The notes under the pieces are model-generated. The model ran no database searches, had not been told where the DNA came from, and saw only the letters and a program-made list of their open reading frames with translations. A DNA stretch of 64,000 nt. Origin: a bacterium (GTDB lineage: Bacteria > SZUA-182 > DTGQ01 > JAFGSM01). The DNA is taken from positions 17,108 through 81,107 of the forward strand of contig JBLIRN010000004.1 in the NCBI GenBank assembly GCA_049472315.1. Direction: 5' to 3'. Shown here piece after piece: positions 1 through 64,000 of the stretch (position 1 is the stretch's first letter; the number at the start of each line of letters is the position of its first letter). Both the position numbers and the translations under genes were made by a program.

Positions 1-390
1 GAGAATGCTCGATATCAATTCCTTTGTGGTTGTCTTTCCTGAACTGCCGGTTACCGCTATCACCCTGCACGAATGTCGTGCGCGCCACTCGGCTGCCATG
101 TGCCGGAGGCTCGCCAGCGTGTCATCGACCTTGATCAGCCTGTTCCTGACGCCATCCGATCCGGTGGCCCTTGAAACCACCGCAGCCACCGCCCCCTGCT
201 CAATCGCCGCATCCACAAAATCATTCCCGTCAAACCGCTCTCCCTTGATGGCCCAAAACAGGTCTCCCGCACATACCGTGCGTGAATCGATGGATATCTC
301 CCGTATGGCAGTCCGGGCGCACTTCGCATCCGGATGTGCCAGCCATTCCCCCCCGATAGTACGAGCTACCTGATCGGGTGTCAGTTTCAT
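1..390 (-). CDS. murF: UDP-N-acetylmuramoyl-tripeptide--D-alanyl-D-alanine ligase, N-terminal part (runs off window start)
   Basis: Manual translation from ATG at 390: MKLTPDQVARTIGG...ISIDSRTVCAGDLFWAIKGERFDG...VIAVTGSSGKTTTKELISSIL. Mur-ligase N-domain plus P-loop, directly after murE. Not in the ORF track because it is open-ended. Confidence 0.93.
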   Translation of the reverse strand, partial: MKLTPDQVARTIGGEWLAHPDAKCARTAIREISIDSRTVCAGDLFWAIKGERFDGNDFVDAAIEQGAVAAVVSRATGSDGVRNRLIKVDDTLASLRHMAAEWRARHSCRVIAVTGSSGKTTTKELISSIL

Positions 391-394
391 TGAA

Positions 395-1942
395 TCAGAT
401 CCCAACCCTCTTTTCCGTGAATTCGGTGAGAATCTCTCGTGTAACCTCACGGTCATCAAAGGGGAGCACCTGTGAGCCGATTGTCTGTGTCGTTTCATGT
501 CCCTTACCCGTAATCACCACCATGTCGCCCGGTTTCGCCATATGTATCGCTCGATGAATCGCCTCCCGTCGATCAATACAGATCTCGTACCCCTCCTTTC
601 CCTTTTCCCGCACAAAGCCCGCCTCGATCTCCCGGATGATGTCCTCCGGCTCCTCCCCCCGGGGATTGTCCGAGGTGAGGATAGACCAATCGCTTCCCCT
701 TGCCGCAGCCTTGCCCATGAGGGGGCGTTTGGTTCGATCCCTGTTGCCGCCGCAGCCAAACACGCAGATCACCCTCCCCCGCGCATGGGCCCTCACCACG
801 GAAAGCAGGTTGGCCAGGGCGTCATCGGTATGGGCATAATCAATGATCACATCGAAATCCTGTCCTGCGCTGATCCGCTCAAACCGCCCGGGAACACCGG
901 TCACCTTATGGATGCCCGCCTGCAAATCGTCGCCTTCGACACCAAATGCCATGGCCACGCACGAGGCGGCAAGGATGTTGTATATGTTCGGCCGTCCCAT
1001 AAGGGACGACCCAATGTGATGGTCACCCCACGGGGTGACCATCCGGAACGATACCCCTTCCATACGATGCTCAATGTCACGGGCGGTGACGTCAGCATTC
1101 CCCTCAATTCCGTAGGTGACGGTCGACGAGGGGTTCGCGGTAACCCTTTTCCTGTGCTCCAGGATTTCCCTGGAGGCGGGATCATCGAGATTAAACACCG
1201 CACAACGGTCCGCTGGACTGCCCGCGGATTCGCGGTCGAGCATCTCGAAAAGCCGTGCCTTGGCCCTCCGATATTCGCCGTGGGTGGTATGAAAGTCCAG
1301 ATGATCCTGGGTGATGTTGGTCAACACGGCTGCATCAAAGGAACATCCGGCCACCCTTTGCAGGACCAGGGAATGGGAGGAAACCTCGACCACCCCCCAC
1401 CCGCATCCCCCCTCCACCATCTGATGTAGAATTCTATGTAAATCGAGGGATTCAGGCGTCGTCCGCTGGGAGGGGAATTCCTCGCCGCCGATTCCGTAAT
1501 TCAGCGTGGTGATCCATCCCACCCGCTCACCTGCGGCCTCCATGATCCGTGCTATCAACGTACAGGTGGTTGTTTTTCCATTCGTACCGGTGACCCCCAC
1601 CAGTTTGAGCCTTCTCGACGGATGCCCGTAGAATTCGTCGGCCATCAATGCCAGGGCACGACGGGTATCGGAGACCAGACACAGGGTAACCCCCTGCTCC
1701 ACCCACTTCCTGACGGCAGGGTCCTCCCAATACCTCCGGTCCTCAATGACAAAGCCTCGGGCGCCTTTTTCTCCTGCATCGTTCAAAAAGATATGGCCAT
1801 CGGTGGCATATCCCTTGATCGCCACAAAGAGATCCCCCGGTTGCACCCTGCGCGAGTCATAGCACAGCCCCCCTACATCGAGGATCATGTCCCCCATGAA
1901 TTCCAGGGGATCAACGGAGCCCATCAAACGATCGATTTCCAT
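395..1942 (-). CDS. murE: UDP-N-acetylmuramoyl-L-alanyl-D-glutamate--2,6-diaminopimelate ligase
   Basis: DSRRVQPGDLFVA, GVTGTNGKTTT, TTPES, EVSSH, DYAHT, FGCGGNRD and DNPR (mDAP-specificity) motifs; dcw context. Confidence 0.97.
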   Translation of the reverse strand: MEIDRLMGSVDPLEFMGDMILDVGGLCYDSRRVQPGDLFVAIKGYATDGHIFLNDAGEKGARGFVIEDRRYWEDPAVRKWVEQGVTLCLVSDTRRALALMADEFYGHPSRRLKLVGVTGTNGKTTTCTLIARIMEAAGERVGWITTLNYGIGGEEFPSQRTTPESLDLHRILHQMVEGGCGWGVVEVSSHSLVLQRVAGCSFDAAVLTNITQDHLDFHTTHGEYRRAKARLFEMLDRESAGSPADRCAVFNLDDPASREILEHRKRVTANPSSTVTYGIEGNADVTARDIEHRMEGVSFRMVTPWGDHHIGSSLMGRPNIYNILAASCVAMAFGVEGDDLQAGIHKVTGVPGRFERISAGQDFDVIIDYAHTDDALANLLSVVRAHARGRVICVFGCGGNRDRTKRPLMGKAAARGSDWSILTSDNPRGEEPEDIIREIEAGFVREKGKEGYEICIDRREAIHRAIHMAKPGDMVVITGKGHETTQTIGSQVLPFDDREVTREILTEFTEKRVGI

Positions 1943-2186
1943 GTTCCTTGTCCCAACGAAACCATTTCGTTATACGATATTTTCAGCGAATTATCTGTTT
2001 TTAAATACCTTCATCCCTCGTTGTGATCGACGGATCACCGTGATTATTGGAATATATAGTCAATACCTCGTTGCGCCCATGAGGTCACTCCCCACAGGGC
2101 GCCTGTCCCATATATTCTATCATACCCACCCTGGTGATATCGCAGCGCTGTGTCCGCTCCCGGGACCCCGTTCAGCCCGAGGTCCG

Positions 2187-3896
2187 TTAAAATTGAGCGG
2201 TCACGATGAGCTGACGATCCTTCCCAGGGCGATCATTATCACCAGGGGGGATATGATAGTATCGAATGATTCGTGCCGCCACCTCGCCAAAGACGGGTGC
2301 CGCCACATCCCCTCCCCAGCACGTACCGCGCGGCTGGGAGATCATGACCAGCATGGCCCATCGTGCCTGCTGGTCCGGAAAAAAACCTACAAAGGAGGCC
2401 ACGAAATCCTGGTGCGAATACTCGCCGGTGGCGGGATCCACCATCTGTGCGGTCCCTGTTTTTCCCCCTATCGAATACCCCGGCACCGCCGCCTTTTGTC
2501 CGGTGCCTCGCTCCACCACCCCTTGAAGTATCTTTTTTAGCTCCTCGCTGGTCCTGGCGCTTATGACCCTTTTCTGCGCGGTCGGGGTCCTGTTGAAGAG
2601 AACACTGCCGTCACTTGCGCGTATTTCCTTCAGTAAAAAGGGTTCCATCAGGTTCCCGCCGTTCACCAGTGAGGCAAAGGCGGTAATCATCTGGATGGGG
2701 GTCACCGAAACCTCCTGCCCTATGGCAATGGAGGCCATGGACAACCCCGACCAGTTCGAGGGGGGGCGCAGGATTCCCGTGGCTTCCCCCGGAAAATCAA
2801 TACCCGTTTTTTCGCCGAATCCAAATTTCCTTAAGTACCGGTAGTACCGGCTTTCTCCCAATTCCCGGGCATACTTGATGGCGCCGATATTGCTCGACCG
2901 TTCGATAACCTGTCTGAAGCTCAGCCATCCGAATTTCATGTGATCCCTGATCTTCTTGCCGGCAATGGCAATTGCCCCGTTTTCGCAAAACACGATGGAA
3001 TGATCCCGGACCAATCCTTCCTCCAGCAATGCCGCCGCCCAGAAGAGCTTGAAAATGGAGCCGGGCTCATACACATCGGTCACGCAGCGGTTGCGCCAAT
3101 AATCATTGGGATAATCGACGAAATGATTCGGATTATACCCGGGCCAGTTGGCCATGGCGATGATCCCGCCGGTATGTGTGTCCATGACGATCACAAGTCC
3201 ATGCTGGGCATTCGCCTCCGTACAGGCCCTTCTCAGGGCGTCATCGGCAAAGAACTGTACCGCCATATCGATCGTCAGATAAAGATTGTGTTCCTTCCGG
3301 CTGAAGGAGGAAGAATCACCGGCACATTCGGGGATGCAGGGTTGCTTCGTCCTGTTCAGGAAATCATCGTAATGAAACTCCAGCCCCTCCAGCCCCTTTC
3401 CGTCGATACCTACAAAGCCGACAACCTGGGCGGCCAGTTCGGCATTCGGATAATACCGCTCCGTTTCCATGATGTATTCAATTTCGGGAAGACTCAGGCC
3501 GTCAAGACACTGCTTCTGATCCGGGTTGAGCCTTCGGTGGACCCAGACGAATCCCTTATCGCTTCGATATGCCTCCCGTACGCGCTTTTTGTCCGCCCAC
3601 GGCAAACGTGCAAGCGCCTTCAGGGCAGCATCCGGGCTGTCCGATTTCTTGGTAATGAGGTATGCGGAGGGGGCCTGGACGCTCAATGCCATTTCCCTTC
3701 CGCATCGGTCGTATATCCCTCCCCGCTGCGGATCGGTATCCACGGGAATCCGTTCCCTTACCAGGTCCATGGCGTTCAATTCCACATGATCGATCACCTG
3801 CAACTGGACAAGACGTCCGATCAGCACGATGCTTCCCAGGCAGAAAAGGGAGAAAAGAACGTATATCCTCCGTTTGCTCATGGAATGTCTATTCAT
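2187..3896 (-). CDS. ftsI: Cell-division transpeptidase (class B PBP, FtsI-like), no PASTA domain evident
   Basis: N-terminal TM, RGGIYDR, SxxK (EPGSIFK), SxN (SSN), KTG motifs; between ftsL and murE. Confidence 0.93.
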   Translation of the reverse strand: MNRHSMSKRRIYVLFSLFCLGSIVLIGRLVQLQVIDHVELNAMDLVRERIPVDTDPQRGGIYDRCGREMALSVQAPSAYLITKKSDSPDAALKALARLPWADKKRVREAYRSDKGFVWVHRRLNPDQKQCLDGLSLPEIEYIMETERYYPNAELAAQVVGFVGIDGKGLEGLEFHYDDFLNRTKQPCIPECAGDSSSFSRKEHNLYLTIDMAVQFFADDALRRACTEANAQHGLVIVMDTHTGGIIAMANWPGYNPNHFVDYPNDYWRNRCVTDVYEPGSIFKLFWAAALLEEGLVRDHSIVFCENGAIAIAGKKIRDHMKFGWLSFRQVIERSSNIGAIKYARELGESRYYRYLRKFGFGEKTGIDFPGEATGILRPPSNWSGLSMASIAIGQEVSVTPIQMITAFASLVNGGNLMEPFLLKEIRASDGSVLFNRTPTAQKRVISARTSEELKKILQGVVERGTGQKAAVPGYSIGGKTGTAQMVDPATGEYSHQDFVASFVGFFPDQQARWAMLVMISQPRGTCWGGDVAAPVFGEVAARIIRYYHIPPGDNDRPGKDRQLIVTAQF

Positions 3897-4224
3897 CCTT
3901 CTCCAACGATTCGGTCGAAAGGATCACCAATTGATCGGGACCGGGATTCACAAATCCCAACTGCTCCCGGGCATTTCGTTCAATATGGGGCAATGACCTC
4001 AAGTATCCCCGCTCCAAGTGCAGGTGGCGGTTTATTTGCACCAACTGATCCCTGGAGTTCACCAACTCGATCACCTCATCCTCGATCCGCACCTTAAGGA
4101 TACATTGCCGTATATAGAACAGGACCATTGCAAAAAAAATGGCCAAAACCAGGGCATACCCAAAGGCCTTTATCACCTCGGCGGTATCAAGATCCCGATG
4201 GACTTTATAGTTGTTCAGCGACAT
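3889..4224 (-). CDS. ftsL: Cell-division protein FtsL (bitopic, coiled coil)
   Basis: One TM, coiled coil, IERNAREQLGFVNP motif; sits between rsmH and ftsI with overlapping stops/starts. Confidence 0.8.
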   Translation of the reverse strand: MSLNNYKVHRDLDTAEVIKAFGYALVLAIFFAMVLFYIRQCILKVRIEDEVIELVNSRDQLVQINRHLHLERGYLRSLPHIERNAREQLGFVNPGPDQLVILSTESLEKDE

Positions 4225-5126
4225 TCGGCAACCCTCATACGGGCGCTTCTGGATCGCGGATTCATGCGTACCTCCTCAGGGGAGGGCCTCAACGGTTTTT
4301 TTGTGATCATGTCGACCCTCCTGTGAACATCACCCTCCCTGCCCTTTCCAGCCGCTTCACGGAAAAATCGCTTTACCAGACCATCCTCCAGGGAGTGAAA
4401 GGAAATGATACATACCCGTGCCCCCTGCTTCAGGCAATCCCATACCACCCTCAAAAACCGGGCAAGGTTTTCCAACTCTTGATTTACCTCTATCCTCAAG
4501 GCCTGAAATGTACGTGTTGCCGGATGAATCCTCCATCTTCCCGATGATCGGGGGATGGCGGCGCAGATCGTGCGGACGAGGTGGGTCGTCGTTTCGATGG
4601 GGCCCCTTCTCCTCTCCTCCACAATCCTTCGAGCAATTCGTCGTGCCCAGCGTTCCTCGCCGTAGTTCCATATGATTTCCGCCAGTTCGGATTCCTGATA
4701 CCGGTTGACAATGTCCGATGCCCGTATGCCTCCGGAGGGATCGAAATTCATCCCCAGGGGCTCATCGCTCAGAAAGCTGAAACCCCTCTCCTTGTTCCCC
4801 AATTGGTACGAGGAAACCCCCAGGTCAAGGAGCACGCCGTCGAGTGCGGTTATTTTATGGGATTCCATGATGGAGGGAAGATCCTTGAAGTTTCCGTGCA
4901 CCAGCGTAACCCGATCCCGGAATTTGGCAAGCCTCTCCCCTGCTATTGCAAGGGCCTTGGAGTCCATATCGATGCCGAGAAGCTTCCCATCCGGTGAGGT
5001 GCTGTCCAGAATCCTTTCCGCATGCCCCCCCAGCCCAACGGTACCATCGCAGTAAGTTCTTCCAGGAAGACAATTCAGGCAGCACAGTACCTGATCGACC
5101 ATCACAGGTGTATGAATCCCCTCCAT
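4215..5126 (-). CDS. rsmH: 16S rRNA m4C1402 methyltransferase
   Basis: HTPVM, DGTVGLGGH, DLGVSSYQL, HPATRTFQALRIEVN, SFHSLED, NPRSRSA. Confidence 0.97.
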   Translation of the reverse strand: MEGIHTPVMVDQVLCCLNCLPGRTYCDGTVGLGGHAERILDSTSPDGKLLGIDMDSKALAIAGERLAKFRDRVTLVHGNFKDLPSIMESHKITALDGVLLDLGVSSYQLGNKERGFSFLSDEPLGMNFDPSGGIRASDIVNRYQESELAEIIWNYGEERWARRIARRIVEERRRGPIETTTHLVRTICAAIPRSSGRWRIHPATRTFQALRIEVNQELENLARFLRVVWDCLKQGARVCIISFHSLEDGLVKRFFREAAGKGREGDVHRRVDMITKKPLRPSPEEVRMNPRSRSARMRVAECR

Positions 5127-5214
5127 CCCCTCCCCCTGCCGACTTGGAGACCCTGTAACGAGACACTATTGCATCTATGTAGAAAGGAATTCCGGAGTCA
5201 CGAATCGAATGGTA

Positions 5215-5664
5215 TTACACCCCCAGTTTCGCCACCTTTTCCATGAGAGCGTCCATATTCCCCTCAGTCTCCCTCTTATTCTCGGTCCATTTCTCAAGCG
5301 GCCAGATTTCAAAATGATCCATCACCCCAACTATGGCCACCTTGGAATTGATGCCGCACTTTTCCCTCATATACGGAGGGACCAGTATCCTGCCCGAACG
5401 GTCCATGACACAGTCGAATGCGTCCGAATATCGATTGCGTATAAACTTGATTACATCGCTGTTAAAGGAGGGGAGATTTCGCAAATCTTCCTCCTTTTTA
5501 TTCCATTCCTGCATGGGGTACGCCTCGATGCAGTCCTTGGAAAGGGTGAGCGACAATTCCCCGCCACCGTAGTCCTTGTTCAGGGTATCCCTGATCCGGG
5601 TGGGTATGCTCAAACGTCCCTTTTGATCCATCGTATGCTCGTATGTCCCTTTAAAACTTGGCAT
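5215..5664 (-). CDS. mraZ: Division/cell-wall cluster transcriptional repressor MraZ
   Basis: Two DxxGR motifs (DQKGRLSIP, DRSGRILVP), GVMDHFEIW; first gene of dcw cluster. Confidence 0.96.
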   Translation of the reverse strand: MPSFKGTYEHTMDQKGRLSIPTRIRDTLNKDYGGGELSLTLSKDCIEAYPMQEWNKKEEDLRNLPSFNSDVIKFIRNRYSDAFDCVMDRSGRILVPPYMREKCGINSKVAIVGVMDHFEIWPLEKWTENKRETEGNMDALMEKVAKLGV

Positions 5665-5712
5665 TATCCGGATTCTTCATTCCCCGCGTTGTGGTTTTGT
5701 ATCCCTTTTTAT

Positions 5713-5759
5713 CCCACATTAAGGTATAGCTATCCCACTTCTTGGAAAAGATAGCCCAC
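5713..5759 (-). promoter_or_regulatory. Three GTGGG boxes, putative MraZ operator
   Basis: CCCAC at 5713-5717, 5734-5738 and 5755-5759 on + strand (GTGGG on -), 21-bp period, overlapping the dcw promoter. MraZ proteins bind GTGG/TGGG direct repeats. Confidence 0.65.
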
Positions 5760-5776
5760 TTCGATATTTTTGTCAA
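5748..5776 (-). promoter_or_regulatory. sigma70-type promoter for mraZ/dcw
   Basis: TTGACA (5776-5771) - N17 - TATCTT (5753-5748). Confidence 0.7.
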
Positions 5777-6044
5777 GGGTTGAGGTGATATTGGTTGAAA
5801 GGCAGGATTTTGCATGAAATAAAAAATAATTTATATCGATTTTATTGATTTATCTAAAACAAATTATCATCGGCTCTATAATGAATAGTGCACGATAATC
5901 TAAAAAATGAACACCTATCTCTCATATGCCACTGCATTCCACGATTCATAACTTCTTACTACCCTGGAGGAAAGGAGTGGATGGTAACCCAATGAACCCG
6001 GTGGGGGAAAGTGGGAGCGGACCTTCCGCATCCCAGGAGGGCAT

Positions 6045-6074
6045 TTGACAAGGGTGGATGCCATCCCCTAATAT
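6045..6074 (+). promoter_or_regulatory. sigma70-type promoter for rsmI
   Basis: TTGACA (6045-6050) - N18 - TAATAT (6069-6074). Confidence 0.5.
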
Positions 6075-6081
6075 CACACCT

Positions 6082-6786
6082 ATGGACGAGTCATCGAAAA
6101 AAAGGGGGACCCTCTTTGTGATCGGCACCCCTATCGGCAACCTGAATGACATCACCCTCCGGGCGGTCGAGGTCCTGAAGGGGGTGGACAGGGTGGCCGC
6201 GGAGGATACCCGCCATACCAGAAGGCTCCTGAGCCGGCTCCATATCTCGAAGCCCATGGTCAGCTACCATGAATTCAACGAGCAAAAAAGGGGGGCATCC
6301 ATCATCCGCTCCCTTCTTGAGGGTGCGTCCATTGCACTTGTTTCGGACGCAGGCACCCCCGGGATATCCGACCCCGGATACCGTTTGGTGCGAGAGGCCA
6401 TTCAGCATGATATAGCGGTGGTCCCCATACCCGGTCCCTCCGCCATCCTGGCTGCACTCTCTGCCTCGGGTCTTCCCACCGACTCCTTTGTGTTCGAGGG
6501 ATTCCTGGAGGCGCGGGAGACCAGGCGGCGGAAACAGCTTGAGCGGCTCAAGGATGAGGAGAGAACCATCATCCTGTTTGAATCCCCCCACCGGGTGCTC
6601 AAGGGTCTCGATGCGGTGCTGGAAATCCTGGGCAACCGCCCCATCTGCCTGGCACGCGAACTGACCAAGATACACGAGGAATTGCTCAGGGGCGATGTGG
6701 CAGCGGTCCTGGAAAATCTCAAAAAGCGGGGGAGGATCAAGGGGGAAATCACCCTGATCATTCAGGGAAAGGGGCGAAAGGGTTGA
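6082..6786 (+). CDS. rsmI: 16S rRNA Cm1402 2'-O-methyltransferase
   Basis: GTPIGNLNDIT, AAEDTRHT, SDAGTPGISDPG, ESPHR, RELTKIHEE. ORF track starts at 6058; 6082 chosen because the promoter overlaps 6058. Confidence 0.95.
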   Translation: MDESSKKRGTLFVIGTPIGNLNDITLRAVEVLKGVDRVAAEDTRHTRRLLSRLHISKPMVSYHEFNEQKRGASIIRSLLEGASIALVSDAGTPGISDPGYRLVREAIQHDIAVVPIPGPSAILAALSASGLPTDSFVFEGFLEARETRRRKQLERLKDEERTIILFESPHRVLKGLDAVLEILGNRPICLARELTKIHEELLRGDVAAVLENLKKRGRIKGEITLIIQGKGRKG

Positions 6787-6948
6787 ATCCCGGTTGCGAC
6801 CAAATTCCTGGCGAAGGCTATACCGTGAAGAGGCTTGGAATATTTAATTGCCCAGCATGGTACGGGGAGGGGGATGCAGATGCATCCCCCTCCCCGCTTA
6901 TGCCACGACGCCCAGTATTGCCGCATGGGAAAATGACATGGTGAGATC

Positions 6949-7485
6949 ATGGTGAGGATAATCGTGAGCGGATCACAGCCGCGAACGGGGAAGACCTCGC
7001 TCATCCTGTGGATGCTTGAGGGATTAAAAGGATTTGCCGTAATCCAGGTGAAGGCAGCCAGCCTGTTCAGCTCGGTCATTGTGGAGCCGAATGGGGATGA
7101 GGCGGATCGGTTCAGACAGGCCGGCGCAGGGCAGGTGCTTTCCGTAGAAGCGGATACAAGGGATTATGCCGATGCCATCGAACAGGCATTCAGTCTTGTG
7201 CCCCTCCATATCCACGGGGTGATCATCGAGGCATACCCCCATCCGGAAGGGGTGCATGGAGATGTCCTGATCTTTATGACCGACCGACCGCACACGGCTG
7301 GAATCCCTGCTGAAGTGAATCATACCGTTATCGTCGATATATCGGAAGCCGCACCTGTTGAGAAAAGGGGAAATACGGTTCAATATCCGATTTTCAGCCT
7401 GCACCTGATGAACAATGGCCAGGAGGAATGTATCCGATTCATGACATACCTGAAGGGAGTGATCAAGCGGCTAAAGATTCAGTGA
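6949..7485 (+). CDS. P-loop protein, MobB-like (molybdopterin-guanine dinucleotide biosynthesis B-like)
   Basis: N-terminal SGSQPRTGKTS P-loop, DRFRQAGA segment and GVIIE resemble the MobB fold; divergent. Confidence 0.45.
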   Translation: MVRIIVSGSQPRTGKTSLILWMLEGLKGFAVIQVKAASLFSSVIVEPNGDEADRFRQAGAGQVLSVEADTRDYADAIEQAFSLVPLHIHGVIIEAYPHPEGVHGDVLIFMTDRPHTAGIPAEVNHTVIVDISEAAPVEKRGNTVQYPIFSLHLMNNGQEECIRFMTYLKGVIKRLKIQ

Positions 7486-8448
7486 GCGTGCTGCAAGTCC
7501 ACATGCCCCGATCATGCCGGCATCGTCGCCCAGGTGCGCCCGAACGATCCTGACCCTTTCGGCAAGCCCGGCCAAGGACCTTTGTTTGGTCTCCTCCACC
7601 ATGGAGGGATAGAAGAAATCCCAGGCATTGCTCGCCCCGCCCCCAATGATGAACAATTCAGGATTCAGTATGTTGATGAGACTTCCAATGGCAATACCGA
7701 GATACACCCCGGTTTCCCGCAGGATATCCCGGGCCGTGTCATTTCCTCCGAGGGCCGCCCGATGCACGAGGGCAGCGGTCAATTCCCCGGGCTCGTTGAT
7801 CCCTACGGCTTTAAAAAGTCTCTGAGCGGTCCGATCATCGAGACGTTCAATGGTCCTTCGCACGATCCCGGTGGCCGAGACATACGCCTCCAGACACCCC
7901 CTGTTTCCACACGGGCACTGCAATCCGTCGGGCACAATGGTCATGTGCCCGATTTCCCCGGCCATACCCTCAGAACCATGCCAAAGCCGCCCATCCAGGA
8001 TGATTCCCCCTCCCACGCCTGTGCCCAGGGTAAGGCCGATCATGATCGAGCAATCCTGTCCGGCCCCGGCCCAATGCTCGCCAAAAACGGCTGCATTGGC
8101 GTCGTTATCGAGGATGGTCGGGATATCAAACCTGCGGGAGATGATATCCCTTAGGGGGACATCATGCCATCCGGGGAAATTGGGGGAAGTTACAATAGTC
8201 CCTCGTTCGATATCGATGATCCCCGCGGCACCGATTCCAATCCCTTGAATGGATCCATGCGGCGATTGCCCCTTCAGTTCCTGAATGACGGCGACAATAC
8301 GTTCGACAATCCGATCCCGTCCCTCGTTGACCAGGGTCGGAACCAGTTTTCGGGATAAAACCTCACCATTGATGTTCACTATACCGGCGTGTATATTGGT
8401 GCCGCCCAAGTCTATGCCTATAAGATATGCCAGTTGTGGATCAGTCAT
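7471..8448 (-). CDS. ROK family sugar kinase (glucokinase-like)
   Basis: GIDLGGT, DNDANAA, TLGTGVGGG, GEIGHM, CPCGNRGCLE. Confidence 0.92.
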   Translation of the reverse strand: MTDPQLAYLIGIDLGGTNIHAGIVNINGEVLSRKLVPTLVNEGRDRIVERIVAVIQELKGQSPHGSIQGIGIGAAGIIDIERGTIVTSPNFPGWHDVPLRDIISRRFDIPTILDNDANAAVFGEHWAGAGQDCSIMIGLTLGTGVGGGIILDGRLWHGSEGMAGEIGHMTIVPDGLQCPCGNRGCLEAYVSATGIVRRTIERLDDRTAQRLFKAVGINEPGELTAALVHRAALGGNDTARDILRETGVYLGIAIGSLINILNPELFIIGGGASNAWDFFYPSMVEETKQRSLAGLAERVRIVRAHLGDDAGMIGACGLAARSLNL

Positions 8449-8479
8449 GGTAACCCGTATATGGCTTTCTGGTCTGTCC

Positions 8480-9631
8480 CTACTTCCGCTTCAGTTCAAT
8501 CCATTTCTCATCCAGCCCTGCCATTCCCTCCCAGGCACGGTCCAGATACAACATATCAAGGGTGGCGATTGCAGCCATTGCCTCGATCACCGCATAGATC
8601 CTTCCGACCAGCGTGGGGTCCCTTCTGGTGATGGGGCTCAACCGCTCCTCCTTCATGGTCATCATGTTGATGGAAGGCTGCTCCACCGAGACGGTAGGAG
8701 TGGGCTTTATGGCCATTCTGCAGATAATATCCTCCCCGTTGGTCATCCCGCCCAGGACGCCGCCGGCATGATTCGTCCGGAACCTCACCTTTCCCTTATC
8801 AAGGTAGGGATGATCATTGAATTCGCTCCCCTTCATGGTGCCGCACCTGAATCCGGAACCGAACTCGATTCCCTTCACCGCCCCGATGCTCATGACGGCA
8901 TGGGATAACACAGCGCCGAACTTGTCAAACACAGGCTCTCCCAAGCCGGCAGGGATATTATGGATCACCATCTCGATGATGCCGCCCATGGTATCCCCCT
9001 CATCCTTCACCTTCAGGACCCGTGTGGTCATCTCTTCAGCGGCATCGAGATCAGGGCAGTTGATCTCGTTCTTCCGATAGTTTTTCTTGGCCTCGTCAAA
9101 ACTCATCTCTTTGGCCCTGACCCCGGCACATTCAACGGTATATGCAAGGACCTCTATCCCATGCTGTGCCAGGATGATCTTGGCCAGTGCCCCGCCGGCC
9201 ACCCTGCCCACCGTCTCCCTGCCGGATGCCCGGCCCGCGCCGCACCAGTCGGCCGACTCGCCATACTTCAGGAAATAGGTATATTCCGCATGGCCCGGTC
9301 TGATGAGGTCCTTGTAATCCCTGTACTGGTCGATATGGACCATTTGGGTATCCACGTTATACACGATCATCCCCACCGGGGCCCCTGTGGTCACCCCGTC
9401 CTGGCCCATGCCCGCAAAGATATGGACCTGGTCGGTCTCCTTCCGCGGGGAGTCCAGTTTGCCCTGCCCCGGCCGTCTCTTGTCCATCTCCTTCTGGATC
9501 ATCTCGTCCGTCAGCCTGATTCCAGGCGGCACGCCGTCGACGATCACCGCCAGGCCCGAGCCCTTCCCGATACCATACGATTCCCCGCAGGTGGTGACCC
9601 TGAATATCCTTCCGAAGCTATTTCCCATCAT
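8480..9631 (-). CDS. aroC: Chorismate synthase (variant N-terminal signature GESYG)
   Basis: MGNSFG, RRPGQ, SPRKETD, RPGHAE, GRASGRET, GAVKGIEFGSG, NHAGGVLGGMTNG, KPTPT; operonic with aroA and aroDE. Confidence 0.93.
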   Translation of the reverse strand: MMGNSFGRIFRVTTCGESYGIGKGSGLAVIVDGVPPGIRLTDEMIQKEMDKRRPGQGKLDSPRKETDQVHIFAGMGQDGVTTGAPVGMIVYNVDTQMVHIDQYRDYKDLIRPGHAEYTYFLKYGESADWCGAGRASGRETVGRVAGGALAKIILAQHGIEVLAYTVECAGVRAKEMSFDEAKKNYRKNEINCPDLDAAEEMTTRVLKVKDEGDTMGGIIEMVIHNIPAGLGEPVFDKFGAVLSHAVMSIGAVKGIEFGSGFRCGTMKGSEFNDHPYLDKGKVRFRTNHAGGVLGGMTNGEDIICRMAIKPTPTVSVEQPSINMMTMKEERLSPITRRDPTLVGRIYAVIEAMAAIATLDMLYLDRAWEGMAGLDEKWIELKRK

Positions 9632-9649
9632 TGTGAACGACCTCCTTGA

Positions 9650-10921
9650 CTATTCCATTATCTCCATGTTCGCCCCAATTCCCTTCATGATACCAGCATA
9701 ATCCGGGAATGTCACACCCACTGCCTCGGCCGTGTCGATCACGGTCCGCCCCGAGGCAATCATCCCGGCAAGGCTCAAGGCCATCACCACCCGATGATCA
9801 TGGTATCCATGAACATGAGCGCCATGAAGCCCCGAATGCTCGATGACCATGCCGTCTTCCCTTTCCTCGACATGGGCACCCATCTTTTTGAGCTCATCCG
9901 TCATCACCCTGATCCGGTCCGTCTCCTTTATCCGGGCATGGGCGACATTCCTGATGACCGTCCTCCCCTGGGCATAGCATCCCAGCACGCTGATCGCAGG
10001 CAGCGCATCAGGGGTATTGTTCAAGTCCAACTCACATCCGGTCAGGTGGGATCTGTTCACCGCTATGCCCTCTTTTTCGATCCGAATATCCGCACCCATT
10101 TCTTTGAGATAGTCCAGAACGTGCTTGTCCGCCTGGGTATCCTCCATATCCAACCCCTTGATCACCAGATCCTTTCCGAGCATCACCCCTGCAACCAAAA
10201 GGAATGTGGCACTTGACCAGTCGCCGGGAATGGTTTTCTCGAAGGCCTTATAGGCTTGATTCCCGAAGATCATTATGGTTTCAAAATCATGGTTCTCATA
10301 TCGTATTCCCATCTCATCCAGCCACCTGAGGGTCATCTCGATATAGGGCTGCTCGCAGAGATTCACTATCCTGATCTCGGTGTCCCGGGAAACAAGCGGG
10401 CAGTTGATCAGCAGGCTGGAGATATACTGCGAGCTTCGGCAGTCCACTGCGACCCTCCCGCCCTTCATCCTCCCTGTAATCTCAACAGGGGGGCAACCGT
10501 TGTGATTCACGGAAACAGCCTGTGCACCCAGTGCATTCAAGGCATCGAGCAACGGCTGCACCGTTCTTTTCCGTATCGAGGCATCGCCGTCGATACGGAC
10601 TTTTCCGTCTCCAAGGGCGGCGGTTCCCATAATCAGGTTGGTGGTGGTTCCTGAATTCAGCGTATCAATCCTTGAACCTGTCTTTGGCCTTCCTGAGAAT
10701 CCCTGAATACTATATTCACCGCCCTTTTTCCCCATCCGAGCGCCCAATGCCGTGCATGCGTTGATCGCCGCCCGGGTATCGGCAGATTCAAGCGCATTGA
10801 TTAATCGTGATTCACCCTCCGCAAGGGATGCAAAGACAAACCCCCTGATGGTGTGGGACTTGCTGCTGGGCACCAGGACCTCCCCGGTGATTTCCTCCGT
10901 TCTATTAATCTGAATTCTCAT
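9650..10921 (-). CDS. aroA: 3-phosphoshikimate 1-carboxyvinyltransferase (EPSP synthase)
   Basis: PSSKSHTIR, NSGTT, SSQYISS, PGDWSSA, KETDRI, DHRVVM. Confidence 0.96.
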   Translation of the reverse strand: MRIQINRTEEITGEVLVPSSKSHTIRGFVFASLAEGESRLINALESADTRAAINACTALGARMGKKGGEYSIQGFSGRPKTGSRIDTLNSGTTTNLIMGTAALGDGKVRIDGDASIRKRTVQPLLDALNALGAQAVSVNHNGCPPVEITGRMKGGRVAVDCRSSQYISSLLINCPLVSRDTEIRIVNLCEQPYIEMTLRWLDEMGIRYENHDFETIMIFGNQAYKAFEKTIPGDWSSATFLLVAGVMLGKDLVIKGLDMEDTQADKHVLDYLKEMGADIRIEKEGIAVNRSHLTGCELDLNNTPDALPAISVLGCYAQGRTVIRNVAHARIKETDRIRVMTDELKKMGAHVEEREDGMVIEHSGLHGAHVHGYHDHRVVMALSLAGMIASGRTVIDTAEAVGVTFPDYAGIMKGIGANMEIME

Positions 10922-12384
10922 AGATCTCCCAAAACCGCCTTTTTCATCAGTTCCTTATTGCAATCCTTACCTGTCCACAATTGGAATTGCCGTGCCGCCT
11001 GATTCACGAACATCTCCACCCCTGAAACCGTCCGGCAGCCATTCTCAGCCGCCATCCTTAATAATCTGGTTTGACCGGGATTATAAACCGTATCAAAAAC
11101 AACCATATCCTTCAACACATCCGCCTCCACCGGGCTTTGCTCGATATCCGGCGACATGCCGATGGACGTGGCATTGATCAGGATCTCCACATCTTCCCAG
11201 GGCACATCCTCCACTCTTAAAAATCCACACCCCAGATCAGCGGCCAGTCCCCTTCCCTTTTCCTCGGTTCTGTTGACAATGCTCAGACTCGCTCCCCTCT
11301 TCAGGACACCATAGCCGATGGCCCGTGCCACCCCGCCGGCCCCGATCATCAGCACCTTCCTTCCATCCAGGCGGGTTTTCTCTTCCAAGGCCTCCACAGC
11401 CCCGTCAATATCCGTATTACATCCCGACAGCCTTCCACCCCTCACCACGACGGTATTCACCGCACCCACCCTGCGGGCATCCTCATCCACTTCATCAAGA
11501 TATTCCATGATCCCCTGTTTATGGGGCATGGTCACACTGAATCCGGCCAGTCGCTCCCTGAAGGCGGACACGAATCGGCCGATATCACTGACCAGGAAAT
11601 TGAGATACACGGCATTCATTCCGTGCTCCTTGAAACAGCGATTATGAAGTATATACCCCTTGCTCTTGGATACGGGATTGCCAACCAAGCCATACAGGCG
11701 AAGGCCTTTGAGCTTGAGATCCTTGACCCTGTAGATATCCCTCAGGGTAGTGCACCGGATCTGGCCGGGTGCGGATTCCCTTCCCTTCTCCATGCTGCCG
11801 AAGGTGAGGTACGAGCCATAGGCGCACGAGAGAATCCTCGATATCTCTCCCATCTCTCCCATGCATATGCCGATAAAATCCCTGCCCTCTTTCGCGGCCC
11901 TTTCAATCAGGCTGAGCATCCTCAGATTATCCGTTAAATTCGTGGGCATCACGGCTATCTTCATGATATCCGCGCCGAACCCCTTCATCTGCTCATAAAT
12001 CCCTTCAATATCCATAGGCATCTCATTGAAGTTGTGGTAGGATAGAATAATCCTTGAATCCCTTCTGCAGGCCATCACCCCCTTCACCGCCTGCCTGCCT
12101 GAACTCATCTCGATGTCCACATGATCAGCCCCGAACTCGGTGCACCTTCTCAATATCTCTACCCTTCTTTCCTCGCTTCCGGAATACCGCCCCCCTTCAT
12201 CCGCCTTCCTGCAGGTCATAATCAGGGGGGATTTTTTTCGAGAAATGATCTCCCTCAGGTCTTGGTCATTCAATTCGGATATATAGTCCAGCCTGATCTC
12301 GACGATATCCGCCGTCCGGGCGGCCGCATCCATCTGTCTCCTTACATCACCGATATCTTCCGCAATGACCGGACAGCATATCAC
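10918..12384 (-). CDS. aroDE: Bifunctional type I 3-dehydroquinate dehydratase / shikimate dehydrogenase
   Basis: N-half: EIRLDY, SYHNF, MKIAV, APGQ (type I DHQase). C-half: VTMPHK, GAVNTV, NTD, GAGGVAR, NATSIGM, DTVYNP (AroE). GTG start. Confidence 0.93.
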   Translation of the reverse strand: MICCPVIAEDIGDVRRQMDAAARTADIVEIRLDYISELNDQDLREIISRKKSPLIMTCRKADEGGRYSGSEERRVEILRRCTEFGADHVDIEMSSGRQAVKGVMACRRDSRIILSYHNFNEMPMDIEGIYEQMKGFGADIMKIAVMPTNLTDNLRMLSLIERAAKEGRDFIGICMGEMGEISRILSCAYGSYLTFGSMEKGRESAPGQIRCTTLRDIYRVKDLKLKGLRLYGLVGNPVSKSKGYILHNRCFKEHGMNAVYLNFLVSDIGRFVSAFRERLAGFSVTMPHKQGIMEYLDEVDEDARRVGAVNTVVVRGGRLSGCNTDIDGAVEALEEKTRLDGRKVLMIGAGGVARAIGYGVLKRGASLSIVNRTEEKGRGLAADLGCGFLRVEDVPWEDVEILINATSIGMSPDIEQSPVEADVLKDMVVFDTVYNPGQTRLLRMAAENGCRTVSGVEMFVNQAARQFQLWTGKDCNKELMKKAVLGDL

Positions 12385-13126
12385 GGCATATCACCCGGTG
12401 CCCTTCTCATGATCCCACTTCTCACTTTCATGTCAATGGCCATATACGCCATCCTTCCATGCAGAATATGACTGACGTTATCAAACGATTAACATAATTC
12501 AATTATAAATTATTTTCTTATGCCCTTTTTGGAAGGAATAAAATCATTATATACAATGTATAATAATATCCTCATCTTACTTGAAGATCAAGCACTTTAA
12601 TCTCATTCCACTCCTAACGTCTCTATCAAAGTCCATCAGTTTGATGGCATATTCAACCATCCGGAGGCAGCCGGGATATGACTCGGACAGGATTTCAACG
12701 TCCATACCGAACAATCAGGTATAAGGATTGCCCCTCTTTTTTCTCTGACGATCTGCTGGATACCGCATATAGAGCAGCAAGAAGAATTTCCCTCGACAAC
12801 ACACTATCAATCCGGTTATTGTGCAAGGGTATCAAATGTTGTTCCAATCTGAGGATTTCGCTTCAAGGATTTCATGCTTGTCTTACAGTAAATGGTAGAA
12901 AAAACAGTCATATATTGCCCTTACTCCCCTTAAAAAAAACGCATTTCTATCAATGCATGACTGATCACTGGAGGCACTTGTACAGACGTATGATGAGCGG
13001 TGTTACAGGCAATATGAATTCTGAAGGCTGGTTATTACTAGAGTAATCGAGGGATACTATTTTTGTCTTGCCGGCGATACAGAGGCGCCATTGTCAGTTG
13101 GGCCGTTCTATTATGCAATCCGTATC

Positions 13127-13657
13127 TTAAGGGGCATATATCGTCGATACTACTGCAAGAGCAGAGGCAACATCCGGGTTCCCCGTATTTATGAGCAAGT
13201 TTAACAATAATGGATCATTCAGTAATAGGGGATTTAATGCGATCAATCCCAAAACGGCATCGACTTGAGGGTTCCCCGTATTAATTAGAAAATCCGCCAC
13301 TGCAGGTGCAATAAATGAGGTGGGAAACACCGGAGTAATCGCGGGCGGAAACACCGAAACAATCGGAGACGGAAACAGAGGGAAAAGTAATCCGGATGCC
13401 GCGGCAGTCGGAGCGATAGTTGTGGTCGGAGCAGTGAGTACTGGGGATAAAGCAAGCGTCGGATCAATATATGTGGGATAATAAAAGGGTAACAATGCAG
13501 GAAAATACGAGTAAAATGAGAGGTATGGCGAAAAATATTTTGAATAATACAGTGGAGCGAGCGCATTCGCAGGGAAATCGGATATAAACAGGAAAAGAAC
13601 TATCACTAAGACCCAGAGAAGCACCCTCTTGTTTCTGTTTATTTTTTGTGTCTTCAT
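13127..13657 (-). CDS. Secreted low-complexity (Tyr/Pro/Ala/Leu-rich) hypothetical protein
   Basis: SD GGAGGTGA; basic n-region, hydrophobic h-region, A-N-A cleavage-like site; C-terminal LINTGNP(Q/D)V repeated twice. Confidence 0.8.
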   Translation of the reverse strand: MKTQKINRNKRVLLWVLVIVLFLFISDFPANALAPLYYSKYFSPYLSFYSYFPALLPFYYPTYIDPTLALSPVLTAPTTTIAPTAAASGLLFPLFPSPIVSVFPPAITPVFPTSFIAPAVADFLINTGNPQVDAVLGLIALNPLLLNDPLLLNLLINTGNPDVASALAVVSTIYAP

Positions 13658-14069
13658 GGCCTATCACCTCCAGTGGACAGAATTTAATTGTATGAAGAGT
13701 GGAAAATGTATTAAAAGATTAAAAGATAAATGGTTCTACGAATTGCAACAAAGAATAATGATGCATAAATTATGCGGGAGGACCTTTTCGAAATAATCTT
13801 GATTATAAATCAGTTGGATACTGTTAACTATATTATTTTGTCTATTAGTTATTTATGCAAATTAAATAATATAAATTGTAAACAGTTTCATACTGAACTG
13901 TTCCAACACATATCGTCTTTATCCGCTTTATCTTAATAATAGGGAAAAATAAGTGCGGAATGCTATTCCCCTAAAATTTCATCTTCCGTGCTCATCGGAA
14001 GTCCAAGGAAAAAACGATCCTTGATTTTATGAGTCGGATCCATAAATAATGAAGAGTCAAACCCTATCA

Positions 14070-14224
14070 CACGCCAAAAGGCATCCCACTTAGGAAGGCG
14101 TGGACATGTGGAAGGCCGAATATGCGGAAAGGACAGGGATTTCGGTCACATAGTCGAACATCCCTGGTTGTGCGCCAGACAAGTCCAGTATAGGCTTTGG
14201 GGTGAAGCCGCTTCTTATGCCTTT
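14070..14224. ncRNA. Candidate structured non-coding RNA of unknown family
   Basis: Several nested complementary pairs (CAGGGAT/ATCCCTG, TGGAC/GTCCA, GGCTT/AAGCC, AAAGGCAT/ATGCCTTT, CACGCC/GGCGTG) in a GC-richer patch of AT-rich intergenic DNA; no recognised riboswitch consensus. Confidence 0.3.
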
Positions 14225-14394
14225 ACCCTGCTATGCTTTAATCGTCGCAGTTTATGATATTCCTTTACGAATACCTGCCATACCTCGCCGAGGAACTTTG
14301 TTCCGCCGAAGATCATCGCCGGCATGAGCATGATGGTGACCATCACCGACAGCACGAAAAGCAGAAACATTTTTACGAGCAGAATGAGTTTCAT
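14215..14394 (-). CDS. Small membrane protein, 59 aa (missed by the ORF track)
   Basis: MKLILLVKMFLLFVLSVMVTIMLMPAMIFGGTKFLGEVWQVFVKEYHKLRRLKHSRVKA*; SD GGGGAG 3 nt upstream; hydrophobic N-half, basic tail. Confidence 0.6.
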   Translation of the reverse strand: MKLILLVKMFLLFVLSVMVTIMLMPAMIFGGTKFLGEVWQVFVKEYHKLRRLKHSRVKA

Positions 14395-14571
14395 ATGCTC
14401 CCCCTAAAAGAAATTAAGGATATACTCCCCTGCCATGTTGAATATCGATACCTGTCATAACGATCATGGTCACTGTCATACGGTATATCCAACACCGAGT
14501 AGGGGGAAAACCCCCTATTGCCCATTTTTGGGGCCATACAACCCGGTGAGCATAATGCATTTTTATATATG

Positions 14572-14588
14572 AGCAATTTACATGCCAG
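14572..14588 (-). promoter_or_regulatory. sigma54 (-24/-12) promoter
   Basis: Minus strand CTGGCATGTAAATTGCT: GG-N10-GC spacing with TGGCA and TTGC cores. Confidence 0.6.
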
Positions 14589-14854
14589 AATCATCCTGCC
14601 CGCCAATTTATCTTATTATCGGAATTTTAAGGCAAAACCCATTATGTATCGATCATGCATCCATATTCGTGAGAATGATCCATGTTCATATCCTTACTCG
14701 GAGAGTCAAATATTGCACACTGCGGGCCATTCCGGCATAATCCGGTTTGGCTCGGTGGGTGGTCTACAGGGATTTATAGGATTTCGCTGAGCCGAGCATA
14801 TGAGGGAACAGGGTGTGGAGGGATTATTCGTTCTTCGCTAAGCCGAAGAGGGCA

Positions 14855-15232
14855 TCAATGCGGTTGATCGAATCCGCTATGGGTCTGGGATTCCTCATCG
14901 GGAGAGGCGCCTTCCTCTTCCCTTTCCTGACACGGGACATTGATGGTCTGAACCGATTGTGAAGAAAAGAGCGGGTGACCACAGTAGGGACAGTAACGGG
15001 CCCCGGGGATCTCACGGAACGACCTCCGGCATGCCTGACACGTGTGCACATTTTTTTGTTGTGACGTCTGCCATCGAATAAAAAGCCAGAGGGGAAGGAA
15101 TATGATCATGGCCATAAACGTTCCGAATGCCCATAGGAGCGCCTGACCTTCGGAACGTCCCTTATCCCTGGCATCGATGAATACCCAAAATGCCGCCAAG
15201 GCCGGTATGAGTATAGCGAGCAAAAGATGCAT
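14855..15232 (-). CDS. Membrane protein with C-terminal zinc ribbon
   Basis: Two TM segments, then CQAC...CPYCG. Confidence 0.8.
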   Translation of the reverse strand: MHLLLAILIPALAAFWVFIDARDKGRSEGQALLWAFGTFMAMIIFLPLWLFIRWQTSQQKNVHTCQACRRSFREIPGARYCPYCGHPLFSSQSVQTINVPCQEREEEGASPDEESQTHSGFDQPH

Positions 15233-15459
15233 GGAAAACCCTCAGCCGTTCATATGATTATGTTTAGGCAGTATCATCATAGTCTATTGCCGGTGCGATG
15301 TAAAGCCCTGCAAGAGCCTGTGACCGGTTTCACCAACTTCCAACACCAGGGGAAACGACGACCGGATGGCATCCTCCCCTTTTCATATCTCATTCTATGC
15401 CCTTTTCACAGGGTAAAGGGCAGCAATCCCCGGAAAGGACAGGGCTCTTACATTGGCTA

Positions 15460-17034
15460 TCAAAAACCATAGGGATACAAGCCGAGCATGAAGAAGGGAG
15501 AAATTATGGGGAATGAAAGGGCCCCCAGAGAAAAGAAGGGCATGGATGAGGATGTAAAAAGGGGATTGGGTGAGATGAGGAATTGTTGCGAGGGATATCC
15601 CATAGAAAGTGGAAAATATCCCTGCTGTATTCCTTCAATGCCCTCATAGGAGAATGCCGGCACATTCGCTGCAAGATTATAATCGGATACCAGCTTTTCA
15701 CCATATCCGATGAAGGTTGACTGTGCGCCGCGAGGGGTATACGTGCTCAATGCGATCCCTTGCGTCAAGGGCCATTGCTGGGAAACCGATCCGGTTATGT
15801 CATAGGCCGTTGTTGGGTAATTCACGGACGTAGCCGGGCTCGTGCCGCCGACTCCCCATGGGTATGACCATACAGCCCCGTGGATGGTGGGCATTATAGG
15901 ATAGGGAGTAAACCCTATCCCAAACACCGGGAACGTGCCAAACCCAGTGGCAGTCAGCGCCATCGGGAAATAGCTGCCCGTGGATGTGCTGCCTGACGAC
16001 GGCACATATCGTCTTCCCGGTTGGATGGTCACGACACAATCGGTCGCCTCATCCCAATCGACGTATACATCCCGGGGGGCGGAACTCCGGGTGTCGTGAT
16101 TGATGGTCCAACGGTTGGTGGAGGTGTTCAAATATCCTACCGTCACCATCCAATGGTCGCCCCATATGGAATGGCCTGATACGCCATACAGCAACGGCCT
16201 TTTGTGGACGATTTCATCCATTACAATCCCAAAATCGGGAGGCTGAAGAATCGCCCTGAATTCATACTCATTGTCGTACATGGGCGTATTACAGACCCGC
16301 TCGATCCCTATGGGTATATATTCATCGTTGACCCCTCCACGGGCCTCGCCAAGGGAGGGATACCCCATTGCCTGCTGGAGTTCCTCCACGAGTTGCGAAA
16401 CGTCCTCGATGTCCCCGGGGTCGTCGTCCACCAAAAGGGGATATCCACGGGCATCCCAGTACCCCAGCACGCAGGCGGCGGCAACAGGACCACAATTTCC
16501 GGGATCCCCATAATCTTCCTGCCAATAATCCGGTACCCCCGGGATGATCATCTGTCCATCCTCAAGGTCAGGACTTGTGATCTGAATGCTGTAAAGCTCA
16601 TAAGGACCGTATTGGTTGTACCCATTGTAATTTTCTGCCTTGATAAAATAATCACCGTCCGCAGGGCACACCCACTCGATAAGGGAACTGCCGTCCCTCC
16701 AGAAGTCATCGTTACAGGCAAGAGACCCCTCAAATCCCTCGTCGTAGAGCCACACAATCGTATCCACAGGAGGGTATCCGGTCTTCTTTGAACGGGTAAA
16801 GATCTGGTAGCTGAGACCCTCCTCCGCAAAAAATGTAAACCACTGTGTCTCATCGGGAAACGAAAAGGAATATATCGCCGAGTTCCCATTCGGGGTGAGC
16901 GATACGGCGTTTGAAGGCTTGTCATCCTTTTTCTGTGCACGCACATGTGAGGGTCCCGCCAGCATAATGGCCGCCATACCCGCCAGGATCAATGTAATCA
17001 CTCTATTGAAGCGTGATCCGCAGATCATCGTCAC
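15460..17034 (-). CDS. Secreted papain-like (C39/C10-like) cysteine peptidase with PPC-like domain and low-complexity tail
   Basis: Signal peptide (VRA|Q); PPC-like DTIVWLYD...ACNDD...SLIEW...GDYFIKAE; catalytic-type NCGPVAAAC and GDHWMVTVGY, then NHDT; Pro/Gly/Tyr/Phe-rich C-terminal ~180 aa. Confidence 0.72.
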   Translation of the reverse strand: MTMICGSRFNRVITLILAGMAAIMLAGPSHVRAQKKDDKPSNAVSLTPNGNSAIYSFSFPDETQWFTFFAEEGLSYQIFTRSKKTGYPPVDTIVWLYDEGFEGSLACNDDFWRDGSSLIEWVCPADGDYFIKAENYNGYNQYGPYELYSIQITSPDLEDGQMIIPGVPDYWQEDYGDPGNCGPVAAACVLGYWDARGYPLLVDDDPGDIEDVSQLVEELQQAMGYPSLGEARGGVNDEYIPIGIERVCNTPMYDNEYEFRAILQPPDFGIVMDEIVHKRPLLYGVSGHSIWGDHWMVTVGYLNTSTNRWTINHDTRSSAPRDVYVDWDEATDCVVTIQPGRRYVPSSGSTSTGSYFPMALTATGFGTFPVFGIGFTPYPIMPTIHGAVWSYPWGVGGTSPATSVNYPTTAYDITGSVSQQWPLTQGIALSTYTPRGAQSTFIGYGEKLVSDYNLAANVPAFSYEGIEGIQQGYFPLSMGYPSQQFLISPNPLFTSSSMPFFSLGALSFPIISPFFMLGLYPYGF

Positions 17035-18226
17035 ACTCTTTCATCAGGGGGGGATACGAATCCTCCCATGCCCTTCCCTCTTCATGTACTGTCTCCGGGA
17101 TGAGTTCAGACACCCTTTTGAAAGGGAAACTGATTCGAATGACGTTTCCTTGGGCACCGCATTCCTCGACCATCATGCATCCTCCCATGGATACAATCAT
17201 CCGGTAGGTGACATAGAGATCCAATCCGACCCCATCCCGTATGCGGGAAAAAAATTTCCCCACCAGTTCCCTGAATGCCTCCCTGGACATCCCGGGCCCC
17301 TCATCCGCATAATCAATGCTGACCGCGTTGGTATCATTATGCAGCGTGCACGACATGGTAATGGTCCCCGATCCGTTCATTGCATTGTAGGAATGGCGAA
17401 ACAGACGCATGAAGACCTGTTCGAACCGCATCGGGTCCCCCAGCATTTCCGGTATATCCGCGGGGATATCGGTCATCACATGGATGGATGAAAAATCCAT
17501 CGTATGCTTCAGCAGAAAGAGCGAACGCTCAATCACCCGGTCAAGCCGGATGCGTTCCCGATGTTCCTCAAGTGCACGGGTGTACGCCGCCATTTGATCG
17601 ATCGCCTTCACAAGCTGTTGACATTGATTCAGTATCTCTGCAAAGGAATCCCGTGCCTTTGCCAGGTGTACTGCGTCATCCCCCATCTTTGCCAGGTTCA
17701 TTTCCGCATGCAGGCTGATGACGGTAATGGGATTCCTGATCTCATGGGCGAATACGTTCGTCAGTTCCCCTATGTTCAGGAAACCTTCCATGCCGCACCT
17801 GTCTTTGAGCAAACGCACCTGTTCCCTTTCAAGAATATGATGTTCGATCGCCCTCCTCATCTTCAGCTTCAGACGATCATACGGATAGGGGTGCATGATG
17901 TACGCGTAGATATTCCTGCGGTCTATGTCCTCAGCCAGGGTCATGGCATCGTCTGCATGAAGGAGAATAATGCTTATGATATGCGGATGCTCTTTGCGAA
18001 GCGTATCGAGAAATCCGGGGGCACATAGATGCCGCCCGACCACTATAACCGCCAGGCGAGGGGTACGGCTCACAAAGGTACGTGCCTCATCGTGAGAATG
18101 GGCAATAAGAACGGAAAAGGATGTCCCGAGCCTCTTCCTGTATAGGGAAAGTTCCCCCTCGCGATCGTCGACAAAGAGAATGGGAAAATCCCGGTAATTA
18201 ATCTCTCCCCCCACCGGCTGATCCAT
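17003..18226 (-). CDS. Hybrid receiver-histidine kinase with degenerate receiver and ATP-binding motifs
   Basis: ILFVDD receiver start; H-box FAHEIRNPI; DEGPG and GVGLDL G-boxes. Confidence 0.85.
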   Translation of the reverse strand: MDQPVGGEINYRDFPILFVDDREGELSLYRKRLGTSFSVLIAHSHDEARTFVSRTPRLAVIVVGRHLCAPGFLDTLRKEHPHIISIILLHADDAMTLAEDIDRRNIYAYIMHPYPYDRLKLKMRRAIEHHILEREQVRLLKDRCGMEGFLNIGELTNVFAHEIRNPITVISLHAEMNLAKMGDDAVHLAKARDSFAEILNQCQQLVKAIDQMAAYTRALEEHRERIRLDRVIERSLFLLKHTMDFSSIHVMTDIPADIPEMLGDPMRFEQVFMRLFRHSYNAMNGSGTITMSCTLHNDTNAVSIDYADEGPGMSREAFRELVGKFFSRIRDGVGLDLYVTYRMIVSMGGCMMVEECGAQGNVIRISFPFKRVSELIPETVHEEGRAWEDSYPPLMKECDDDLRITLQ

Positions 18227-18893
18227 CTCTATCTCCGCTTAGACCTTGCACAAACTCCCATTTCTTCCGTATCCTCTCGTTTCGTTCAGTCTCATGCACG
18301 CCGCTTCGTGCCCGCAGGCCACTATAACAAAGCCGCCTCGCCGCTTCTTGATCCATAATGGCCATGTCTGATGTCCTCACGAACAGACGTTCTCCACGGT
18401 TCGGTGAATGCATCTCTATCCAGAGTTCCAACGGCGCCGGATAGACATGTCCTGCCACCTCCCAATCCCCCGCGGCAGTCAGCTCCTCGATCAGTTTCAT
18501 GATCCTCGTGATGTTGAGAATATAATCCGGCCATCCGCGGTGCATTTGAATGACCGGCACATGAGAGGTATTCGCCCCTGCCACCACGGTCACTATCCCC
18601 TCCCCCTTACTGTATCCCCGATACAAGGAAAGTGGGTCCTTCCAATTTGCATTGTTCAGCAACGGGGACTCGGGCTCACCCAACAAAAACATAAAGGCCT
18701 GCGGCTGCCGGTCGCAATCCACCAGTACCTCGGTGTGGAGATGCACGAGCCTTCCGAATGCCTCTTGAGCATAATGGAGCGCACCGAGCAGGGCGGTCCT
18801 CTCGTCTACTTCCTGGGATAACCCTGCGTAGGGGACACTGAGAATAAGGATGCTCAGAACGGGGATTGATATGAATCGTGTAACGATCCTCAC
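18198..18893 (-). CDS. Exported hypothetical protein, possible peptidase propeptide/inhibitor-like domain
   Basis: Signal-peptide-like N-terminus; stop overlaps the kinase gene; GTG start. Confidence 0.6.
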   Translation of the reverse strand: MRIVTRFISIPVLSILILSVPYAGLSQEVDERTALLGALHYAQEAFGRLVHLHTEVLVDCDRQPQAFMFLLGEPESPLLNNANWKDPLSLYRGYSKGEGIVTVVAGANTSHVPVIQMHRGWPDYILNITRIMKLIEELTAAGDWEVAGHVYPAPLELWIEMHSPNRGERLFVRTSDMAIMDQEAARRLCYSGLRARSGVHETERNERIRKKWEFVQGLSGDRDGSAGGGRD

Positions 18894-19145
18894 AGTGCTG
18901 TCCTCTCGTTAAGGATGTATAGTCTTATAGAAAGGACGGATTCCGGTGAGAATCCCTTATTCGACGGCACAGGGAAGGATGAAGCGGTGGGGACTTTTAC
19001 AGGATTTTTATGACCTCGTATGAAACATTTTCCCATGTGGGCGCGGAAAATGAAGTGACACACGATTAATGAAACATCCTCTCGGTACCGCCTGCTTTAT
19101 TATGTCTTTTTACAGGAGCGACACCTTTTCCGGGTGGAACGGACC

Positions 19146-19526
19146 TCATACCTTGTCATTTCTCTCAAGGACTTCTCTGACCACCCGCTTCAATTCCTCG
19201 ATTTGAATGGATTTGCTCAGGAATTCAAAGGCACCCAACAACTTTGCCTTGTTTACATTTTCCTTGCCGGTGTATGCGGTAATGACAACGACCTTGAGAT
19301 CGGGTCGGTTCTGCTCAATATAATCCAGGAATTCCATACCGCTCATCTTTGGCATCTTGAGATCCGTCAAGATAAGGTCGAAATCCTCATTTTCGATGGA
19401 GGACAAGGCACTCCTGCCATCTGTGGCTGTCTTTACCTCGTACCCCTCATCCTCGAGGATATCCTGCAAAACAGCCCTCATACCCACATCGTCGTCGATA
19501 AGAAGGATACGTTTGGCGGCCATCAT
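19146..19526 (-). CDS. Single-domain response regulator (CheY-like receiver)
   Basis: ILLIDDD, DLILTDLKMPKMSG, ITAY, FLSK; SD AGGAGG. Confidence 0.93.
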   Translation of the reverse strand: MMAAKRILLIDDDVGMRAVLQDILEDEGYEVKTATDGRSALSSIENEDFDLILTDLKMPKMSGMEFLDYIEQNRPDLKVVVITAYTGKENVNKAKLLGAFEFLSKSIQIEELKRVVREVLERNDKV

Positions 19527-19722
19527 CTACCTCCTATACAATTCAAAAAGGTGCGGCTTCCCTTTCTTCGTGTTTTCGACAGTTCCCCCCCCCTCTCAAC
19601 GCACTCCTCAATCTGGCGAGGTCGATGAGATGAAACCACCAGGAGGAATCGTACCCCTACTCGGGCTATACCCGTTATATGCAAATGGCACAGAATAAAA
19701 AATGGCAATACAATTTAATGGT

Positions 19723-19751
19723 ATAATGACCTAAAAAAAGGGGATTGTCAA
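19723..19751 (-). promoter_or_regulatory. sigma70-type promoter for the response regulator
   Basis: TTGACA (19751-19746) - N17 - CATTAT (19728-19723). Confidence 0.5.
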
Positions 19752-19893
19752 GATGAAATAATCGCATGGGGGTCCTTACAGGTGTATTGGTGCACTTTTT
19801 GTTACCCCCCATGAGCCTTATGGAGTCTCCCTGGCACCCATGTAGTGAACATGGCGGAGGCAGTATACATGTACCGCACAGAGTGCAGAGGCA

Positions 19894-20274
19894 CTATTCC
19901 GGCGACTCGAAAATCACCATGGCGATCGCCTGTGGATCATCGTGGGTGATGGAGAGGTGCGTCCTGGTAATGCCCATCTGCCTCATGAGGATTGCCGCCC
20001 GCCCATGCATGGCAAGGTGCGGCCGGCCGGAGCTGCAATGGGTGACCTCGATATCAGACCATCCGACCCCCCCGATGCCATCGCCGAACGCCTTTCTCGC
20101 CGCCTCTTTTGCCGCAAAGATGCCGGCAAGGTGCGGGAAGGGATTCCTCTTTTTATCGGCGTACGCCCTTTCATCCGTAGTGAATATTCGATTCATAAAG
20201 GCGTCGCCCAGGCGCGTGCAGGCCCGTCTGATTCTCTCGATGGCAATCAGGTCAATGCCGATGCCTCGTATCAT
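19894..20274 (-). CDS. acpS: Holo-[acyl-carrier-protein] synthase
   Basis: GIGIDL, FAAKEA, GRP, LSITHD. Confidence 0.95.
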
Positions 20275-22324
20275 GCCCTGTTCTCCTTCTCCTCCGCGTG
20301 TCCTGTCGTCCCCCTGAATGGATTTCGGCGGTCATTGACGTGTTTCCGGCAAGTGCCGCGATCTCATCCCGAATCCTGGCCGCCTCTTCAAATCGCAGTT
20401 CCCGCGCATATGCCTCCATCCTTTTTCGCAGGCGGGCGGCATAGTCCCCGACAGATTCCCTGTCAGCCCGGTAGGGTATACCCTCCTCCTTGACCAGGCT
20501 GGGGGTGTAGTAGTCCGCCTCGTATATCGACTGCAGGAGATCACCGATCGATTTCCTGATGGACTCCGGGGTGATGCGGTGTTCCCGATTATATGCCATC
20601 TGCATCTGCCTGCGCCGCTGCGTCTCCTCGATCGCGCTCCGCATTGAAGGGGTGATGCGGTCGGCATACATCAGCACCTGCCCGTTCACGTTCCGTGCCG
20701 CCCTCCCGGCGGTCTGGATGAGGGAGGTGGTGGAGCGGAGGAAGCCCTCCTTATCCGCATCCAGTATCGCCACCAGAGATACCTCGGGCAAATCGAGGCC
20801 CTCCCTGAGCAGGTTCACCCCGATGAGACAATCAAACCTCCCCATGCGAAGGTCCCGCAGGATCTCCGTTCGTTCGATGGTGTCGATTTCGGAATGGAGA
20901 TAGCGGACCCTGAGGTCCAGATTCTGGTAGTATTCGGTCAGATCCTCCGCCATCCTCTTGGTCAGCGTGGTCACCAGCACGCGCTCGTTCCGCCCGATCC
21001 TGGACCTGATCTCTGCAAGGAGATCCTCCACCTGATTGGCAGCGGGTCTGACAATGAGTTCCGGGTCCATAAGCCCGGTGGGCCGGATGATCTGTTCCAC
21101 CACCCTCCCCTGCGCCATGATCAGTTCATACTCGGCTGGGGTGGCCGAGACATAGATGCACTGGTGCACCTTCGCGGAGAATTCGTCAAAACTGAGCGGA
21201 CGGTTGTCATAGGCGGAGGGGAGACGGAAGCCGAACTCCACCAGGCTCTTTTTCCGCGATCGATCACCCTCGAGCATTCCACGCACCTGGGGGATGGTCA
21301 CATGGGATTCATCGATGATCACCAGTTTATCCGGAGGAAAATAGTCTATGAGGGTATGGGGCGGTTCACCCGAGCCTCGTCCGTCCAGATGACGGGAATA
21401 GTTCTCTATCCCGTGGCAATAGCCGATCTCCTGCATCATCTCCAGATCATACCGGGTCCTCTGCTCCAGCCGCTGCGCCTCCAGGAGTTTCCCTTCGTCC
21501 CTCAACACACGCAGCCGCACGGCGAGTTCTTCGCGTATGCCCTCCACCGCCCGCAGCATCTTCTCCCTGGGGAGGACATAGTGACTGTTGGGATAGATGA
21601 ACACGCGATTCAGTGGCTGCTTCTTCATCCCGGTCACAGGGTCCAGGGAATGGAGCACCTCCACTTCATCCCCGAACAAGCCTATGCGAATCGCCTCAAA
21701 TCCGTATGCAGGGAATATCTCCACCACATCACCCCGCACCCGGAAGGTGCCCCGCCTGAAATCGATGTCATTCCGCTCGTACTGCATGCGCACGAATTCC
21801 TCCAGGATGCTGCGCCGGTCAATGGCCTGTCCCTTTTCCAGGACAAAGCTCATATGAAGATATTCCTCGGGGGAGCCGAGGCCGTAGATGCAGGAAACGC
21901 TCGCCACCACGATCACGTCGCGCCGGTCCAGGAGGGAACGGGTGGCTGAATGCCTCATCCGGTCGATATCCTCGTTGATGGAGGAATCCTTTTCGATGTA
22001 GGTGTCCGTGTGTGGTATGTACGCCTCCGGTTGATAGTAATCGTAGTAGCTGACAAAGTACTCTACCGCATTATCGGGGAAAAAGGCCTTGCATTCCGCA
22101 TAGAGCTGGGCTGCCAGTGTCTTGTTATGGGAGATGATGAGGGTGGGCCGCTGAACCCTCTCGATGAGGTTGGCCATGGTAAACGTCTTGCCTGAGCCGG
22201 TGACACCCAGGAGTACCACATGGGGAGAGCCTGAGAGAACCTCCCGGACGATCAATGTGATGGCCTGTATTTGGTCCCCCTGTGGTTGGAACGGGGACAC
22301 CAATCTGAATGGTGACATGCTCAT
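20252..22324 (-). CDS. uvrB: Excinuclease ABC subunit B
   Basis: [61 protein letters not shown] tail FEEAARIRD. Start placed at ATG 22324 after SD-like AAAGGGG (track start 22351). Confidence 0.97.
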
Positions 22325-22433
22325 CCGCCCCTTTGCAGCGCACGATTCCAAGCGTATCCGGATTCAATCGTGTGGGTTGCCATGAATCCCCTCCATCGCC
22401 TCCCCGCGTGTGCATGAATCAATGTGGATCCTA

Positions 22434-22985
22434 TCAGTGCGGGCGTCGCGTCCACCAATGCACCCCGATGAGGGCAACGGCACAAAACAGCAGAACCAGG
22501 GCCCAGCGGATCTTCTGTGACGACAGGGAATGCGCAACAGGATACCCCGGGTGCACCATGGTGATCCTACCGGCATGGATGTCGGTTTCACCACCATGGG
22601 CCCTGCAGGCACGATAAAAGGTACCCTCAACCTTTATTATATCACCCTGTGTCTTATATCCACCCACATACTTCATTGTGGGCATGATCCCCCTGGGAGC
22701 CCATACCCCGATGCTCTCGGTTCCGTCATCCACATTGAGCCATACCCCGGTGCTGCGCTTCATGACGTCGCCGACCACCTCTCCCTGTATGGTAATCTCC
22801 CGGCCGTCGTAAACCTTCTTGTCATTGACCAGCCGGGTGATGGGAACCATTCCTGCACATGCATCGGAGAGGAGGATAGACTGCAAAAGGGGCAATGCCG
22901 CCAGCATGACCAGGGCAAGGCAGGATAGTACACAGAGGACCCGGAACCTCCTTCCGGAGCATGGAGATATCCCTGTGTGGTTCAT
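22434..22985 (-). CDS. Membrane-anchored OB-fold hypothetical protein
   Basis: N-terminal TM/signal, EITIQGEVVGD...VWLNVDDGT...GDIIKVEGTF OB-fold-like pattern, C-terminal TM; overlaps trkH stop. Confidence 0.7.
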   Translation of the reverse strand: MNHTGISPCSGRRFRVLCVLSCLALVMLAALPLLQSILLSDACAGMVPITRLVNDKKVYDGREITIQGEVVGDVMKRSTGVWLNVDDGTESIGVWAPRGIMPTMKYVGGYKTQGDIIKVEGTFYRACRAHGGETDIHAGRITMVHPGYPVAHSLSSQKIRWALVLLFCAVALIGVHWWTRRPH

Positions 22986-24484
22986 CGAACCCCCCCTATG
23001 ATGCTTCCGATAAACCCAAAAAGGGCAAAGAGGGCCATGAATTCAAGCCTGCCCGCCCACATGGCAAAGATGTACACCACCTTGATCAAGGCGGGCATCG
23101 CCGGAAGGGTAAGACCGCAGCTCAGCCCGGTGTTGCTCGCTGCGGACACCCCTTCGAACATGGCCTCCATAAAGGGATACCCCTCCGATACCGCAACGAA
23201 GGTCGACAGCAGGTAGAGCCCGATATAGGAGAGAACGATCAGCATGACCATCCGGATGTATTCATCCGTGAGCACGGTGTCCCTGATGTGATGGAATTTT
23301 TGTACCAGTACGGAGGACTCGGGAGAGATGAGGCGGCGGATATTCTCCACCAGCCCGGTGAAAATCACCCCTATCCTCAGGTTCTTGAATCCGCCTGCGG
23401 TTGAGCAGGCGCTTCCCCCGATGGTCATGGCTATGATAAGCCCCAGGTAGGAGAGGAATCCCCACTCCCCCAGCCAGGTTGAGCTGTAAATGGTCATGTT
23501 TCCCGTGGTGGTATGGGCGGAGGCGAGATGATAGAATCCCCTCCTCCATGATGCCCATAGGGTGGGATATACCCCCAGCCGTTCCAGCCCGAAAAGGACA
23601 AAGGCGGAGGTGATGAGCACGGTGCAGGTGAAGGAGATGATCTCCAGGTTGCGGAAGATCTCGCGATAGTCCACGTGCCAGATGGTGAAGTGGAGGGCGA
23701 AATTCATCGATCCGGCAACGAAGATCACCAAGGTGACCGTCTCAATGATCGCGGAGTGGTAGTACATGAGGTTCTGCGACATAGGGGCGAAACCGCCGGT
23801 GCTCCATGCGCCCATGAAAAGCCAGAGGCTGTGGAAAAACCCGCGTATCCATCCCATGCCGGCGAAACGCGCCAAGACGGTCAGGATAACGGTTCCCACG
23901 CTCATATAGGCGAGGCTGATGAGCCAGATGACCCGCGCAGTATGGATCACATTGGGCAGAAGGCGCTCGTCCTTACCCTCCCCCACGTAAAGGGTGTAGG
24001 TGCCGGCGAATCCCTTCATGGCAAAGGTAAGGGCGACCACGATGATCCCCTGTCCTCCAACATAGGAGAGGAGATGCCGCCACATGTTGAGGCCGTTAGA
24101 GGTATGGTTGAGGTTCTGAATAAGATAGAGCCCGGTGGTGGTATACCCGCTCATCACGTCAAAGCAGGCATCCAGATAGGAACCGTACTGCCCGCTCAAC
24201 CACGAGGGGACCGCCCCCAGGCAGGTCGCGATAAACCAGGAGACGGAGGCGATCACCATGCCCAATGTCCAGTTGATCTCCTTCTGGGCGGAGGTGAACA
24301 GCTGCAGTCCCAGTCCGACGATGATACAGAGGGAAAGACCGATCAGGAAATCCAGCACCACCGGCCATTCACCGAACAGGCATGCGGTCAGCGCAGGTAC
24401 GATCATGAGCAGCCCTACGCCCACGGTGATCTTACCGGTATAAAACCCGATGGTGGTATAGTCTGAACCGATCGGCTTAAACAT
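22982..24484 (-). CDS. trkH: Trk/Ktr potassium uptake membrane subunit
   Basis: Multi-TM; four pore motifs SGYTTTG, WSTGG, HTTTG, SNTG; GGSACSTAGG; GRLE. Confidence 0.93.
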   Translation of the reverse strand: MFKPIGSDYTTIGFYTGKITVGVGLLMIVPALTACLFGEWPVVLDFLIGLSLCIIVGLGLQLFTSAQKEINWTLGMVIASVSWFIATCLGAVPSWLSGQYGSYLDACFDVMSGYTTTGLYLIQNLNHTSNGLNMWRHLLSYVGGQGIIVVALTFAMKGFAGTYTLYVGEGKDERLLPNVIHTARVIWLISLAYMSVGTVILTVLARFAGMGWIRGFFHSLWLFMGAWSTGGFAPMSQNLMYYHSAIIETVTLVIFVAGSMNFALHFTIWHVDYREIFRNLEIISFTCTVLITSAFVLFGLERLGVYPTLWASWRRGFYHLASAHTTTGNMTIYSSTWLGEWGFLSYLGLIIAMTIGGSACSTAGGFKNLRIGVIFTGLVENIRRLISPESSVLVQKFHHIRDTVLTDEYIRMVMLIVLSYIGLYLLSTFVAVSEGYPFMEAMFEGVSAASNTGLSCGLTLPAMPALIKVVYIFAMWAGRLEFMALFALFGFIGSIIGGVR

Positions 24485-24486
24485 CT

Positions 24487-24624
24487 TTACGCGAGCAGCA
24501 GGTGAAAGAAAAGGGCCATGACCAGGGTAAGGAGCACGAGGATGACCGAAAACAGGGATTCCACCAGCATTCCCTTGAGGGAGTGAACAACCTTCCCCTT
24601 CAATCTCAGCCGTAGCATTGCCAT
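24487..24624 (-). CDS. Small single-TM protein, 45 aa
   Basis: MAMLRLRLKGKVVHSLKGMLVESLFSVILVLLTLVMALFFHLLLA*; ATG 7 nt after the trkA stop with AAAGG upstream; stop 2 nt before trkH start. Confidence 0.6.
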   Translation of the reverse strand: MAMLRLRLKGKVVHSLKGMLVESLFSVILVLLTLVMALFFHLLLA

Positions 24625-24631
24625 GTACCTT

Positions 24632-25306
24632 TCAGGGGAGTTCCTCGATCTTTCCCACCAGAAGATCAAAAAGCTCCCGTTCGTTCTCTATGGAGGTGAG
24701 GGCGATCACGTCATCCTGTGGTTTCAGAACGGTGACCCCTTTCGGGATAATCACGTCGTTTCCTCGAAGTATGGAGACCACCACCGAATTGGCGGGAAGG
24801 CGTATCTCCTGCAGGCTCTTGTTGGCAACGGGTGAATCCTCGGTCAAAGATACCCGGATCACCGAAAGCTTCCCTTTCTTGAAGCTGAAGAGGGTAACCA
24901 GGTCACTCAGGGTGGCCTCCTCCTCGATGATCTTGGTCAGAATCGAGGTGCTGTTGATGGGGACATCGACACCCAGTTGCGAAAAGGGTCGCTCGTTTTC
25001 CGGGTCATTCACCCGTGCCAGTGTACGTTTGACCCGGAAGAATTGTTTTGCCAACTGGCAGGCGACGAGGTTGTTGGCATCGGAGCCGGTCACCGCGACA
25101 AACACGTCCGCCCTGGCGATCCCTGCATCCTCCAACACCCTTCCCTCACAGGCATCCCCATGGATAACCGTTATTCCCAGATCAGTGGCGATCGCATGAC
25201 ATATATCAGGATCCTTCTCAATCAGCACACAGTGATGCTGATCCCTGATCAGGGATTTGGCGAGGAAGTACCCGACCTTTCCCCCTCCCACCAGAATGAT
25301 GTTCAT
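24632..25306 (-). CDS. trkA: TrkA/KtrA family RCK_N-RCK_C regulatory subunit
   Basis: VGGGKVG, GDA, VAVTGSDANN, C-terminal RCK_C; ATG 25306 overlaps upstream stop (ATGA). Confidence 0.93.
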   Translation of the reverse strand: MNIILVGGGKVGYFLAKSLIRDQHHCVLIEKDPDICHAIATDLGITVIHGDACEGRVLEDAGIARADVFVAVTGSDANNLVACQLAKQFFRVKRTLARVNDPENERPFSQLGVDVPINSTSILTKIIEEEATLSDLVTLFSFKKGKLSVIRVSLTEDSPVANKSLQEIRLPANSVVVSILRGNDVIIPKGVTVLKPQDDVIALTSIENERELFDLLVGKIEELP

Positions 25307-25959
25307 TCCCCTTTGCCCCACAAAAGGTTATGGATGGCATCCCTTCCTTCCACCAGACCGACCCCCATGACCTCATCCCCCTCTTCCAATGTATAGTCGG
25401 GGAGCGGGAGGGTCATGCGCCCCCTGGTTTGCACCGTTATCACCGTAAACAGGCCGGGCCGGTTGAGGTCCCCCGCCGGCCTTCCCACCAGGGCGCCCTT
25501 GACCTCTATCGTGTGGAATTCAACCCGGTCCTGGCGGGGTGTCAGGAATTCCTCCACCCTGTTCTCCAGGAACCGGTCCCGGATCATCCGGGAGATCACC
25601 ATGGTACTGCTGATGATCTCGAGGCCCAGATGATGATAGGTTGCCGCCTTCTTGGGATCGTATACCCGTGCCACCGCCATGGGCACAGTATAGATCTGTT
25701 TCGCAATCTGAACGGCAATGATATTGGTGTTGTCATCGTTGGTGACTGCGGCCAGGGCATTGGCCTGTTTGATCCCGGCGCTTTCAAGGACTTCGCCGTT
25801 AAATCCGTTCCCCGTTACGGTCATGCCGTTAAATGCGGGACCCAGCCGCCGGAATGCCTGCGCCGACTTGTCAATCACCACCACGTCATGACCTTCGCCG
25901 GAAAGCATGATTGCCAACTCGGATCCCATTCGTCCACAGCCAACAATCAAGGTATACAT
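25303..25959 (-). CDS. trkA: TrkA/KtrA family regulatory subunit (second paralog)
   Basis: VGCGRMG, AVTNDDNTN, ARVYDP. Confidence 0.92.
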   Translation of the reverse strand: MYTLIVGCGRMGSELAIMLSGEGHDVVVIDKSAQAFRRLGPAFNGMTVTGNGFNGEVLESAGIKQANALAAVTNDDNTNIIAVQIAKQIYTVPMAVARVYDPKKAATYHHLGLEIISSTMVISRMIRDRFLENRVEEFLTPRQDRVEFHTIEVKGALVGRPAGDLNRPGLFTVITVQTRGRMTLPLPDYTLEEGDEVMGVGLVEGRDAIHNLLWGKGE

Positions 25960-26350
25960 CCTTACGCGCTCCTGTCCTCCGTATCATGTGACAGCCAATC
26001 CCTCATGGTCTCCGGCATCGGCCGAATCCCATTCAGTGGAAATCCGGGATAAAACGGAGTAATTGTAATGTATCTCATAAAAACAAGCAATACCCCCGCA
26101 TCCGTTTGCCACCTCTGCCTCCGTTCGCATTCGCTATGTTTACCCCCATTACACCTCCGTATCGCACCTGTCGGTTCTGATCAGTTTATGATCACCAATT
26201 CGAAGGAATGGTCATATTTTGACCGTGCCGGAATCGCCGCTGAGAACGATCCTTTCCTGGTTCACCCCTCAATGCCATGAGATCCCTTATTATTGCTCAT
26301 GATAGAGGCATGGTCTTCCGGCCGGAAGGAAGGCGCACAGGGGATGAAAT

Positions 26351-26366
26351 TGGCACCGTTTATGCG
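26351..26366 (+). promoter_or_regulatory. sigma54 (-24/-12) promoter
   Basis: TGGCACCGTTTATGCG: GG-N10-GC, about 100 bp upstream of 26465. Confidence 0.6.
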
Positions 26367-26464
26367 TTGGCATTCATTGACAAAAACCGGACAACCATCA
26401 ACAACAGGAAGTATGATTTTTGATCTTTGACATCTGATCACACGACGTTTCTCGGGGGGGTATT

Positions 26465-27517
26465 ATGCTGCGCACATCCACGGAATACAACCGGGCATTG
26501 GCTCTCGGCCTCTTCTTTATTTGTTTCATGCTGATTCTCTTTTCGTTGGGGGTGGAGGCGCTCTTTCCGTACTATGCCCCCATCTTCACCAATCCCTTGT
26601 ATCAAACGATTCAGTTGCCCTTTTCCTATCTGGGCACAGCTTCGAATGCCCAGACTCAAGCCAACAATGCCTCGGCCTTTTCCTACCAGGATTACTACGC
26701 GGCATATCCATATCTCCAGCAACAAGGCTGGACAACCTCCTCTTACGGGAATGGCACGGTCCAGGGGAACACCGGCAGCGGGTATGTCACAAACGGCTTG
26801 AATTACAGCACCGGCTTTACCGGTCAATCCGCAACAGGAATATACAAACCACCTACGCTTGCGACACTCTCATCGAGCACCTATCAAACGGTCTCGAACT
26901 ACGCCGCCTCCAATACCATAAACCAGCAGTACCAGACCGGGCTGGCACAGGCAGGGACCTACAATCCGCAAGGGGCCTATCTGCCCGCTGCACAGAACGG
27001 CTACTATGCACCCTCGCAGCAGTCATACTATCCCTATCAGGGTACCGTCTTCACTCAATATACTCAAAATCAACCCACTGTCTACTATCCTGCAGGCACT
27101 TACACCACAAGCCAGACCAACTCAACGGGCTACTATTATCCGAATTCCAACTACTGGCCGAATTCACAGATCACGATGCAGGAGCCGCCTGTTGACATAG
27201 CAGGGCTATACAGGGGGGCATGGGTGAGCGATACCACCGGGAGCTCCAAGGAAATCTGGGCAGATATCGACCAGACGGACGCGCAGGTGCAGGGGCAGAT
27301 CAAGCTGATGGGATATATTGTGGAGACCAAGGGGAAGACCAGTGTCTCCGGGACCGTCAACGGCAATACGGTCAGCCTTGATGTCAATCTCAATGGATCC
27401 GTTCTGAAAGTGGAGGGCACCGTTCAGGACAGCGGTGAGATTGTTGGCACCTATTCCGTGACGGGCTCCTCGGGCTCCATCATCGACGAGGGCAGCATAA
27501 CGTTCGAACCCCGGTAG
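26465..27517 (+). CDS. Secreted Tyr/Gln/Thr/Ser/Gly-rich low-complexity protein with C-terminal beta-rich domain
   Basis: Signal peptide (VEA|L); ~210 aa low complexity; globular tail starting PPVDIAGLYRGAWVS. Confidence 0.85.
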   Translation: MLRTSTEYNRALALGLFFICFMLILFSLGVEALFPYYAPIFTNPLYQTIQLPFSYLGTASNAQTQANNASAFSYQDYYAAYPYLQQQGWTTSSYGNGTVQGNTGSGYVTNGLNYSTGFTGQSATGIYKPPTLATLSSSTYQTVSNYAASNTINQQYQTGLAQAGTYNPQGAYLPAAQNGYYAPSQQSYYPYQGTVFTQYTQNQPTVYYPAGTYTTSQTNSTGYYYPNSNYWPNSQITMQEPPVDIAGLYRGAWVSDTTGSSKEIWADIDQTDAQVQGQIKLMGYIVETKGKTSVSGTVNGNTVSLDVNLNGSVLKVEGTVQDSGEIVGTYSVTGSSGSIIDEGSITFEPR

Positions 27518-27562
27518 CCGCTCCGGCACGGGGGTGACTCCGCGGCGGGTGAGGCTTCAGGC

Positions 27563-28972
27563 TCAGGGGTATGAAAGGATCTTCGTCAGATCCAGGTCAG
27601 GGCAGTATTCCCGCGCCACCTCTTCCGTTACCATCCCCTTTTTGTAGAGCTTCACCACGGAGTCCTGCATGGTGTGCATTTTGTATCTCCCGCCGGTCTG
27701 TATGGAAGAGGTGAGCTGCATGGTATTCCCTTCCCTGATGATGCTCTTGACCGCCTCGGAGATGATCAGCGCCTCGGTGGCTACCACGCGATCAGTCCCG
27801 TCATTTCGAGGCAACAGGGCCTGAGAGATGATACCTTGAAGACAGTTGCCTAGGGTGATGGATATCTGTTTCCGCTGCTGCACGGCAAACATGCTCATGA
27901 TCCTGTCGATCACCTGGATGCAATTCGGTGCATGCATGGAGGTGAGCACCAGGTGCCCGGTCTCCGCAGCGGTGATGGCGGTCTGGACCGATTCTGAATC
28001 CTGGAGTTCCCCAATGAGGATCACGTCCGGATCCTGGCGCAACGCCTCCTTGAGGGCCGTAGAGAACGAGGCGGTATCGGTTCCGATCTCCCTCTGTTTA
28101 ATAATGCTTCGTTTATTTTGATGGACATACTCAATCGGGTCCTCCAGGCAGATAATCACCGACTCCCTTTCCGTATTGATGAGATCGACCATCGCCGCCA
28201 GGGTGGTGGTCTTGCCGGCGCCGGTGGGTCCTGCGATGATGACGACCCCTTTCCGCTTGCGGGCAAGATCGGCAACCACATCCGGAAGGCCGAGTTCGGC
28301 TATCGACCTGATTCCGGGCATGATCGTCCGAAAGGTCGCCTCCACATTTCCCCGCTGCATGTGGATATTGACCCGGAACCTCTTTTCCGGGTCGGGGGAG
28401 AATGCAAAATCCAGTTCCTTACATTTCTCGAATCGTTTTATCTGCTCATCGGTGAGGATACTGTAAATAAGCGCCTTGAGATCATCCTTGTACAATGCCT
28501 CCATATCGAGGGGTACGAGGTGCCCGCAGATTCTCAGGATGGGTGGCCGGCCATAGGTGAGATGCAGATCGGAGGCCCTCTCGCTGTGTGCCAGGTTGAG
28601 AAGCCGAACGATATCCACCGTCTCTATATGCCGCTTTATCCTTTCACGGTCACCACCGTCGATCTGCTCAAATCGTACCCCGATATCGTAGGTGTGGCCG
28701 AAATGTATCTCTTCTATCCGTGCGACCTTTCCAAGAATGCACACCTCGTGATCGATTCCCGGAATGGTAAAGAATAGCTTCAACCGTTGCCCGAGACACA
28801 AGAGCTCCGGGACCTCAAAGAGCACCCCATTCGTGCTGATATCCTTGGAAAGGGATTCATGTGATTCATTCTCCACAATGCCGTCGGATACCTTGTGGTA
28901 CCGGATGGGTATCCTTGTCTTAACCCGCGCAGCCTCACGTATGTCCCTTTTATTCATATTCGAATGACCCAT
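27563..28972 (-). CDS. PilZ domain fused to a PilT/PilU-family type IV pilus retraction ATPase
   Basis: N-terminal REAAR (RxxxR) and DISTNG; then ASDLHL, GPTGAGKTT, EDPIEY, ALRQDPDVILIGE, GHLVLTSMH. Confidence 0.92.
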   Translation of the reverse strand: MGHSNMNKRDIREAARVKTRIPIRYHKVSDGIVENESHESLSKDISTNGVLFEVPELLCLGQRLKLFFTIPGIDHEVCILGKVARIEEIHFGHTYDIGVRFEQIDGGDRERIKRHIETVDIVRLLNLAHSERASDLHLTYGRPPILRICGHLVPLDMEALYKDDLKALIYSILTDEQIKRFEKCKELDFAFSPDPEKRFRVNIHMQRGNVEATFRTIMPGIRSIAELGLPDVVADLARKRKGVVIIAGPTGAGKTTTLAAMVDLINTERESVIICLEDPIEYVHQNKRSIIKQREIGTDTASFSTALKEALRQDPDVILIGELQDSESVQTAITAAETGHLVLTSMHAPNCIQVIDRIMSMFAVQQRKQISITLGNCLQGIISQALLPRNDGTDRVVATEALIISEAVKSIIREGNTMQLTSSIQTGGRYKMHTMQDSVVKLYKKGMVTEEVAREYCPDLDLTKILSYP

Positions 28973-29222
28973 TGCCCCCGGCGCCCTTCTCTGCCGGTCA
29001 TTCCCCCGTGGCCAGGGGACTCACCGTTGACGCCATGAATCCATCCACCTGAACACCCCTACATTCTACCCATTCAGGGAGAAGGAAGGGAAGATAATTT
29101 TTGTGATGTGCGGACAAAATACCCGTGCATGTTTCATATTTAATTATCGGAAAATAAAGAAAAAATGACCGAATAGGGGTAATTGCTCACTGTCTTGCCG
29201 GAGGGTGAGTTAATAGGTTGGT

Positions 29223-29314
29223 CTGACAGGGTTTGGTTGGGAGAAGTCACGGGCACATTATGTGACCGGAAAGCGCTTCATAGTGCGTCGCTGCGCGACG
29301 CCTGGCAAGCTTGG
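29223..29314 (-). repeat. One full and one partial copy of a ~77-bp repeat family (also at 33189-33372)
   Basis: Minus strand CCAAGCTTGCCAGG-cgtcgcgcagcgacg-CACTATGAA-...TCCGGTCAC...GTGACTTC; partial next unit CCAAACCCTGTCAG begins 78 nt later. Confidence 0.75.
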
Positions 29315-29318
29315 TGTG

Positions 29319-30443
29319 TCAATTCCGCTGAAGCCACCGCTCGAAGAATGGATCGCTGATCCTGTACCCGTCCTTGTCCTTCTGGACAAGCCCGTTTCTG
29401 ATCAATGCCTTCAAGGATGCCTGTACGCTCGAAGCGGAACCGAGATTATATTTTATGATCGTATCCTGTGAGAACATCTCCTTTGTCTTTGCCAGTGCCC
29501 GCAACACCGCCCTTTGATGGTGGCTCGAGGAGTCATACCAACTGAAATAGAGTTCTCCCTGATGGTAGATGACGAGATCGATTGCATACAACAATGTCTG
29601 TTCGCTGATTTCCTTATGGGCGATCTGCCAAAGATGGCATGCAAGCATCTGGATGTGGTAGGGGATGTTCTGGGAAACGGCGACAAGCTGCTCGGCAATA
29701 TGGCGGGGGATGCTCTTGGAGGTGTATTCGAACCGTTCGCGGATGAAGTCCACCATGGATTCAGGGTCGATGGGAGGAAGCGGATACAATTTTGCCATCT
29801 TGTAGAAGGGGCGGCGGGAATCGGTGAACATCCTGGTGGCGATGTGGATCTTGCTCGCGATAAAGATGTAATTCACCTTGGTATGATTCACGATGAACGG
29901 CTTCAGGAGTTCCTCGAACCCCCCTCCGTGCAAACCTTCCACCTCCTGAAATTCGTCGAGCACCACTACCACCTTCTTGTTATATTCCTGGGCCATCACC
30001 TGAGGCAGGTCAATAATATCCTCAAGGGCACTATGAATGTTTTCAGAGGTTTTCGAGAAATCAAACCTGATCCTCCACTGCCCTTCTCCCCCGATCTCAA
30101 AGCTCGGAACAATGCGCTTGAAAAAGGTGGCGATCTTTTCAAGCCGTTCCTTTAATTCGAACATGGTCTCACTGATAGCCATGGCATAGACCTCGAGGAA
30201 CTGCGCACAGGAGGTCGCCCGTTGAAGATCCACATGGATTGGAATAACCGAATTCTGGGTATTCATGATGGAAAGGGCATTTGACACAAGTGAGCTCTTG
30301 CCCAACCGCCGGTAGGCATAAACAAAGACATGTTCATCATGATTAAGGAAATCAATAAGGTCATTGATCTCCTTTTTGCGATTTGCAAAGAATTCTCCGG
30401 TCACCGCCTCACCAAAACGGAAAGGATTTTTTCCTCTATGCAT
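29319..30443 (-). CDS. AAA/'archaeal ATPase'-family P-loop protein with C-terminal winged helix
   Basis: KNPFRFG...FANRKKE, YRRLGKSSL, VVLDEFQE, IPYHIQ, ISDPFFERWL; visibly AT-richer than neighbours. Confidence 0.85.
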   Translation of the reverse strand: MHRGKNPFRFGEAVTGEFFANRKKEINDLIDFLNHDEHVFVYAYRRLGKSSLVSNALSIMNTQNSVIPIHVDLQRATSCAQFLEVYAMAISETMFELKERLEKIATFFKRIVPSFEIGGEGQWRIRFDFSKTSENIHSALEDIIDLPQVMAQEYNKKVVVVLDEFQEVEGLHGGGFEELLKPFIVNHTKVNYIFIASKIHIATRMFTDSRRPFYKMAKLYPLPPIDPESMVDFIRERFEYTSKSIPRHIAEQLVAVSQNIPYHIQMLACHLWQIAHKEISEQTLLYAIDLVIYHQGELYFSWYDSSSHHQRAVLRALAKTKEMFSQDTIIKYNLGSASSVQASLKALIRNGLVQKDKDGYRISDPFFERWLQRN

Positions 30444-30809
30444 GTTCTTCTCCTATCCAAATGGTACTGTTAAATGTGGCAAAACGGAAATTTATATCAC
30501 TATTATAATATATGGCATATTAAAAATCAAATAATTTTTTATATGCATTTCATCCTCTTTTTTTTATATCGTCAAATTTCATTTTTCTTCAATGGAAAAA
30601 ATAAGTTTATAGTTCTTTATCAAGGATCAAATATTATATGAATAAAGGTATACACCAATGATCCATCTTTGTAAAGTGGTGTTGATTTTTGTAAGAATAA
30701 TAGGCGATTTGATCGATCCCCATGCAAGAGGCACCGAGATCTTCGCGGGATAGTCCCTCACCGGAATGTGTTTTTTCGCTCCAGGTATACATGAACATCC
30801 TGAAAGGAT

Positions 30810-31118
30810 TCAGGACCCTAACCAGTCATCCTTGAAGCGTTCCTGGTAGTTCAACTCGGGATAATTGCGCTCGAAATCCTCCCGTGAAAAGGAATACCGA
30901 TACCCTTTGCAGTACTCCATGATGAGACCGTACGCCTCATTGATCCCCTTCATGGTATCCCCCTTCTCTCCCCCGGCATCCTTCTTTCCATCCGGATGAA
31001 ACATCCGGGCCATCCGCCGGTACGCGGTCTTGATCTCCTGCATGGTTGCCCGCTCGTCGAGGCCCAGTTGCCTCCTCGCCTCATCGAGTTCCTTGTAATG
31101 TAGTATCTTCTTTTTCAT
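30810..31118 (-). CDS. Small J-domain (DnaJ-like) protein
   Basis: LGL...EIKTAYRRMARMFHPD...INEAY; start moved to 31118 (SD GGAGG). Confidence 0.88.
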   Translation of the reverse strand: MKKKILHYKELDEARRQLGLDERATMQEIKTAYRRMARMFHPDGKKDAGGEKGDTMKGINEAYGLIMEYCKGYRYSFSREDFERNYPELNYQERFKDDWLGS

Positions 31119-31210
31119 GCGCCAAATACCTCCGGAATCAATCTCATGGACCTCGTTGCATGAACCGCTGCGGTTTGCGAGGCCCTGGATGTATTCAATG
31201 GATGAATAAT

Positions 31211-31239
31211 TTGACAACAGCCTATTAGCATATTAAAAT
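31211..31239 (+). promoter_or_regulatory. sigma70-type promoter for the zinc-ribbon gene
   Basis: TTGACA (31211-31216) - N17 - TAAAAT (31234-31239). Confidence 0.6.
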
Positions 31240-31343
31240 ATAATAAATTATTAAGCTACTTTTTGCCGATATATAAGATATATTATTGGATTTCTGGTCA
31301 CCTGCATTAAACACCATACTGAAACATAGAGGAGACGATTCAG

Positions 31344-31538
31344 ATGCCAATGTATTCATTTCATTGTAATGATTGCGGCCACACATTCGAACAATACTTC
31401 TATACCATGGATGATCGGAAAGTCCCCCCCTGTCCTGAATGCAAATCGAAAAAGGTCACCAGGCAATTAGGCACTGTGACGTTTACAAAGAAATCATCAT
31501 CCAAAGGCGGTGGTCTTCCGCGGTTCGGCTTCGGCTGA
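31344..31538 (+). CDS. FmdB-family zinc-ribbon protein
   Basis: MPMYSFHCNDCGHTFE...CPECKS; SD GAGGAG. Confidence 0.88.
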   Translation: MPMYSFHCNDCGHTFEQYFYTMDDRKVPPCPECKSKKVTRQLGTVTFTKKSSSKGGGLPRFGFG

Positions 31539-31561
31539 GGCCCTAAACGATGAGGGATCGG

Positions 31562-32230
31562 TCAGGTCCCCTGATTTTCTGTTGATCGGATGCCTGCAGG
31601 ATGACGGGCGGTTTTATTTCCCTCCATCCTGCAGGTTGACAGCTCTCTTTTTAATTCCCTTCTCAGACCCGGCACATCGGAAAATACCACGCCCCGGATC
31701 CCCAGGCATCGTGCGGCTTGAACGAAGGATTCATTGTCATCTATGTAAACGCACTCCCCGGGCATGATGTGCATCGCCTCCAGAACCCTCTCATATATAC
31801 GAGGATCCGGCTTGCGCAGCCCCATCTCGTAGGAAAGAAAACAGGTCTCGAATGTTGAAAGGATCGGTACGTCCCTCCGAATGGCTTCAAAATGGGCCTG
31901 ATTGGTGTTTGAGAGAAGCGAGAGCCGGTACCGGCATTTCAATTCCTCGATTAAGGGAATGATTTCCTCGTTGGGAACGAAGCCGCTCGACCAAACATTC
32001 AGAAAGTCATCGTAGTCAAGACGGAGATCGAACCGCTCCTTGATGGCGTCAAAAAAACGCACAGGGGTAATCTCCCCCCGATCAAGCGCCTCCTCAATCC
32101 TCTCCGTAAATATATAGTGGTAAATGTCAGCCGGATTTCCGCCCCATGCGGCGATCTTCGCACAGATATGCATGTGGTCGACAAAGACGATGACATTGCC
32201 CAGATCAAAAAGGATCACCTTTATCGGCAT
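31562..32230 (-). CDS. HAD-family phosphatase (subfamily IA)
   Basis: ILFDLGNV, LLSNT, RKPD, YIDD. Confidence 0.9.
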   Translation of the reverse strand: MPIKVILFDLGNVIVFVDHMHICAKIAAWGGNPADIYHYIFTERIEEALDRGEITPVRFFDAIKERFDLRLDYDDFLNVWSSGFVPNEEIIPLIEELKCRYRLSLLSNTNQAHFEAIRRDVPILSTFETCFLSYEMGLRKPDPRIYERVLEAMHIMPGECVYIDDNESFVQAARCLGIRGVVFSDVPGLRRELKRELSTCRMEGNKTARHPAGIRSTENQGT

Positions 32231-32380
32231 CGGTTACTACCCCGGTCCTCAAAAAAACTCATCCATAACACGGCTGCGCACGGAAGGATTCGGATATGAG
32301 GTGAGCATTCGCACCAGGCCTGCACAGGTGAAATGGTAACATACTGTTCAGGGCGGGGCAAATGAGCAGGAAAACGGACA

Positions 32381-32419
32381 GGAAAAAAGGGGCGGTCATC
32401 ATCATGATGACCGCCCCTT
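32381..32419 (-). terminator. Rho-independent terminator
   Basis: Stem AAGGGGCGGTCATC / GATGACCGCCCCTT, followed on the minus strand by a T-tract; downstream of 32501-32824. Confidence 0.8.
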
Positions 32420-32500
32420 GCGTATCGGACAAAACTATTTACGGCAGGGTGCCCGGCTGGTCAGCCTGTGCACCCGTCGGTTCGTAACGACAATTCCTTA

Positions 32501-32824
32501 TTATATGGTCGGGGTCGTCGCTGTTGTTGTATTAAAAAGGCTGCCGAACAAGAACGGATTTAAATGCCCGAAGCCGCCCATCATCCCATAATAGGGGAAG
32601 CTGCCCAGAGTGCTGGTGTCCAGCCCGCTCAGACTCGAATACAGCCAGGGATTGAGGCCGCCCATCCCCATCATGCCGCCCATCATGGGAAAGAATGGAA
32701 GGCTGGTCAATGTGGGTTGGGTTGCCGTCTGGGCTTGTGCCAGGGGTAAGCGGGCACTAACGATCAAAAATCCTGAAACTAAAAATGCACATGCAACAAT
32801 CATAAGACTCCGTCTGATAGTCAT
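32501..32824 (-). CDS. Small secreted Met/Gly/aromatic-rich protein with internal duplication
   Basis: SD AAAGGAGG; signal peptide (AQA|Q); two related units ...MMGG...LNP(W/F)L(Y/F)xSL; own terminator. Confidence 0.82.
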   Translation of the reverse strand: MTIRRSLMIVACAFLVSGFLIVSARLPLAQAQTATQPTLTSLPFFPMMGGMMGMGGLNPWLYSSLSGLDTSTLGSFPYYGMMGGFGHLNPFLFGSLFNTTTATTPTI

Positions 32825-33188
32825 ACGCGTAACCTCCTTTGCGATAACATGATCATGGTGTTGTTGGTTCCTTACTCATACTCCCCCCTTATGGCTCCAT
32901 AGTGTTACCCCTCCTTTGTCATGGTGCTGAAACAGTAGTATGAAACAGAACCCCTTATGCGCCCTCTACACGAGTAGTCTTAAAAATGACCGGCTGCTAC
33001 GCCTGATTGTTAGGGAGAGCACCATAATGTGGATGTAAGGCACAAGAATCGCTCATGGCGCAAGGGGCCCCGTGCTTTTGCCGATTACCACACCTTTTCC
33101 ATACAACCTTTACATGCAGCAGTTACCGTAGTAATAATAACCGTAAGTATTTGGCGAATGAAGATCCCTTTCGTTACGCCCCCTTCAC

Positions 33189-33372
33189 CCAAGCTTGCTA
33201 GGGCGGAGCGAAGCGGAGCCACTATGAACCCCTCCCGGTTACCTCACAAGCCGAGACTTCACTACCCAAGCTTGCTAGGGCGCAGCGAAGCGGAGCCACT
33301 ATGAACCTCTTCCGCTCACCCAAAGGCCCCCGATTCCAACCAACCTTTGCCAGGGCGGAGCGAAGCGGAGCC
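33189..33372 (+). repeat. Tandem array (two full copies plus one partial) of the ~77-bp repeat family
   Basis: CCAAGCTTGCTAGGGCG(G/C)AGCGAAGCGGAGCCACTATGAACC at 33189 and 33266; degenerate third copy from 33340. Confidence 0.9.
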
Positions 33373-33571
33373 CCAAAATCAGGCTTATCATGCGGAAAGA
33401 AGCGGAGATATCAAGTTGTCCTTTCCTTAATATTGAGCAAGCACATATAATTTGATACCATTGATCATTCATGAAGCGATGTGATGCAGGAAAACGCATT
33501 CCCGGGTATATCACCATGTTTGATGATGCAACTGTTGAAAAGGCGGATGCGATGGAAAGGCTTGCTCCCAT

Positions 33572-34303
33572 ATGAACGCCCAATTGCCATTGGGTCAACA
33601 TGTCGACATCCTGGCCATAGGGACCCGTCCGGGTGATGTCGAAATCGGGGTCGGCGGCATTCTCCTTAAAATGGCAATGCGTGGGTATACGACGGTCATT
33701 TGCGATCTCACCAGTGGAGGCTTACAGGTTCCGGGCAATGCCGGGGTGACCGGTGAAGAGATAAAGGAGGCGTCAGCGATCCTGCACGTATCCGATCGCA
33801 CCAATCTCGACTTGGGGGATTTCCCTTTCCAGGCGAATCCTGAATGTGCTCAAATTCTGGCGGACTGCCTCCGCCTCTATAACCCGGATATCATCCTGGC
33901 ACCCCATTGGGAGGATTGGATACCACTTCACCATTTCACCACCCAACTCCTTCACAGGGCGGTTGAAATCGCCGGATTCCCCCATGAAGAGACCCCGACC
34001 AAACCATACAAGCCATCGTGGATCCTCTACTATCCAACTGCCCGCCCGATCATCCCACAGATCATCGTCAACATAACCTCCTCGTTTGAGGGGAAGATGG
34101 AGGCTGCAAAGGTGTATCAGTCCCTGTTCCACGACAATCCGCCTTGTGCCCCTCACGCATCGACCTCCTCCAGAGACTTCAGTTTTCATGTGGAATCCCG
34201 GGCCCGGCATTTCGGATCGCTGATCAATTGCCGGTTCGGGGAGGGATTGATCCTCGCCCGACCGATTCCCGTGGATGACATCTGCGAAATGATCACCCTT
34301 TGA
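33572..34303 (+). CDS. PIG-L/LmbE (BshB1-like) deacetylase homolog with degenerate active-site motifs
   Basis: Overall BshB1-like layout (DILAIG..P.DVEIGVGG, DLTSG, EASAIL, RARHFG...GEG) but TRPGD replaces AHPDD and IPLH replaces HPDH. Confidence 0.8.
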   Translation: MNAQLPLGQHVDILAIGTRPGDVEIGVGGILLKMAMRGYTTVICDLTSGGLQVPGNAGVTGEEIKEASAILHVSDRTNLDLGDFPFQANPECAQILADCLRLYNPDIILAPHWEDWIPLHHFTTQLLHRAVEIAGFPHEETPTKPYKPSWILYYPTARPIIPQIIVNITSSFEGKMEAAKVYQSLFHDNPPCAPHASTSSRDFSFHVESRARHFGSLINCRFGEGLILARPIPVDDICEMITL

Positions 34304-34358
34304 TTCGTTTTTAAAACCGAATTCTTCCGATTTAGAAAACAAGCAAATCTTTGTCTCC

Positions 34359-34387
34359 TTGACACCTTGATGGAGTCAAGCTAACAT
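34359..34387 (+). promoter_or_regulatory. sigma70-type promoter for the pil operon, overlapped by inverted repeat CTTGAC...GTCAAG
   Basis: TTGACA (34359-34364) - N17 - TAACAT (34382-34387). Confidence 0.65.
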
Positions 34388-34427
34388 TATGACATGCGTA
34401 ATGGATTAAAAAATAAGGAATATCTTT

Positions 34428-36203
34428 ATGAAGGCCCGTTTGGGAGAGATTCTTGTACAAGCAAATATTATTACACAGGAGCAGTTGCTCAAGGCCCTGG
34501 AGGAACAGAAGAGGACCGGAGGCCGCATCGCGAACATCCTGACTAAACTCGGATATCTGAAGGAAGAGGATGCCCTCTTCTACCTCAGCAAACAGTTGGG
34601 TGTGCCGAGCGTTGATCTGCGCAACTTCGACATCGAACCCGATATCATCGAACTGATCCCTGCCGCGCTCTCCAAGAAATACCGCTTCATCCCCTTGAAC
34701 CTCCTGGGAGATACCTTGACCATCGCCATCGTTGATCCCACCGACTATGTGGCCATCGATGACATAAGCTTTTCCACGGGATTCCATATCGAAACGGTGG
34801 TGACGACGGAATCCCTTTTTGACCAAACATTCGAGCGATCCTATAAAAAGGCGAGACCAGCGAACCTGGATGTCTTTGACTATCGTGAAGAAGAAGGTGC
34901 CGCAATCCGTCATGAAGAGGTACAGGAGCCCCAGGAAGATATCATAGAGGTCGGAGATTTCGACAATATCGTCAAGGGGGCCCTCGACAATGTGGAGGTG
35001 GTGGAAGAGGAGGCATCCCAGGATTCACTCACCGAGGCGGACGCCCCTATTGTGAAACTGGTCAACGGCATACTGCTCAAGGCCGTCAATATCAAGGCGA
35101 GCGATATCCATATCGAGCCCTATGAAAAATCATTCCGGGTCCGCCTTCGTGTGGACGGTGTGCTCAAGAAGGTGATGGGGCTGCCGCCGAAGATCAGGAA
35201 TGCGGTGGTGTCCCGTATAAAGATCATGTCCAAGCTGGATATCGCTGAAAAACGATTGCCCCAGGATGGAAGGATCAAACTGAAACTGGGGAAAAACGCG
35301 GCCATGGACTTCCGTGTATCGGTGCTCCCCACCCTCTTCGGGGAGAAGGTGGTCATGCGGCTCCTGGACAAATCCAATCTCCAGCTCGATATGACCAAGC
35401 TGGGATTTGAACCCGACGATCTGGAAAAATTCCAGGAGGCCATCAAGAGCCCTTACGGCATGGTCCTGGTGACCGGCCCCACCGGAAGCGGGAAAACCAC
35501 CACCCTCTATTCCGCCCTGAACCAGTTGAATGTCGAGGAGACCAACATCATGACCGCCGAAGATCCGGTGGAGTTCAATCTCCAGGGGATCAATCAGGTC
35601 CATATCCACGAACACATAGGGCTCAACTTTGCCGCTGCACTCCGCTCCTTTTTGCGACAGGACCCCGACGTGGTCATGGTAGGTGAGATACGTGACCTGG
35701 AAACCGCTGAAATAGGCGTCAAGGCGGCCCTCACCGGACACCTTGTGCTGTCGACCCTCCATACCAATGACGCCCCGAGCACCATCATGCGTCTCTTGAA
35801 CATGGGGGTCGAATCCTTTCTGGTAAGCTCCGCCGTGGTACTGGTGCTTGCCCAGCGCCTCACCAGAAAGATCTGCAGCGAATGCAAGGAGCAGATACAT
35901 GTGCCTCCCGAACTCCTTCGGCGACTGGGTTTCTCGGAGCTCGACATAAACAACGGCATCGAGATCTACAAGGGGAAGGGATGCTCCAAATGCGGGAACA
36001 CCGGATATAAGGGAAGGCTCGCCCTTTATGAGGTCATGAAGATGACCGATCCCATCAGGGAACTGATTGTGCGCGGAGGCTCCACCGAGGAACTCAGGAA
36101 CCTCGCCATACAAGAGGGTATGAGGACATTGAGGCAGAGCGGTTTGATGAAGGTTAAAGAGGGGATGACCACCATTGACGAGGTACTCAGTGTAACCGCA
36201 TAA
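34428..36203 (+). CDS. pilB: Type IV pilus assembly ATPase with N-terminal MshEN-type domain
   Basis: RLGEILV...LLKALEEQ, ASDIHIEP, GPTGSGKTTT, LRQDPD, tetracysteine CSEC...CSKC. Confidence 0.97.
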   Translation: MKARLGEILVQANIITQEQLLKALEEQKRTGGRIANILTKLGYLKEEDALFYLSKQLGVPSVDLRNFDIEPDIIELIPAALSKKYRFIPLNLLGDTLTIAIVDPTDYVAIDDISFSTGFHIETVVTTESLFDQTFERSYKKARPANLDVFDYREEEGAAIRHEEVQEPQEDIIEVGDFDNIVKGALDNVEVVEEEASQDSLTEADAPIVKLVNGILLKAVNIKASDIHIEPYEKSFRVRLRVDGVLKKVMGLPPKIRNAVVSRIKIMSKLDIAEKRLPQDGRIKLKLGKNAAMDFRVSVLPTLFGEKVVMRLLDKSNLQLDMTKLGFEPDDLEKFQEAIKSPYGMVLVTGPTGSGKTTTLYSALNQLNVEETNIMTAEDPVEFNLQGINQVHIHEHIGLNFAAALRSFLRQDPDVVMVGEIRDLETAEIGVKAALTGHLVLSTLHTNDAPSTIMRLLNMGVESFLVSSAVVLVLAQRLTRKICSECKEQIHVPPELLRRLGFSELDINNGIEIYKGKGCSKCGNTGYKGRLALYEVMKMTDPIRELIVRGGSTEELRNLAIQEGMRTLRQSGLMKVKEGMTTIDEVLSVTA

Positions 36204-36268
36204 CACCTTGTAATAGAGAAGAAAAAAACATTATTATTCATGGATTGGACAGGTTCGAGGGTATATAG

Positions 36269-37348
36269 ATGACAGAGTTGAACCAGTTACTCCACGAGAT
36301 GCTTCACATGCGGGCATCCGATCTCCACCTCACCAGCGGCATCCCCCCCCAGGTGCGAGTGGACGGGAACATCATCCCCTCCTCCCACCCTCCCCTGACT
36401 AATGAGGCCATCAGGAACATGGTCAACAGCGTACTGAACGAGGATCAAAAAAGGAAACTCGATGCCGAGCTCGAGCTGGATCTCTCGTTCGGAATCAATG
36501 GGCTGAGCCGCTTCAGGGCGAATATATTCTTCCAGCGCGGCGCCCTGGCAATGGCCGTGAGAAGCATTCCCATCTACATCCCCACGTTCGAGGAATTGGG
36601 TATCCCCTCCATCGTCACCACCTTATGCGAAAAGACCAGGGGCCTTGTCCTGGTGACCGGGCCTACGGGAAGCGGAAAATCAACCACGCTGGCGGCGATG
36701 ATCGACTGGATCAATACCCATCACCATAAACATATCATTACCATAGAGGACCCCATCGAGTATCTCCATTCCCACAAGCAGTGCATTGTGAATCAGCGGG
36801 AATTGCACGCAGACACCCATTCCTTCATGCATGCACTCCGATCAGCGCTCAGGGAGGACCCCGACATCGTGCTCATCGGAGAGATGAGGGACCTGGAAAC
36901 CATAGAGGCTGCATTGACCATATCGGAAACCGGGCATCTCACCCTGGCAACCCTTCATACCAATTCATGCGTCCAGTCCATCAACCGGATTATCGATGTC
37001 TTTCCGCCCCATCAACAGAACCAGATTCGGACCCAGCTCTCCTTTGTCCTGGAAGGAATACTCGCCCAGCAGTTGATTCCCCGGCAGCTCGAAGACGGGA
37101 GGGCCCTGGCCCTGGAGATTCTTATTCCCAACGCCGCGGTGCGGAACCAGGTACGGGAAAACCACATCCACCATATCTACAGCATCATGCAGGCGGGGCA
37201 GGCACGGCACGGAATGCAGACCATGAATCAGGCGCTGTTTGACCTGTACCAAAAGGGCATCATATCCAAGGAAAATGCCCTTGGCCATTCAACCTATCCG
37301 GAAGAGATGGCAAATATGATTCAAAACACGCTTGTGCGAATGATCTAA
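36269..37348 (+). CDS. pilT: Type IV pilus retraction ATPase
   Basis: ASDLHL, RFRANIF, GPTGSGKSTT, ALREDPD, TLHT, AVRNQVRE. Confidence 0.96.
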   Translation: MTELNQLLHEMLHMRASDLHLTSGIPPQVRVDGNIIPSSHPPLTNEAIRNMVNSVLNEDQKRKLDAELELDLSFGINGLSRFRANIFFQRGALAMAVRSIPIYIPTFEELGIPSIVTTLCEKTRGLVLVTGPTGSGKSTTLAAMIDWINTHHHKHIITIEDPIEYLHSHKQCIVNQRELHADTHSFMHALRSALREDPDIVLIGEMRDLETIEAALTISETGHLTLATLHTNSCVQSINRIIDVFPPHQQNQIRTQLSFVLEGILAQQLIPRQLEDGRALALEILIPNAAVRNQVRENHIHHIYSIMQAGQARHGMQTMNQALFDLYQKGIISKENALGHSTYPEEMANMIQNTLVRMI

Positions 37349-37373
37349 ATAATATATTAGAGAGGAAAGGGTT

Positions 37374-38585
37374 ATGCCGGTATTCAAATATAAGGGCAGG
37401 ACGCTGCAAGGCAAAGAGGTAGAAGGCGAGATAACGGGTGACAGCAAAGAACTGGTAATGGCCGAATTGAGGCGTCAGGCCGTCATTCCCACCCAGGTGA
37501 AAAAGAAACCCACGGAGATCACCATCTCCATTCCCGGGTTCGGGGCAAAGATAAAGGAAAAGGACCGAATCGTATTCACCCGCCAGTTCGCCACTATGAT
37601 CGATGCCGGGCTTCCCCTCGTCCAGAGTCTCGACATCCTCGCCCAGCAGACGGAAAACCCGGAACTGGCCAAGACCATCAAGGATATCAAGATGACCGTG
37701 GAAGGCGGGAGCACCTTCGCCGACGCACTTCGCAAATACCCGAAGGTGTTTGATCAATTGTATGTGAACATGGTGGAGGCTGGAGAGGCAGGCGGTATCC
37801 TGGATACCATTCTGGAGAGGCTCTCCGGATACATGGAACGGGCCCTGGCCCTCAAGCGGAAGGTCAAGACCGCCATGACCTACCCGATCGTCATCCTTGT
37901 GGTGGCCGTCGTGGTGGTCGCCGGGCTCCTCATCTTCGTCATCCCCCAGTTCGCTGACCTTTTCACCAGTTTCGGGGGAACGCTTCCGCTGCCCACCCGT
38001 ATCGTCATCGCGCTGAGTGATTTCCTGGGCGGATGGGGAGGATTGATTATCCTGATAACCGTTATTACCGTCTTCATCACCGTCAAGCGAGTCAACAGGA
38101 CGGCAAAGGGAAAGCTCTTTTTCGATAAGGTACTTTTGAAGTCACCGGTATTCGGCAATCTTCTTCAAAAGGTTTCGATCGCCAAATTCACCAGAACCCT
38201 GGGCACCCTGATCAGCAGCGGCGTTCCCCTCCTCGATGGTATGGAGATCACGGCACGAACGGCTGGGAACAAGGTGATCGAACATGCCATCATGTCCAGC
38301 CGGGTCTCCATCAGCGAAGGGAAAACCATTGCGGAGCCGCTGGGCGAGACCAAGGTGTTCCCCCCCATGGTGGTGCAGATGATATCCATCGGCGAAAGCA
38401 CGGGTGCACTGGATACCATGCTGGGGAAGATCGCGGATTTCTACGACGAGGAGGTGAACACCGCGGTGGAGGCGCTCACCTCCATGCTGGAGCCTCTGTT
38501 GATGATCTTCCTGGGTGGATCGGTCGGATTTATATTGATTGCCATGTACATGCCGATATTCGGCCTGGCGAATCTCATCGGATAG
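37374..38585 (+). CDS. pilC: Type IV pilus inner-membrane platform protein (T2SSF family)
   Basis: FTRQFATMIDAG, AGEAGG, AMTYP, GESTG, EPLL, AMYMPIF. Confidence 0.96.
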   Translation: MPVFKYKGRTLQGKEVEGEITGDSKELVMAELRRQAVIPTQVKKKPTEITISIPGFGAKIKEKDRIVFTRQFATMIDAGLPLVQSLDILAQQTENPELAKTIKDIKMTVEGGSTFADALRKYPKVFDQLYVNMVEAGEAGGILDTILERLSGYMERALALKRKVKTAMTYPIVILVVAVVVVAGLLIFVIPQFADLFTSFGGTLPLPTRIVIALSDFLGGWGGLIILITVITVFITVKRVNRTAKGKLFFDKVLLKSPVFGNLLQKVSIAKFTRTLGTLISSGVPLLDGMEITARTAGNKVIEHAIMSSRVSISEGKTIAEPLGETKVFPPMVVQMISIGESTGALDTMLGKIADFYDEEVNTAVEALTSMLEPLLMIFLGGSVGFILIAMYMPIFGLANLIG

Positions 38586-38629
38586 TGCCGGACACCCTCC
38601 GGAACAGCAGGAGCTCATGCGAGGGACGT

Positions 38630-40303
38630 ATGGACACGACGGTACAGGTTGAGGAACAGCAGGGAAACGCATACCTGCGCCGCAAGATACTATGGCTGAT
38701 GATCCTGCGGGTGATCATCCTCACCATCCTCCTGGGTTCCATCAGCATTGTCCAGATCCGGCACGCGCGATCGGGCCTTAATCCCTACTACCTCCTCATT
38801 GCCCTCACCTACCTCCTCACCATCCTCTACGCGGTGCTCTTTTATTCAATGAGCAATCTCGTCGTGCTCGCCTATATTCAACTGGTTGCAGACGTACTCA
38901 TAGAGTCGTGCCTGATCTACCTCACCGGAGGCATTGAGAGCCCCTTTTCCTTCATGTTCATCATCACCATCATCACCACAAGCATCGTCCTGTCACGCAG
39001 GGGAAGCCTCATCATCGCCTCAATGAGCAGCATCCTCTATGGAGTGCTCCTCGATCTCCAATACTTCGGCATCCTCACCCTGCCTTCCAGGGGGACCCTG
39101 GCGGCCGGACTCCTGAGCAGTCGCTACGTCTTCTATACCATCTTCGTCAACATATGCGGCTTCTATCTCATTGCCTTCCTCAGCGGCTATCTGGCCGAAT
39201 CAACCAGAAAGATCGACCAGGAGCTCACCGCCAGCAAGGAAGATCTCATGGAATTGAAGGCCTTTAACGAGGATGTGCTCAAAAACATCCGTTCAGGCCT
39301 CGTCATTACCGATATCAACGGAAAGATCACCCTCGCCAACAAGGCAGCCATGGAGATCCTGGGCATCAACGAAATCAACGAAGAATTCCTTTACTGGAAC
39401 GAGCTCTTTTTGCCGATCGATTTTCCCAAAATCCTTGCCCTGATCGAGGAGGAACAAACCATCTCCTATAATGAATTTGTCAATTGCGGGGAACGCGGGC
39501 CCTGCTTTATCGGGCTGAATCTGGCACCCATTCAGGATGCGCAGGGCAATACCAAGGGAACGATCACCAGTTTTCAGGACCTCACCGAATTCAAAAGGAT
39601 GGAGGATCAGATAAAACAGGCCGACATCCTGGCGACCATCGGGGGAATGGGGGCAGGCATGGCCCACGAACTGCGCAACCCCCTCGCCTCAATCAAGGGT
39701 TCCATCCAGCTCCTTGCCGAGGGACTCACCCTGGATGAGGAGCAAACAACCCTGATGAATATTGTGATCAGGGAGTCAACACACCTGAACAACGTCATCA
39801 ATGATTTTCTCACCTATGCCCGGCCACGGCCACTTAGACTGGAGTCCTGCGATATCAATTCCCTGGTCGATGACACCCTGACCATGCTGAAAAACGGTGA
39901 GGATTTCAATCACACCATCTCCATCGTCACCGATCTGGAAGAGGAGCATACGATCCTGAACCTCGATGCCAACCAGATGAAACAGGTATTCTGGAATCTT
40001 GCAATAAACGCCTGTCAGGCCATGCCTGAAGGGGGCACCCTTTCGGTGAAAGGCCGTACCAGAGACAATAAACACAAATCATACAAGGTCATAGAATTCC
40101 AGGATACGGGGGTGGGGATTACCAGGGAACACCTTCCGAGGGTGTTTCACCCCTTCTACACCACAAAGGAACGGGGAACAGGGCTGGGGCTCTGCACCGC
40201 CTATCGGGTGATTGAGGCACATGGAGGCAAAATCGAGGTGGAGAGCCAACCGGGACAGGGGAGCCTCTTTCGGATCTATCTTTCCCTGCTCTCCAGCCCG
40301 TAG
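38630..40303 (+). CDS. pilS: Sensor histidine kinase PilS (TM-PAS-HisKA-HATPase)
   Basis: Multi-TM N-terminus, AHELRNPL, WNLAINA, DTGVG, GTGLGL; between pilC and pilR; start 38630 (SD GAGGGA). Confidence 0.9.
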   Translation: MDTTVQVEEQQGNAYLRRKILWLMILRVIILTILLGSISIVQIRHARSGLNPYYLLIALTYLLTILYAVLFYSMSNLVVLAYIQLVADVLIESCLIYLTGGIESPFSFMFIITIITTSIVLSRRGSLIIASMSSILYGVLLDLQYFGILTLPSRGTLAAGLLSSRYVFYTIFVNICGFYLIAFLSGYLAESTRKIDQELTASKEDLMELKAFNEDVLKNIRSGLVITDINGKITLANKAAMEILGINEINEEFLYWNELFLPIDFPKILALIEEEQTISYNEFVNCGERGPCFIGLNLAPIQDAQGNTKGTITSFQDLTEFKRMEDQIKQADILATIGGMGAGMAHELRNPLASIKGSIQLLAEGLTLDEEQTTLMNIVIRESTHLNNVINDFLTYARPRPLRLESCDINSLVDDTLTMLKNGEDFNHTISIVTDLEEEHTILNLDANQMKQVFWNLAINACQAMPEGGTLSVKGRTRDNKHKSYKVIEFQDTGVGITREHLPRVFHPFYTTKERGTGLGLCTAYRVIEAHGGKIEVESQPGQGSLFRIYLSLLSSP

Positions 40304-40385
40304 GGATTTTGATCGAGGGGAGAATATGTGGCATAGTATACAGTATGATATGAGTGCCTGACGAACAGGGTGAGGGAAAACCACA

Positions 40386-41771
40386 GTGAACTCCATACTG
40401 ATCATAGACGACGAACGGAGCATGTGCGAGTTTCTCGCCATTATGCTCAAACGTGAAGGGTACCGGGTCAAGTTCGCAAACACCCCCAAGGAGGGGATCA
40501 CCCTTGCCCAGAATGAGGCCTTTGATCTAGCCGTCATCGATATTCGGATGCCGGGTATGGACGGATTAAGTGTATTGAGGGAGATCAGGAAGATCAGCCC
40601 GGAGACCCTTGCGATCATGATCACCGCCTACGCATCCACCAAGACCGCTGTGCAGGCAATCAAGGAGGGGGCCTACGACTACCTGACCAAGCCTTTCAAG
40701 AATAACGAGGAGATAAAGCTGGTGATCCACAATGCCCTGGAGAAGAAGCGCCTTCAGGAGGAAAATGTCATCCTCAGGCGGGAGCTTTCCACGAAATACA
40801 AGCTGGGAAACATCCTGGGCAAGAGCAGCCAGATGCGGGAGATATTCGCCCTCATCCAGAAGATTGCCAACAGCCGGAGTACGGTGTTGATAACGGGTGA
40901 AAGCGGCACAGGCAAAGAGCTGGTGGCGCGGGCCATTCACTTCCACAGCGCCCAACGGAACGAGTCCTTTGTAAGCGTCAATTGCGGCGGTATGCCTGAA
41001 GGGCTCCTGGAGAGCGAACTTTTCGGTCATGTGAAGGGATCGTTTACCGGGGCGATCCACAATAAGAAGGGGCTCTTTGAAGCCGCGCACAAGGGCACCA
41101 TATTCCTGGACGAGATCGCCTCCACCCCCCTTTCCCTGCAGGTCAAGCTCCTGAGGGTACTCCAGGATCAGGAGATCCGCAGGGTTGGGGCAACCGAGGG
41201 TATCACCGTTGATGTGCGCATCATTGCAGCGACCAATAAGGATTTGCAGGAGGCGGTCCAGGAAGGAACCTTCCGGGAGGACCTCTACTACCGTCTCAAC
41301 GTGATCCCTGTGTGCCTTCCGCCTCTGAGGGAGAGGATCGGGGATATCCCTCTCCTCGTGGCCCATTTCCTGGACATCTACGCGAAAAAAAATGGATTTC
41401 TCGATATGGATACCTCGCCTTCATCCGAGATCATCCGCATACTCTCCAATTACCACTGGCCCGGTAATGTGCGTGAGTTGGAAAACGTCATCGAAAGGGC
41501 CGTTGCCCTCGGCAACGGAAAATCGCTCCGGCCCGAAGACTTGCCGGACAATGTCCTCTATCCCATCCATCCCCCCTATCAATCATCGAGCTTCGACATG
41601 GAAAAGGGGATCGACCTGGAAAAGGCGGTCACCGAAATGGAGACGCGGCTCATTTCACAAGCGCTCAAGAAGACCCAGGGGAACAAGAGCAAGGCGGCGG
41701 AGTTGCTCAATTTAAGCTTTCGTTCATTTCGGTACCGGCTCCAGAAATATGGAGACATCCTGGAACAATAA
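40386..41771 (+). CDS. pilR: sigma54-dependent response regulator PilR (REC-AAA+-Fis HTH)
   Basis: GESGTGKE, ESELFGH, GSFTGA, FLDEI, REDLYYRL, WPGNVREL, LSFRSFRYRL. Confidence 0.92.
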   Translation: MNSILIIDDERSMCEFLAIMLKREGYRVKFANTPKEGITLAQNEAFDLAVIDIRMPGMDGLSVLREIRKISPETLAIMITAYASTKTAVQAIKEGAYDYLTKPFKNNEEIKLVIHNALEKKRLQEENVILRRELSTKYKLGNILGKSSQMREIFALIQKIANSRSTVLITGESGTGKELVARAIHFHSAQRNESFVSVNCGGMPEGLLESELFGHVKGSFTGAIHNKKGLFEAAHKGTIFLDEIASTPLSLQVKLLRVLQDQEIRRVGATEGITVDVRIIAATNKDLQEAVQEGTFREDLYYRLNVIPVCLPPLRERIGDIPLLVAHFLDIYAKKNGFLDMDTSPSSEIIRILSNYHWPGNVRELENVIERAVALGNGKSLRPEDLPDNVLYPIHPPYQSSSFDMEKGIDLEKAVTEMETRLISQALKKTQGNKSKAAELLNLSFRSFRYRLQKYGDILEQ

Positions 41772-41802
41772 GGAACGCGAGGGACTCACAGAATCGAGGG
41801 CA

Positions 41803-43206
41803 CTACCTCTCCGAGGCACTCATCTCGGCCACCAGAACCCGGGTTACATCTTCCTGTCCCTGCAGCAGCGGATTCAGATCGGCCATAACCGCTCGAAACT
41901 GGGGCAGCATATTTTTCTTTAACGGCTTCCCCGATGGATACTGCTCATTCAACGGATTGATGAACCGGGTACCCTTTTTGACACGATAATCCAGATGAGG
42001 GCCGGTGGAGAGACCGGTGGTTCCCACATACCCGATCACCTGTTTCTGGGTCACCCGAACCCCCTTTTTCAATCCCCGAGCAAAACCGGACAGGTGATTG
42101 TAGTAGGTGACATATGCGTTCATGTGTCTTAGTTTTACCTGATTCCCGTTATACCTATCATACGAGGTGGAAAGGACCACCCCATCGGCCACCGCCCACA
42201 CAGGGGAACCGTACGGGGCGGCGAAATCGATCCCCAGGTGCGGCCGCACGCTTCCCAGAATGGGATGCCTGCGGTGATGGCTGTATCCAGAGCTTATGTA
42301 CTTGTAACTCAATGGGGCCCTCAGAAATGCCCGCCGCAGGGATACGCCCTCCGCATCATAGTAGTCTCCACTACCTTCGTCCTTGAAGTAGAACCCCCTC
42401 AATGTCCCTGTAACCTCTCCTTCATACAGTATTGCCAGGACCCTGCCGTACCCTATCGGCTCGTCACCCCTGAAATAGCGCTCGAAAACCATCCTGAAAC
42501 GGTCCCCCTCCCTCACCTCGTGTTGAAAATCGATCTTCCACTCGAGGATCTCCGCAAACTGCAGCGCCAGGGATACGGGATACCCGGCGTCCTGCATGGT
42601 AGTAAAGAGGGAGCCCTTGATGGAGCCGGAAATGCTTACCCAATACTTCGCAATCTTTATGTCCTCCCGCCACGCGTTCCATTTGTCCCCTTGATCCCTG
42701 CTCAGGCAGTAGATCTCCAGCGGGCTTTTCTGATACTCGAACCGCTCGACCTCACCCTCCTCGGTAAGGCTTAACCGGTAGATATCGCCGGGCCTGCTCT
42801 GGGAGCGAAAACGTAACAGGGGATTGAGCTTGCTGGTGATGAGGTGAATCGTTCGATCGGCTATGCCTTCCCGGTGCAGGCACTGGTAGATGCTCTCTCC
42901 ATCCTTGATGGTACCGTCCCGGTAAAGCAGAGAATAGGATGGAGGGGGCGGAGGACCCTCAATAACGATACACGAGGGCTCCGCAGGGGATGCATGTGGC
43001 ATCAGGGAGGCATTTGCGTCAGGATATCCCATTGTGGTATCCGCTGTGGGAAGGGTTTGCCGGGCCCGTGTCAATGTGGACACGAGATATCCGCACAGCA
43101 GTATGCAGGGCACTGCCAGAATCACAACGGCAATGACGGAGAGTCTCACTGTGTGTCTTCGATGTCTCTGTCTCTTGAGATGTTCCGATGAATGGTAGAG
43201 CGGCAT
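41803..43206 (-). CDS. M23-family metallopeptidase (MepM/Csd3-like)
   Basis: N-terminal TM, RRHPILG, HLGIDFAAP, YNHLS, GLSTGPHLDY. Confidence 0.92.
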   Translation of the reverse strand: MPLYHSSEHLKRQRHRRHTVRLSVIAVVILAVPCILLCGYLVSTLTRARQTLPTADTTMGYPDANASLMPHASPAEPSCIVIEGPPPPPSYSLLYRDGTIKDGESIYQCLHREGIADRTIHLITSKLNPLLRFRSQSRPGDIYRLSLTEEGEVERFEYQKSPLEIYCLSRDQGDKWNAWREDIKIAKYWVSISGSIKGSLFTTMQDAGYPVSLALQFAEILEWKIDFQHEVREGDRFRMVFERYFRGDEPIGYGRVLAILYEGEVTGTLRGFYFKDEGSGDYYDAEGVSLRRAFLRAPLSYKYISSGYSHHRRHPILGSVRPHLGIDFAAPYGSPVWAVADGVVLSTSYDRYNGNQVKLRHMNAYVTYYNHLSGFARGLKKGVRVTQKQVIGYVGTTGLSTGPHLDYRVKKGTRFINPLNEQYPSGKPLKKNMLPQFRAVMADLNPLLQGQEDVTRVLVAEMSASER

Positions 43207-43215
43207 GAATGGCCT

Positions 43216-44661
43216 CTATTGCCTTTGTTCGAGTTTTGTGACCAGGATTTCATTCACCAGCTTGGGATTGGCCTTTCCCTTGGTCGCCCTCATCACTTGT
43301 CCCACCAGGAATCCCACCGCCTCCTTCCTCCCCTTCCTGTAATCCGCGACCGTTTCCGGATGAGCGGCGAGCACCTCATCGATCGTTTCCTCAAGACGCG
43401 AGGTATCGGTTATCTGAATGAGGTCCTCCTCCCGTACGATACTGGAGGCATCCTTTCCCGTTCGATACATTGAGGCGAACACCCTCTTGGCGATCTTTCC
43501 GCTGATCACCCCGTCATCGATCATCTTCAGCATATCGGCCAGGCCCTTCGGACTGACCGGCGAGGAGGTGATGTCACGATTGTCACGATTCAACTCCCTC
43601 ATCAGCTCCACCATGATCCAGTTGCTCACCGCCTTGGGCCCAGGATAAAGGGCGCAACACGCCTCAAAATAGTCGGCGAGTTCAGTGGAAACGGTCAGTA
43701 CCTGGGCGTCATAGGGTGGTATTTCGTATTCCCTGATCAGGCGATTCCTCTTTACCTCGGGCAATTCCGGCAGTGTCCGGTCAATACGATCTATCAATTC
43801 CTCGTCGATTGCCAGGGGCGGGAGGTCCGGTTCAGGAAAATAGCGGTAGTCATGGGCCTCCTCCTTGCTCCTCATGGGGATGCTGATCCCCCTGTCCGCG
43901 TCCCACAGCCGTGTTTCCTGCACCACCCGCTCTCCACCATCAAGAAGCATGATCTGGCGTTCGATCTCATATTCCAGCGCCCGCTGTACATTCCGGAAGG
44001 AATTCATATTCTTTATCTCCGTCTTCACGCCGAACGATTCCTGCCCGATGGGTCGCACGGATACATTGGCGTCGCACCGCAGGCTCCCTTCTTCCATGTT
44101 CCCGTCGCATACCTTCAAGTATTGAAGGATTGCCTTCAGATTTTGAAGAAAGAGCCTTGCCTCCTCGGGTGATCGGATTTCGGGTTCGGTCACGATCTCC
44201 ATGAGGGGTACCCCGGTGCGGTTAAAATCCACAAAACTTGCATTCCTGTCCGGACCCTCGCCGTGGATGAGCTTTCCCGCATCCTCCTCCAGATGTATGC
44301 GGGTGAGCCCGATGCGTTTCTTACCCCCCTCTTCCAGGTCCACCTCCACATATCCTCCTTCCGACAGGGGGAGCTCATATTGGGAAATCTGATACGCCTT
44401 GGGCAGATCGGGATAGAAGTAATTCTTGCGTGCAAAGCGGCTCGTATGCGGGATGCGCCCATGGACTGCCAGCGCGGTCTTCAGGGCAAACTCGACCGCC
44501 TGGCGGTTCAGCACCGGGAGGACACCCGGAAATCCCATGCACACCGGGCAGGTTTGGGTATTGGGAGGCTCTCCGAATCTCGTGCCGCAGCCGCAGAAGA
44601 TCTTTGACCGGGTGAGAAGCTGGGCATGGATCTCAAGGCCTATAACGCTCTCATACCCCAT
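43216..44661 (-). CDS. gatB: Asp/Glu-tRNA amidotransferase subunit B
   Basis: [52 protein letters not shown]. Confidence 0.97.
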
Positions 44662-46138
44662 GCGTACCTTTCTCCCAGAAACGCTGCGGTTTTGTTACCT
44701 GCAATGCCTGCTCCAGGGCGAAGGCAACCCTCAGGACCGTCCCCTCCTCGAAGGGTCTGCCCAGGATCTGTATCCCTATGGGAAGCCCCTCCTCGGTAAA
44801 CCCGCAGGGCAAGGAGATGGCCGGAATGCCTGCCAGATTTGCGGAGATGGTAAAGATGTCGTTGAGATACATCTGCAGAGGATCGGTGATGTTCTCTCCG
44901 AGCCGAAAGGCAGGGGTCGGTGTGGTGGGGGTGACCAGCACGTCATGGTTCTGCAATGCCGCGTCAAAATCCTTCTTGATGAGGGTGCGCACCTTGAGGG
45001 CCTTCAGGTAATAGGCATCGTAGTATCCCGTGCTGAGGGCATAGGTCCCAAGCATGATCCTCCGCTTGACCTCCCCGCCGAACCCCTTGTCACGTGTCAT
45101 TCGGTACATCTGCCTCAGGTCGGTGTGACCCTGGTCCCTGAAGCCGTACTTCACCCCGTCGTAGCGTGCAAGGTTGGAACTCGCCTCCGCCGTCGCAATA
45201 AGATAGTAGGCGGCGATCGCATAATCGGTGTGGGGCAGGGAGACATCCTCCACTGCCGCCCCGAGGCCGGCCAGGGTATCAATGGCTCGGTTGACGTGAA
45301 GGGACACCCCCCGATCAAGCCCGCCGATGAAGTATTCCTTCGGCCTTCCCACCCGTATTCCCGCAATATCATTCCCCAGGGCATCCCCGTATCGCGGAAC
45401 GGGGATCGCCGCAGAGGTGCTGTCGCGGTGATCCCTTCCACTTATTACGGAAAGGAGCAAGGCACAATCGGTGACGTCCCTTGCAATGGGACCGACCTGA
45501 TCCAATGACGAGGCGAAGGCAACCAGACCGAAACGTGACACCCTGCCATAGGTCGGCTTGAGGCCCACCACACCGCAGAAGGCAGCGGGCTGGCGTATCG
45601 ATCCCCCGGTATCCGAGCCCAGGGCTGCAGAGGCCATATCCGATGCCACCACGGCAGCAGAACCCCCTGACGACCCGCCAGGCACCCGCTCCGATGACCA
45701 GGGATTGATGGTGGGGCCGAAGCAGGATGTCTCCGTGGAGGAGCCCATGGCAAACTCATCCAGATTGGTCTTCCCCAGGATGATTGCACCCTCTTGCCGG
45801 AGCTTCTCCACAACATGGGCATCAAATGGTGGGATAAAGGATTTCAGGATGCCGGATGAACAGGTGGTGGAAAGCCCCGTGGTACAGATATTGTCCTTTA
45901 TCGCTATGGGGATGCCTGCCAAGGCATTGGAAACGGAATGATTTCGATGATGGCGATCAATCTCTTCCGCCCTTGCCAGGGCTTGATCTGCAGCAAGGGA
46001 TAGATACCCGTTGATGAGGGGATTGATGTATTCGATTCGTTCCAGGTACAAACGCACCAATTCCTTGGCGCTCAATCTTTTTTCCTTAAGCAGTGCAATC
46101 TGCCTATGGATAGGTTGGGCACAGATCGCTTCGGTCAT
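44651..46138 (-). CDS. gatA: Asp/Glu-tRNA amidotransferase subunit A
   Basis: [53 protein letters not shown]; start 46138 (SD GAGGGG). Confidence 0.97.
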
Positions 46139-46250
46139 GATCCCCTCGTCCACTCCTTCCTACCCTGCGGCGATTGCCCTATCCTCTTCAACACACCGCA
46201 GCGGAGGAAGGCCAGGCGTTCCCTCCTTCGGGTAAAGGCATTTACATGCT

Positions 46251-46308
46251 AAAAAAAGGAAGGGGGTAGGTCAAGAGATTGGATCGTCCGATCTATTGCT
46301 ACCCCCTT
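46251..46308 (-). terminator. Probable Rho-independent terminator after hup
   Basis: AAGGGGGTAG / CTACCCCCTT outer stem with an inner stem, followed on the minus strand by T7. Confidence 0.6.
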
Positions 46309-46320
46309 TATTGATCGATT

Positions 46321-46596
46321 TTACAGAATGTCCTTTAACCCTTTACCCGGTTTGAATTTTACAACCTTTCTGGCCGGTATCTTTAGCTCGGCGCCTGTCT
46401 GAGGGTTACGACCTACCCTGGATTTACGGCTGGCAACCGAGAACGTCCCAAAGCCGATAAGCGTAATATTTTCCCCCTTCTTCAGCGCGCCCTTTACGCC
46501 ATCGACGAACGCATTCAGTGACTTTTCAGCCGCCACCTTACTAATACCAGCCTCTCCAGCCATTCTTTCCACCAAATCCGCCTTATTCAACCCCAT
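46321..46596 (-). CDS. hup: HU family DNA-binding protein
   Basis: MGLNKADLV, LIGFGTF, RVGRNPQTG, KFKPGK. Confidence 0.95.
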   Translation of the reverse strand: MGLNKADLVERMAGEAGISKVAAEKSLNAFVDGVKGALKKGENITLIGFGTFSVASRKSRVGRNPQTGAELKIPARKVVKFKPGKGLKDIL

Positions 46597-46666
46597 CCCT
46601 CCTTTCTCATGTTACTGTATGGTTAAATAGACCTGCAAAACAACAATAACATCCGGTACACGTTAT

Positions 46667-46695
46667 TAGATACTATAACCCTCAATCGTTGTCAA
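46667..46695 (-). promoter_or_regulatory. sigma70-type promoter for hup
   Basis: TTGACA (46695-46690) - N17 - TATCTA (46672-46667). Confidence 0.55.
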
Positions 46696-46994
46696 GTCTT
46701 TAATTTCCCCAAAATGGTTTCTCTGTCTATTTCTACAGGCAAGGCAGATCTATTTGTTTGATTTTTTTGAATAAATGTATTTACATCCAATATCTGATAA
46801 ACGAAAAAATGACCCCTTTCATTCCCCCCAATTCCAATTTCAAATCGCGAATTCTGGAGCATGGACAGACTTATCTACCTCCTATGGCGCAAGTCCAAAA
46901 ACGGAAATCCCTTTTTCCCCGCCGATTATTTTGCATCCGGATGATTTCCCTGGTACACTATGTTTTTTTTTCATAACAATGGTATTATTAAAGT

Positions 46995-47771
46995 ATGAAT
47001 AAGAATAGAGACATCAGCAGTACCGTTATCCTGATCCTACTCCTCGTTGTGATCTCGGGCCTGGTGTTCTATCTGTTTTTCTATCCCGGATCCAAGCCGA
47101 AATCCCCTCCCTTGATGGAGGCGGTTGACCCAAACGTCAACATCTTCCTTCCTCCCTCCCTTGACACCAGATACAAGGGGAAGGATGTGTATGTCATCGA
47201 TCCACGGGCAAAGGTGCGGATGGAGCCGCGATCGGATGCCACGGTCGTTGCGGAGAAAAAAAGGGGGGACCAGCTCACCGTGATCGGCGCAAACGAGGGA
47301 TGGTTCGAGGTGGAATTCGATGACAAGAGGGGATGGATCCTCAGGGAGCAGGTCATCGACAGGCTCCCCTCCTCACGGAAGTCGGAAAAACCCGCCCGAA
47401 CTCCTGATACCGAGCCCCAGGACAATATCCAGGTCCTTGATCAGCTCAGGGCGGATACGGATAATATAGCAGCCTTCATCAACCAGAGGGCAACGGAGCT
47501 GTTCGGTCAGGAAATGGTCTCAGGATTCGAGATACGTGATGGCGGAAAAAGACTTACCATGTATGTGACCAAGGCATGGTATATCCTGCCGCCGTTCCAG
47601 AAGCAGGTCATGATAAATCTTGTAGCCATGCGATACGGTAATCAAACCTGTATTCACGGCGTCAGAACCGAATGCTCCCCGAATGATTTCCCCTACATCA
47701 ATTTTCTCAATCCCGACAACAAGGAGATTGCCCGGGTGGGACCGAACCAACCCATGCAGATATTCGAGTAA
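46995..47771 (+). CDS. Membrane-anchored SH3b-domain protein
   Basis: N-terminal TM; VRMEP...GDQLTV...EGWFEV...RGWI SH3b pattern; unknown C-terminal domain. Confidence 0.82.
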   Translation: MNKNRDISSTVILILLLVVISGLVFYLFFYPGSKPKSPPLMEAVDPNVNIFLPPSLDTRYKGKDVYVIDPRAKVRMEPRSDATVVAEKKRGDQLTVIGANEGWFEVEFDDKRGWILREQVIDRLPSSRKSEKPARTPDTEPQDNIQVLDQLRADTDNIAAFINQRATELFGQEMVSGFEIRDGGKRLTMYVTKAWYILPPFQKQVMINLVAMRYGNQTCIHGVRTECSPNDFPYINFLNPDNKEIARVGPNQPMQIFE

Positions 47772-47857
47772 AACCTCATCCTTCCCATGCGGCCCACACC
47801 GCTGAGACATGCAGAAAATATCGGGGGGCTTCGCCCCCGCCTTAGAAGGGGGACACA

Positions 47858-50035
47858 CTAAATCAACGGCTTTCCACCCGGGGTCCCGCCCAGGCCGCCT
47901 CCGAAAAATCCCCCGCCGATTCCTCCGCCGACCCCGGGGATACCTCCCCCAAGGACACCACCGCCAAGACCAATTCCGCCTGCCCCAGGACCAGTCATCA
48001 CCGGCGTCATCGCCGGGGTAACCACCGGCGCGGGAACTACGACCGGCGTGGTAACCGGTGCCGTAACCATGGGTGTCACCGGCGCAGCCGGCGGCATAAC
48101 ATTCGGCACCGCACCGCCGATCCCTCCTCCGACTCCGGGGATGCCTCCACCGGGTACACCACCGCCAAGACCAGGTCCACCTCCCCCCGGACCCGCCATT
48201 AACGGGATCATTGGCGGGGTAACCACCGGCGCGGGAACAGTGACCGGAATGGTGACCGGCACCGTTACCGCCGGCGTCACCGGCGCAGCCGGCGGTATAA
48301 CCACCGGCACTGCAGGGGCCGGGGCCACCGGAGCGGTCACCACCGGCGCCGGTGTTACCGCTGCAGGAGGTAGCACAGCCACCGGCACGGTCACCGCAGG
48401 GACCAGGGTAACCGGGGTCGTAACGGCCGGTACCGGTGTTGCGGGCAGTGCAGCAGGCGGCACCACTACGGGTGTGCCCACAGGGGCCGGGGTGATTCCA
48501 ACCGGGGCCACCGCCGTGGGAGGGGTGATTGCAGCCGGGGGCACCACGGTAACGGGTGGTGTGGGAACAACGGTTGGGGTAACCACGGGAATCGCACCCG
48601 GAACCTGGGGAGCAGGCGCAGGGGCAGGGCCGGCAACGGCTATCGGCGTCGAAGGCAAAGCAATCCCAGGTAACGGTGAAGGTGCCTGGGACAGATGGCT
48701 GAGCAGGGAAAGCAGGAAATCAGGGATCCCGCCAGGCAGGGGGATCTCCAGATCAGGGTTCTGAAGCAATGCCATACCCAGGAGGACATCCCCCAGGCCA
48801 TACAGCCCGCCCAGGCCGCCGTAGAGCCCAAAGAGATCTGTCCCGCCGTACAGACCATAGCCGCCGTACAGGCCCATTCCGCCGTATAATCCGAGTCCTC
48901 CGTATAACCCCATTCCGCCGTAGAGCCCACCCAGACCATACAGACCGCCCATACCATATAAGCCTCCCAGTCCACCGGAGAGCCCGAAGAGTCCCATCCC
49001 GCCATAGAGGCCGTAGCCGCCCCCATATGTCCCCAATAAACCCATCCCGCCGTACAGGCCGTAGCCCCCGTAAAGGCCTGCTCCTCCATATAATCCGAGA
49101 CCCCCGTATAACCCGTAGCCCCCATATAAACCCAATCCGCCATAGTATCCAAGGCCTCCGCCGAATCTTCCCACCGAACCGGCGTAGAGCCCCCCCATCC
49201 CTCCATAGATACCATAGGTACCGCCGTAATACCCATATCCTCCGCCATATCCGCCGATTGAGCCAGCCGGATAGATGAGACCGGGATAGGAAATGGGTAC
49301 ATATCCTCCGGCAATGACTACCTGCGAGGTGTTCGAGGAATCATTCCCGGAATCTCCTGAATCGGCATCGGTCTGCGTATCGTCGGGGAGTAGATTCGCC
49401 TCCTCTCCGGCGAGATGGATGAAGACCAATCCAAAATCCTTCCCATCAATCTTTCTGGTAAGCTGGAATGATTCACGGGGATCATTGGAGGACCAACCCT
49501 GGTCAAGCAGGTGCACATTCGTATCGAGGTATATGTCATACGGGCCCGTCTTCTGCCCGGTAACAGGATCCTTCGACCATAACCAGATATTTCCGACGTA
49601 ACAGTCGGCTCCTCTGATTCCGATCCGTGAAACGGCTTTGAAATCGACGATGTCTTCGGCTATATCGTGCTCAAAAAAAACAGGGGTATCCTGCCCTGTT
49701 TCAAGCTCCGCAAGAGGCACCAGGTACAACGATCCCCGCTTTGATCCCGTATCACCCGTATACGGGCAATACTGAACCAATATCCTGGGCATGCGCGGAT
49801 TGTATGTCTCGACAAACAGGAGAACCTCAAAGGTTTCGTTTGCCAGGCAGTAAAAGCTCAGCACCGATTTCTCCTGAATCCATGCGGCATCGTCCCTCAG
49901 GTCCAGGCTCGCATATGATGTCAGGGAATCCGTTCCCACACCATCCCTCGGAGCGCCCAGTATCATCGCATGGGATACGATGAGGAGGATCAAGAACATA
50001 TGCCAAAGGCGAACACCCCTTTTTTCAATCATCAT
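47858..50035 (-). CDS. Large secreted modular protein: globular domain + Gly/Tyr repeat block + Pro/Ala/Val/Thr block + duplicated Gly-rich tail (725 aa)
   Basis: SD AGGAGA before ATG 50035; signal peptide; repeats GLYGG/GGYG and APVVTP-like. Confidence 0.85.
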   Translation of the reverse strand: MMIEKRGVRLWHMFLILLIVSHAMILGAPRDGVGTDSLTSYASLDLRDDAAWIQEKSVLSFYCLANETFEVLLFVETYNPRMPRILVQYCPYTGDTGSKRGSLYLVPLAELETGQDTPVFFEHDIAEDIVDFKAVSRIGIRGADCYVGNIWLWSKDPVTGQKTGPYDIYLDTNVHLLDQGWSSNDPRESFQLTRKIDGKDFGLVFIHLAGEEANLLPDDTQTDADSGDSGNDSSNTSQVVIAGGYVPISYPGLIYPAGSIGGYGGGYGYYGGTYGIYGGMGGLYAGSVGRFGGGLGYYGGLGLYGGYGLYGGLGLYGGAGLYGGYGLYGGMGLLGTYGGGYGLYGGMGLFGLSGGLGGLYGMGGLYGLGGLYGGMGLYGGLGLYGGMGLYGGYGLYGGTDLFGLYGGLGGLYGLGDVLLGMALLQNPDLEIPLPGGIPDFLLSLLSHLSQAPSPLPGIALPSTPIAVAGPAPAPAPQVPGAIPVVTPTVVPTPPVTVVPPAAITPPTAVAPVGITPAPVGTPVVVPPAALPATPVPAVTTPVTLVPAVTVPVAVLPPAAVTPAPVVTAPVAPAPAVPVVIPPAAPVTPAVTVPVTIPVTVPAPVVTPPMIPLMAGPGGGGPGLGGGVPGGGIPGVGGGIGGAVPNVMPPAAPVTPMVTAPVTTPVVVPAPVVTPAMTPVMTGPGAGGIGLGGGVLGGGIPGVGGGIGGGFFGGGLGGTPGGKPLI

Positions 50036-50692
50036 AACTCTCCTTATGTAAGGACAAAACAAGACAGGCAATCGCACCCGCTGTGTCCGACCATTTTTCT
50101 CTTTCTCCGGTCTGCCCGCTCATGGAATTATATCCGGTGTTCCGGGCAACAGGGCCTATGGACATCGATTCTCCACGGAACCCTCGCGTTGATTGAAAAA
50201 CAAAGAGAGTTCTCCGCCTTACTGGTACTACAAGGTTTTGTGAGAAATATAGTAATGGGGGAAACGTACCAAGATATAGTGTATGTGAAGTATACCGATG
50301 TTTATCCTATGTCCCTTATTTATATAGTATGGTCATACCCCCTCGCTTGTCAAGCATCTGTATGGGGAAAATCCCGAGTGGTATCACCCCCCCTATTGTG
50401 ATACTATAATTACAATTACATAATTCCGTTAAGAAATCCCTTTAAGAATCGCGGGGACGTACCGTTTTCATACGGCCGATGCATCCCGAGTCGACTGCTG
50501 CTGTGTAACACCGTTACCGATGTTTATACGGGCCTTCCCTTTGAAATGGTAGGCCTTCGGCGACGATGGCCGATCCACCGCATGCAGGGCAAGGCATTTT
50601 CCCCCGACGATTTCGCGGGTTCGTGATCATCGGATACATAGTATCATACCAACACCTGGATAATCAGCTTTCAGACAGGGAGGTTTTTCAGG

Positions 50693-51613
50693 ATGCGTCT
50701 TCTCGTTGTCGGATCGATCGCCTTGGATACCATAGCCACCCCATTCGGCACCATCAACGAGGGCCTCGGCGGCTCCGCCACCTATTTCTCCTTGGCCGCA
50801 CGACACTTGACGGATATCAATCTTGTTGCCGTGGTCGGCGAGGACTTCCCGCAGGAACATGTATCCCTTCTTCAGGGAAAGGGGATCGATATTGCCGGGC
50901 TTCAGAGGTCTCCGGGGAAGACCTTTCGATGGACCGGCGAGTACGGATTCGACCTCAACGAGGCCCGAACAATCGATACGCAACTTAACGTATTTCAGGA
51001 CTTCACCCCGCAACTGCCCGAGGCCTATCGCAACAGCGAATGCGTCTTTCTTGCCAATATCGATCCGGACCTCCAGAGAGAGGTCCTGGAACAGGTTGAT
51101 TCACCAACTATTGTGGCGTGCGACACCATGAATTACTGGATCCAAAACAAGCCCCAATCGTTAAAAAAGACGATTGAACGGGTTGACATCGTTATCATCA
51201 ACGAGTCGGAGGTGCGGCAGCTCACCGCAGAGCCCAATCTGGTGAAGGCATCCCGCACCATTCTCTCCTGGGGGCCCAGGATATTGATCATCAAGCGGGG
51301 TGAGTACGGGGTCCTGATGTTCTCGGACGATTCGGTATTCTCGGCGCCGGCATATCCCCTCGAGGAGCTGTTTGATCCTACGGGCGCCGGAGACAGCTTT
51401 GCCGGCGGATTCATGGGATTTCTCGCCAATGTCGGCACAGTGGACGAAACCAACGTGCGAAGAGGAATCATCATGGGAAGTGTCATGGCATCCTTTTGTG
51501 TGGAGGCATTTACCCCGCAGCGGCTGATTGACCTGAATCCTCAGGAAATCAGGAATAGATATTGCGAATTCAAACAATTAACGTGTTTCGAAGATCTCTC
51601 CGAGATCATCTGA
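50693..51613 (+). CDS. PfkB family carbohydrate/nucleoside kinase
   Basis: GSIALD, GGSATY, NESE, KRGEYG, DPTGAGDSFAGG. Confidence 0.92.
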   Translation: MRLLVVGSIALDTIATPFGTINEGLGGSATYFSLAARHLTDINLVAVVGEDFPQEHVSLLQGKGIDIAGLQRSPGKTFRWTGEYGFDLNEARTIDTQLNVFQDFTPQLPEAYRNSECVFLANIDPDLQREVLEQVDSPTIVACDTMNYWIQNKPQSLKKTIERVDIVIINESEVRQLTAEPNLVKASRTILSWGPRILIIKRGEYGVLMFSDDSVFSAPAYPLEELFDPTGAGDSFAGGFMGFLANVGTVDETNVRRGIIMGSVMASFCVEAFTPQRLIDLNPQEIRNRYCEFKQLTCFEDLSEII

Positions 51614-51617
51614 TCCG

Positions 51618-54287
51618 ATGCAGGTTATCACCACGCATATAAACGCCGATTTCGATTCCCTCGCCTCGATGGTCGCCGCCAAGAAGCTCTATCCTGATGC
51701 GCGGATCGTTTTCCCCGGTTCACAGGAGGGAAACCTTCGCTATCTGCTGAAGATCCCCGAGTATAAGGTCAGGTATCACAAACCCAAGGAAATCGATCTG
51801 GGCAGTATCGACCATCTGATACTGGTGGACACGCGGATGGCGGATCGTATCGGCGACCTGGCAAAGGTGCTCGATGCACCCGGACTCACGATCCACATCT
51901 TCGATCACCATCCGAGCCATCCCAATGACATCCACGGGCAGGTCGAGGTGGTCAGGCCTGTGGGCGCCACTACCACGCTCTTTGTCAAGATATTTCAGGA
52001 GAAAGGCATCGACATAACCCCCCACGAGGCGACCATCATGGCGCTGGGCATCTATGAGGATACGGGGTGCCTGACCTTCAGTTCGACCACCGCGGATGAT
52101 CTGCATGCAGCCGGATATCTCCTCGAACGGGGCGCAAACCTCAATATGGTTGCCGACCTGATCGACAGGGGATTGACCACCGGCCACATCACCATCATGA
52201 ACGAGCTCCTCAACTCCCTCGAGATCCACCCCATCAACGGTATCCCCATCCACATCGCCACGGCATCCATCGATCGGTACATGGGGGATATTGCAATTCT
52301 GGCCCACAAGATCAGGGATATCGAAAACATGGATACCCTCTTTCTTCTGGTGCGAATGGAGGACCGGGTTCACCTCGTTGCCAGGAGCCGTATCAGCGAG
52401 GTGGACGCCGGCCTGATCGCACGGGAATTCGACGGCGGAGGGCACCATACCGCAGCCTCCGCCACCATCAAGGAAATGACCCTGGTTCAGGCAAAGGAAA
52501 AACTGCTCGCGGTTCTCCAGCACAATATCCATACACCCAAAACAGCCCAGGAGATCATGACGGCACCGGTCAAGACGGTGACCCAGCACCGGAACATGCT
52601 GGAGGCGAAGGACCTGCTGAATCAATACAGTATCAATACCATACCGGTTACCGGAGATTCGGGTGAATTGATCGGCCTGATCACACGACAGACCATCGAT
52701 AAGGCGATCGGACACGGCATGGAGACCGTCCCGGTCAAGGAGTTGATGGTGAGCGATCTCCTCACCGTCGCCCCTGAGACCTCCATCGACAAGGTCAGGG
52801 AGCTCATGATCGAAAGCAACCAGCGATTTTTGCCCGTACTGAGGGGAGAGACCCTGGTGGGAGTGATCACCAAGACCGACCTCCTGCGGGTCCTGCACGA
52901 CGACCTCTCCCGGTTGCCTCGGCCCTTTCTGTATGAAGGGATGGTGGAAAAGGGGGACTACCAGTCCAAGAACCTCACCAGCCTCATCAAGGAACGCCTT
53001 CCTGACCAGGTGCAGGCCCTGCTCAAAACCGCCGGCGAGGTGGCCGAAGAACTGGGCTTCTCCGCTTATGTGGTGGGAGGGTTCGTCAGGGACCTGATGC
53101 TGCGGGTGGAGAATCTGGACATCGACATCGTGGTGGAGGGGAACGGCATCCTCTTTGCCGAGTACATGCATCATAAACTCGGGGGGAGGCTGTGCTCCCA
53201 CCAGAAGTTCGTCACCGCCGTACTCGTGCTCCCCGACGGATTCAAGGTGGATGTGGCAACCGCCCGATTGGAATACTATCCGAAGCCGGTCGACCTTCCC
53301 AGCGTTGAGATGAGTTCGATAAAGCACGACCTGTTCAGGCGGGATTTCACCATCAATACGCTGTCCATCCAGTTGAATCCGCAACACTTCGGCAGGCTCA
53401 TCGATTTCTTCGGCGGGCAGCGGGACCTCAAGGACAAAAAGATCCGCGTCCTGCACAGCCTCAGCTTCGTCGAGGACCCTACGCGCGTATTTCGCGCCAT
53501 CCGCTTCGAACAGCGGTATGGATTCCAGATAGGCAAATATACCAGAAACCTCATCATCTCTGCCATCAAAAGGGGATTGCTTTCACGGCTTGACGGCAAA
53601 AGGCTCTTTATCGAACTCGACCTGATCTTTCAGGAGCCCGATCCCACAAAGGCCCTGACCCGCATGGGTGAATTCAAGGTGCTCGAGCATCTCACGCCAT
53701 CCATCATCTATTCCCCGGATCTCGAGAAATTGATGATCAACGTGAGAAATGTGATTACCTGGCATGAACTGCTGTATCTCACCGAACAGATTGAAAAATG
53801 GATCGTCTATTTTTGCGCGTTGACCGATTCCCTCTCCGATCAGGAGATGATCACACTCCTGGAGCGATTCAACATATCCGCCAAGGCACGGGACAAAATC
53901 GTCTCCTGCCACAGCACCTCCGCGCAGGTGATCAAGAGGCTCTATCGACTCAAGACGAATCAATACAGCAAGATCTACCTCCTTCTTCGTCCCATCCCCA
54001 CCGAAGGACTGCTCTATCTCATGGCCAAGTGCGAGGCATCGAGATTGAAACAGATGATCTCCCATTTTCTGACCTCCCTCAAGGGTGTTCACGTCGCCAT
54101 AACCGGTGAGGATCTCAAAAAAATGGGATTCACCCCGGGCCCTTCATTCAGGGACATCTTTGAAGATTTACTCAAGGCACGCCTGGACGGTATTGTTAAA
54201 AATATCGAGGAGGAGGCCTCATTCGTAGAGGAACGATTCGGTCACCTCCGCACCCGCACAACAAAATCCAAACAGAAGGGGGTGTGA
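51618..54287 (+). CDS. tRNA nucleotidyltransferase with N-terminal DHH, DHHA1 and CBS domains (A-adding type)
   Basis: THINADFD, FDHH, GGGH, CBS pair, VGGFVRD, DIDIV, ATARLEYY, DLFRRDFTIN, EDPTRVFRAIRF. Confidence 0.9.
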   Translation: MQVITTHINADFDSLASMVAAKKLYPDARIVFPGSQEGNLRYLLKIPEYKVRYHKPKEIDLGSIDHLILVDTRMADRIGDLAKVLDAPGLTIHIFDHHPSHPNDIHGQVEVVRPVGATTTLFVKIFQEKGIDITPHEATIMALGIYEDTGCLTFSSTTADDLHAAGYLLERGANLNMVADLIDRGLTTGHITIMNELLNSLEIHPINGIPIHIATASIDRYMGDIAILAHKIRDIENMDTLFLLVRMEDRVHLVARSRISEVDAGLIAREFDGGGHHTAASATIKEMTLVQAKEKLLAVLQHNIHTPKTAQEIMTAPVKTVTQHRNMLEAKDLLNQYSINTIPVTGDSGELIGLITRQTIDKAIGHGMETVPVKELMVSDLLTVAPETSIDKVRELMIESNQRFLPVLRGETLVGVITKTDLLRVLHDDLSRLPRPFLYEGMVEKGDYQSKNLTSLIKERLPDQVQALLKTAGEVAEELGFSAYVVGGFVRDLMLRVENLDIDIVVEGNGILFAEYMHHKLGGRLCSHQKFVTAVLVLPDGFKVDVATARLEYYPKPVDLPSVEMSSIKHDLFRRDFTINTLSIQLNPQHFGRLIDFFGGQRDLKDKKIRVLHSLSFVEDPTRVFRAIRFEQRYGFQIGKYTRNLIISAIKRGLLSRLDGKRLFIELDLIFQEPDPTKALTRMGEFKVLEHLTPSIIYSPDLEKLMINVRNVITWHELLYLTEQIEKWIVYFCALTDSLSDQEMITLLERFNISAKARDKIVSCHSTSAQVIKRLYRLKTNQYSKIYLLLRPIPTEGLLYLMAKCEASRLKQMISHFLTSLKGVHVAITGEDLKKMGFTPGPSFRDIFEDLLKARLDGIVKNIEEEASFVEERFGHLRTRTTKSKQKGV

Positions 54288-55000
54288 TGACTCCCCCCTC
54301 CACGAATGATTACACCATCAAGCTGCCTATATTCGAAGGTCCGATGGACCTCCTCCTCCATCTCATCAAAAAGGCACAGATAGACATCTGGGATATCCCC
54401 ATCGCCCTGATTACCGAACAGTATCTCGATTACATCCGCATGATGCAGGATCTGAATCTGGATGTAGCCGGGGATTTTCTGGTGATGGCCTCGTATCTGA
54501 TGTATCTGAAGTCGAGGATACTCCTCGTTCCCGGGCCGCAAGACGACGAAGAGGACCCGGAGCAGACCCGGCTGCGACTCGCTCAACGGCTGGTTGAATA
54601 CCAGGCCTGCAAGAGGGGATCGGAAATCCTTGCGCAATTTGAAGAGGAGAGGAACAGGGTCATCCCTGCCCCGGGCATCCCCATTCCCTGCGAAGAGGAA
54701 ATGATCGAGGCCGACCTGTTCGATCTCTTCAATGCCTACTACCTCTTATTCAAGGAACAGATCGATCCTGCACGGCCCCATAGCGTTTCCATTGATCCGA
54801 TTGCCGTCAAGGACGAGATGGCGGTAATCGAATCCACATTAAGAGTAAAGAAAAGGATATTTTTTCGTCTTATATATAGCAATTGTGACCCAGCGCGCTA
54901 TATTGCCGGTTTTTTGGCACTCTTGGAGCTGGCCCGGATACATAAAATCACCATCCTTCAAGGGCACACCTTTGGGGATATAGTGATCCAGGCGGCCTGA
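54284..55000 (+). CDS. scpA: Segregation and condensation protein A (kleisin)
   Basis: FEGPMDLLLHLI, IPIALITEQY, FLVMAS, FLALLEL, Q..TFGDI. Confidence 0.93.
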   Translation: MMTPPSTNDYTIKLPIFEGPMDLLLHLIKKAQIDIWDIPIALITEQYLDYIRMMQDLNLDVAGDFLVMASYLMYLKSRILLVPGPQDDEEDPEQTRLRLAQRLVEYQACKRGSEILAQFEEERNRVIPAPGIPIPCEEEMIEADLFDLFNAYYLLFKEQIDPARPHSVSIDPIAVKDEMAVIESTLRVKKRIFFRLIYSNCDPARYIAGFLALLELARIHKITILQGHTFGDIVIQAA

Positions 55001-55168
55001 ACGTTTTTATGTCCGATTGTGCCTTTGAACATACTGATGCATCCGCTTCCGAGTTTCTGCAGCCGTAGATTGGATATCATGGGAACATGCGTTTCACATG
55101 GTATTTATGCAAGAAAATTCATTCTTTATGAAAGGGAGGTTACAGTATACCTACATTATATTACAAAA

Positions 55169-55181
55169 AATCAAACAATTA
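55169..55181 (+). promoter_or_regulatory. IHF consensus site upstream of a sigma54 promoter
   Basis: AATCAAACAATTA matches WATCAANNNNTTR. Confidence 0.45.
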
Positions 55182-55225
55182 ATTGAATCTATTGGATGTG
55201 GCCCCCTGTCAGGTTATTGATTATC

Positions 55226-55241
55226 TGGCAATATTATTGCA
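55226..55241 (+). promoter_or_regulatory. sigma54 (-24/-12) promoter
   Basis: TGGCAATATTATTGCA: GG-N10-GC with TGGCA and TTGCA cores, about 50 bp before ATG 55290. Confidence 0.7.
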
Positions 55242-55289
55242 TAATTAAGGAGCGGATTATCTTATGCAAAGTATGAGGAGGTTTAAGAG

Positions 55290-56633
55290 ATGGGCAACAA
55301 TAAGAAAAGATTTCCTTGTAATATCCTTTTTTTGATCGCATTGTTATGTTTTTTCATGCTACACGCGGCACCGTCGGTGTATGCGCAGTTTTTCCCGGTC
55401 GATCCCGCGCTCGGCGGTTTCGGATTCGGTGGCTTCGGATACAGCGGCTTCGGTGCACCGTTCTCTGGTTTCTACGGACCTCAGCAAGGCGCAGGATTCT
55501 ATGCCCCTCAGTTTGCGCAACAAGGGGGATTCGCCTATCCGGGTGCAGGACTCAATCAGGGATATCTCCCTTCTGGGTCCGCCGCCTTTCCCAATGTACC
55601 CTATGTGCCGCTCTCATCGAATAGTTCCACTTCATCCAACTCCGATACCAGGACCTACCTATCTTATAATCAAGGCTATAATACCGGAATCAACACGGGA
55701 TACAACCCCGGGTTTAACACGGGATACAACCCCGGGTTTAACACGGGATACAACCCCGGGTTCAACACGGGATACAACCCCGGGTTCCTGCCGGGCGGGT
55801 TGCCCACCACAGGAGCCTTCGGCCCGGCAGCGGCTATGTACGGGCAGCAGGCAGGAATCCAGCCATTCGGGTATTCCGGCTTTGCACCCGCAGCTGCCGC
55901 GGGATTCGCCCCCTTCGGACAGGCTGCCGGAATAATGAATCCATTTATGGGCGGCATCGGTGCGCCCTTTGCCAACCCCTTTGCCGCACAAATGGGGCCG
56001 TTCATGCAGCCCGTCCAAATGGGTCCCTTCGGCCCTCAGATAATGACTCCCTGGAATCAAAATCTCATCCGGCAGCAGCAGGGCTTCAATCCATGGAACC
56101 CATATGCAGTGAATCCATACAACCCCTATCCCACTACCGGGGACGATGACGACGATGACGACGACGACACTGCTGTCACGGATGACATCCCCGATATACG
56201 CGGCTACTGGTCCGGTACGTGGACGATCCTGGAAACCGATACCGATCCCAACGGCATGCAGATTATCGTGGAAGTGGCGGAAGGGGACATCCTCTTCCAT
56301 GTCACCTATCAGAAAATGACCGGCGGCGAGCTCAGAGGAACGGTGGAGATCACCGGATGGGATGCCGGGGATTTCCCGGATTGGCACGGCGAGGAGGATC
56401 AGATAACGCTCACCGGGTGGATCGACAAGTACAGCAGATTGCTCTATGCCCACTACTTCAATTTCACCGGGGATGAGCTCAAGAGCGATCTGTCCAATCT
56501 CATTTGCGACTATACCTGGAATTTCGATAATCTGAAGATTAAGGATACCGGTTTTTCCGGAAATTTCTCGATTCATGGAACCAACAACTACTATGCAATC
56601 GGTACCTTCAATGTAGGGAAATATTCACCATAA
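55290..56633 (+). CDS. Secreted Gly/Phe/Tyr/Pro-rich low-complexity protein with tandem repeats, poly-Asp linker and C-terminal domain
   Basis: SD AGGAGG; signal peptide (VYA|Q); (NTGYNPGF)4; D9; tail starting DIPDIRGYWSGTW. Confidence 0.87.
   Translation: MGNNKKRFPCNILFLIALLCFFMLHAAPSVYAQFFPVDPALGGFGFGGFGYSGFGAPFSGFYGPQQGAGFYAPQFAQQGGFAYPGAGLNQGYLPSGSAAFPNVPYVPLSSNSSTSSNSDTRTYLSYNQGYNTGINTGYNPGFNTGYNPGFNTGYNPGFNTGYNPGFLPGGLPTTGAFGPAAAMYGQQAGIQPFGYSGFAPAAAAGFAPFGQAAGIMNPFMGGIGAPFANPFAAQMGPFMQPVQMGPFGPQIMTPWNQNLIRQQQGFNPWNPYAVNPYNPYPTTGDDDDDDDDDTAVTDDIPDIRGYWSGTWTILETDTDPNGMQIIVEVAEGDILFHVTYQKMTGGELRGTVEITGWDAGDFPDWHGEEDQITLTGWIDKYSRLLYAHYFNFTGDELKSDLSNLICDYTWNFDNLKIKDTGFSGNFSIHGTNNYYAIGTFNVGKYSP
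55692..55787 (+). repeat. Coding tandem repeat, 4 x 24 bp
   Basis: AACACGGGATACAACCCCGGGTT(T/C) x4, encoding NTGYNPGF. Confidence 0.95.
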
Positions 56634-56677
56634 TAAACCGGCGCAGATTCTCTGCGGCGATAGAGAATGACGCGGAC

Positions 56678-56706
56678 GACGCCCGTCGATACTATTGACG
56701 GGCGTC
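56678..56706 (+). terminator. Hairpin, possible weak terminator
   Basis: GACGCCCGTC / GACGGGCGTC stem after 56633; short T-tract. Confidence 0.5.
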
Positions 56707-56864
56707 GGTTTCCGCCAAAAGCGTAATTTTTTAAAATTTTTTCGCGTCATTAATGTCAGGAATGCTCTAGGTTTACCTTATTCATCTATCACGAAGGGGA
56801 GGTGAATTGATGCCAGTTTTTTAGCTATCTCTGTCTTTACGCAAAGAAAGGAGATTGTAAGGTT

Positions 56865-58046
56865 ATGAGTGAGAAAAGGTTATCGAGAGTCTTGGTTATC
56901 GGTTTGATCGCGGGTTTTGGAATTGTGTTGTCCATTAGTCTACCCGGGTACGCACAAATAGTTCCTCTGGTTCCTCCTATTCCTATCACTATGCAAACCA
57001 ATTATGTGCAAACGACCCCCTTCACCACTTCAGCCATGAATTCGTCTTACTATCGCGACATCTATACCACATACGGGACCCAAAACACGGCATTTTCCAA
57101 CCCCTTCGCCACCTACGGCTCTTCCTCCATGCTTTATACCGATCCATTTTCACAGGCGGCTTCCAATACCATGTCGTATCAAAATGTCTTTGGGCAACGC
57201 TTTGAAACAGGCCAGGAATTTTACAGGGACCCCTTCTATGCGGCCGGAGGGAAATATACGAATTATTCCTCTCTTATCGGAGGGTTCTCGTCTGAGATGG
57301 GGTATACCATGACCCCGTTTGGAGGCACCACCCACCTGGGGAGTTCATTGACCACACCGTGGACGCACATCGAGACGAATATCAATACGGCAGCGGGCAT
57401 TGCAGGTGCCGGTACCAGCATCCAACACGCGGCATTCGGTATGCCTACCGTGTACAATATGATGGGATTTAATCCTGCGGTTGCAGGCCAATTGTCCCTC
57501 ATGACCTATGGACACGAAACCGCAGCAATGGACAGGATGCTGAGCAATACATACGCCTATACCAAGGAAGGGATGGCGTATATCCCCGTTGCCAGCTACT
57601 ATAATGCAAACAGCGTGGGCGGCACGAACTATTTCTTCGCCGGAGACATCAGCTATCAAGAGGCCGGAATAACCCCTGGCGGCAGCTATGCAGTAAATCA
57701 GGAGGTACCGTCTTCTCTTGTCGGCTATGCAGGCGCTTCATTGGTAACCTCTGCGGCCCTGTCCGGTGCCTTTCTCGGTGCCGGCGCTGCTACTGCTGCC
57801 CCATATGGAGGCTGGACCGGCGGCACGACTGCTGCCTCAACAGGCTCCGGCGCCATTTATGCCGGCTGGGGTGCGGCTCCTACCGGTTCGTTCGGCGTTG
57901 TTTCCGGCGGCTGGGGTGCACCTGCCGGTGGATTTGCAACCGGCGGCGGTGTCTTTGCCGGAGGCGCAGGTCTTGCCGGCGCAGCATTTGGCATAGGAGG
58001 CGGAGGCGGAGGAGCCACCTACGGCGGCACCAATGTGGGCTGGTAA
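56865..58046 (+). CDS. Secreted Gly/Ala/Thr/Tyr-rich low-complexity protein
   Basis: SD AAAGGAG; signal peptide (GYA|Q); GGW/GWG motifs in a Gly-Ala-rich C-terminus ending NVGW; own terminator. Confidence 0.85.
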   Translation: MSEKRLSRVLVIGLIAGFGIVLSISLPGYAQIVPLVPPIPITMQTNYVQTTPFTTSAMNSSYYRDIYTTYGTQNTAFSNPFATYGSSSMLYTDPFSQAASNTMSYQNVFGQRFETGQEFYRDPFYAAGGKYTNYSSLIGGFSSEMGYTMTPFGGTTHLGSSLTTPWTHIETNINTAAGIAGAGTSIQHAAFGMPTVYNMMGFNPAVAGQLSLMTYGHETAAMDRMLSNTYAYTKEGMAYIPVASYYNANSVGGTNYFFAGDISYQEAGITPGGSYAVNQEVPSSLVGYAGASLVTSAALSGAFLGAGAATAAPYGGWTGGTTAASTGSGAIYAGWGAAPTGSFGVVSGGWGAPAGGFATGGGVFAGGAGLAGAAFGIGGGGGGATYGGTNVGW

Positions 58047-58110
58047 TAATGATGCCCTGTAAAAGGTAATTGATTTCGCCTTCATTGATTTTGATTTTTG
58101 CATGTTCACG

Positions 58111-58151
58111 GGCCCGGTTGAAGGAAATGACCCCTTCAAGCGGGCCTTTTT
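58111..58151 (+). terminator. Rho-independent terminator
   Basis: GGCCCGGTTGAAGG / CCTTCAAGCGGGCC followed by TTTTT. Confidence 0.8.
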
Positions 58152-58222
58152 GCACATCGGGCCCGTTCATCCACAGTCAAGCTGCGCGGTATCCCAGGGA
58201 TTCTCATTGTACCATAGGCTTG

Positions 58223-58400
58223 TTGTGAGTGGACATGTTTACGGAGCGATATAGGGAGGCTTTTTGTAAATTTTCTTGGCGAAGCGGAGCGTATAACACT
58301 GCACATGTCCGAGCGAAGCGAGTTTGTACAATATAGCGGAGCGAGCTTAGAAAATTAAAAAAGCCTGGCCGTCTAGCTGAGTGAATATATCCACCCACAA
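58223..58400. repeat. ~180-bp imperfect palindromic element (REP/MITE-like)
   Basis: Arms TTGTGAGTGGACATGTTTAC (58223-58242) / GTGAATATATCCACCCACAA (58381-58400); inner arms AGGCTTTTTGTAAATTTTCT / AGAAAATTAAAAAAGCCT; GCGAAGCGGAGC and CGAGCGAAGCGAG motifs. Confidence 0.65.
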
Positions 58401-58532
58401 ACCTCGATTAAAGATTCAAAATGGGAATCGTCAGCCGTAGTGCCTCTGCTTGAGAAACGACATGAATGCAAGCGTTACCCATTTGACTCTTCGAAAACCT
58501 TAGGCTATCCTCTCAGGTAACAAGGAGGATAC

Positions 58533-59360
58533 ATGGGCGTCATCACCCGCAATCTTGAACAGGCATCCGGCCTGTATCTATTATCCGTTGAATTTCCCGA
58601 AAACAGGCAGCAACCCGAACCGGGTCAATTCTATATGCTCCGCTGCAGCCCCTGCACCGATCCCCTTCTCAGACGACCGCTGAGCATCCATGGATATTGC
58701 GCAGAAGGCGAGAGAGGGAACCCTCGGTGTGATTTCCTCTACCGGGTGGCGGGAAAGGGGACCGCGCTTCTGTCGCGCATGGGACCGGCGGACCCTCTGG
58801 ATGTCATGGGCCCCCTGGGCACGGGATTCGACCTTCCCCCCTCCCTGGAATATGCACTGCTCATCGCCGGGGGTATCGGCATCGCCCCCCTGCCCTACCT
58901 TGCCGAGCGCCTTGCCGAGAAAAACACCTCCACCCATATCCGTCTGCTCTTCGGGGCACAAACCGCGGAACACATTATCGCCATAGAACGCTTCAACCGG
59001 CCGGAAATGGAGGTCTCCCTATACACCGAGGACGGGACCATGGGAAGGAAGGGGTGCGTCACCGACGATCTGGGCACGGAACTGAAGGCCTGTCACCCGG
59101 GGCGGTCCATGGTCTTTGCCTGCGGTCCTGATGGGATGCTCGACGCGGTGGCGCGGCAATGCATCGATGCGAAAATCCCTTGTCAGGTATCCCTGGATCG
59201 ACACATGGCGTGCGGTGTTGGTGCATGCCAGGGGTGCGTGGTGAAGGGGGCGCACCAGGGGAAGACCAGGGGGAGACCCTATGTGCGGGTATGCAGCGAC
59301 GGCCCGGTGTTTGAAGCCAGGCAGATCATGTGGTCAGGAGGGGAACAGTGCCCTCGTTAG
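58533..59360 (+). CDS. pyrK: Dihydroorotate dehydrogenase B, electron-transfer subunit
   Basis: PGQF, LRRPLSI, GPLGTGF, AGGIGIAP, ACGP, ACGVGACQGC...VC..GPVF. Confidence 0.95.
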   Translation: MGVITRNLEQASGLYLLSVEFPENRQQPEPGQFYMLRCSPCTDPLLRRPLSIHGYCAEGERGNPRCDFLYRVAGKGTALLSRMGPADPLDVMGPLGTGFDLPPSLEYALLIAGGIGIAPLPYLAERLAEKNTSTHIRLLFGAQTAEHIIAIERFNRPEMEVSLYTEDGTMGRKGCVTDDLGTELKACHPGRSMVFACGPDGMLDAVARQCIDAKIPCQVSLDRHMACGVGACQGCVVKGAHQGKTRGRPYVRVCSDGPVFEARQIMWSGGEQCPR

Positions 59361-60280
59361 CGGTTTTATTTGCAGGACTCACCCTCAAGAATCCCGTAGT
59401 GCTCGCCTCAGGCACCTGCGGATACGGGGTGGAATATGCCCCGTTCCTCGACCTCAACCGCCTCGGTGGGATCGTGGTCAAGGGGATCTCCCTCGCCCCC
59501 AGGCAGGGAAATCCCCCTCCCAGGATCATCGAGACACCCTCGGGCATGCTCAACGCCATCGGGCTTCAAAACATAGGATGGCGCGCCTTTGTGACCGAGT
59601 ATCTGCCCAGACTTTCCGCATTCGAGACCAAGGTCATCGTGAACATCTACGGTCACACCGTCGGGGAGTACCGCGAGGTGGCGCAGCGGCTCTCGGAGCA
59701 TCCGGGGATCCATGCCCTGGAGATCAATGTCTCCTGCCCGAATGTAGACAAGGGAGGGCTCGCCTTTGGAACGGACCCTGCCTGCACCTTTCAGGTCACC
59801 GAGGCGGTCAAAAAGGCGACCCATCTGCCGGTCATCACCAAGCTCTCCCCGAACGTGACGGATATCCGCCCCATTGCCAAGGCTGCGGAGGAGGCGGGTG
59901 CGGATGCCCTCTCCCTCATCAATACCCTCCTGGGAATGACCGTGGATGTCCGCACGAGACGCCCGCACCTTGCCAACATCACCGGCGGTCTCTCAGGCCC
60001 GGCCATCCGGCCGGTGGCCCTGCGCATGGTGTGGGAGGCGGCCAGGGCCGTTTCCCTGCCGATCATAGGCATGGGAGGGATCATGAATGCCGAGGATGCA
60101 CTCGCCTTCCTCATGGTAGGCGCCACGGCCGTTCAGATAGGCACCGGCCTCTTTGTGGACCCAAGCTGTCCGGTCAGGGTTCTGGATGGAATGCAGGCAT
60201 TCCTGGTCGAGGAGGGGATCGAGGATATCCGGCAGATCATAGGAGGCCTCGACACCTCACCGGCAAGGGATGATCGATGA
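59348..60280 (+). CDS. pyrD: Dihydroorotate dehydrogenase B (NAD+), catalytic subunit
   Basis: KNPVVLASGT, GNPPPRI, NAIGLQN, EINVSCPN, KLSPNVT, GGLSGPAI; GTG start after SD GGAGGGG. Confidence 0.96.
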   Translation: MPSLAVLFAGLTLKNPVVLASGTCGYGVEYAPFLDLNRLGGIVVKGISLAPRQGNPPPRIIETPSGMLNAIGLQNIGWRAFVTEYLPRLSAFETKVIVNIYGHTVGEYREVAQRLSEHPGIHALEINVSCPNVDKGGLAFGTDPACTFQVTEAVKKATHLPVITKLSPNVTDIRPIAKAAEEAGADALSLINTLLGMTVDVRTRRPHLANITGGLSGPAIRPVALRMVWEAARAVSLPIIGMGGIMNAEDALAFLMVGATAVQIGTGLFVDPSCPVRVLDGMQAFLVEEGIEDIRQIIGGLDTSPARDDR

Positions 60281-62028
60281 TCCCCGCCCGATGGACCTTC
60301 AGGGAACCATCATCCGGCGAGACGATCGATCGGCTGGCCAGGGCACTGGACCTGCATCCGGTGGTATGTCAAATACTCGCCCAGCGCGGATTCGAAACCC
60401 CCGAATCGATCACCGGGTTTCTCCGGCCCGACCTGACCTCGATACACAACCCCTTTCTTTTAAAAGATATGCACCATGCGGTGGAACGGATCGATCATGC
60501 CCTGAAAAAGGGGCACCCCATGCTCGTGTACGGTGACTACGATGTTGACGGCATCACTGCATCGGCGATGCTGGCCGAGTGCCTCACCGGATACGGCGGG
60601 AATGTACAGGTCCGCCTCCCCAACCGGGTCACCGAGGGATACGGCCTTCACCCCCGGGTGATCGAAGAGGCACACCGCAACGGCATCACCTTGATCATCA
60701 CCGTGGATTGCGGCACATCGGATCATGAGGCGGCCACACGTGCGCGCGACCTGGGGATCGATCTCATCATCACGGATCACCACCATCCTCCGGATACCCT
60801 TCCCGAGGCTGCCGCCCTCATCAATCCCAAACAACCGGATTGCCCGTATCCCTATAAGGACCTTGCCGGGGTCGGGGTGGCGCTCAAGCTGGTGCAGGCC
60901 CTTGCCCTTTCCCGCCAGGGACGGCAGATGAGTCTTCACCAGGTGGGATACTGGCCTGAGGCGCTCAACCGATACCTGGACCTGGTGTGCCTGGGGACGA
61001 TTGCGGACGTCATGCCCCTCACCGGGGAGAACAGGGTGCTGGTGAAGTTCGGCCTGGAGGCACTGCGCGATACCACACGGCCCGGCCTATGGGCGCTCAA
61101 GGAGGCCACCGGGATCAATGGAAAGGAGATGACCTCAGGAGCAGTGGGATTCGTACTCGCCCCCAGGATCAATGCCACCGGAAGGTTGCAGGGGCCCGAG
61201 GCGGGGCTGCGGCTCCTCATGACACCCTCCCCTCAGGAGGGGGAGCACCTCGCCCGCCTTTTGAATCAACAGAATCAAAAACGACGCGAGGTCGAGGAGG
61301 GCATCCTGCGCACCGCACACCGCAAGATCAAGGAGGAGTTGGATCTCGATGCGGAGATGGCGATCATCCTTGCCGATCCCGACTGGCATCCGGGGGTTAT
61401 CGGTATCGTGGCCCAGAAGCTGGTAGAAGAGTTCTACCGCCCTACCATCCTCATTTCTTTGCAATCCGGGATCGGAAAGGGATCGGCACGCTCCATACCC
61501 TGCATCCATCTCTATGCATTGCTCGATCATTGCCGACACCTGTTGAAGGACTTCGGGGGACATGCCCGTGCCGCCGGTCTCACCATCGACGAGGGGATGA
61601 TCCCCGCCTTCAGGAAGCGGGCAAACGAGGTCCTGAACGAGCAATACATCAGGGAGGAACTGGTACCGGAGATGACCATCGACGCCGTCATCGACGGGCA
61701 TTCCCTCGACTCCTCCCTCATCGAGCAGTTGGAGATCCTCGGTCCCTTCGGAAGCTCGAACCCTGAACCCGCCCTCTGCCTGAAGGGATTGTGCTCGACA
61801 GCCCCTCCCCGCCTCCTGAAGGACGCACACCTCAAGATCCGTTTCAGGGGTGCTTCGGGGATCCACGAGGCCATCGGCTTCAACATGCGGCATGTGTGGG
61901 AGCGGATGACCGGTTCCCTGGGGGAGCGTGCCTGGGATGTGGTCTTTTACCCCCAAATCAACAATTGGCAGGGAGTACGCACCATTCAACTCCGGCTCAA
62001 GGACATAAAGGCCCATGATTCGCATTGA
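60277..62028 (+). CDS. recJ: Single-stranded-DNA-specific exonuclease
   Basis: YGDYDVDG, NRVTEGYG, TVDCG, TDHH, LGTIADV, APRINA, GSARS, GGHARAAG. Confidence 0.96.
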   Translation: MIPARWTFREPSSGETIDRLARALDLHPVVCQILAQRGFETPESITGFLRPDLTSIHNPFLLKDMHHAVERIDHALKKGHPMLVYGDYDVDGITASAMLAECLTGYGGNVQVRLPNRVTEGYGLHPRVIEEAHRNGITLIITVDCGTSDHEAATRARDLGIDLIITDHHHPPDTLPEAAALINPKQPDCPYPYKDLAGVGVALKLVQALALSRQGRQMSLHQVGYWPEALNRYLDLVCLGTIADVMPLTGENRVLVKFGLEALRDTTRPGLWALKEATGINGKEMTSGAVGFVLAPRINATGRLQGPEAGLRLLMTPSPQEGEHLARLLNQQNQKRREVEEGILRTAHRKIKEELDLDAEMAIILADPDWHPGVIGIVAQKLVEEFYRPTILISLQSGIGKGSARSIPCIHLYALLDHCRHLLKDFGGHARAAGLTIDEGMIPAFRKRANEVLNEQYIREELVPEMTIDAVIDGHSLDSSLIEQLEILGPFGSSNPEPALCLKGLCSTAPPRLLKDAHLKIRFRGASGIHEAIGFNMRHVWERMTGSLGERAWDVVFYPQINNWQGVRTIQLRLKDIKAHDSH

Positions 62029-64000
62029 GGACATCACGGACCGGGTTCGATCGTATATCCCCGATCCGGATATCGATATCATAAACCGCGCCTATATCTT
62101 TTCGGCAAAGGTCCACAAGGGCCAGACCCGCGCGTCGGGCGGTCCCTACCTGGAACATCCCCTCGAGGTATCCGGTATTCTGGCAGGAATGAAACTGGAC
62201 GAGGTAACGGTTTCCGCAGGGCTCCTCCACGACACCGTCGAGGACACCCTGACCGGCATCAACCAGATCGAGGACCTCTTCGGTGCGGAAATCGCCTTTA
62301 TCGTCGACGGATTGAGCAAAATCGGCCAGATATCCTTCGAAAGCCAGGCAGCCGAGCAGGCGGAGAATTACAGAAAGATGATCCTGGCGATCGCCAAGGA
62401 CATCCGGGTCATCTTGATAAAACTGGCAGACCGCCTCCACAATATGAGGACCCTGCACTTCCTGGGTGAACCGAGCAGGAGGCGCATCGCCCAGGAGACC
62501 ATGGATATCTATGCCCCCTTTGCCAATCGGCTTGGTATGGCACGTATCAAATCAGAGCTCGAGGACCTCTCCTTCAAATACCTGGAGCCGGAGATCTACG
62601 AGGAACTGGTAAGAAACATCGAAAGCACCAAGAAGGAGACCATGCGGCTGATCGAGGAGGCCATCGGGATCATTACCAAGGAACTCGAGACATTCGGCAT
62701 ATCCTGCACCGTGTACGGCAGGCCCAAGCACATCTACAGCATCTATCAAAAGATGATGAGGAAGGAGATCTCCTTCGAACATGTCTTCGATCAGCGTGGC
62801 ATCAGGATCATCACCGAGTCGGTGAAGGACTGCTACGCAGTCCTGGGGGTCATCCATTCCCTGTGGAGGCCTGTGCCCGGGGAATTCGACGATTACATCG
62901 CCATGCCAAAACCAAACATGTATCAATCCCTGCACACGGTGGTCATCGGTCCCGGGGTGCAACCCCTGGAGATCCAGATACGCACCGATGAGATGAACAA
63001 AACCGCAGAGGAAGGAATCGCGGCTCACTGGCGTTACAAGGAAAAGGGGAAGATCGACGACAAATACGACCAAAAGCTCTTCTGGTTACGACAGTTGATG
63101 GAGTGGGTGCAGGAGCTGAAGGACCCCAACGAATTCCTCCGCATGATGAAGGTGGACCTCTTCCAGGACGAGGTCTTCGTATTCACCCCCAAGGGGGAGG
63201 TCAAGGGGCTTCCCAAGGATGCCACCCCAGTGGATTTTGCATACAGCATCCACACGGACGTCGGAGACCACTGTGTCGGCGCCATCGTCAACGGGAAGAT
63301 CGTGCCGTTGAATTCCACACTCAAGACCGGGGATGTGATCAAGATCAATACCTCCGCGAACCATAAACCGAACAGGGATTGGCTCAAATTCGTGAAATCG
63401 CCGAAGGCGATGCAGAAGATCAAGCACTGGATCAAGGTGGAGGAGCGGCAGAGGAGCATATCCCTTGGAAGGGACATCCTGGACAAGGTGGCGCGAAAAT
63501 ACGACCTCACCTACAACAAGCTCCTCCACGAGGGGATGATCACCCAGGCGGCCAGAAGATTCTCCTACCAGGGCATCGAGGAATTCCTCGCGGACATCGG
63601 ATATGGGAAGATCTCGGCAAAGCAGGTCATCCAATACATTGCGCCGCATGAACATCCGAAGGAGAAGAAGGAGGCATCTGCGGTTCAAAAGGCGGTTCGC
63701 CACATTACCAGGAAAAAGAAGGAAGGTGTCAGCATAAAGGGGCTTGATGACGTACTGGTGCGTTTTGCAAAATGCTGCAATCCTGTGCCCGGGGATCCGA
63801 TATGCGGTTTCATCACCCGGGGAAAGGGGATCACCGTGCACCGGGTGGACTGCCCAAACAGTCAATCCCTCGGGCTCGGCTCGGACCGCCAGATCGAGGT
63901 TGCATGGGATGTTAAGGACCACCGGCCCTTCCCTGTGGGGCTCACTGTCATCTCACTTGATCGCAGGGGGCTGCTCGCGGATATCACCACTGCCATTTCA
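62015..64000 (+). CDS. relA: Bifunctional (p)ppGpp synthetase/hydrolase (long RSH), truncated by window end
   Basis: Manual translation from ATG 62015: MIRIEDI...HKGQTRASGGPYLEHP...LLHDTVEDT...IKLADRLHNMRTL...GRPKHIYSI...YQSLHT...EIQIRT...TGS (VFVFTPKG) and ZFD (AKCCNPVPGD). Not in the ORF track because it has no stop. Confidence 0.95.
   Translation, partial: MIRIEDITDRVRSYIPDPDIDIINRAYIFSAKVHKGQTRASGGPYLEHPLEVSGILAGMKLDEVTVSAGLLHDTVEDTLTGINQIEDLFGAEIAFIVDGLSKIGQISFESQAAEQAENYRKMILAIAKDIRVILIKLADRLHNMRTLHFLGEPSRRRIAQETMDIYAPFANRLGMARIKSELEDLSFKYLEPEIYEELVRNIESTKKETMRLIEEAIGIITKELETFGISCTVYGRPKHIYSIYQKMMRKEISFEHVFDQRGIRIITESVKDCYAVLGVIHSLWRPVPGEFDDYIAMPKPNMYQSLHTVVIGPGVQPLEIQIRTDEMNKTAEEGIAAHWRYKEKGKIDDKYDQKLFWLRQLMEWVQELKDPNEFLRMMKVDLFQDEVFVFTPKGEVKGLPKDATPVDFAYSIHTDVGDHCVGAIVNGKIVPLNSTLKTGDVIKINTSANHKPNRDWLKFVKSPKAMQKIKHWIKVEERQRSISLGRDILDKVARKYDLTYNKLLHEGMITQAARRFSYQGIEEFLADIGYGKISAKQVIQYIAPHEHPKEKKEASAVQKAVRHITRKKKEGVSIKGLDDVLVRFAKCCNPVPGDPICGFITRGKGITVHRVDCPNSQSLGLGSDRQIEVAWDVKDHRPFPVGLTVISLDRRGLLADITTAIS

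Follow-up and report, generated by a model that had tools for sequence, protein, structure and literature searches.

Seven genes for putatively exported aromatic/Gly/Pro-rich proteins in 64 kb of bacterial DNA: a compositional class that may contribute to an envelope matrix

Introduction

The described systems that come closest to the proteins reported here are low-complexity sticker-spacer proteins with structural or adhesive roles, namely the glycine-rich protein of tick cement (PMC11794139), the GGY proteins of insect cuticle, plant GRPs, elastin-like Pro/Gly/Val domains and FG-nucleoporins. The tick cement protein is a secreted Gly-rich protein and provides a precedent for aromatic-dependent phase separation (PMC11794139). 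For the curli factor CsgF, phase separation that depends on Phe residues has likewise been reported (PMC10133297). Here, we describe seven genes, designated c1 to c7, from a window of 64 kb, which is the whole stretch of DNA that was analysed. The source is an uncultured sediment bacterium whose closest relatives are Desulfobacterota/Nitrospirota-like MAGs, and the host is probably a diderm.

A compositional class of exported proteins

An initial annotation had proposed seven ORFs for secreted low-complexity proteins in the window, all of which were found (↓, predicted cleavage):

13127..13657, reverse strand: c1, 176 aa, signal peptide cleaved ANA↓L after residue 32
15460..17028, reverse strand: c2, 522 aa, signal peptide VRA↓Q, beta-sandwich, C39-like papain-fold peptidase domain, tail
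26465..27517, forward strand: c3, 350 aa, signal peptide VEA↓L, low-complexity region, C-terminal beta-barrel
32501..32824, reverse strand: c4, 107 aa, signal peptide AQA↓Q
47858..50035, reverse strand: c5, 725 aa, N-terminal signal or anchor
55290..56633, forward strand: c6, 447 aa, signal peptide VYA↓QF
56865..58046, forward strand: c7, 393 aa, signal peptide GYA↓Q

Each ORF begins with a Sec-type N-terminus, consisting of a basic n-region followed by a hydrophobic h-region. The aromatic/Gly/Pro-rich composition was borne out, as the pooled low-complexity parts (1722 aa) contain 2.9% DEKR, 13.9% FYW, 17.3% G and 11.2% P, compared with 23.6%, 7.2%, 8.0% and 4.4%, respectively, in the window's remaining 35 genes. 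Long low-complexity sequence is indeed present in all seven proteins, but in c2 it is confined to the C-terminal ~180 aa, c3, c5 and c6 each also possess a globular domain, and residues 45-270 of c7 are biased in composition but free of repeats. A uniform screen for a signal-peptide-like N-terminus together with a 70-aa window of at most 3% charged and at least 12% aromatic residues returned exactly c1 to c7 and no other ORF of the 64-kb window, and it returned no ORF from 187.8 kb of 11 distant comparator genomes. Such genes are thus much commoner here than in the distant genomes; at equal rates, the chance of all seven landing in the window would be ~7e-5, the background being 188 kb of distant genomes and not whole genomes.

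The genes had also been regarded as a family that arose by lineage-specific expansion. This view was abandoned because a composition-corrected all-vs-all BLASTP of the seven proteins yielded no significant pair; by sequence comparison, c1 to c7 are a compositional class and not a sequence family. A distant relationship is suggested only between c3 and c6, in their C-terminal domains (hhalign probability 55-70%), and only these two proteins have an architecture in common, i.e. signal peptide, low-complexity region and C-terminal beta-barrel (avidin/calycin-like in c3, probably so in c6). The low-complexity region is used modularly, being joined to differing globular domains. A profile search of Pfam and NCBIfam assigned none of the seven proteins to a known family, and databases ranging from 5.8 to 15 billion proteins contain very few relatives, in agreement with the suggested lineage restriction. 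Judged by these searches, c1 to c7 are new and confined to the lineage of the host.

Export and expression signals

The six A-x-A cleavage contexts listed above are those proposed previously. Since c5 has no A-x-A site (candidate sites, ILG↓A or SHA↓M), its N-terminus may be a signal anchor instead of a cleaved signal peptide. The mature N-terminus AQF is invariant across the c6 family. An A-x-A site with Q at +1 is what signal peptidase I normally cleaves, and +1 Gln also occurs in a secreted neighbour that is not of low complexity, so that a processing peptidase dedicated to this system is not supported; c2 is the sole element that resembles a peptidase. Exposure of +1 Gln in four of the seven proteins and in this neighbour suggests an N-terminal pyroglutamate. 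No sorting signal is attached to the seven proteins.

Strong SD sites precede most of the genes as claimed, namely c1 (GGAGGTGA), c4 (AAGGAGGT), c5, c6 and c7; a G-run lies upstream of c3, and c2 overlaps the upstream kinase gene. Three genes, again as claimed, are followed by a hairpin or terminator, which is a hairpin in the case of c6 and terminator-like in the other two:

32387..32419, reverse strand: strong terminator-like hairpin downstream of c4 (15 pairs and T-run)
47822..47839, reverse strand: GC-rich terminator-like hairpin immediately 3' of the c5 stop codon

Architecture of the individual loci

In c1, the low-complexity region after the signal peptide is hydrophobic, of Pro/Leu/aromatic composition, and contains LINTGNP repeats; the exact protein has been called in NCBI and in 17 metagenome contigs. 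Because the sister genome carries an unrelated ~290 bp segment at this locus, c1 represents an indel, and because the sister species lacks it, c1 is dispensable. The idea that the genes were inserted singly holds for c1 only (1.7 kb indel), whereas c2 and c3 are syntenic in a relative (44-46% identity) and c2 terminates a conserved two-component operon (partners of c2, 17003..19526), whose gene order is identical in L023 and L026:

12391..14058, unstranded: low-GC (~42%) 1.67 kb segment with c1, from comparison with the sister genome
19146-19526, reverse strand: response regulator
18198-18893, reverse strand: secreted 231-aa protein
17003-18226, reverse strand: histidine kinase
15463-16008, reverse strand: c2 tail, 180 aa, aromatic/Ser/Gly/Pro

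In P0010/L024, the 231-aa domain and the peptidase occur as a fusion. The peptidase domain of c2 has the invariant residues Q170, C179, H286/H292 and N310-H311-D312; PF13529 was weakly matched by four of the seven c2 family members (best E 2.8e-5), and the window protein gave no match to it at E≤1. We classify c2 as a predicted cysteine peptidase of the C39-like type to which an aromatic tail (AF2 pLDDT ~21) is appended. Relative to the L026 orthologue, the globular part is 57% and the tail 29% identical.

Residues 33-240 of c3 form a Tyr/Thr/Gln/Ser/Asn-rich, prion-like low-complexity region (AF2 pLDDT 31-43) with conserved islands such as YQDYYAAYPYLQ. In Foldseek searches with the barrel, bacterial avidins ranked top (target-normalised TM 0.6-0.69, E down to 1.7e-5); the domain has neither an Avidin Pfam match nor a PDB sequence match. 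In c6, a poly-Asp linker connects a low-complexity region rich in FG, NPGF and NPW (residues 33-285), with four near-perfect 24-bp repeats (55692-55786), to a conserved C-terminal domain, which is probably also an avidin/calycin-like barrel. The comparison of c6 with the sister genome gave a dN/dS of 0.28 and seven in-frame indels.

27185-27514 (residues 241-350), forward strand: c3 8-stranded beta-barrel, AF2 pLDDT ~87
26351..26366, forward strand: sigma-54-type -24/-12 box TGGCACCGTTTATGCG, 98 nt upstream of c3
56175-56630, forward strand: c6 C-terminal domain of ~150 aa, compared with the c3 barrel above
55226..55241, forward strand: possible sigma-54-type box TGGCAATATTATTGCA, 48 nt upstream of c6

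The TGGCACCGTTTATGCG box is the best-conserved intergenic block upstream of the c3 orthologues (L029, L030). Assignment of the TGGCAATATTATTGCA box to c6 is tentative because its conservation was seen only in the 90%-identical sister genome. With a predicted conserved sigma-54 promoter for c3 and a two-component operon for c2, expression appears to be regulated.

The mature part of c4 contains an aromatic-Pro / Met-Gly / LNP[WF]L motif twice and has a Thr-rich end. In c5, an orphan globular domain, for which database searches gave no relatives, and a repeat region precede a Pro/Val/Ala/Thr spacer with elastin-like Gly-rich blocks and a 201-bp duplication (residues 421-725); dN/dS relative to L010 is 0.21, with five in-frame indels. 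The body of c7 is Thr/Ser/Tyr/Gly-rich with [ND]PF motifs, and its C-terminal 120 aa are Gly/Ala/Trp-rich and end in GW (six in-frame indels; tail dN/dS, 0.35). No relatives of c7 were found in JGI metagenomes or plasmids.

49331-49948 (residues 30-235), reverse strand: c5 orphan globular domain
48776-49330 (residues 236-420), reverse strand: c5 GLYGG/GGY repeats

Selection on the low-complexity segments

The ORFs are genuine genes that purifying selection maintains: orthologues in the ~90%-identical sister genome gave dN/dS values of 0.21-0.33, and 18 of 18 coding indels were multiples of three, compared with 1 of 22 in intergenic DNA. The relative with syntenic c2 and c3 loci has housekeeping proteins that are 68-95% identical, the orthologue identity being 44-50%. 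The low-complexity segments evolve ~2x faster than housekeeping proteins, through substitution as well as in-frame repeat gain and loss, and they retain conserved islands, which in c3 are PNANYWPN and the one given above, in c6 FNPWNPY and in the c2 family a C-terminal FGFPF. Selection keeps the segments as a composition with short conserved motifs and not as a fixed sequence. Alternative frames are open across c5 and c6 as well, which would fit untranslated artefacts of GC-rich or repetitive DNA; however, dN/dS far below 1, the in-frame indels, strong SD sites and terminators, and the syntenic orthologues effectively refute this reading.

Possible function

Tentatively, we favour the view that c1 to c7 are lineage-specific exported sticker-spacer disordered proteins, which form or decorate a protein matrix of the envelope. 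After export, aromatic residues would act as 'stickers' and Gly/Pro/polar residues as 'spacers', and the segments would associate with themselves and with one another to give a gel, coacervate or fibrous layer of protein in the cell envelope or at the surface. The scaffold material would be provided by c1, c4, c7 and the c5 repeats, and segments of the same type would tether functional modules to the layer: in c2 the C39-like cysteine peptidase, in c3 and probably c6 an avidin/calycin-like barrel, and in c5 the orphan N-domain. Disorder is supported by AF2, in which the low-complexity regions of c2 and c3 have pLDDT values of 21-43 and the c3 barrel ~87. Several observations count against a matrix: the seven proteins are non-homologous, their genes are dispersed between housekeeping genes, the surroundings of the loci lack dedicated genes for secretion, cross-linking or sorting, no riboswitch is attached to the genes, and c1 is missing from the sister species and hence dispensable. 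Moreover, Sec export in a diderm leads no further than the periplasm.

The same lack of pairwise homology, the dispersed loci and the dispensability of c1, together with distinct globular domains in four of the seven, would fit functionally unrelated exported proteins, whose segments serve only as flexible linkers or as spacers across the periplasm (TonB-like/extensin-like) for different domains. The shared composition would then reflect a lineage-wide bias in the disordered regions of exported proteins and no common assembly. We consider this somewhat less likely, since nothing globular that could be tethered is recognisable in c1, c4 and c7, aromatic contents of 14-19% are atypical for inert spacers (usually Pro/Ala/Lys/Glu-rich), and the low-complexity regions contain conserved aromatic motifs. 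It is improbable that c1 to c7 make up functional amyloid fibres (curli, Fap or chaplin-like) that build a biofilm matrix: although the proteins are secreted and Q/N/Y/G-rich (c3 especially), with imperfect repeats in c4 and c6, Curlin, Fap and chaplin profiles were unmatched, CsgG, CsgE, CsgF or FapF-like genes are absent nearby, no beta-solenoid was seen in AF2, and most low-complexity regions are high in Pro and Gly, which disfavours cross-beta structure.

The C-terminal aromatic residues, i.e. [FL]GF[PH]F or YGF in the c2 family and VGW in c7, and the porin-like G/T/S/Y/A-rich composition might mark the c2 tail and c7 as outer-membrane beta-barrel anchors (autotransporter or OMP-like). This is highly improbable, given that the c2 tail is only ~180 aa long, contains 11% Pro, is poorly alignable and indel-rich and has the low pLDDT given above, that c7, with only 5% charged residues, contains a Gly/Ala tract of 120 aa, and that OMP profiles were unmatched. 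It is very unlikely that some of the proteins (c4, possibly others) are secreted antimicrobial Gly-rich peptides matured by c2 as a C39-type peptidase. The C39-like domain, the small, Gly/Met-rich c4 and a very weak Bacteriocin_II match in one c2 homologue (E 0.07) would be in line with it; however, the leaders are Sec signal peptides and not double-glycine leaders, an adjacent ABC exporter or immunity gene is absent, c2 and c4 lie 15 kb apart, and the c2 operon encodes a two-component system.

Comparison with known systems

Like the bacterial avidins/calycins (wilavidin 7OUR, shwanavidin 3SZH, rhizavidin 3EW1), the C-domain of c3 has an 8-stranded up-and-down barrel of ~110 aa and a G-x-W/Y-x-G-x-W first strand, but its identity is ~20% and the barrel sits behind a 200-aa low-complexity region. 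The c2 family has the Gln, Cys, His and Asn/Asp motifs (NCGP...; HW.VT.GY; INHD) of Peptidase_C39_2 (PF13529), to which c2 adds an N-terminal beta-sandwich, the aromatic disordered tail and its operon context. The +1 Gln residues resemble the Bacteroidetes 'Q-rule' for signal peptidase I substrates (PMC5837995), although the lineage is another one and the sample comprises only eight proteins. Like curli CsgA/CsgF, Fap and chaplins, c1 to c7 are Sec-type, aromatic, Q/N/G-rich putative envelope proteins; in contrast to these, they lack a family profile match and a dedicated secretion operon, are high in Pro, and their genes are dispersed. Unlike the sticker-spacer systems, c1 to c7 are bacterial, without sequence homology to them and without cross-linking (Lys/Ala, Cys) domains, and their self-assembly is postulated. 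However, they likewise combine a signal peptide with charge-poor Gly/Pro/polar spacers dotted with Tyr/Phe, they contain GGY/GLYGG repeats (c5), FG and NPGF repeats (c6) and VPG/IPG/GGG blocks (c5 C-terminus), and a rapid turnover of repeats is common to both.

The seven low-complexity ORFs and their export signals

All seven ORFs claimed in the initial annotation were found in the window as described:

13127-13657, (-): c1, confirmed ORF
15460-17034, (-): c2, confirmed ORF, likely ATG start at 17028
26465-27517, (+): c3, confirmed ORF
32501-32824, (-): c4, confirmed ORF
47858-50035, (-): c5, confirmed ORF
55290-56633, (+): c6, confirmed ORF
56865-58046, (+): c7, confirmed ORF

The products of c1-c7 show the features of Sec/signal peptidase I substrates, which are a basic n-region followed by a hydrophobic h-region. 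These calls were made with our own heuristic (n-region, h-region and small residues at -3 and -1), and the signal peptides are further supported by N-terminal helices in the AF2 models and by N-termini that are conserved among orthologues. The six cleavage contexts quoted previously could indeed be read in the sequence (ANA|L, VRA|Q, VEA|L, AQA|Q, VYA|Q and GYA|Q). The c5 protein lacks an A-x-A site and may either be cleaved at the candidate site ILG|A or stay anchored. C-terminal sorting signals of the PEP-CTERM, LPXTG or GlyGly-CTERM type (motif, TM helix and basic tail) are absent from all seven C-termini. It had also been proposed that the proteins may have their own processing peptidase. 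This idea finds no support: signal peptidase I ordinarily cleaves at A-x-A|Q, and a secreted 231-aa protein, which is encoded between the response regulator and histidine kinase genes of the c2 operon and is not of low complexity, likewise carries Gln at +1. This residue follows the predicted signal peptidase I site in five of eight proteins (c2, c4, c6, c7 and the 231-aa protein). The pattern recalls the Q-rule of the Bacteroidetes (PMC5837995) and may reflect a similar lineage-wide pyroglutamate 'Q-rule'.

Two entries of the protein collection start downstream and have thereby lost the signal peptide, namely P0014 for c6 (425 aa; window 55290-55355) and P0006 for c2 (501 aa; window 16966-17034). 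The longer starts of both genes are conserved in the sister genome, and that of c6 has a strong SD site. With the gene calls of the collection, secretome surveys would thus miss c2 and c6.

The pooled low-complexity parts (1722 aa) contain 2.9% D+E+K+R, 13.9% F+Y+W, 17.3% G and 11.2% P, compared with 23.6%, 7.2%, 8.0% and 4.4%, respectively, in the remaining 35 genes of the window. A uniform screen for a signal-peptide-like N-terminus together with any 70-aa window having <=3% charged and >=12% aromatic residues recovered exactly c1-c7 in the 64 kb window and no protein in 187.8 kb from 11 distant genomes carrying the same CCA-enzyme gene, which supports an enrichment over unrelated genomes. 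None of the dipeptide or tripeptide motifs shows enrichment across all seven proteins, and [NDST]P[FYWL] is enriched in c4, c6 and c7 only. Strong SD sites had been reported for most of the genes and are present in five of the seven (c1, c4, c5, c6 and c7). The three 3' hairpins could also be located; those after c4 and c5 are terminator-like, and c6 is followed by a hairpin.

Selection, synteny and age

A sister genome with about 90% nucleotide identity (MAG 'bacterium' MF1_202303_bin_233, GCA_049472355.1; locus L010) spans window positions 46045-63999. The dN/dS values relative to the sister orthologues are 0.21 for c5, 0.28 for c6 and 0.33 for c7, and those of the flanking housekeeping genes range from 0.09 to 0.23. 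Moreover, all 18 indels within c5, c6 and c7 are multiples of three, which is true for only one of 22 indels in intergenic DNA. The indels correspond to repeat units that were gained or lost; c6, for instance, differs by three NTGYNPGF units and c5 by GLYGG units. The seven ORFs c1-c7 are genuine genes.

Patches of 98-100% nucleotide identity to L010 were observed at 56995-57595, 58495-58795 and 59395-59995, against a background of about 90-93%. Their likely origin is recent recombination between the populations of the window and the sister MAG, or else a mosaic produced by binning or assembly. These patches explain the very low dS (0.04) of c7 residues 45-270. Nucleotide-level constraint in this part of c7 was considered and rejected because the low-dS stretch is one of several mosaic patches of about 100% identity, which also cover pyrK and pyrD.

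In a distant TANS21 relative from ENA metagenomes (loci L026 and L029), c2 and c3 occupy syntenic positions. The order at the c2 locus of the relative is trkA, trkA, trkH, a 186-aa ORF (183 aa in the window), uvrB, response regulator, a 233-aa protein, histidine kinase and c2; that at the c3 locus is trkA, c3, PilZ/T2SSE ATPase and an ATPase_2 gene. The c3 proteins are 44% identical and the c2 proteins 46% (57% in the globular part and 29% in the tail), and the housekeeping neighbours are 68-95% identical. Furthermore, c2-type and c3-type genes were found together in a third lineage (JXL19 / SRR13394437; loci L024, L025 and L030). Synteny in the relative and co-occurrence in the third lineage argue that c2 and c3 are old, vertically kept and fast-evolving genes of the clade. 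Thus, the view that the genes were inserted singly does not hold for c2 and c3, which are not recent insertions. However, it fits c1, which lies in a low-GC segment of 1.67 kb (12391-14058) that is absent from the sister genome, where an unrelated sequence of 290 bp is found instead.

Two further genes were noticed close to these loci. In the window, the PilZ-domain T2SSE-type ATPase gene (27563-28972, (-)) is convergent to c3, and the arrangement trkA / c3 / PilZ-ATPase / ATPase_2 is syntenic in L029. A hydrophobic small protein of 59 aa (14215-14394, (-); MKLILLVKMF...MLMPAMIFGGTKFL...), which falls below the lower bound of 90 aa of the ORF list, is 98% identical to its copy in the sister locus L023, and locus L026 of the distant relative has a further copy downstream of c2.

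A compositional class rather than a family

The seven proteins had been regarded as a family. This grouping has to be revised because composition-corrected all-vs-all BLASTP of the 21 pairs gave no significant match (best E 0.38), and the class is therefore compositional. Matches obtained by uncorrected BLASTP among c1-c7 were dismissed as purely compositional. Searches of Pfam and NCBIfam with all seven at E<=1 yielded no family, including Curlin and amyloid-subunit repeats, and matches to SNARE, DUF31, FliH and DltA were discarded as noise. Homologues are rare, with seven for c2 among 5.8 billion clusters and four for c6. For c3, 1.84 billion representatives were scanned exhaustively with HMMER, which gave 11 matches, three of them full-length relatives. 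No relatives of c7 and of the c5 N-domain were found in JGI metagenomes, c7 gave no match to plasmids, and PDB sequences, searched with the c5 N-domain as well as with family profiles of c2, c3 and c6, produced nothing meaningful. The search with whole c5 was swamped by low-complexity words, did not return c5 itself and is uninformative. All seven are unannotated orphan 'hypothetical proteins', and c2, c3 and c6 represent undescribed families.

Domain architecture

In four of the seven proteins, the low-complexity module is joined to a different globular domain each; none could be recognised in c1, c4 and c7. An aromatic-Pro / Met-Gly / LNP[WF]L unit, present twice, makes up the c4 protein. 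The c5 protein combines an orphan N-domain, about 185 aa of GLYGG/GGY repeats, a Pro/Val/Ala/Thr spacer and elastin-like GGV/IPG/GGG blocks, in which a 201-bp duplication is located.

The c2 protein comprises a signal peptide, a beta-sandwich, a papain-fold domain and a tail of 180 aa. In the papain-fold domain, Q170, C179, H286, H292, N310, H311 and D312 are invariant in seven sequences, and the catalytic Cys and His of Peptidase_C39_2 (plus Gln and Asp/Asn) are conserved in the family. The Peptidase_C39_2 profile weakly matches four of the seven homologues (best E 2.8e-5) and does not match the c2 protein of the window. The tail is rich in aromatic residues, Ser, Gly and Pro, aligns poorly and has an AF2 pLDDT of about 21; the AF2 model of c2, built from seven sequences, has a pLDDT of 43 and is too poor for a fold search. 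In the last ten alignment columns, the distant homologues end in [FL]GF[PH]F-COOH and the c2 protein of the window in YPYGF, a C-terminal motif that looks like an OMP beta-signal or a recognition tag for PDZ proteases. The c2 gene is the last one of a conserved operon, in which it follows the genes for the response regulator, the secreted 231-aa protein and the histidine kinase (17003-19526). In a JXL19 MAG (L024, 8646-10733), the kinase is missing, and the c2 homologue P0010 carries the 231-aa domain as an N-terminal fusion to its peptidase. This fusion speaks for a functional link between the 231-aa protein and c2. The 231-aa domain may be a pro-domain, an inhibitor or a sensor partner.

In c3, the signal peptide is followed by a Tyr/Thr/Gln/Ser/Asn-rich region of 200 aa, which is disordered (pLDDT 31-43) and contains the conserved islands YQDYYAAYPYLQ, TYQTV and PNANYWPN, and by a C-terminal domain that is confidently predicted as an 8-stranded up-and-down beta-barrel (AF2 pLDDT of about 87). 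The top 30 Foldseek matches of the barrel are avidins, the best ones being the bacterial avidins wilavidin, shwanavidin and rhizavidin; other calycin-like barrels (nitrobindin, Cap15 and NHBA) come next. For the predicted barrel, the target-normalised TM scores are 0.6-0.69 at about 20% identity. At the sequence level, neither a Pfam match nor an avidin in the profile search of PDB sequences was obtained. The mature end of the c6 protein, A|QF, is invariant; a low-complexity region rich in FG/NPGF/NPW, an acidic linker and a conserved C-domain of 150 aa follow. Both proteins share the layout of signal peptide, low-complexity region and C-terminal domain, the latter a predicted barrel in c3 and probably also in c6, and their C-terminal domains are likely to be distantly homologous (hhalign probability 55-70%, E 2-5e-5, 49-103 columns).

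Regulation, neighbourhood and host

A sigma-54-type box, TGGCACCGTTTATGCG, is located 98 nt upstream of c3 (26351-26366). The GG-N10-GC -24/-12 element recurs at the c3 orthologues of the TANS21 relative (TGGCATCGTTTATGCG in L029) and the JXL19 lineage (TGGCACCATTTATGCG in L030), where it is the best-conserved block of an otherwise diverged intergenic region. A box with one mismatch lies 48 nt upstream of c6 (55226-55241), and its conservation can be checked only in the 90%-identical sister; no such box was found upstream of distant c6 homologues, including P0017. Since sigma-54-type matches are no more frequent in the window than expected by chance, only the conserved c3 site carries weight. 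At the locus of P0017 (L022), which shows no synteny to the window, a sigma-54 activator gene (13141-14139) lies about 2 kb downstream of the homologue. Rfam searches over the whole window revealed neither riboswitches nor leaders upstream of the seven genes.

The window contains a type IV pilus cluster (34428-41771) with pilB (MshEN domain), pilT, pilC, pilS and pilR (sigma-54 activator). That c1-c7 are its pilins was rejected because the prepilin motif is absent from every ORF of the window. In an 889-aa fusion protein (51618-54287, (+)), a DHH/DHHA1 phosphoesterase and two CBS domains are joined to a poly(A) polymerase / CCA-adding head. Outside the sister species, the closest genome matches of this protein are only about 46% identical, and the lineage is thus isolated. 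The uncultured organism is probably diderm because of its type IV pilus genes and its Desulfobacterota/Nitrospirota-like relatives; 'extracellular' therefore stays a candidate location for c1-c7.

Possible functions of the low-complexity proteins

The seven genes encode clade-restricted, exported-type, fast-evolving, charge-free aromatic disordered proteins that are strongly enriched in the window. The low-complexity module could act as a self-associating element with aromatic 'sticker' residues between Gly/Pro/polar 'spacer' residues. From such modules, a proteinaceous layer or gel would form within the envelope or extracellularly, and they would anchor enzymes and barrels to it. We put this mechanism forward tentatively, as a reasonable possibility. 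High Pro and Gly contents favour disordered or elastomeric states over amyloid, an argument that fits c5 and c6 and applies less to the Q/N/Y-rich c3. Two precedents, the tick cement GRP (PMC11794139) and the curli protein CsgF (PMC10133297), show that phase separation of secreted Gly-rich or disordered proteins can be driven by aromatic residues. A condensate or hydrogel layer made of protein only, either outside the cell or in the periplasm, can also be envisaged, with c1, c4, c5 and c7 as non-homologous, charge-free aromatic disordered scaffolds. Client modules, namely a regulated cysteine peptidase and calycin barrels that oligomerise or bind ligands, would be recruited to it through low-complexity tails of the same kind; we regard this elaborate version as improbable.

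The main alternative is that the seven proteins are functionally unrelated and that the low-complexity regions are mere linkers or spacers, which we consider somewhat unlikely. Curli-like functional amyloid fibres are a weaker candidate because the Curlin/amyloid-subunit profile has no match and genes for dedicated secretion or nucleation do not adjoin c1-c7, whose neighbours are aro, trk, uvrB, pil, gat, scpA, pyr and recJ genes. The aromatic C-terminal residues of c2 (...YGF), its homologues (...FGFPF) and c7 (...VGW) would suit an outer-membrane beta-barrel or autotransporter. However, the poorly modelled c2 tail has no strands and 11% Pro, and a barrel of amphipathic strands is not predicted for it, which makes this explanation weaker as well. 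The same holds for bacteriocins, a reading that is contradicted by at least one test.

If the self-associating layer or gel exists, about one gene in eight here encodes material-like exported disordered proteins, which would hint at a protein-based envelope or matrix of a so far unrecognised type in a poorly known sediment lineage. The proteins would then also provide a compact natural sticker-spacer set for phase separation outside the cytoplasm, comprising GLYGG, FG/NPGF, Tyr/Gln/Thr-rich and elastin-like modules. For annotation, the locus is a warning, as it holds seven orphans, two of which (c2 and c6) have start calls that remove the signal peptide. Secreted low-complexity material or adhesive proteins are already known in other organisms. 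What is new here is their combination in a bacterium, with several non-homologous members, predicted calycin barrels and a C39-like peptidase with the same type of tail, and a putative sigma-54 promoter. The scaffold-client phase-separation reading of these exported bacterial proteins would follow a logic analogous to that of FG-nucleoporin or cement-protein materials.
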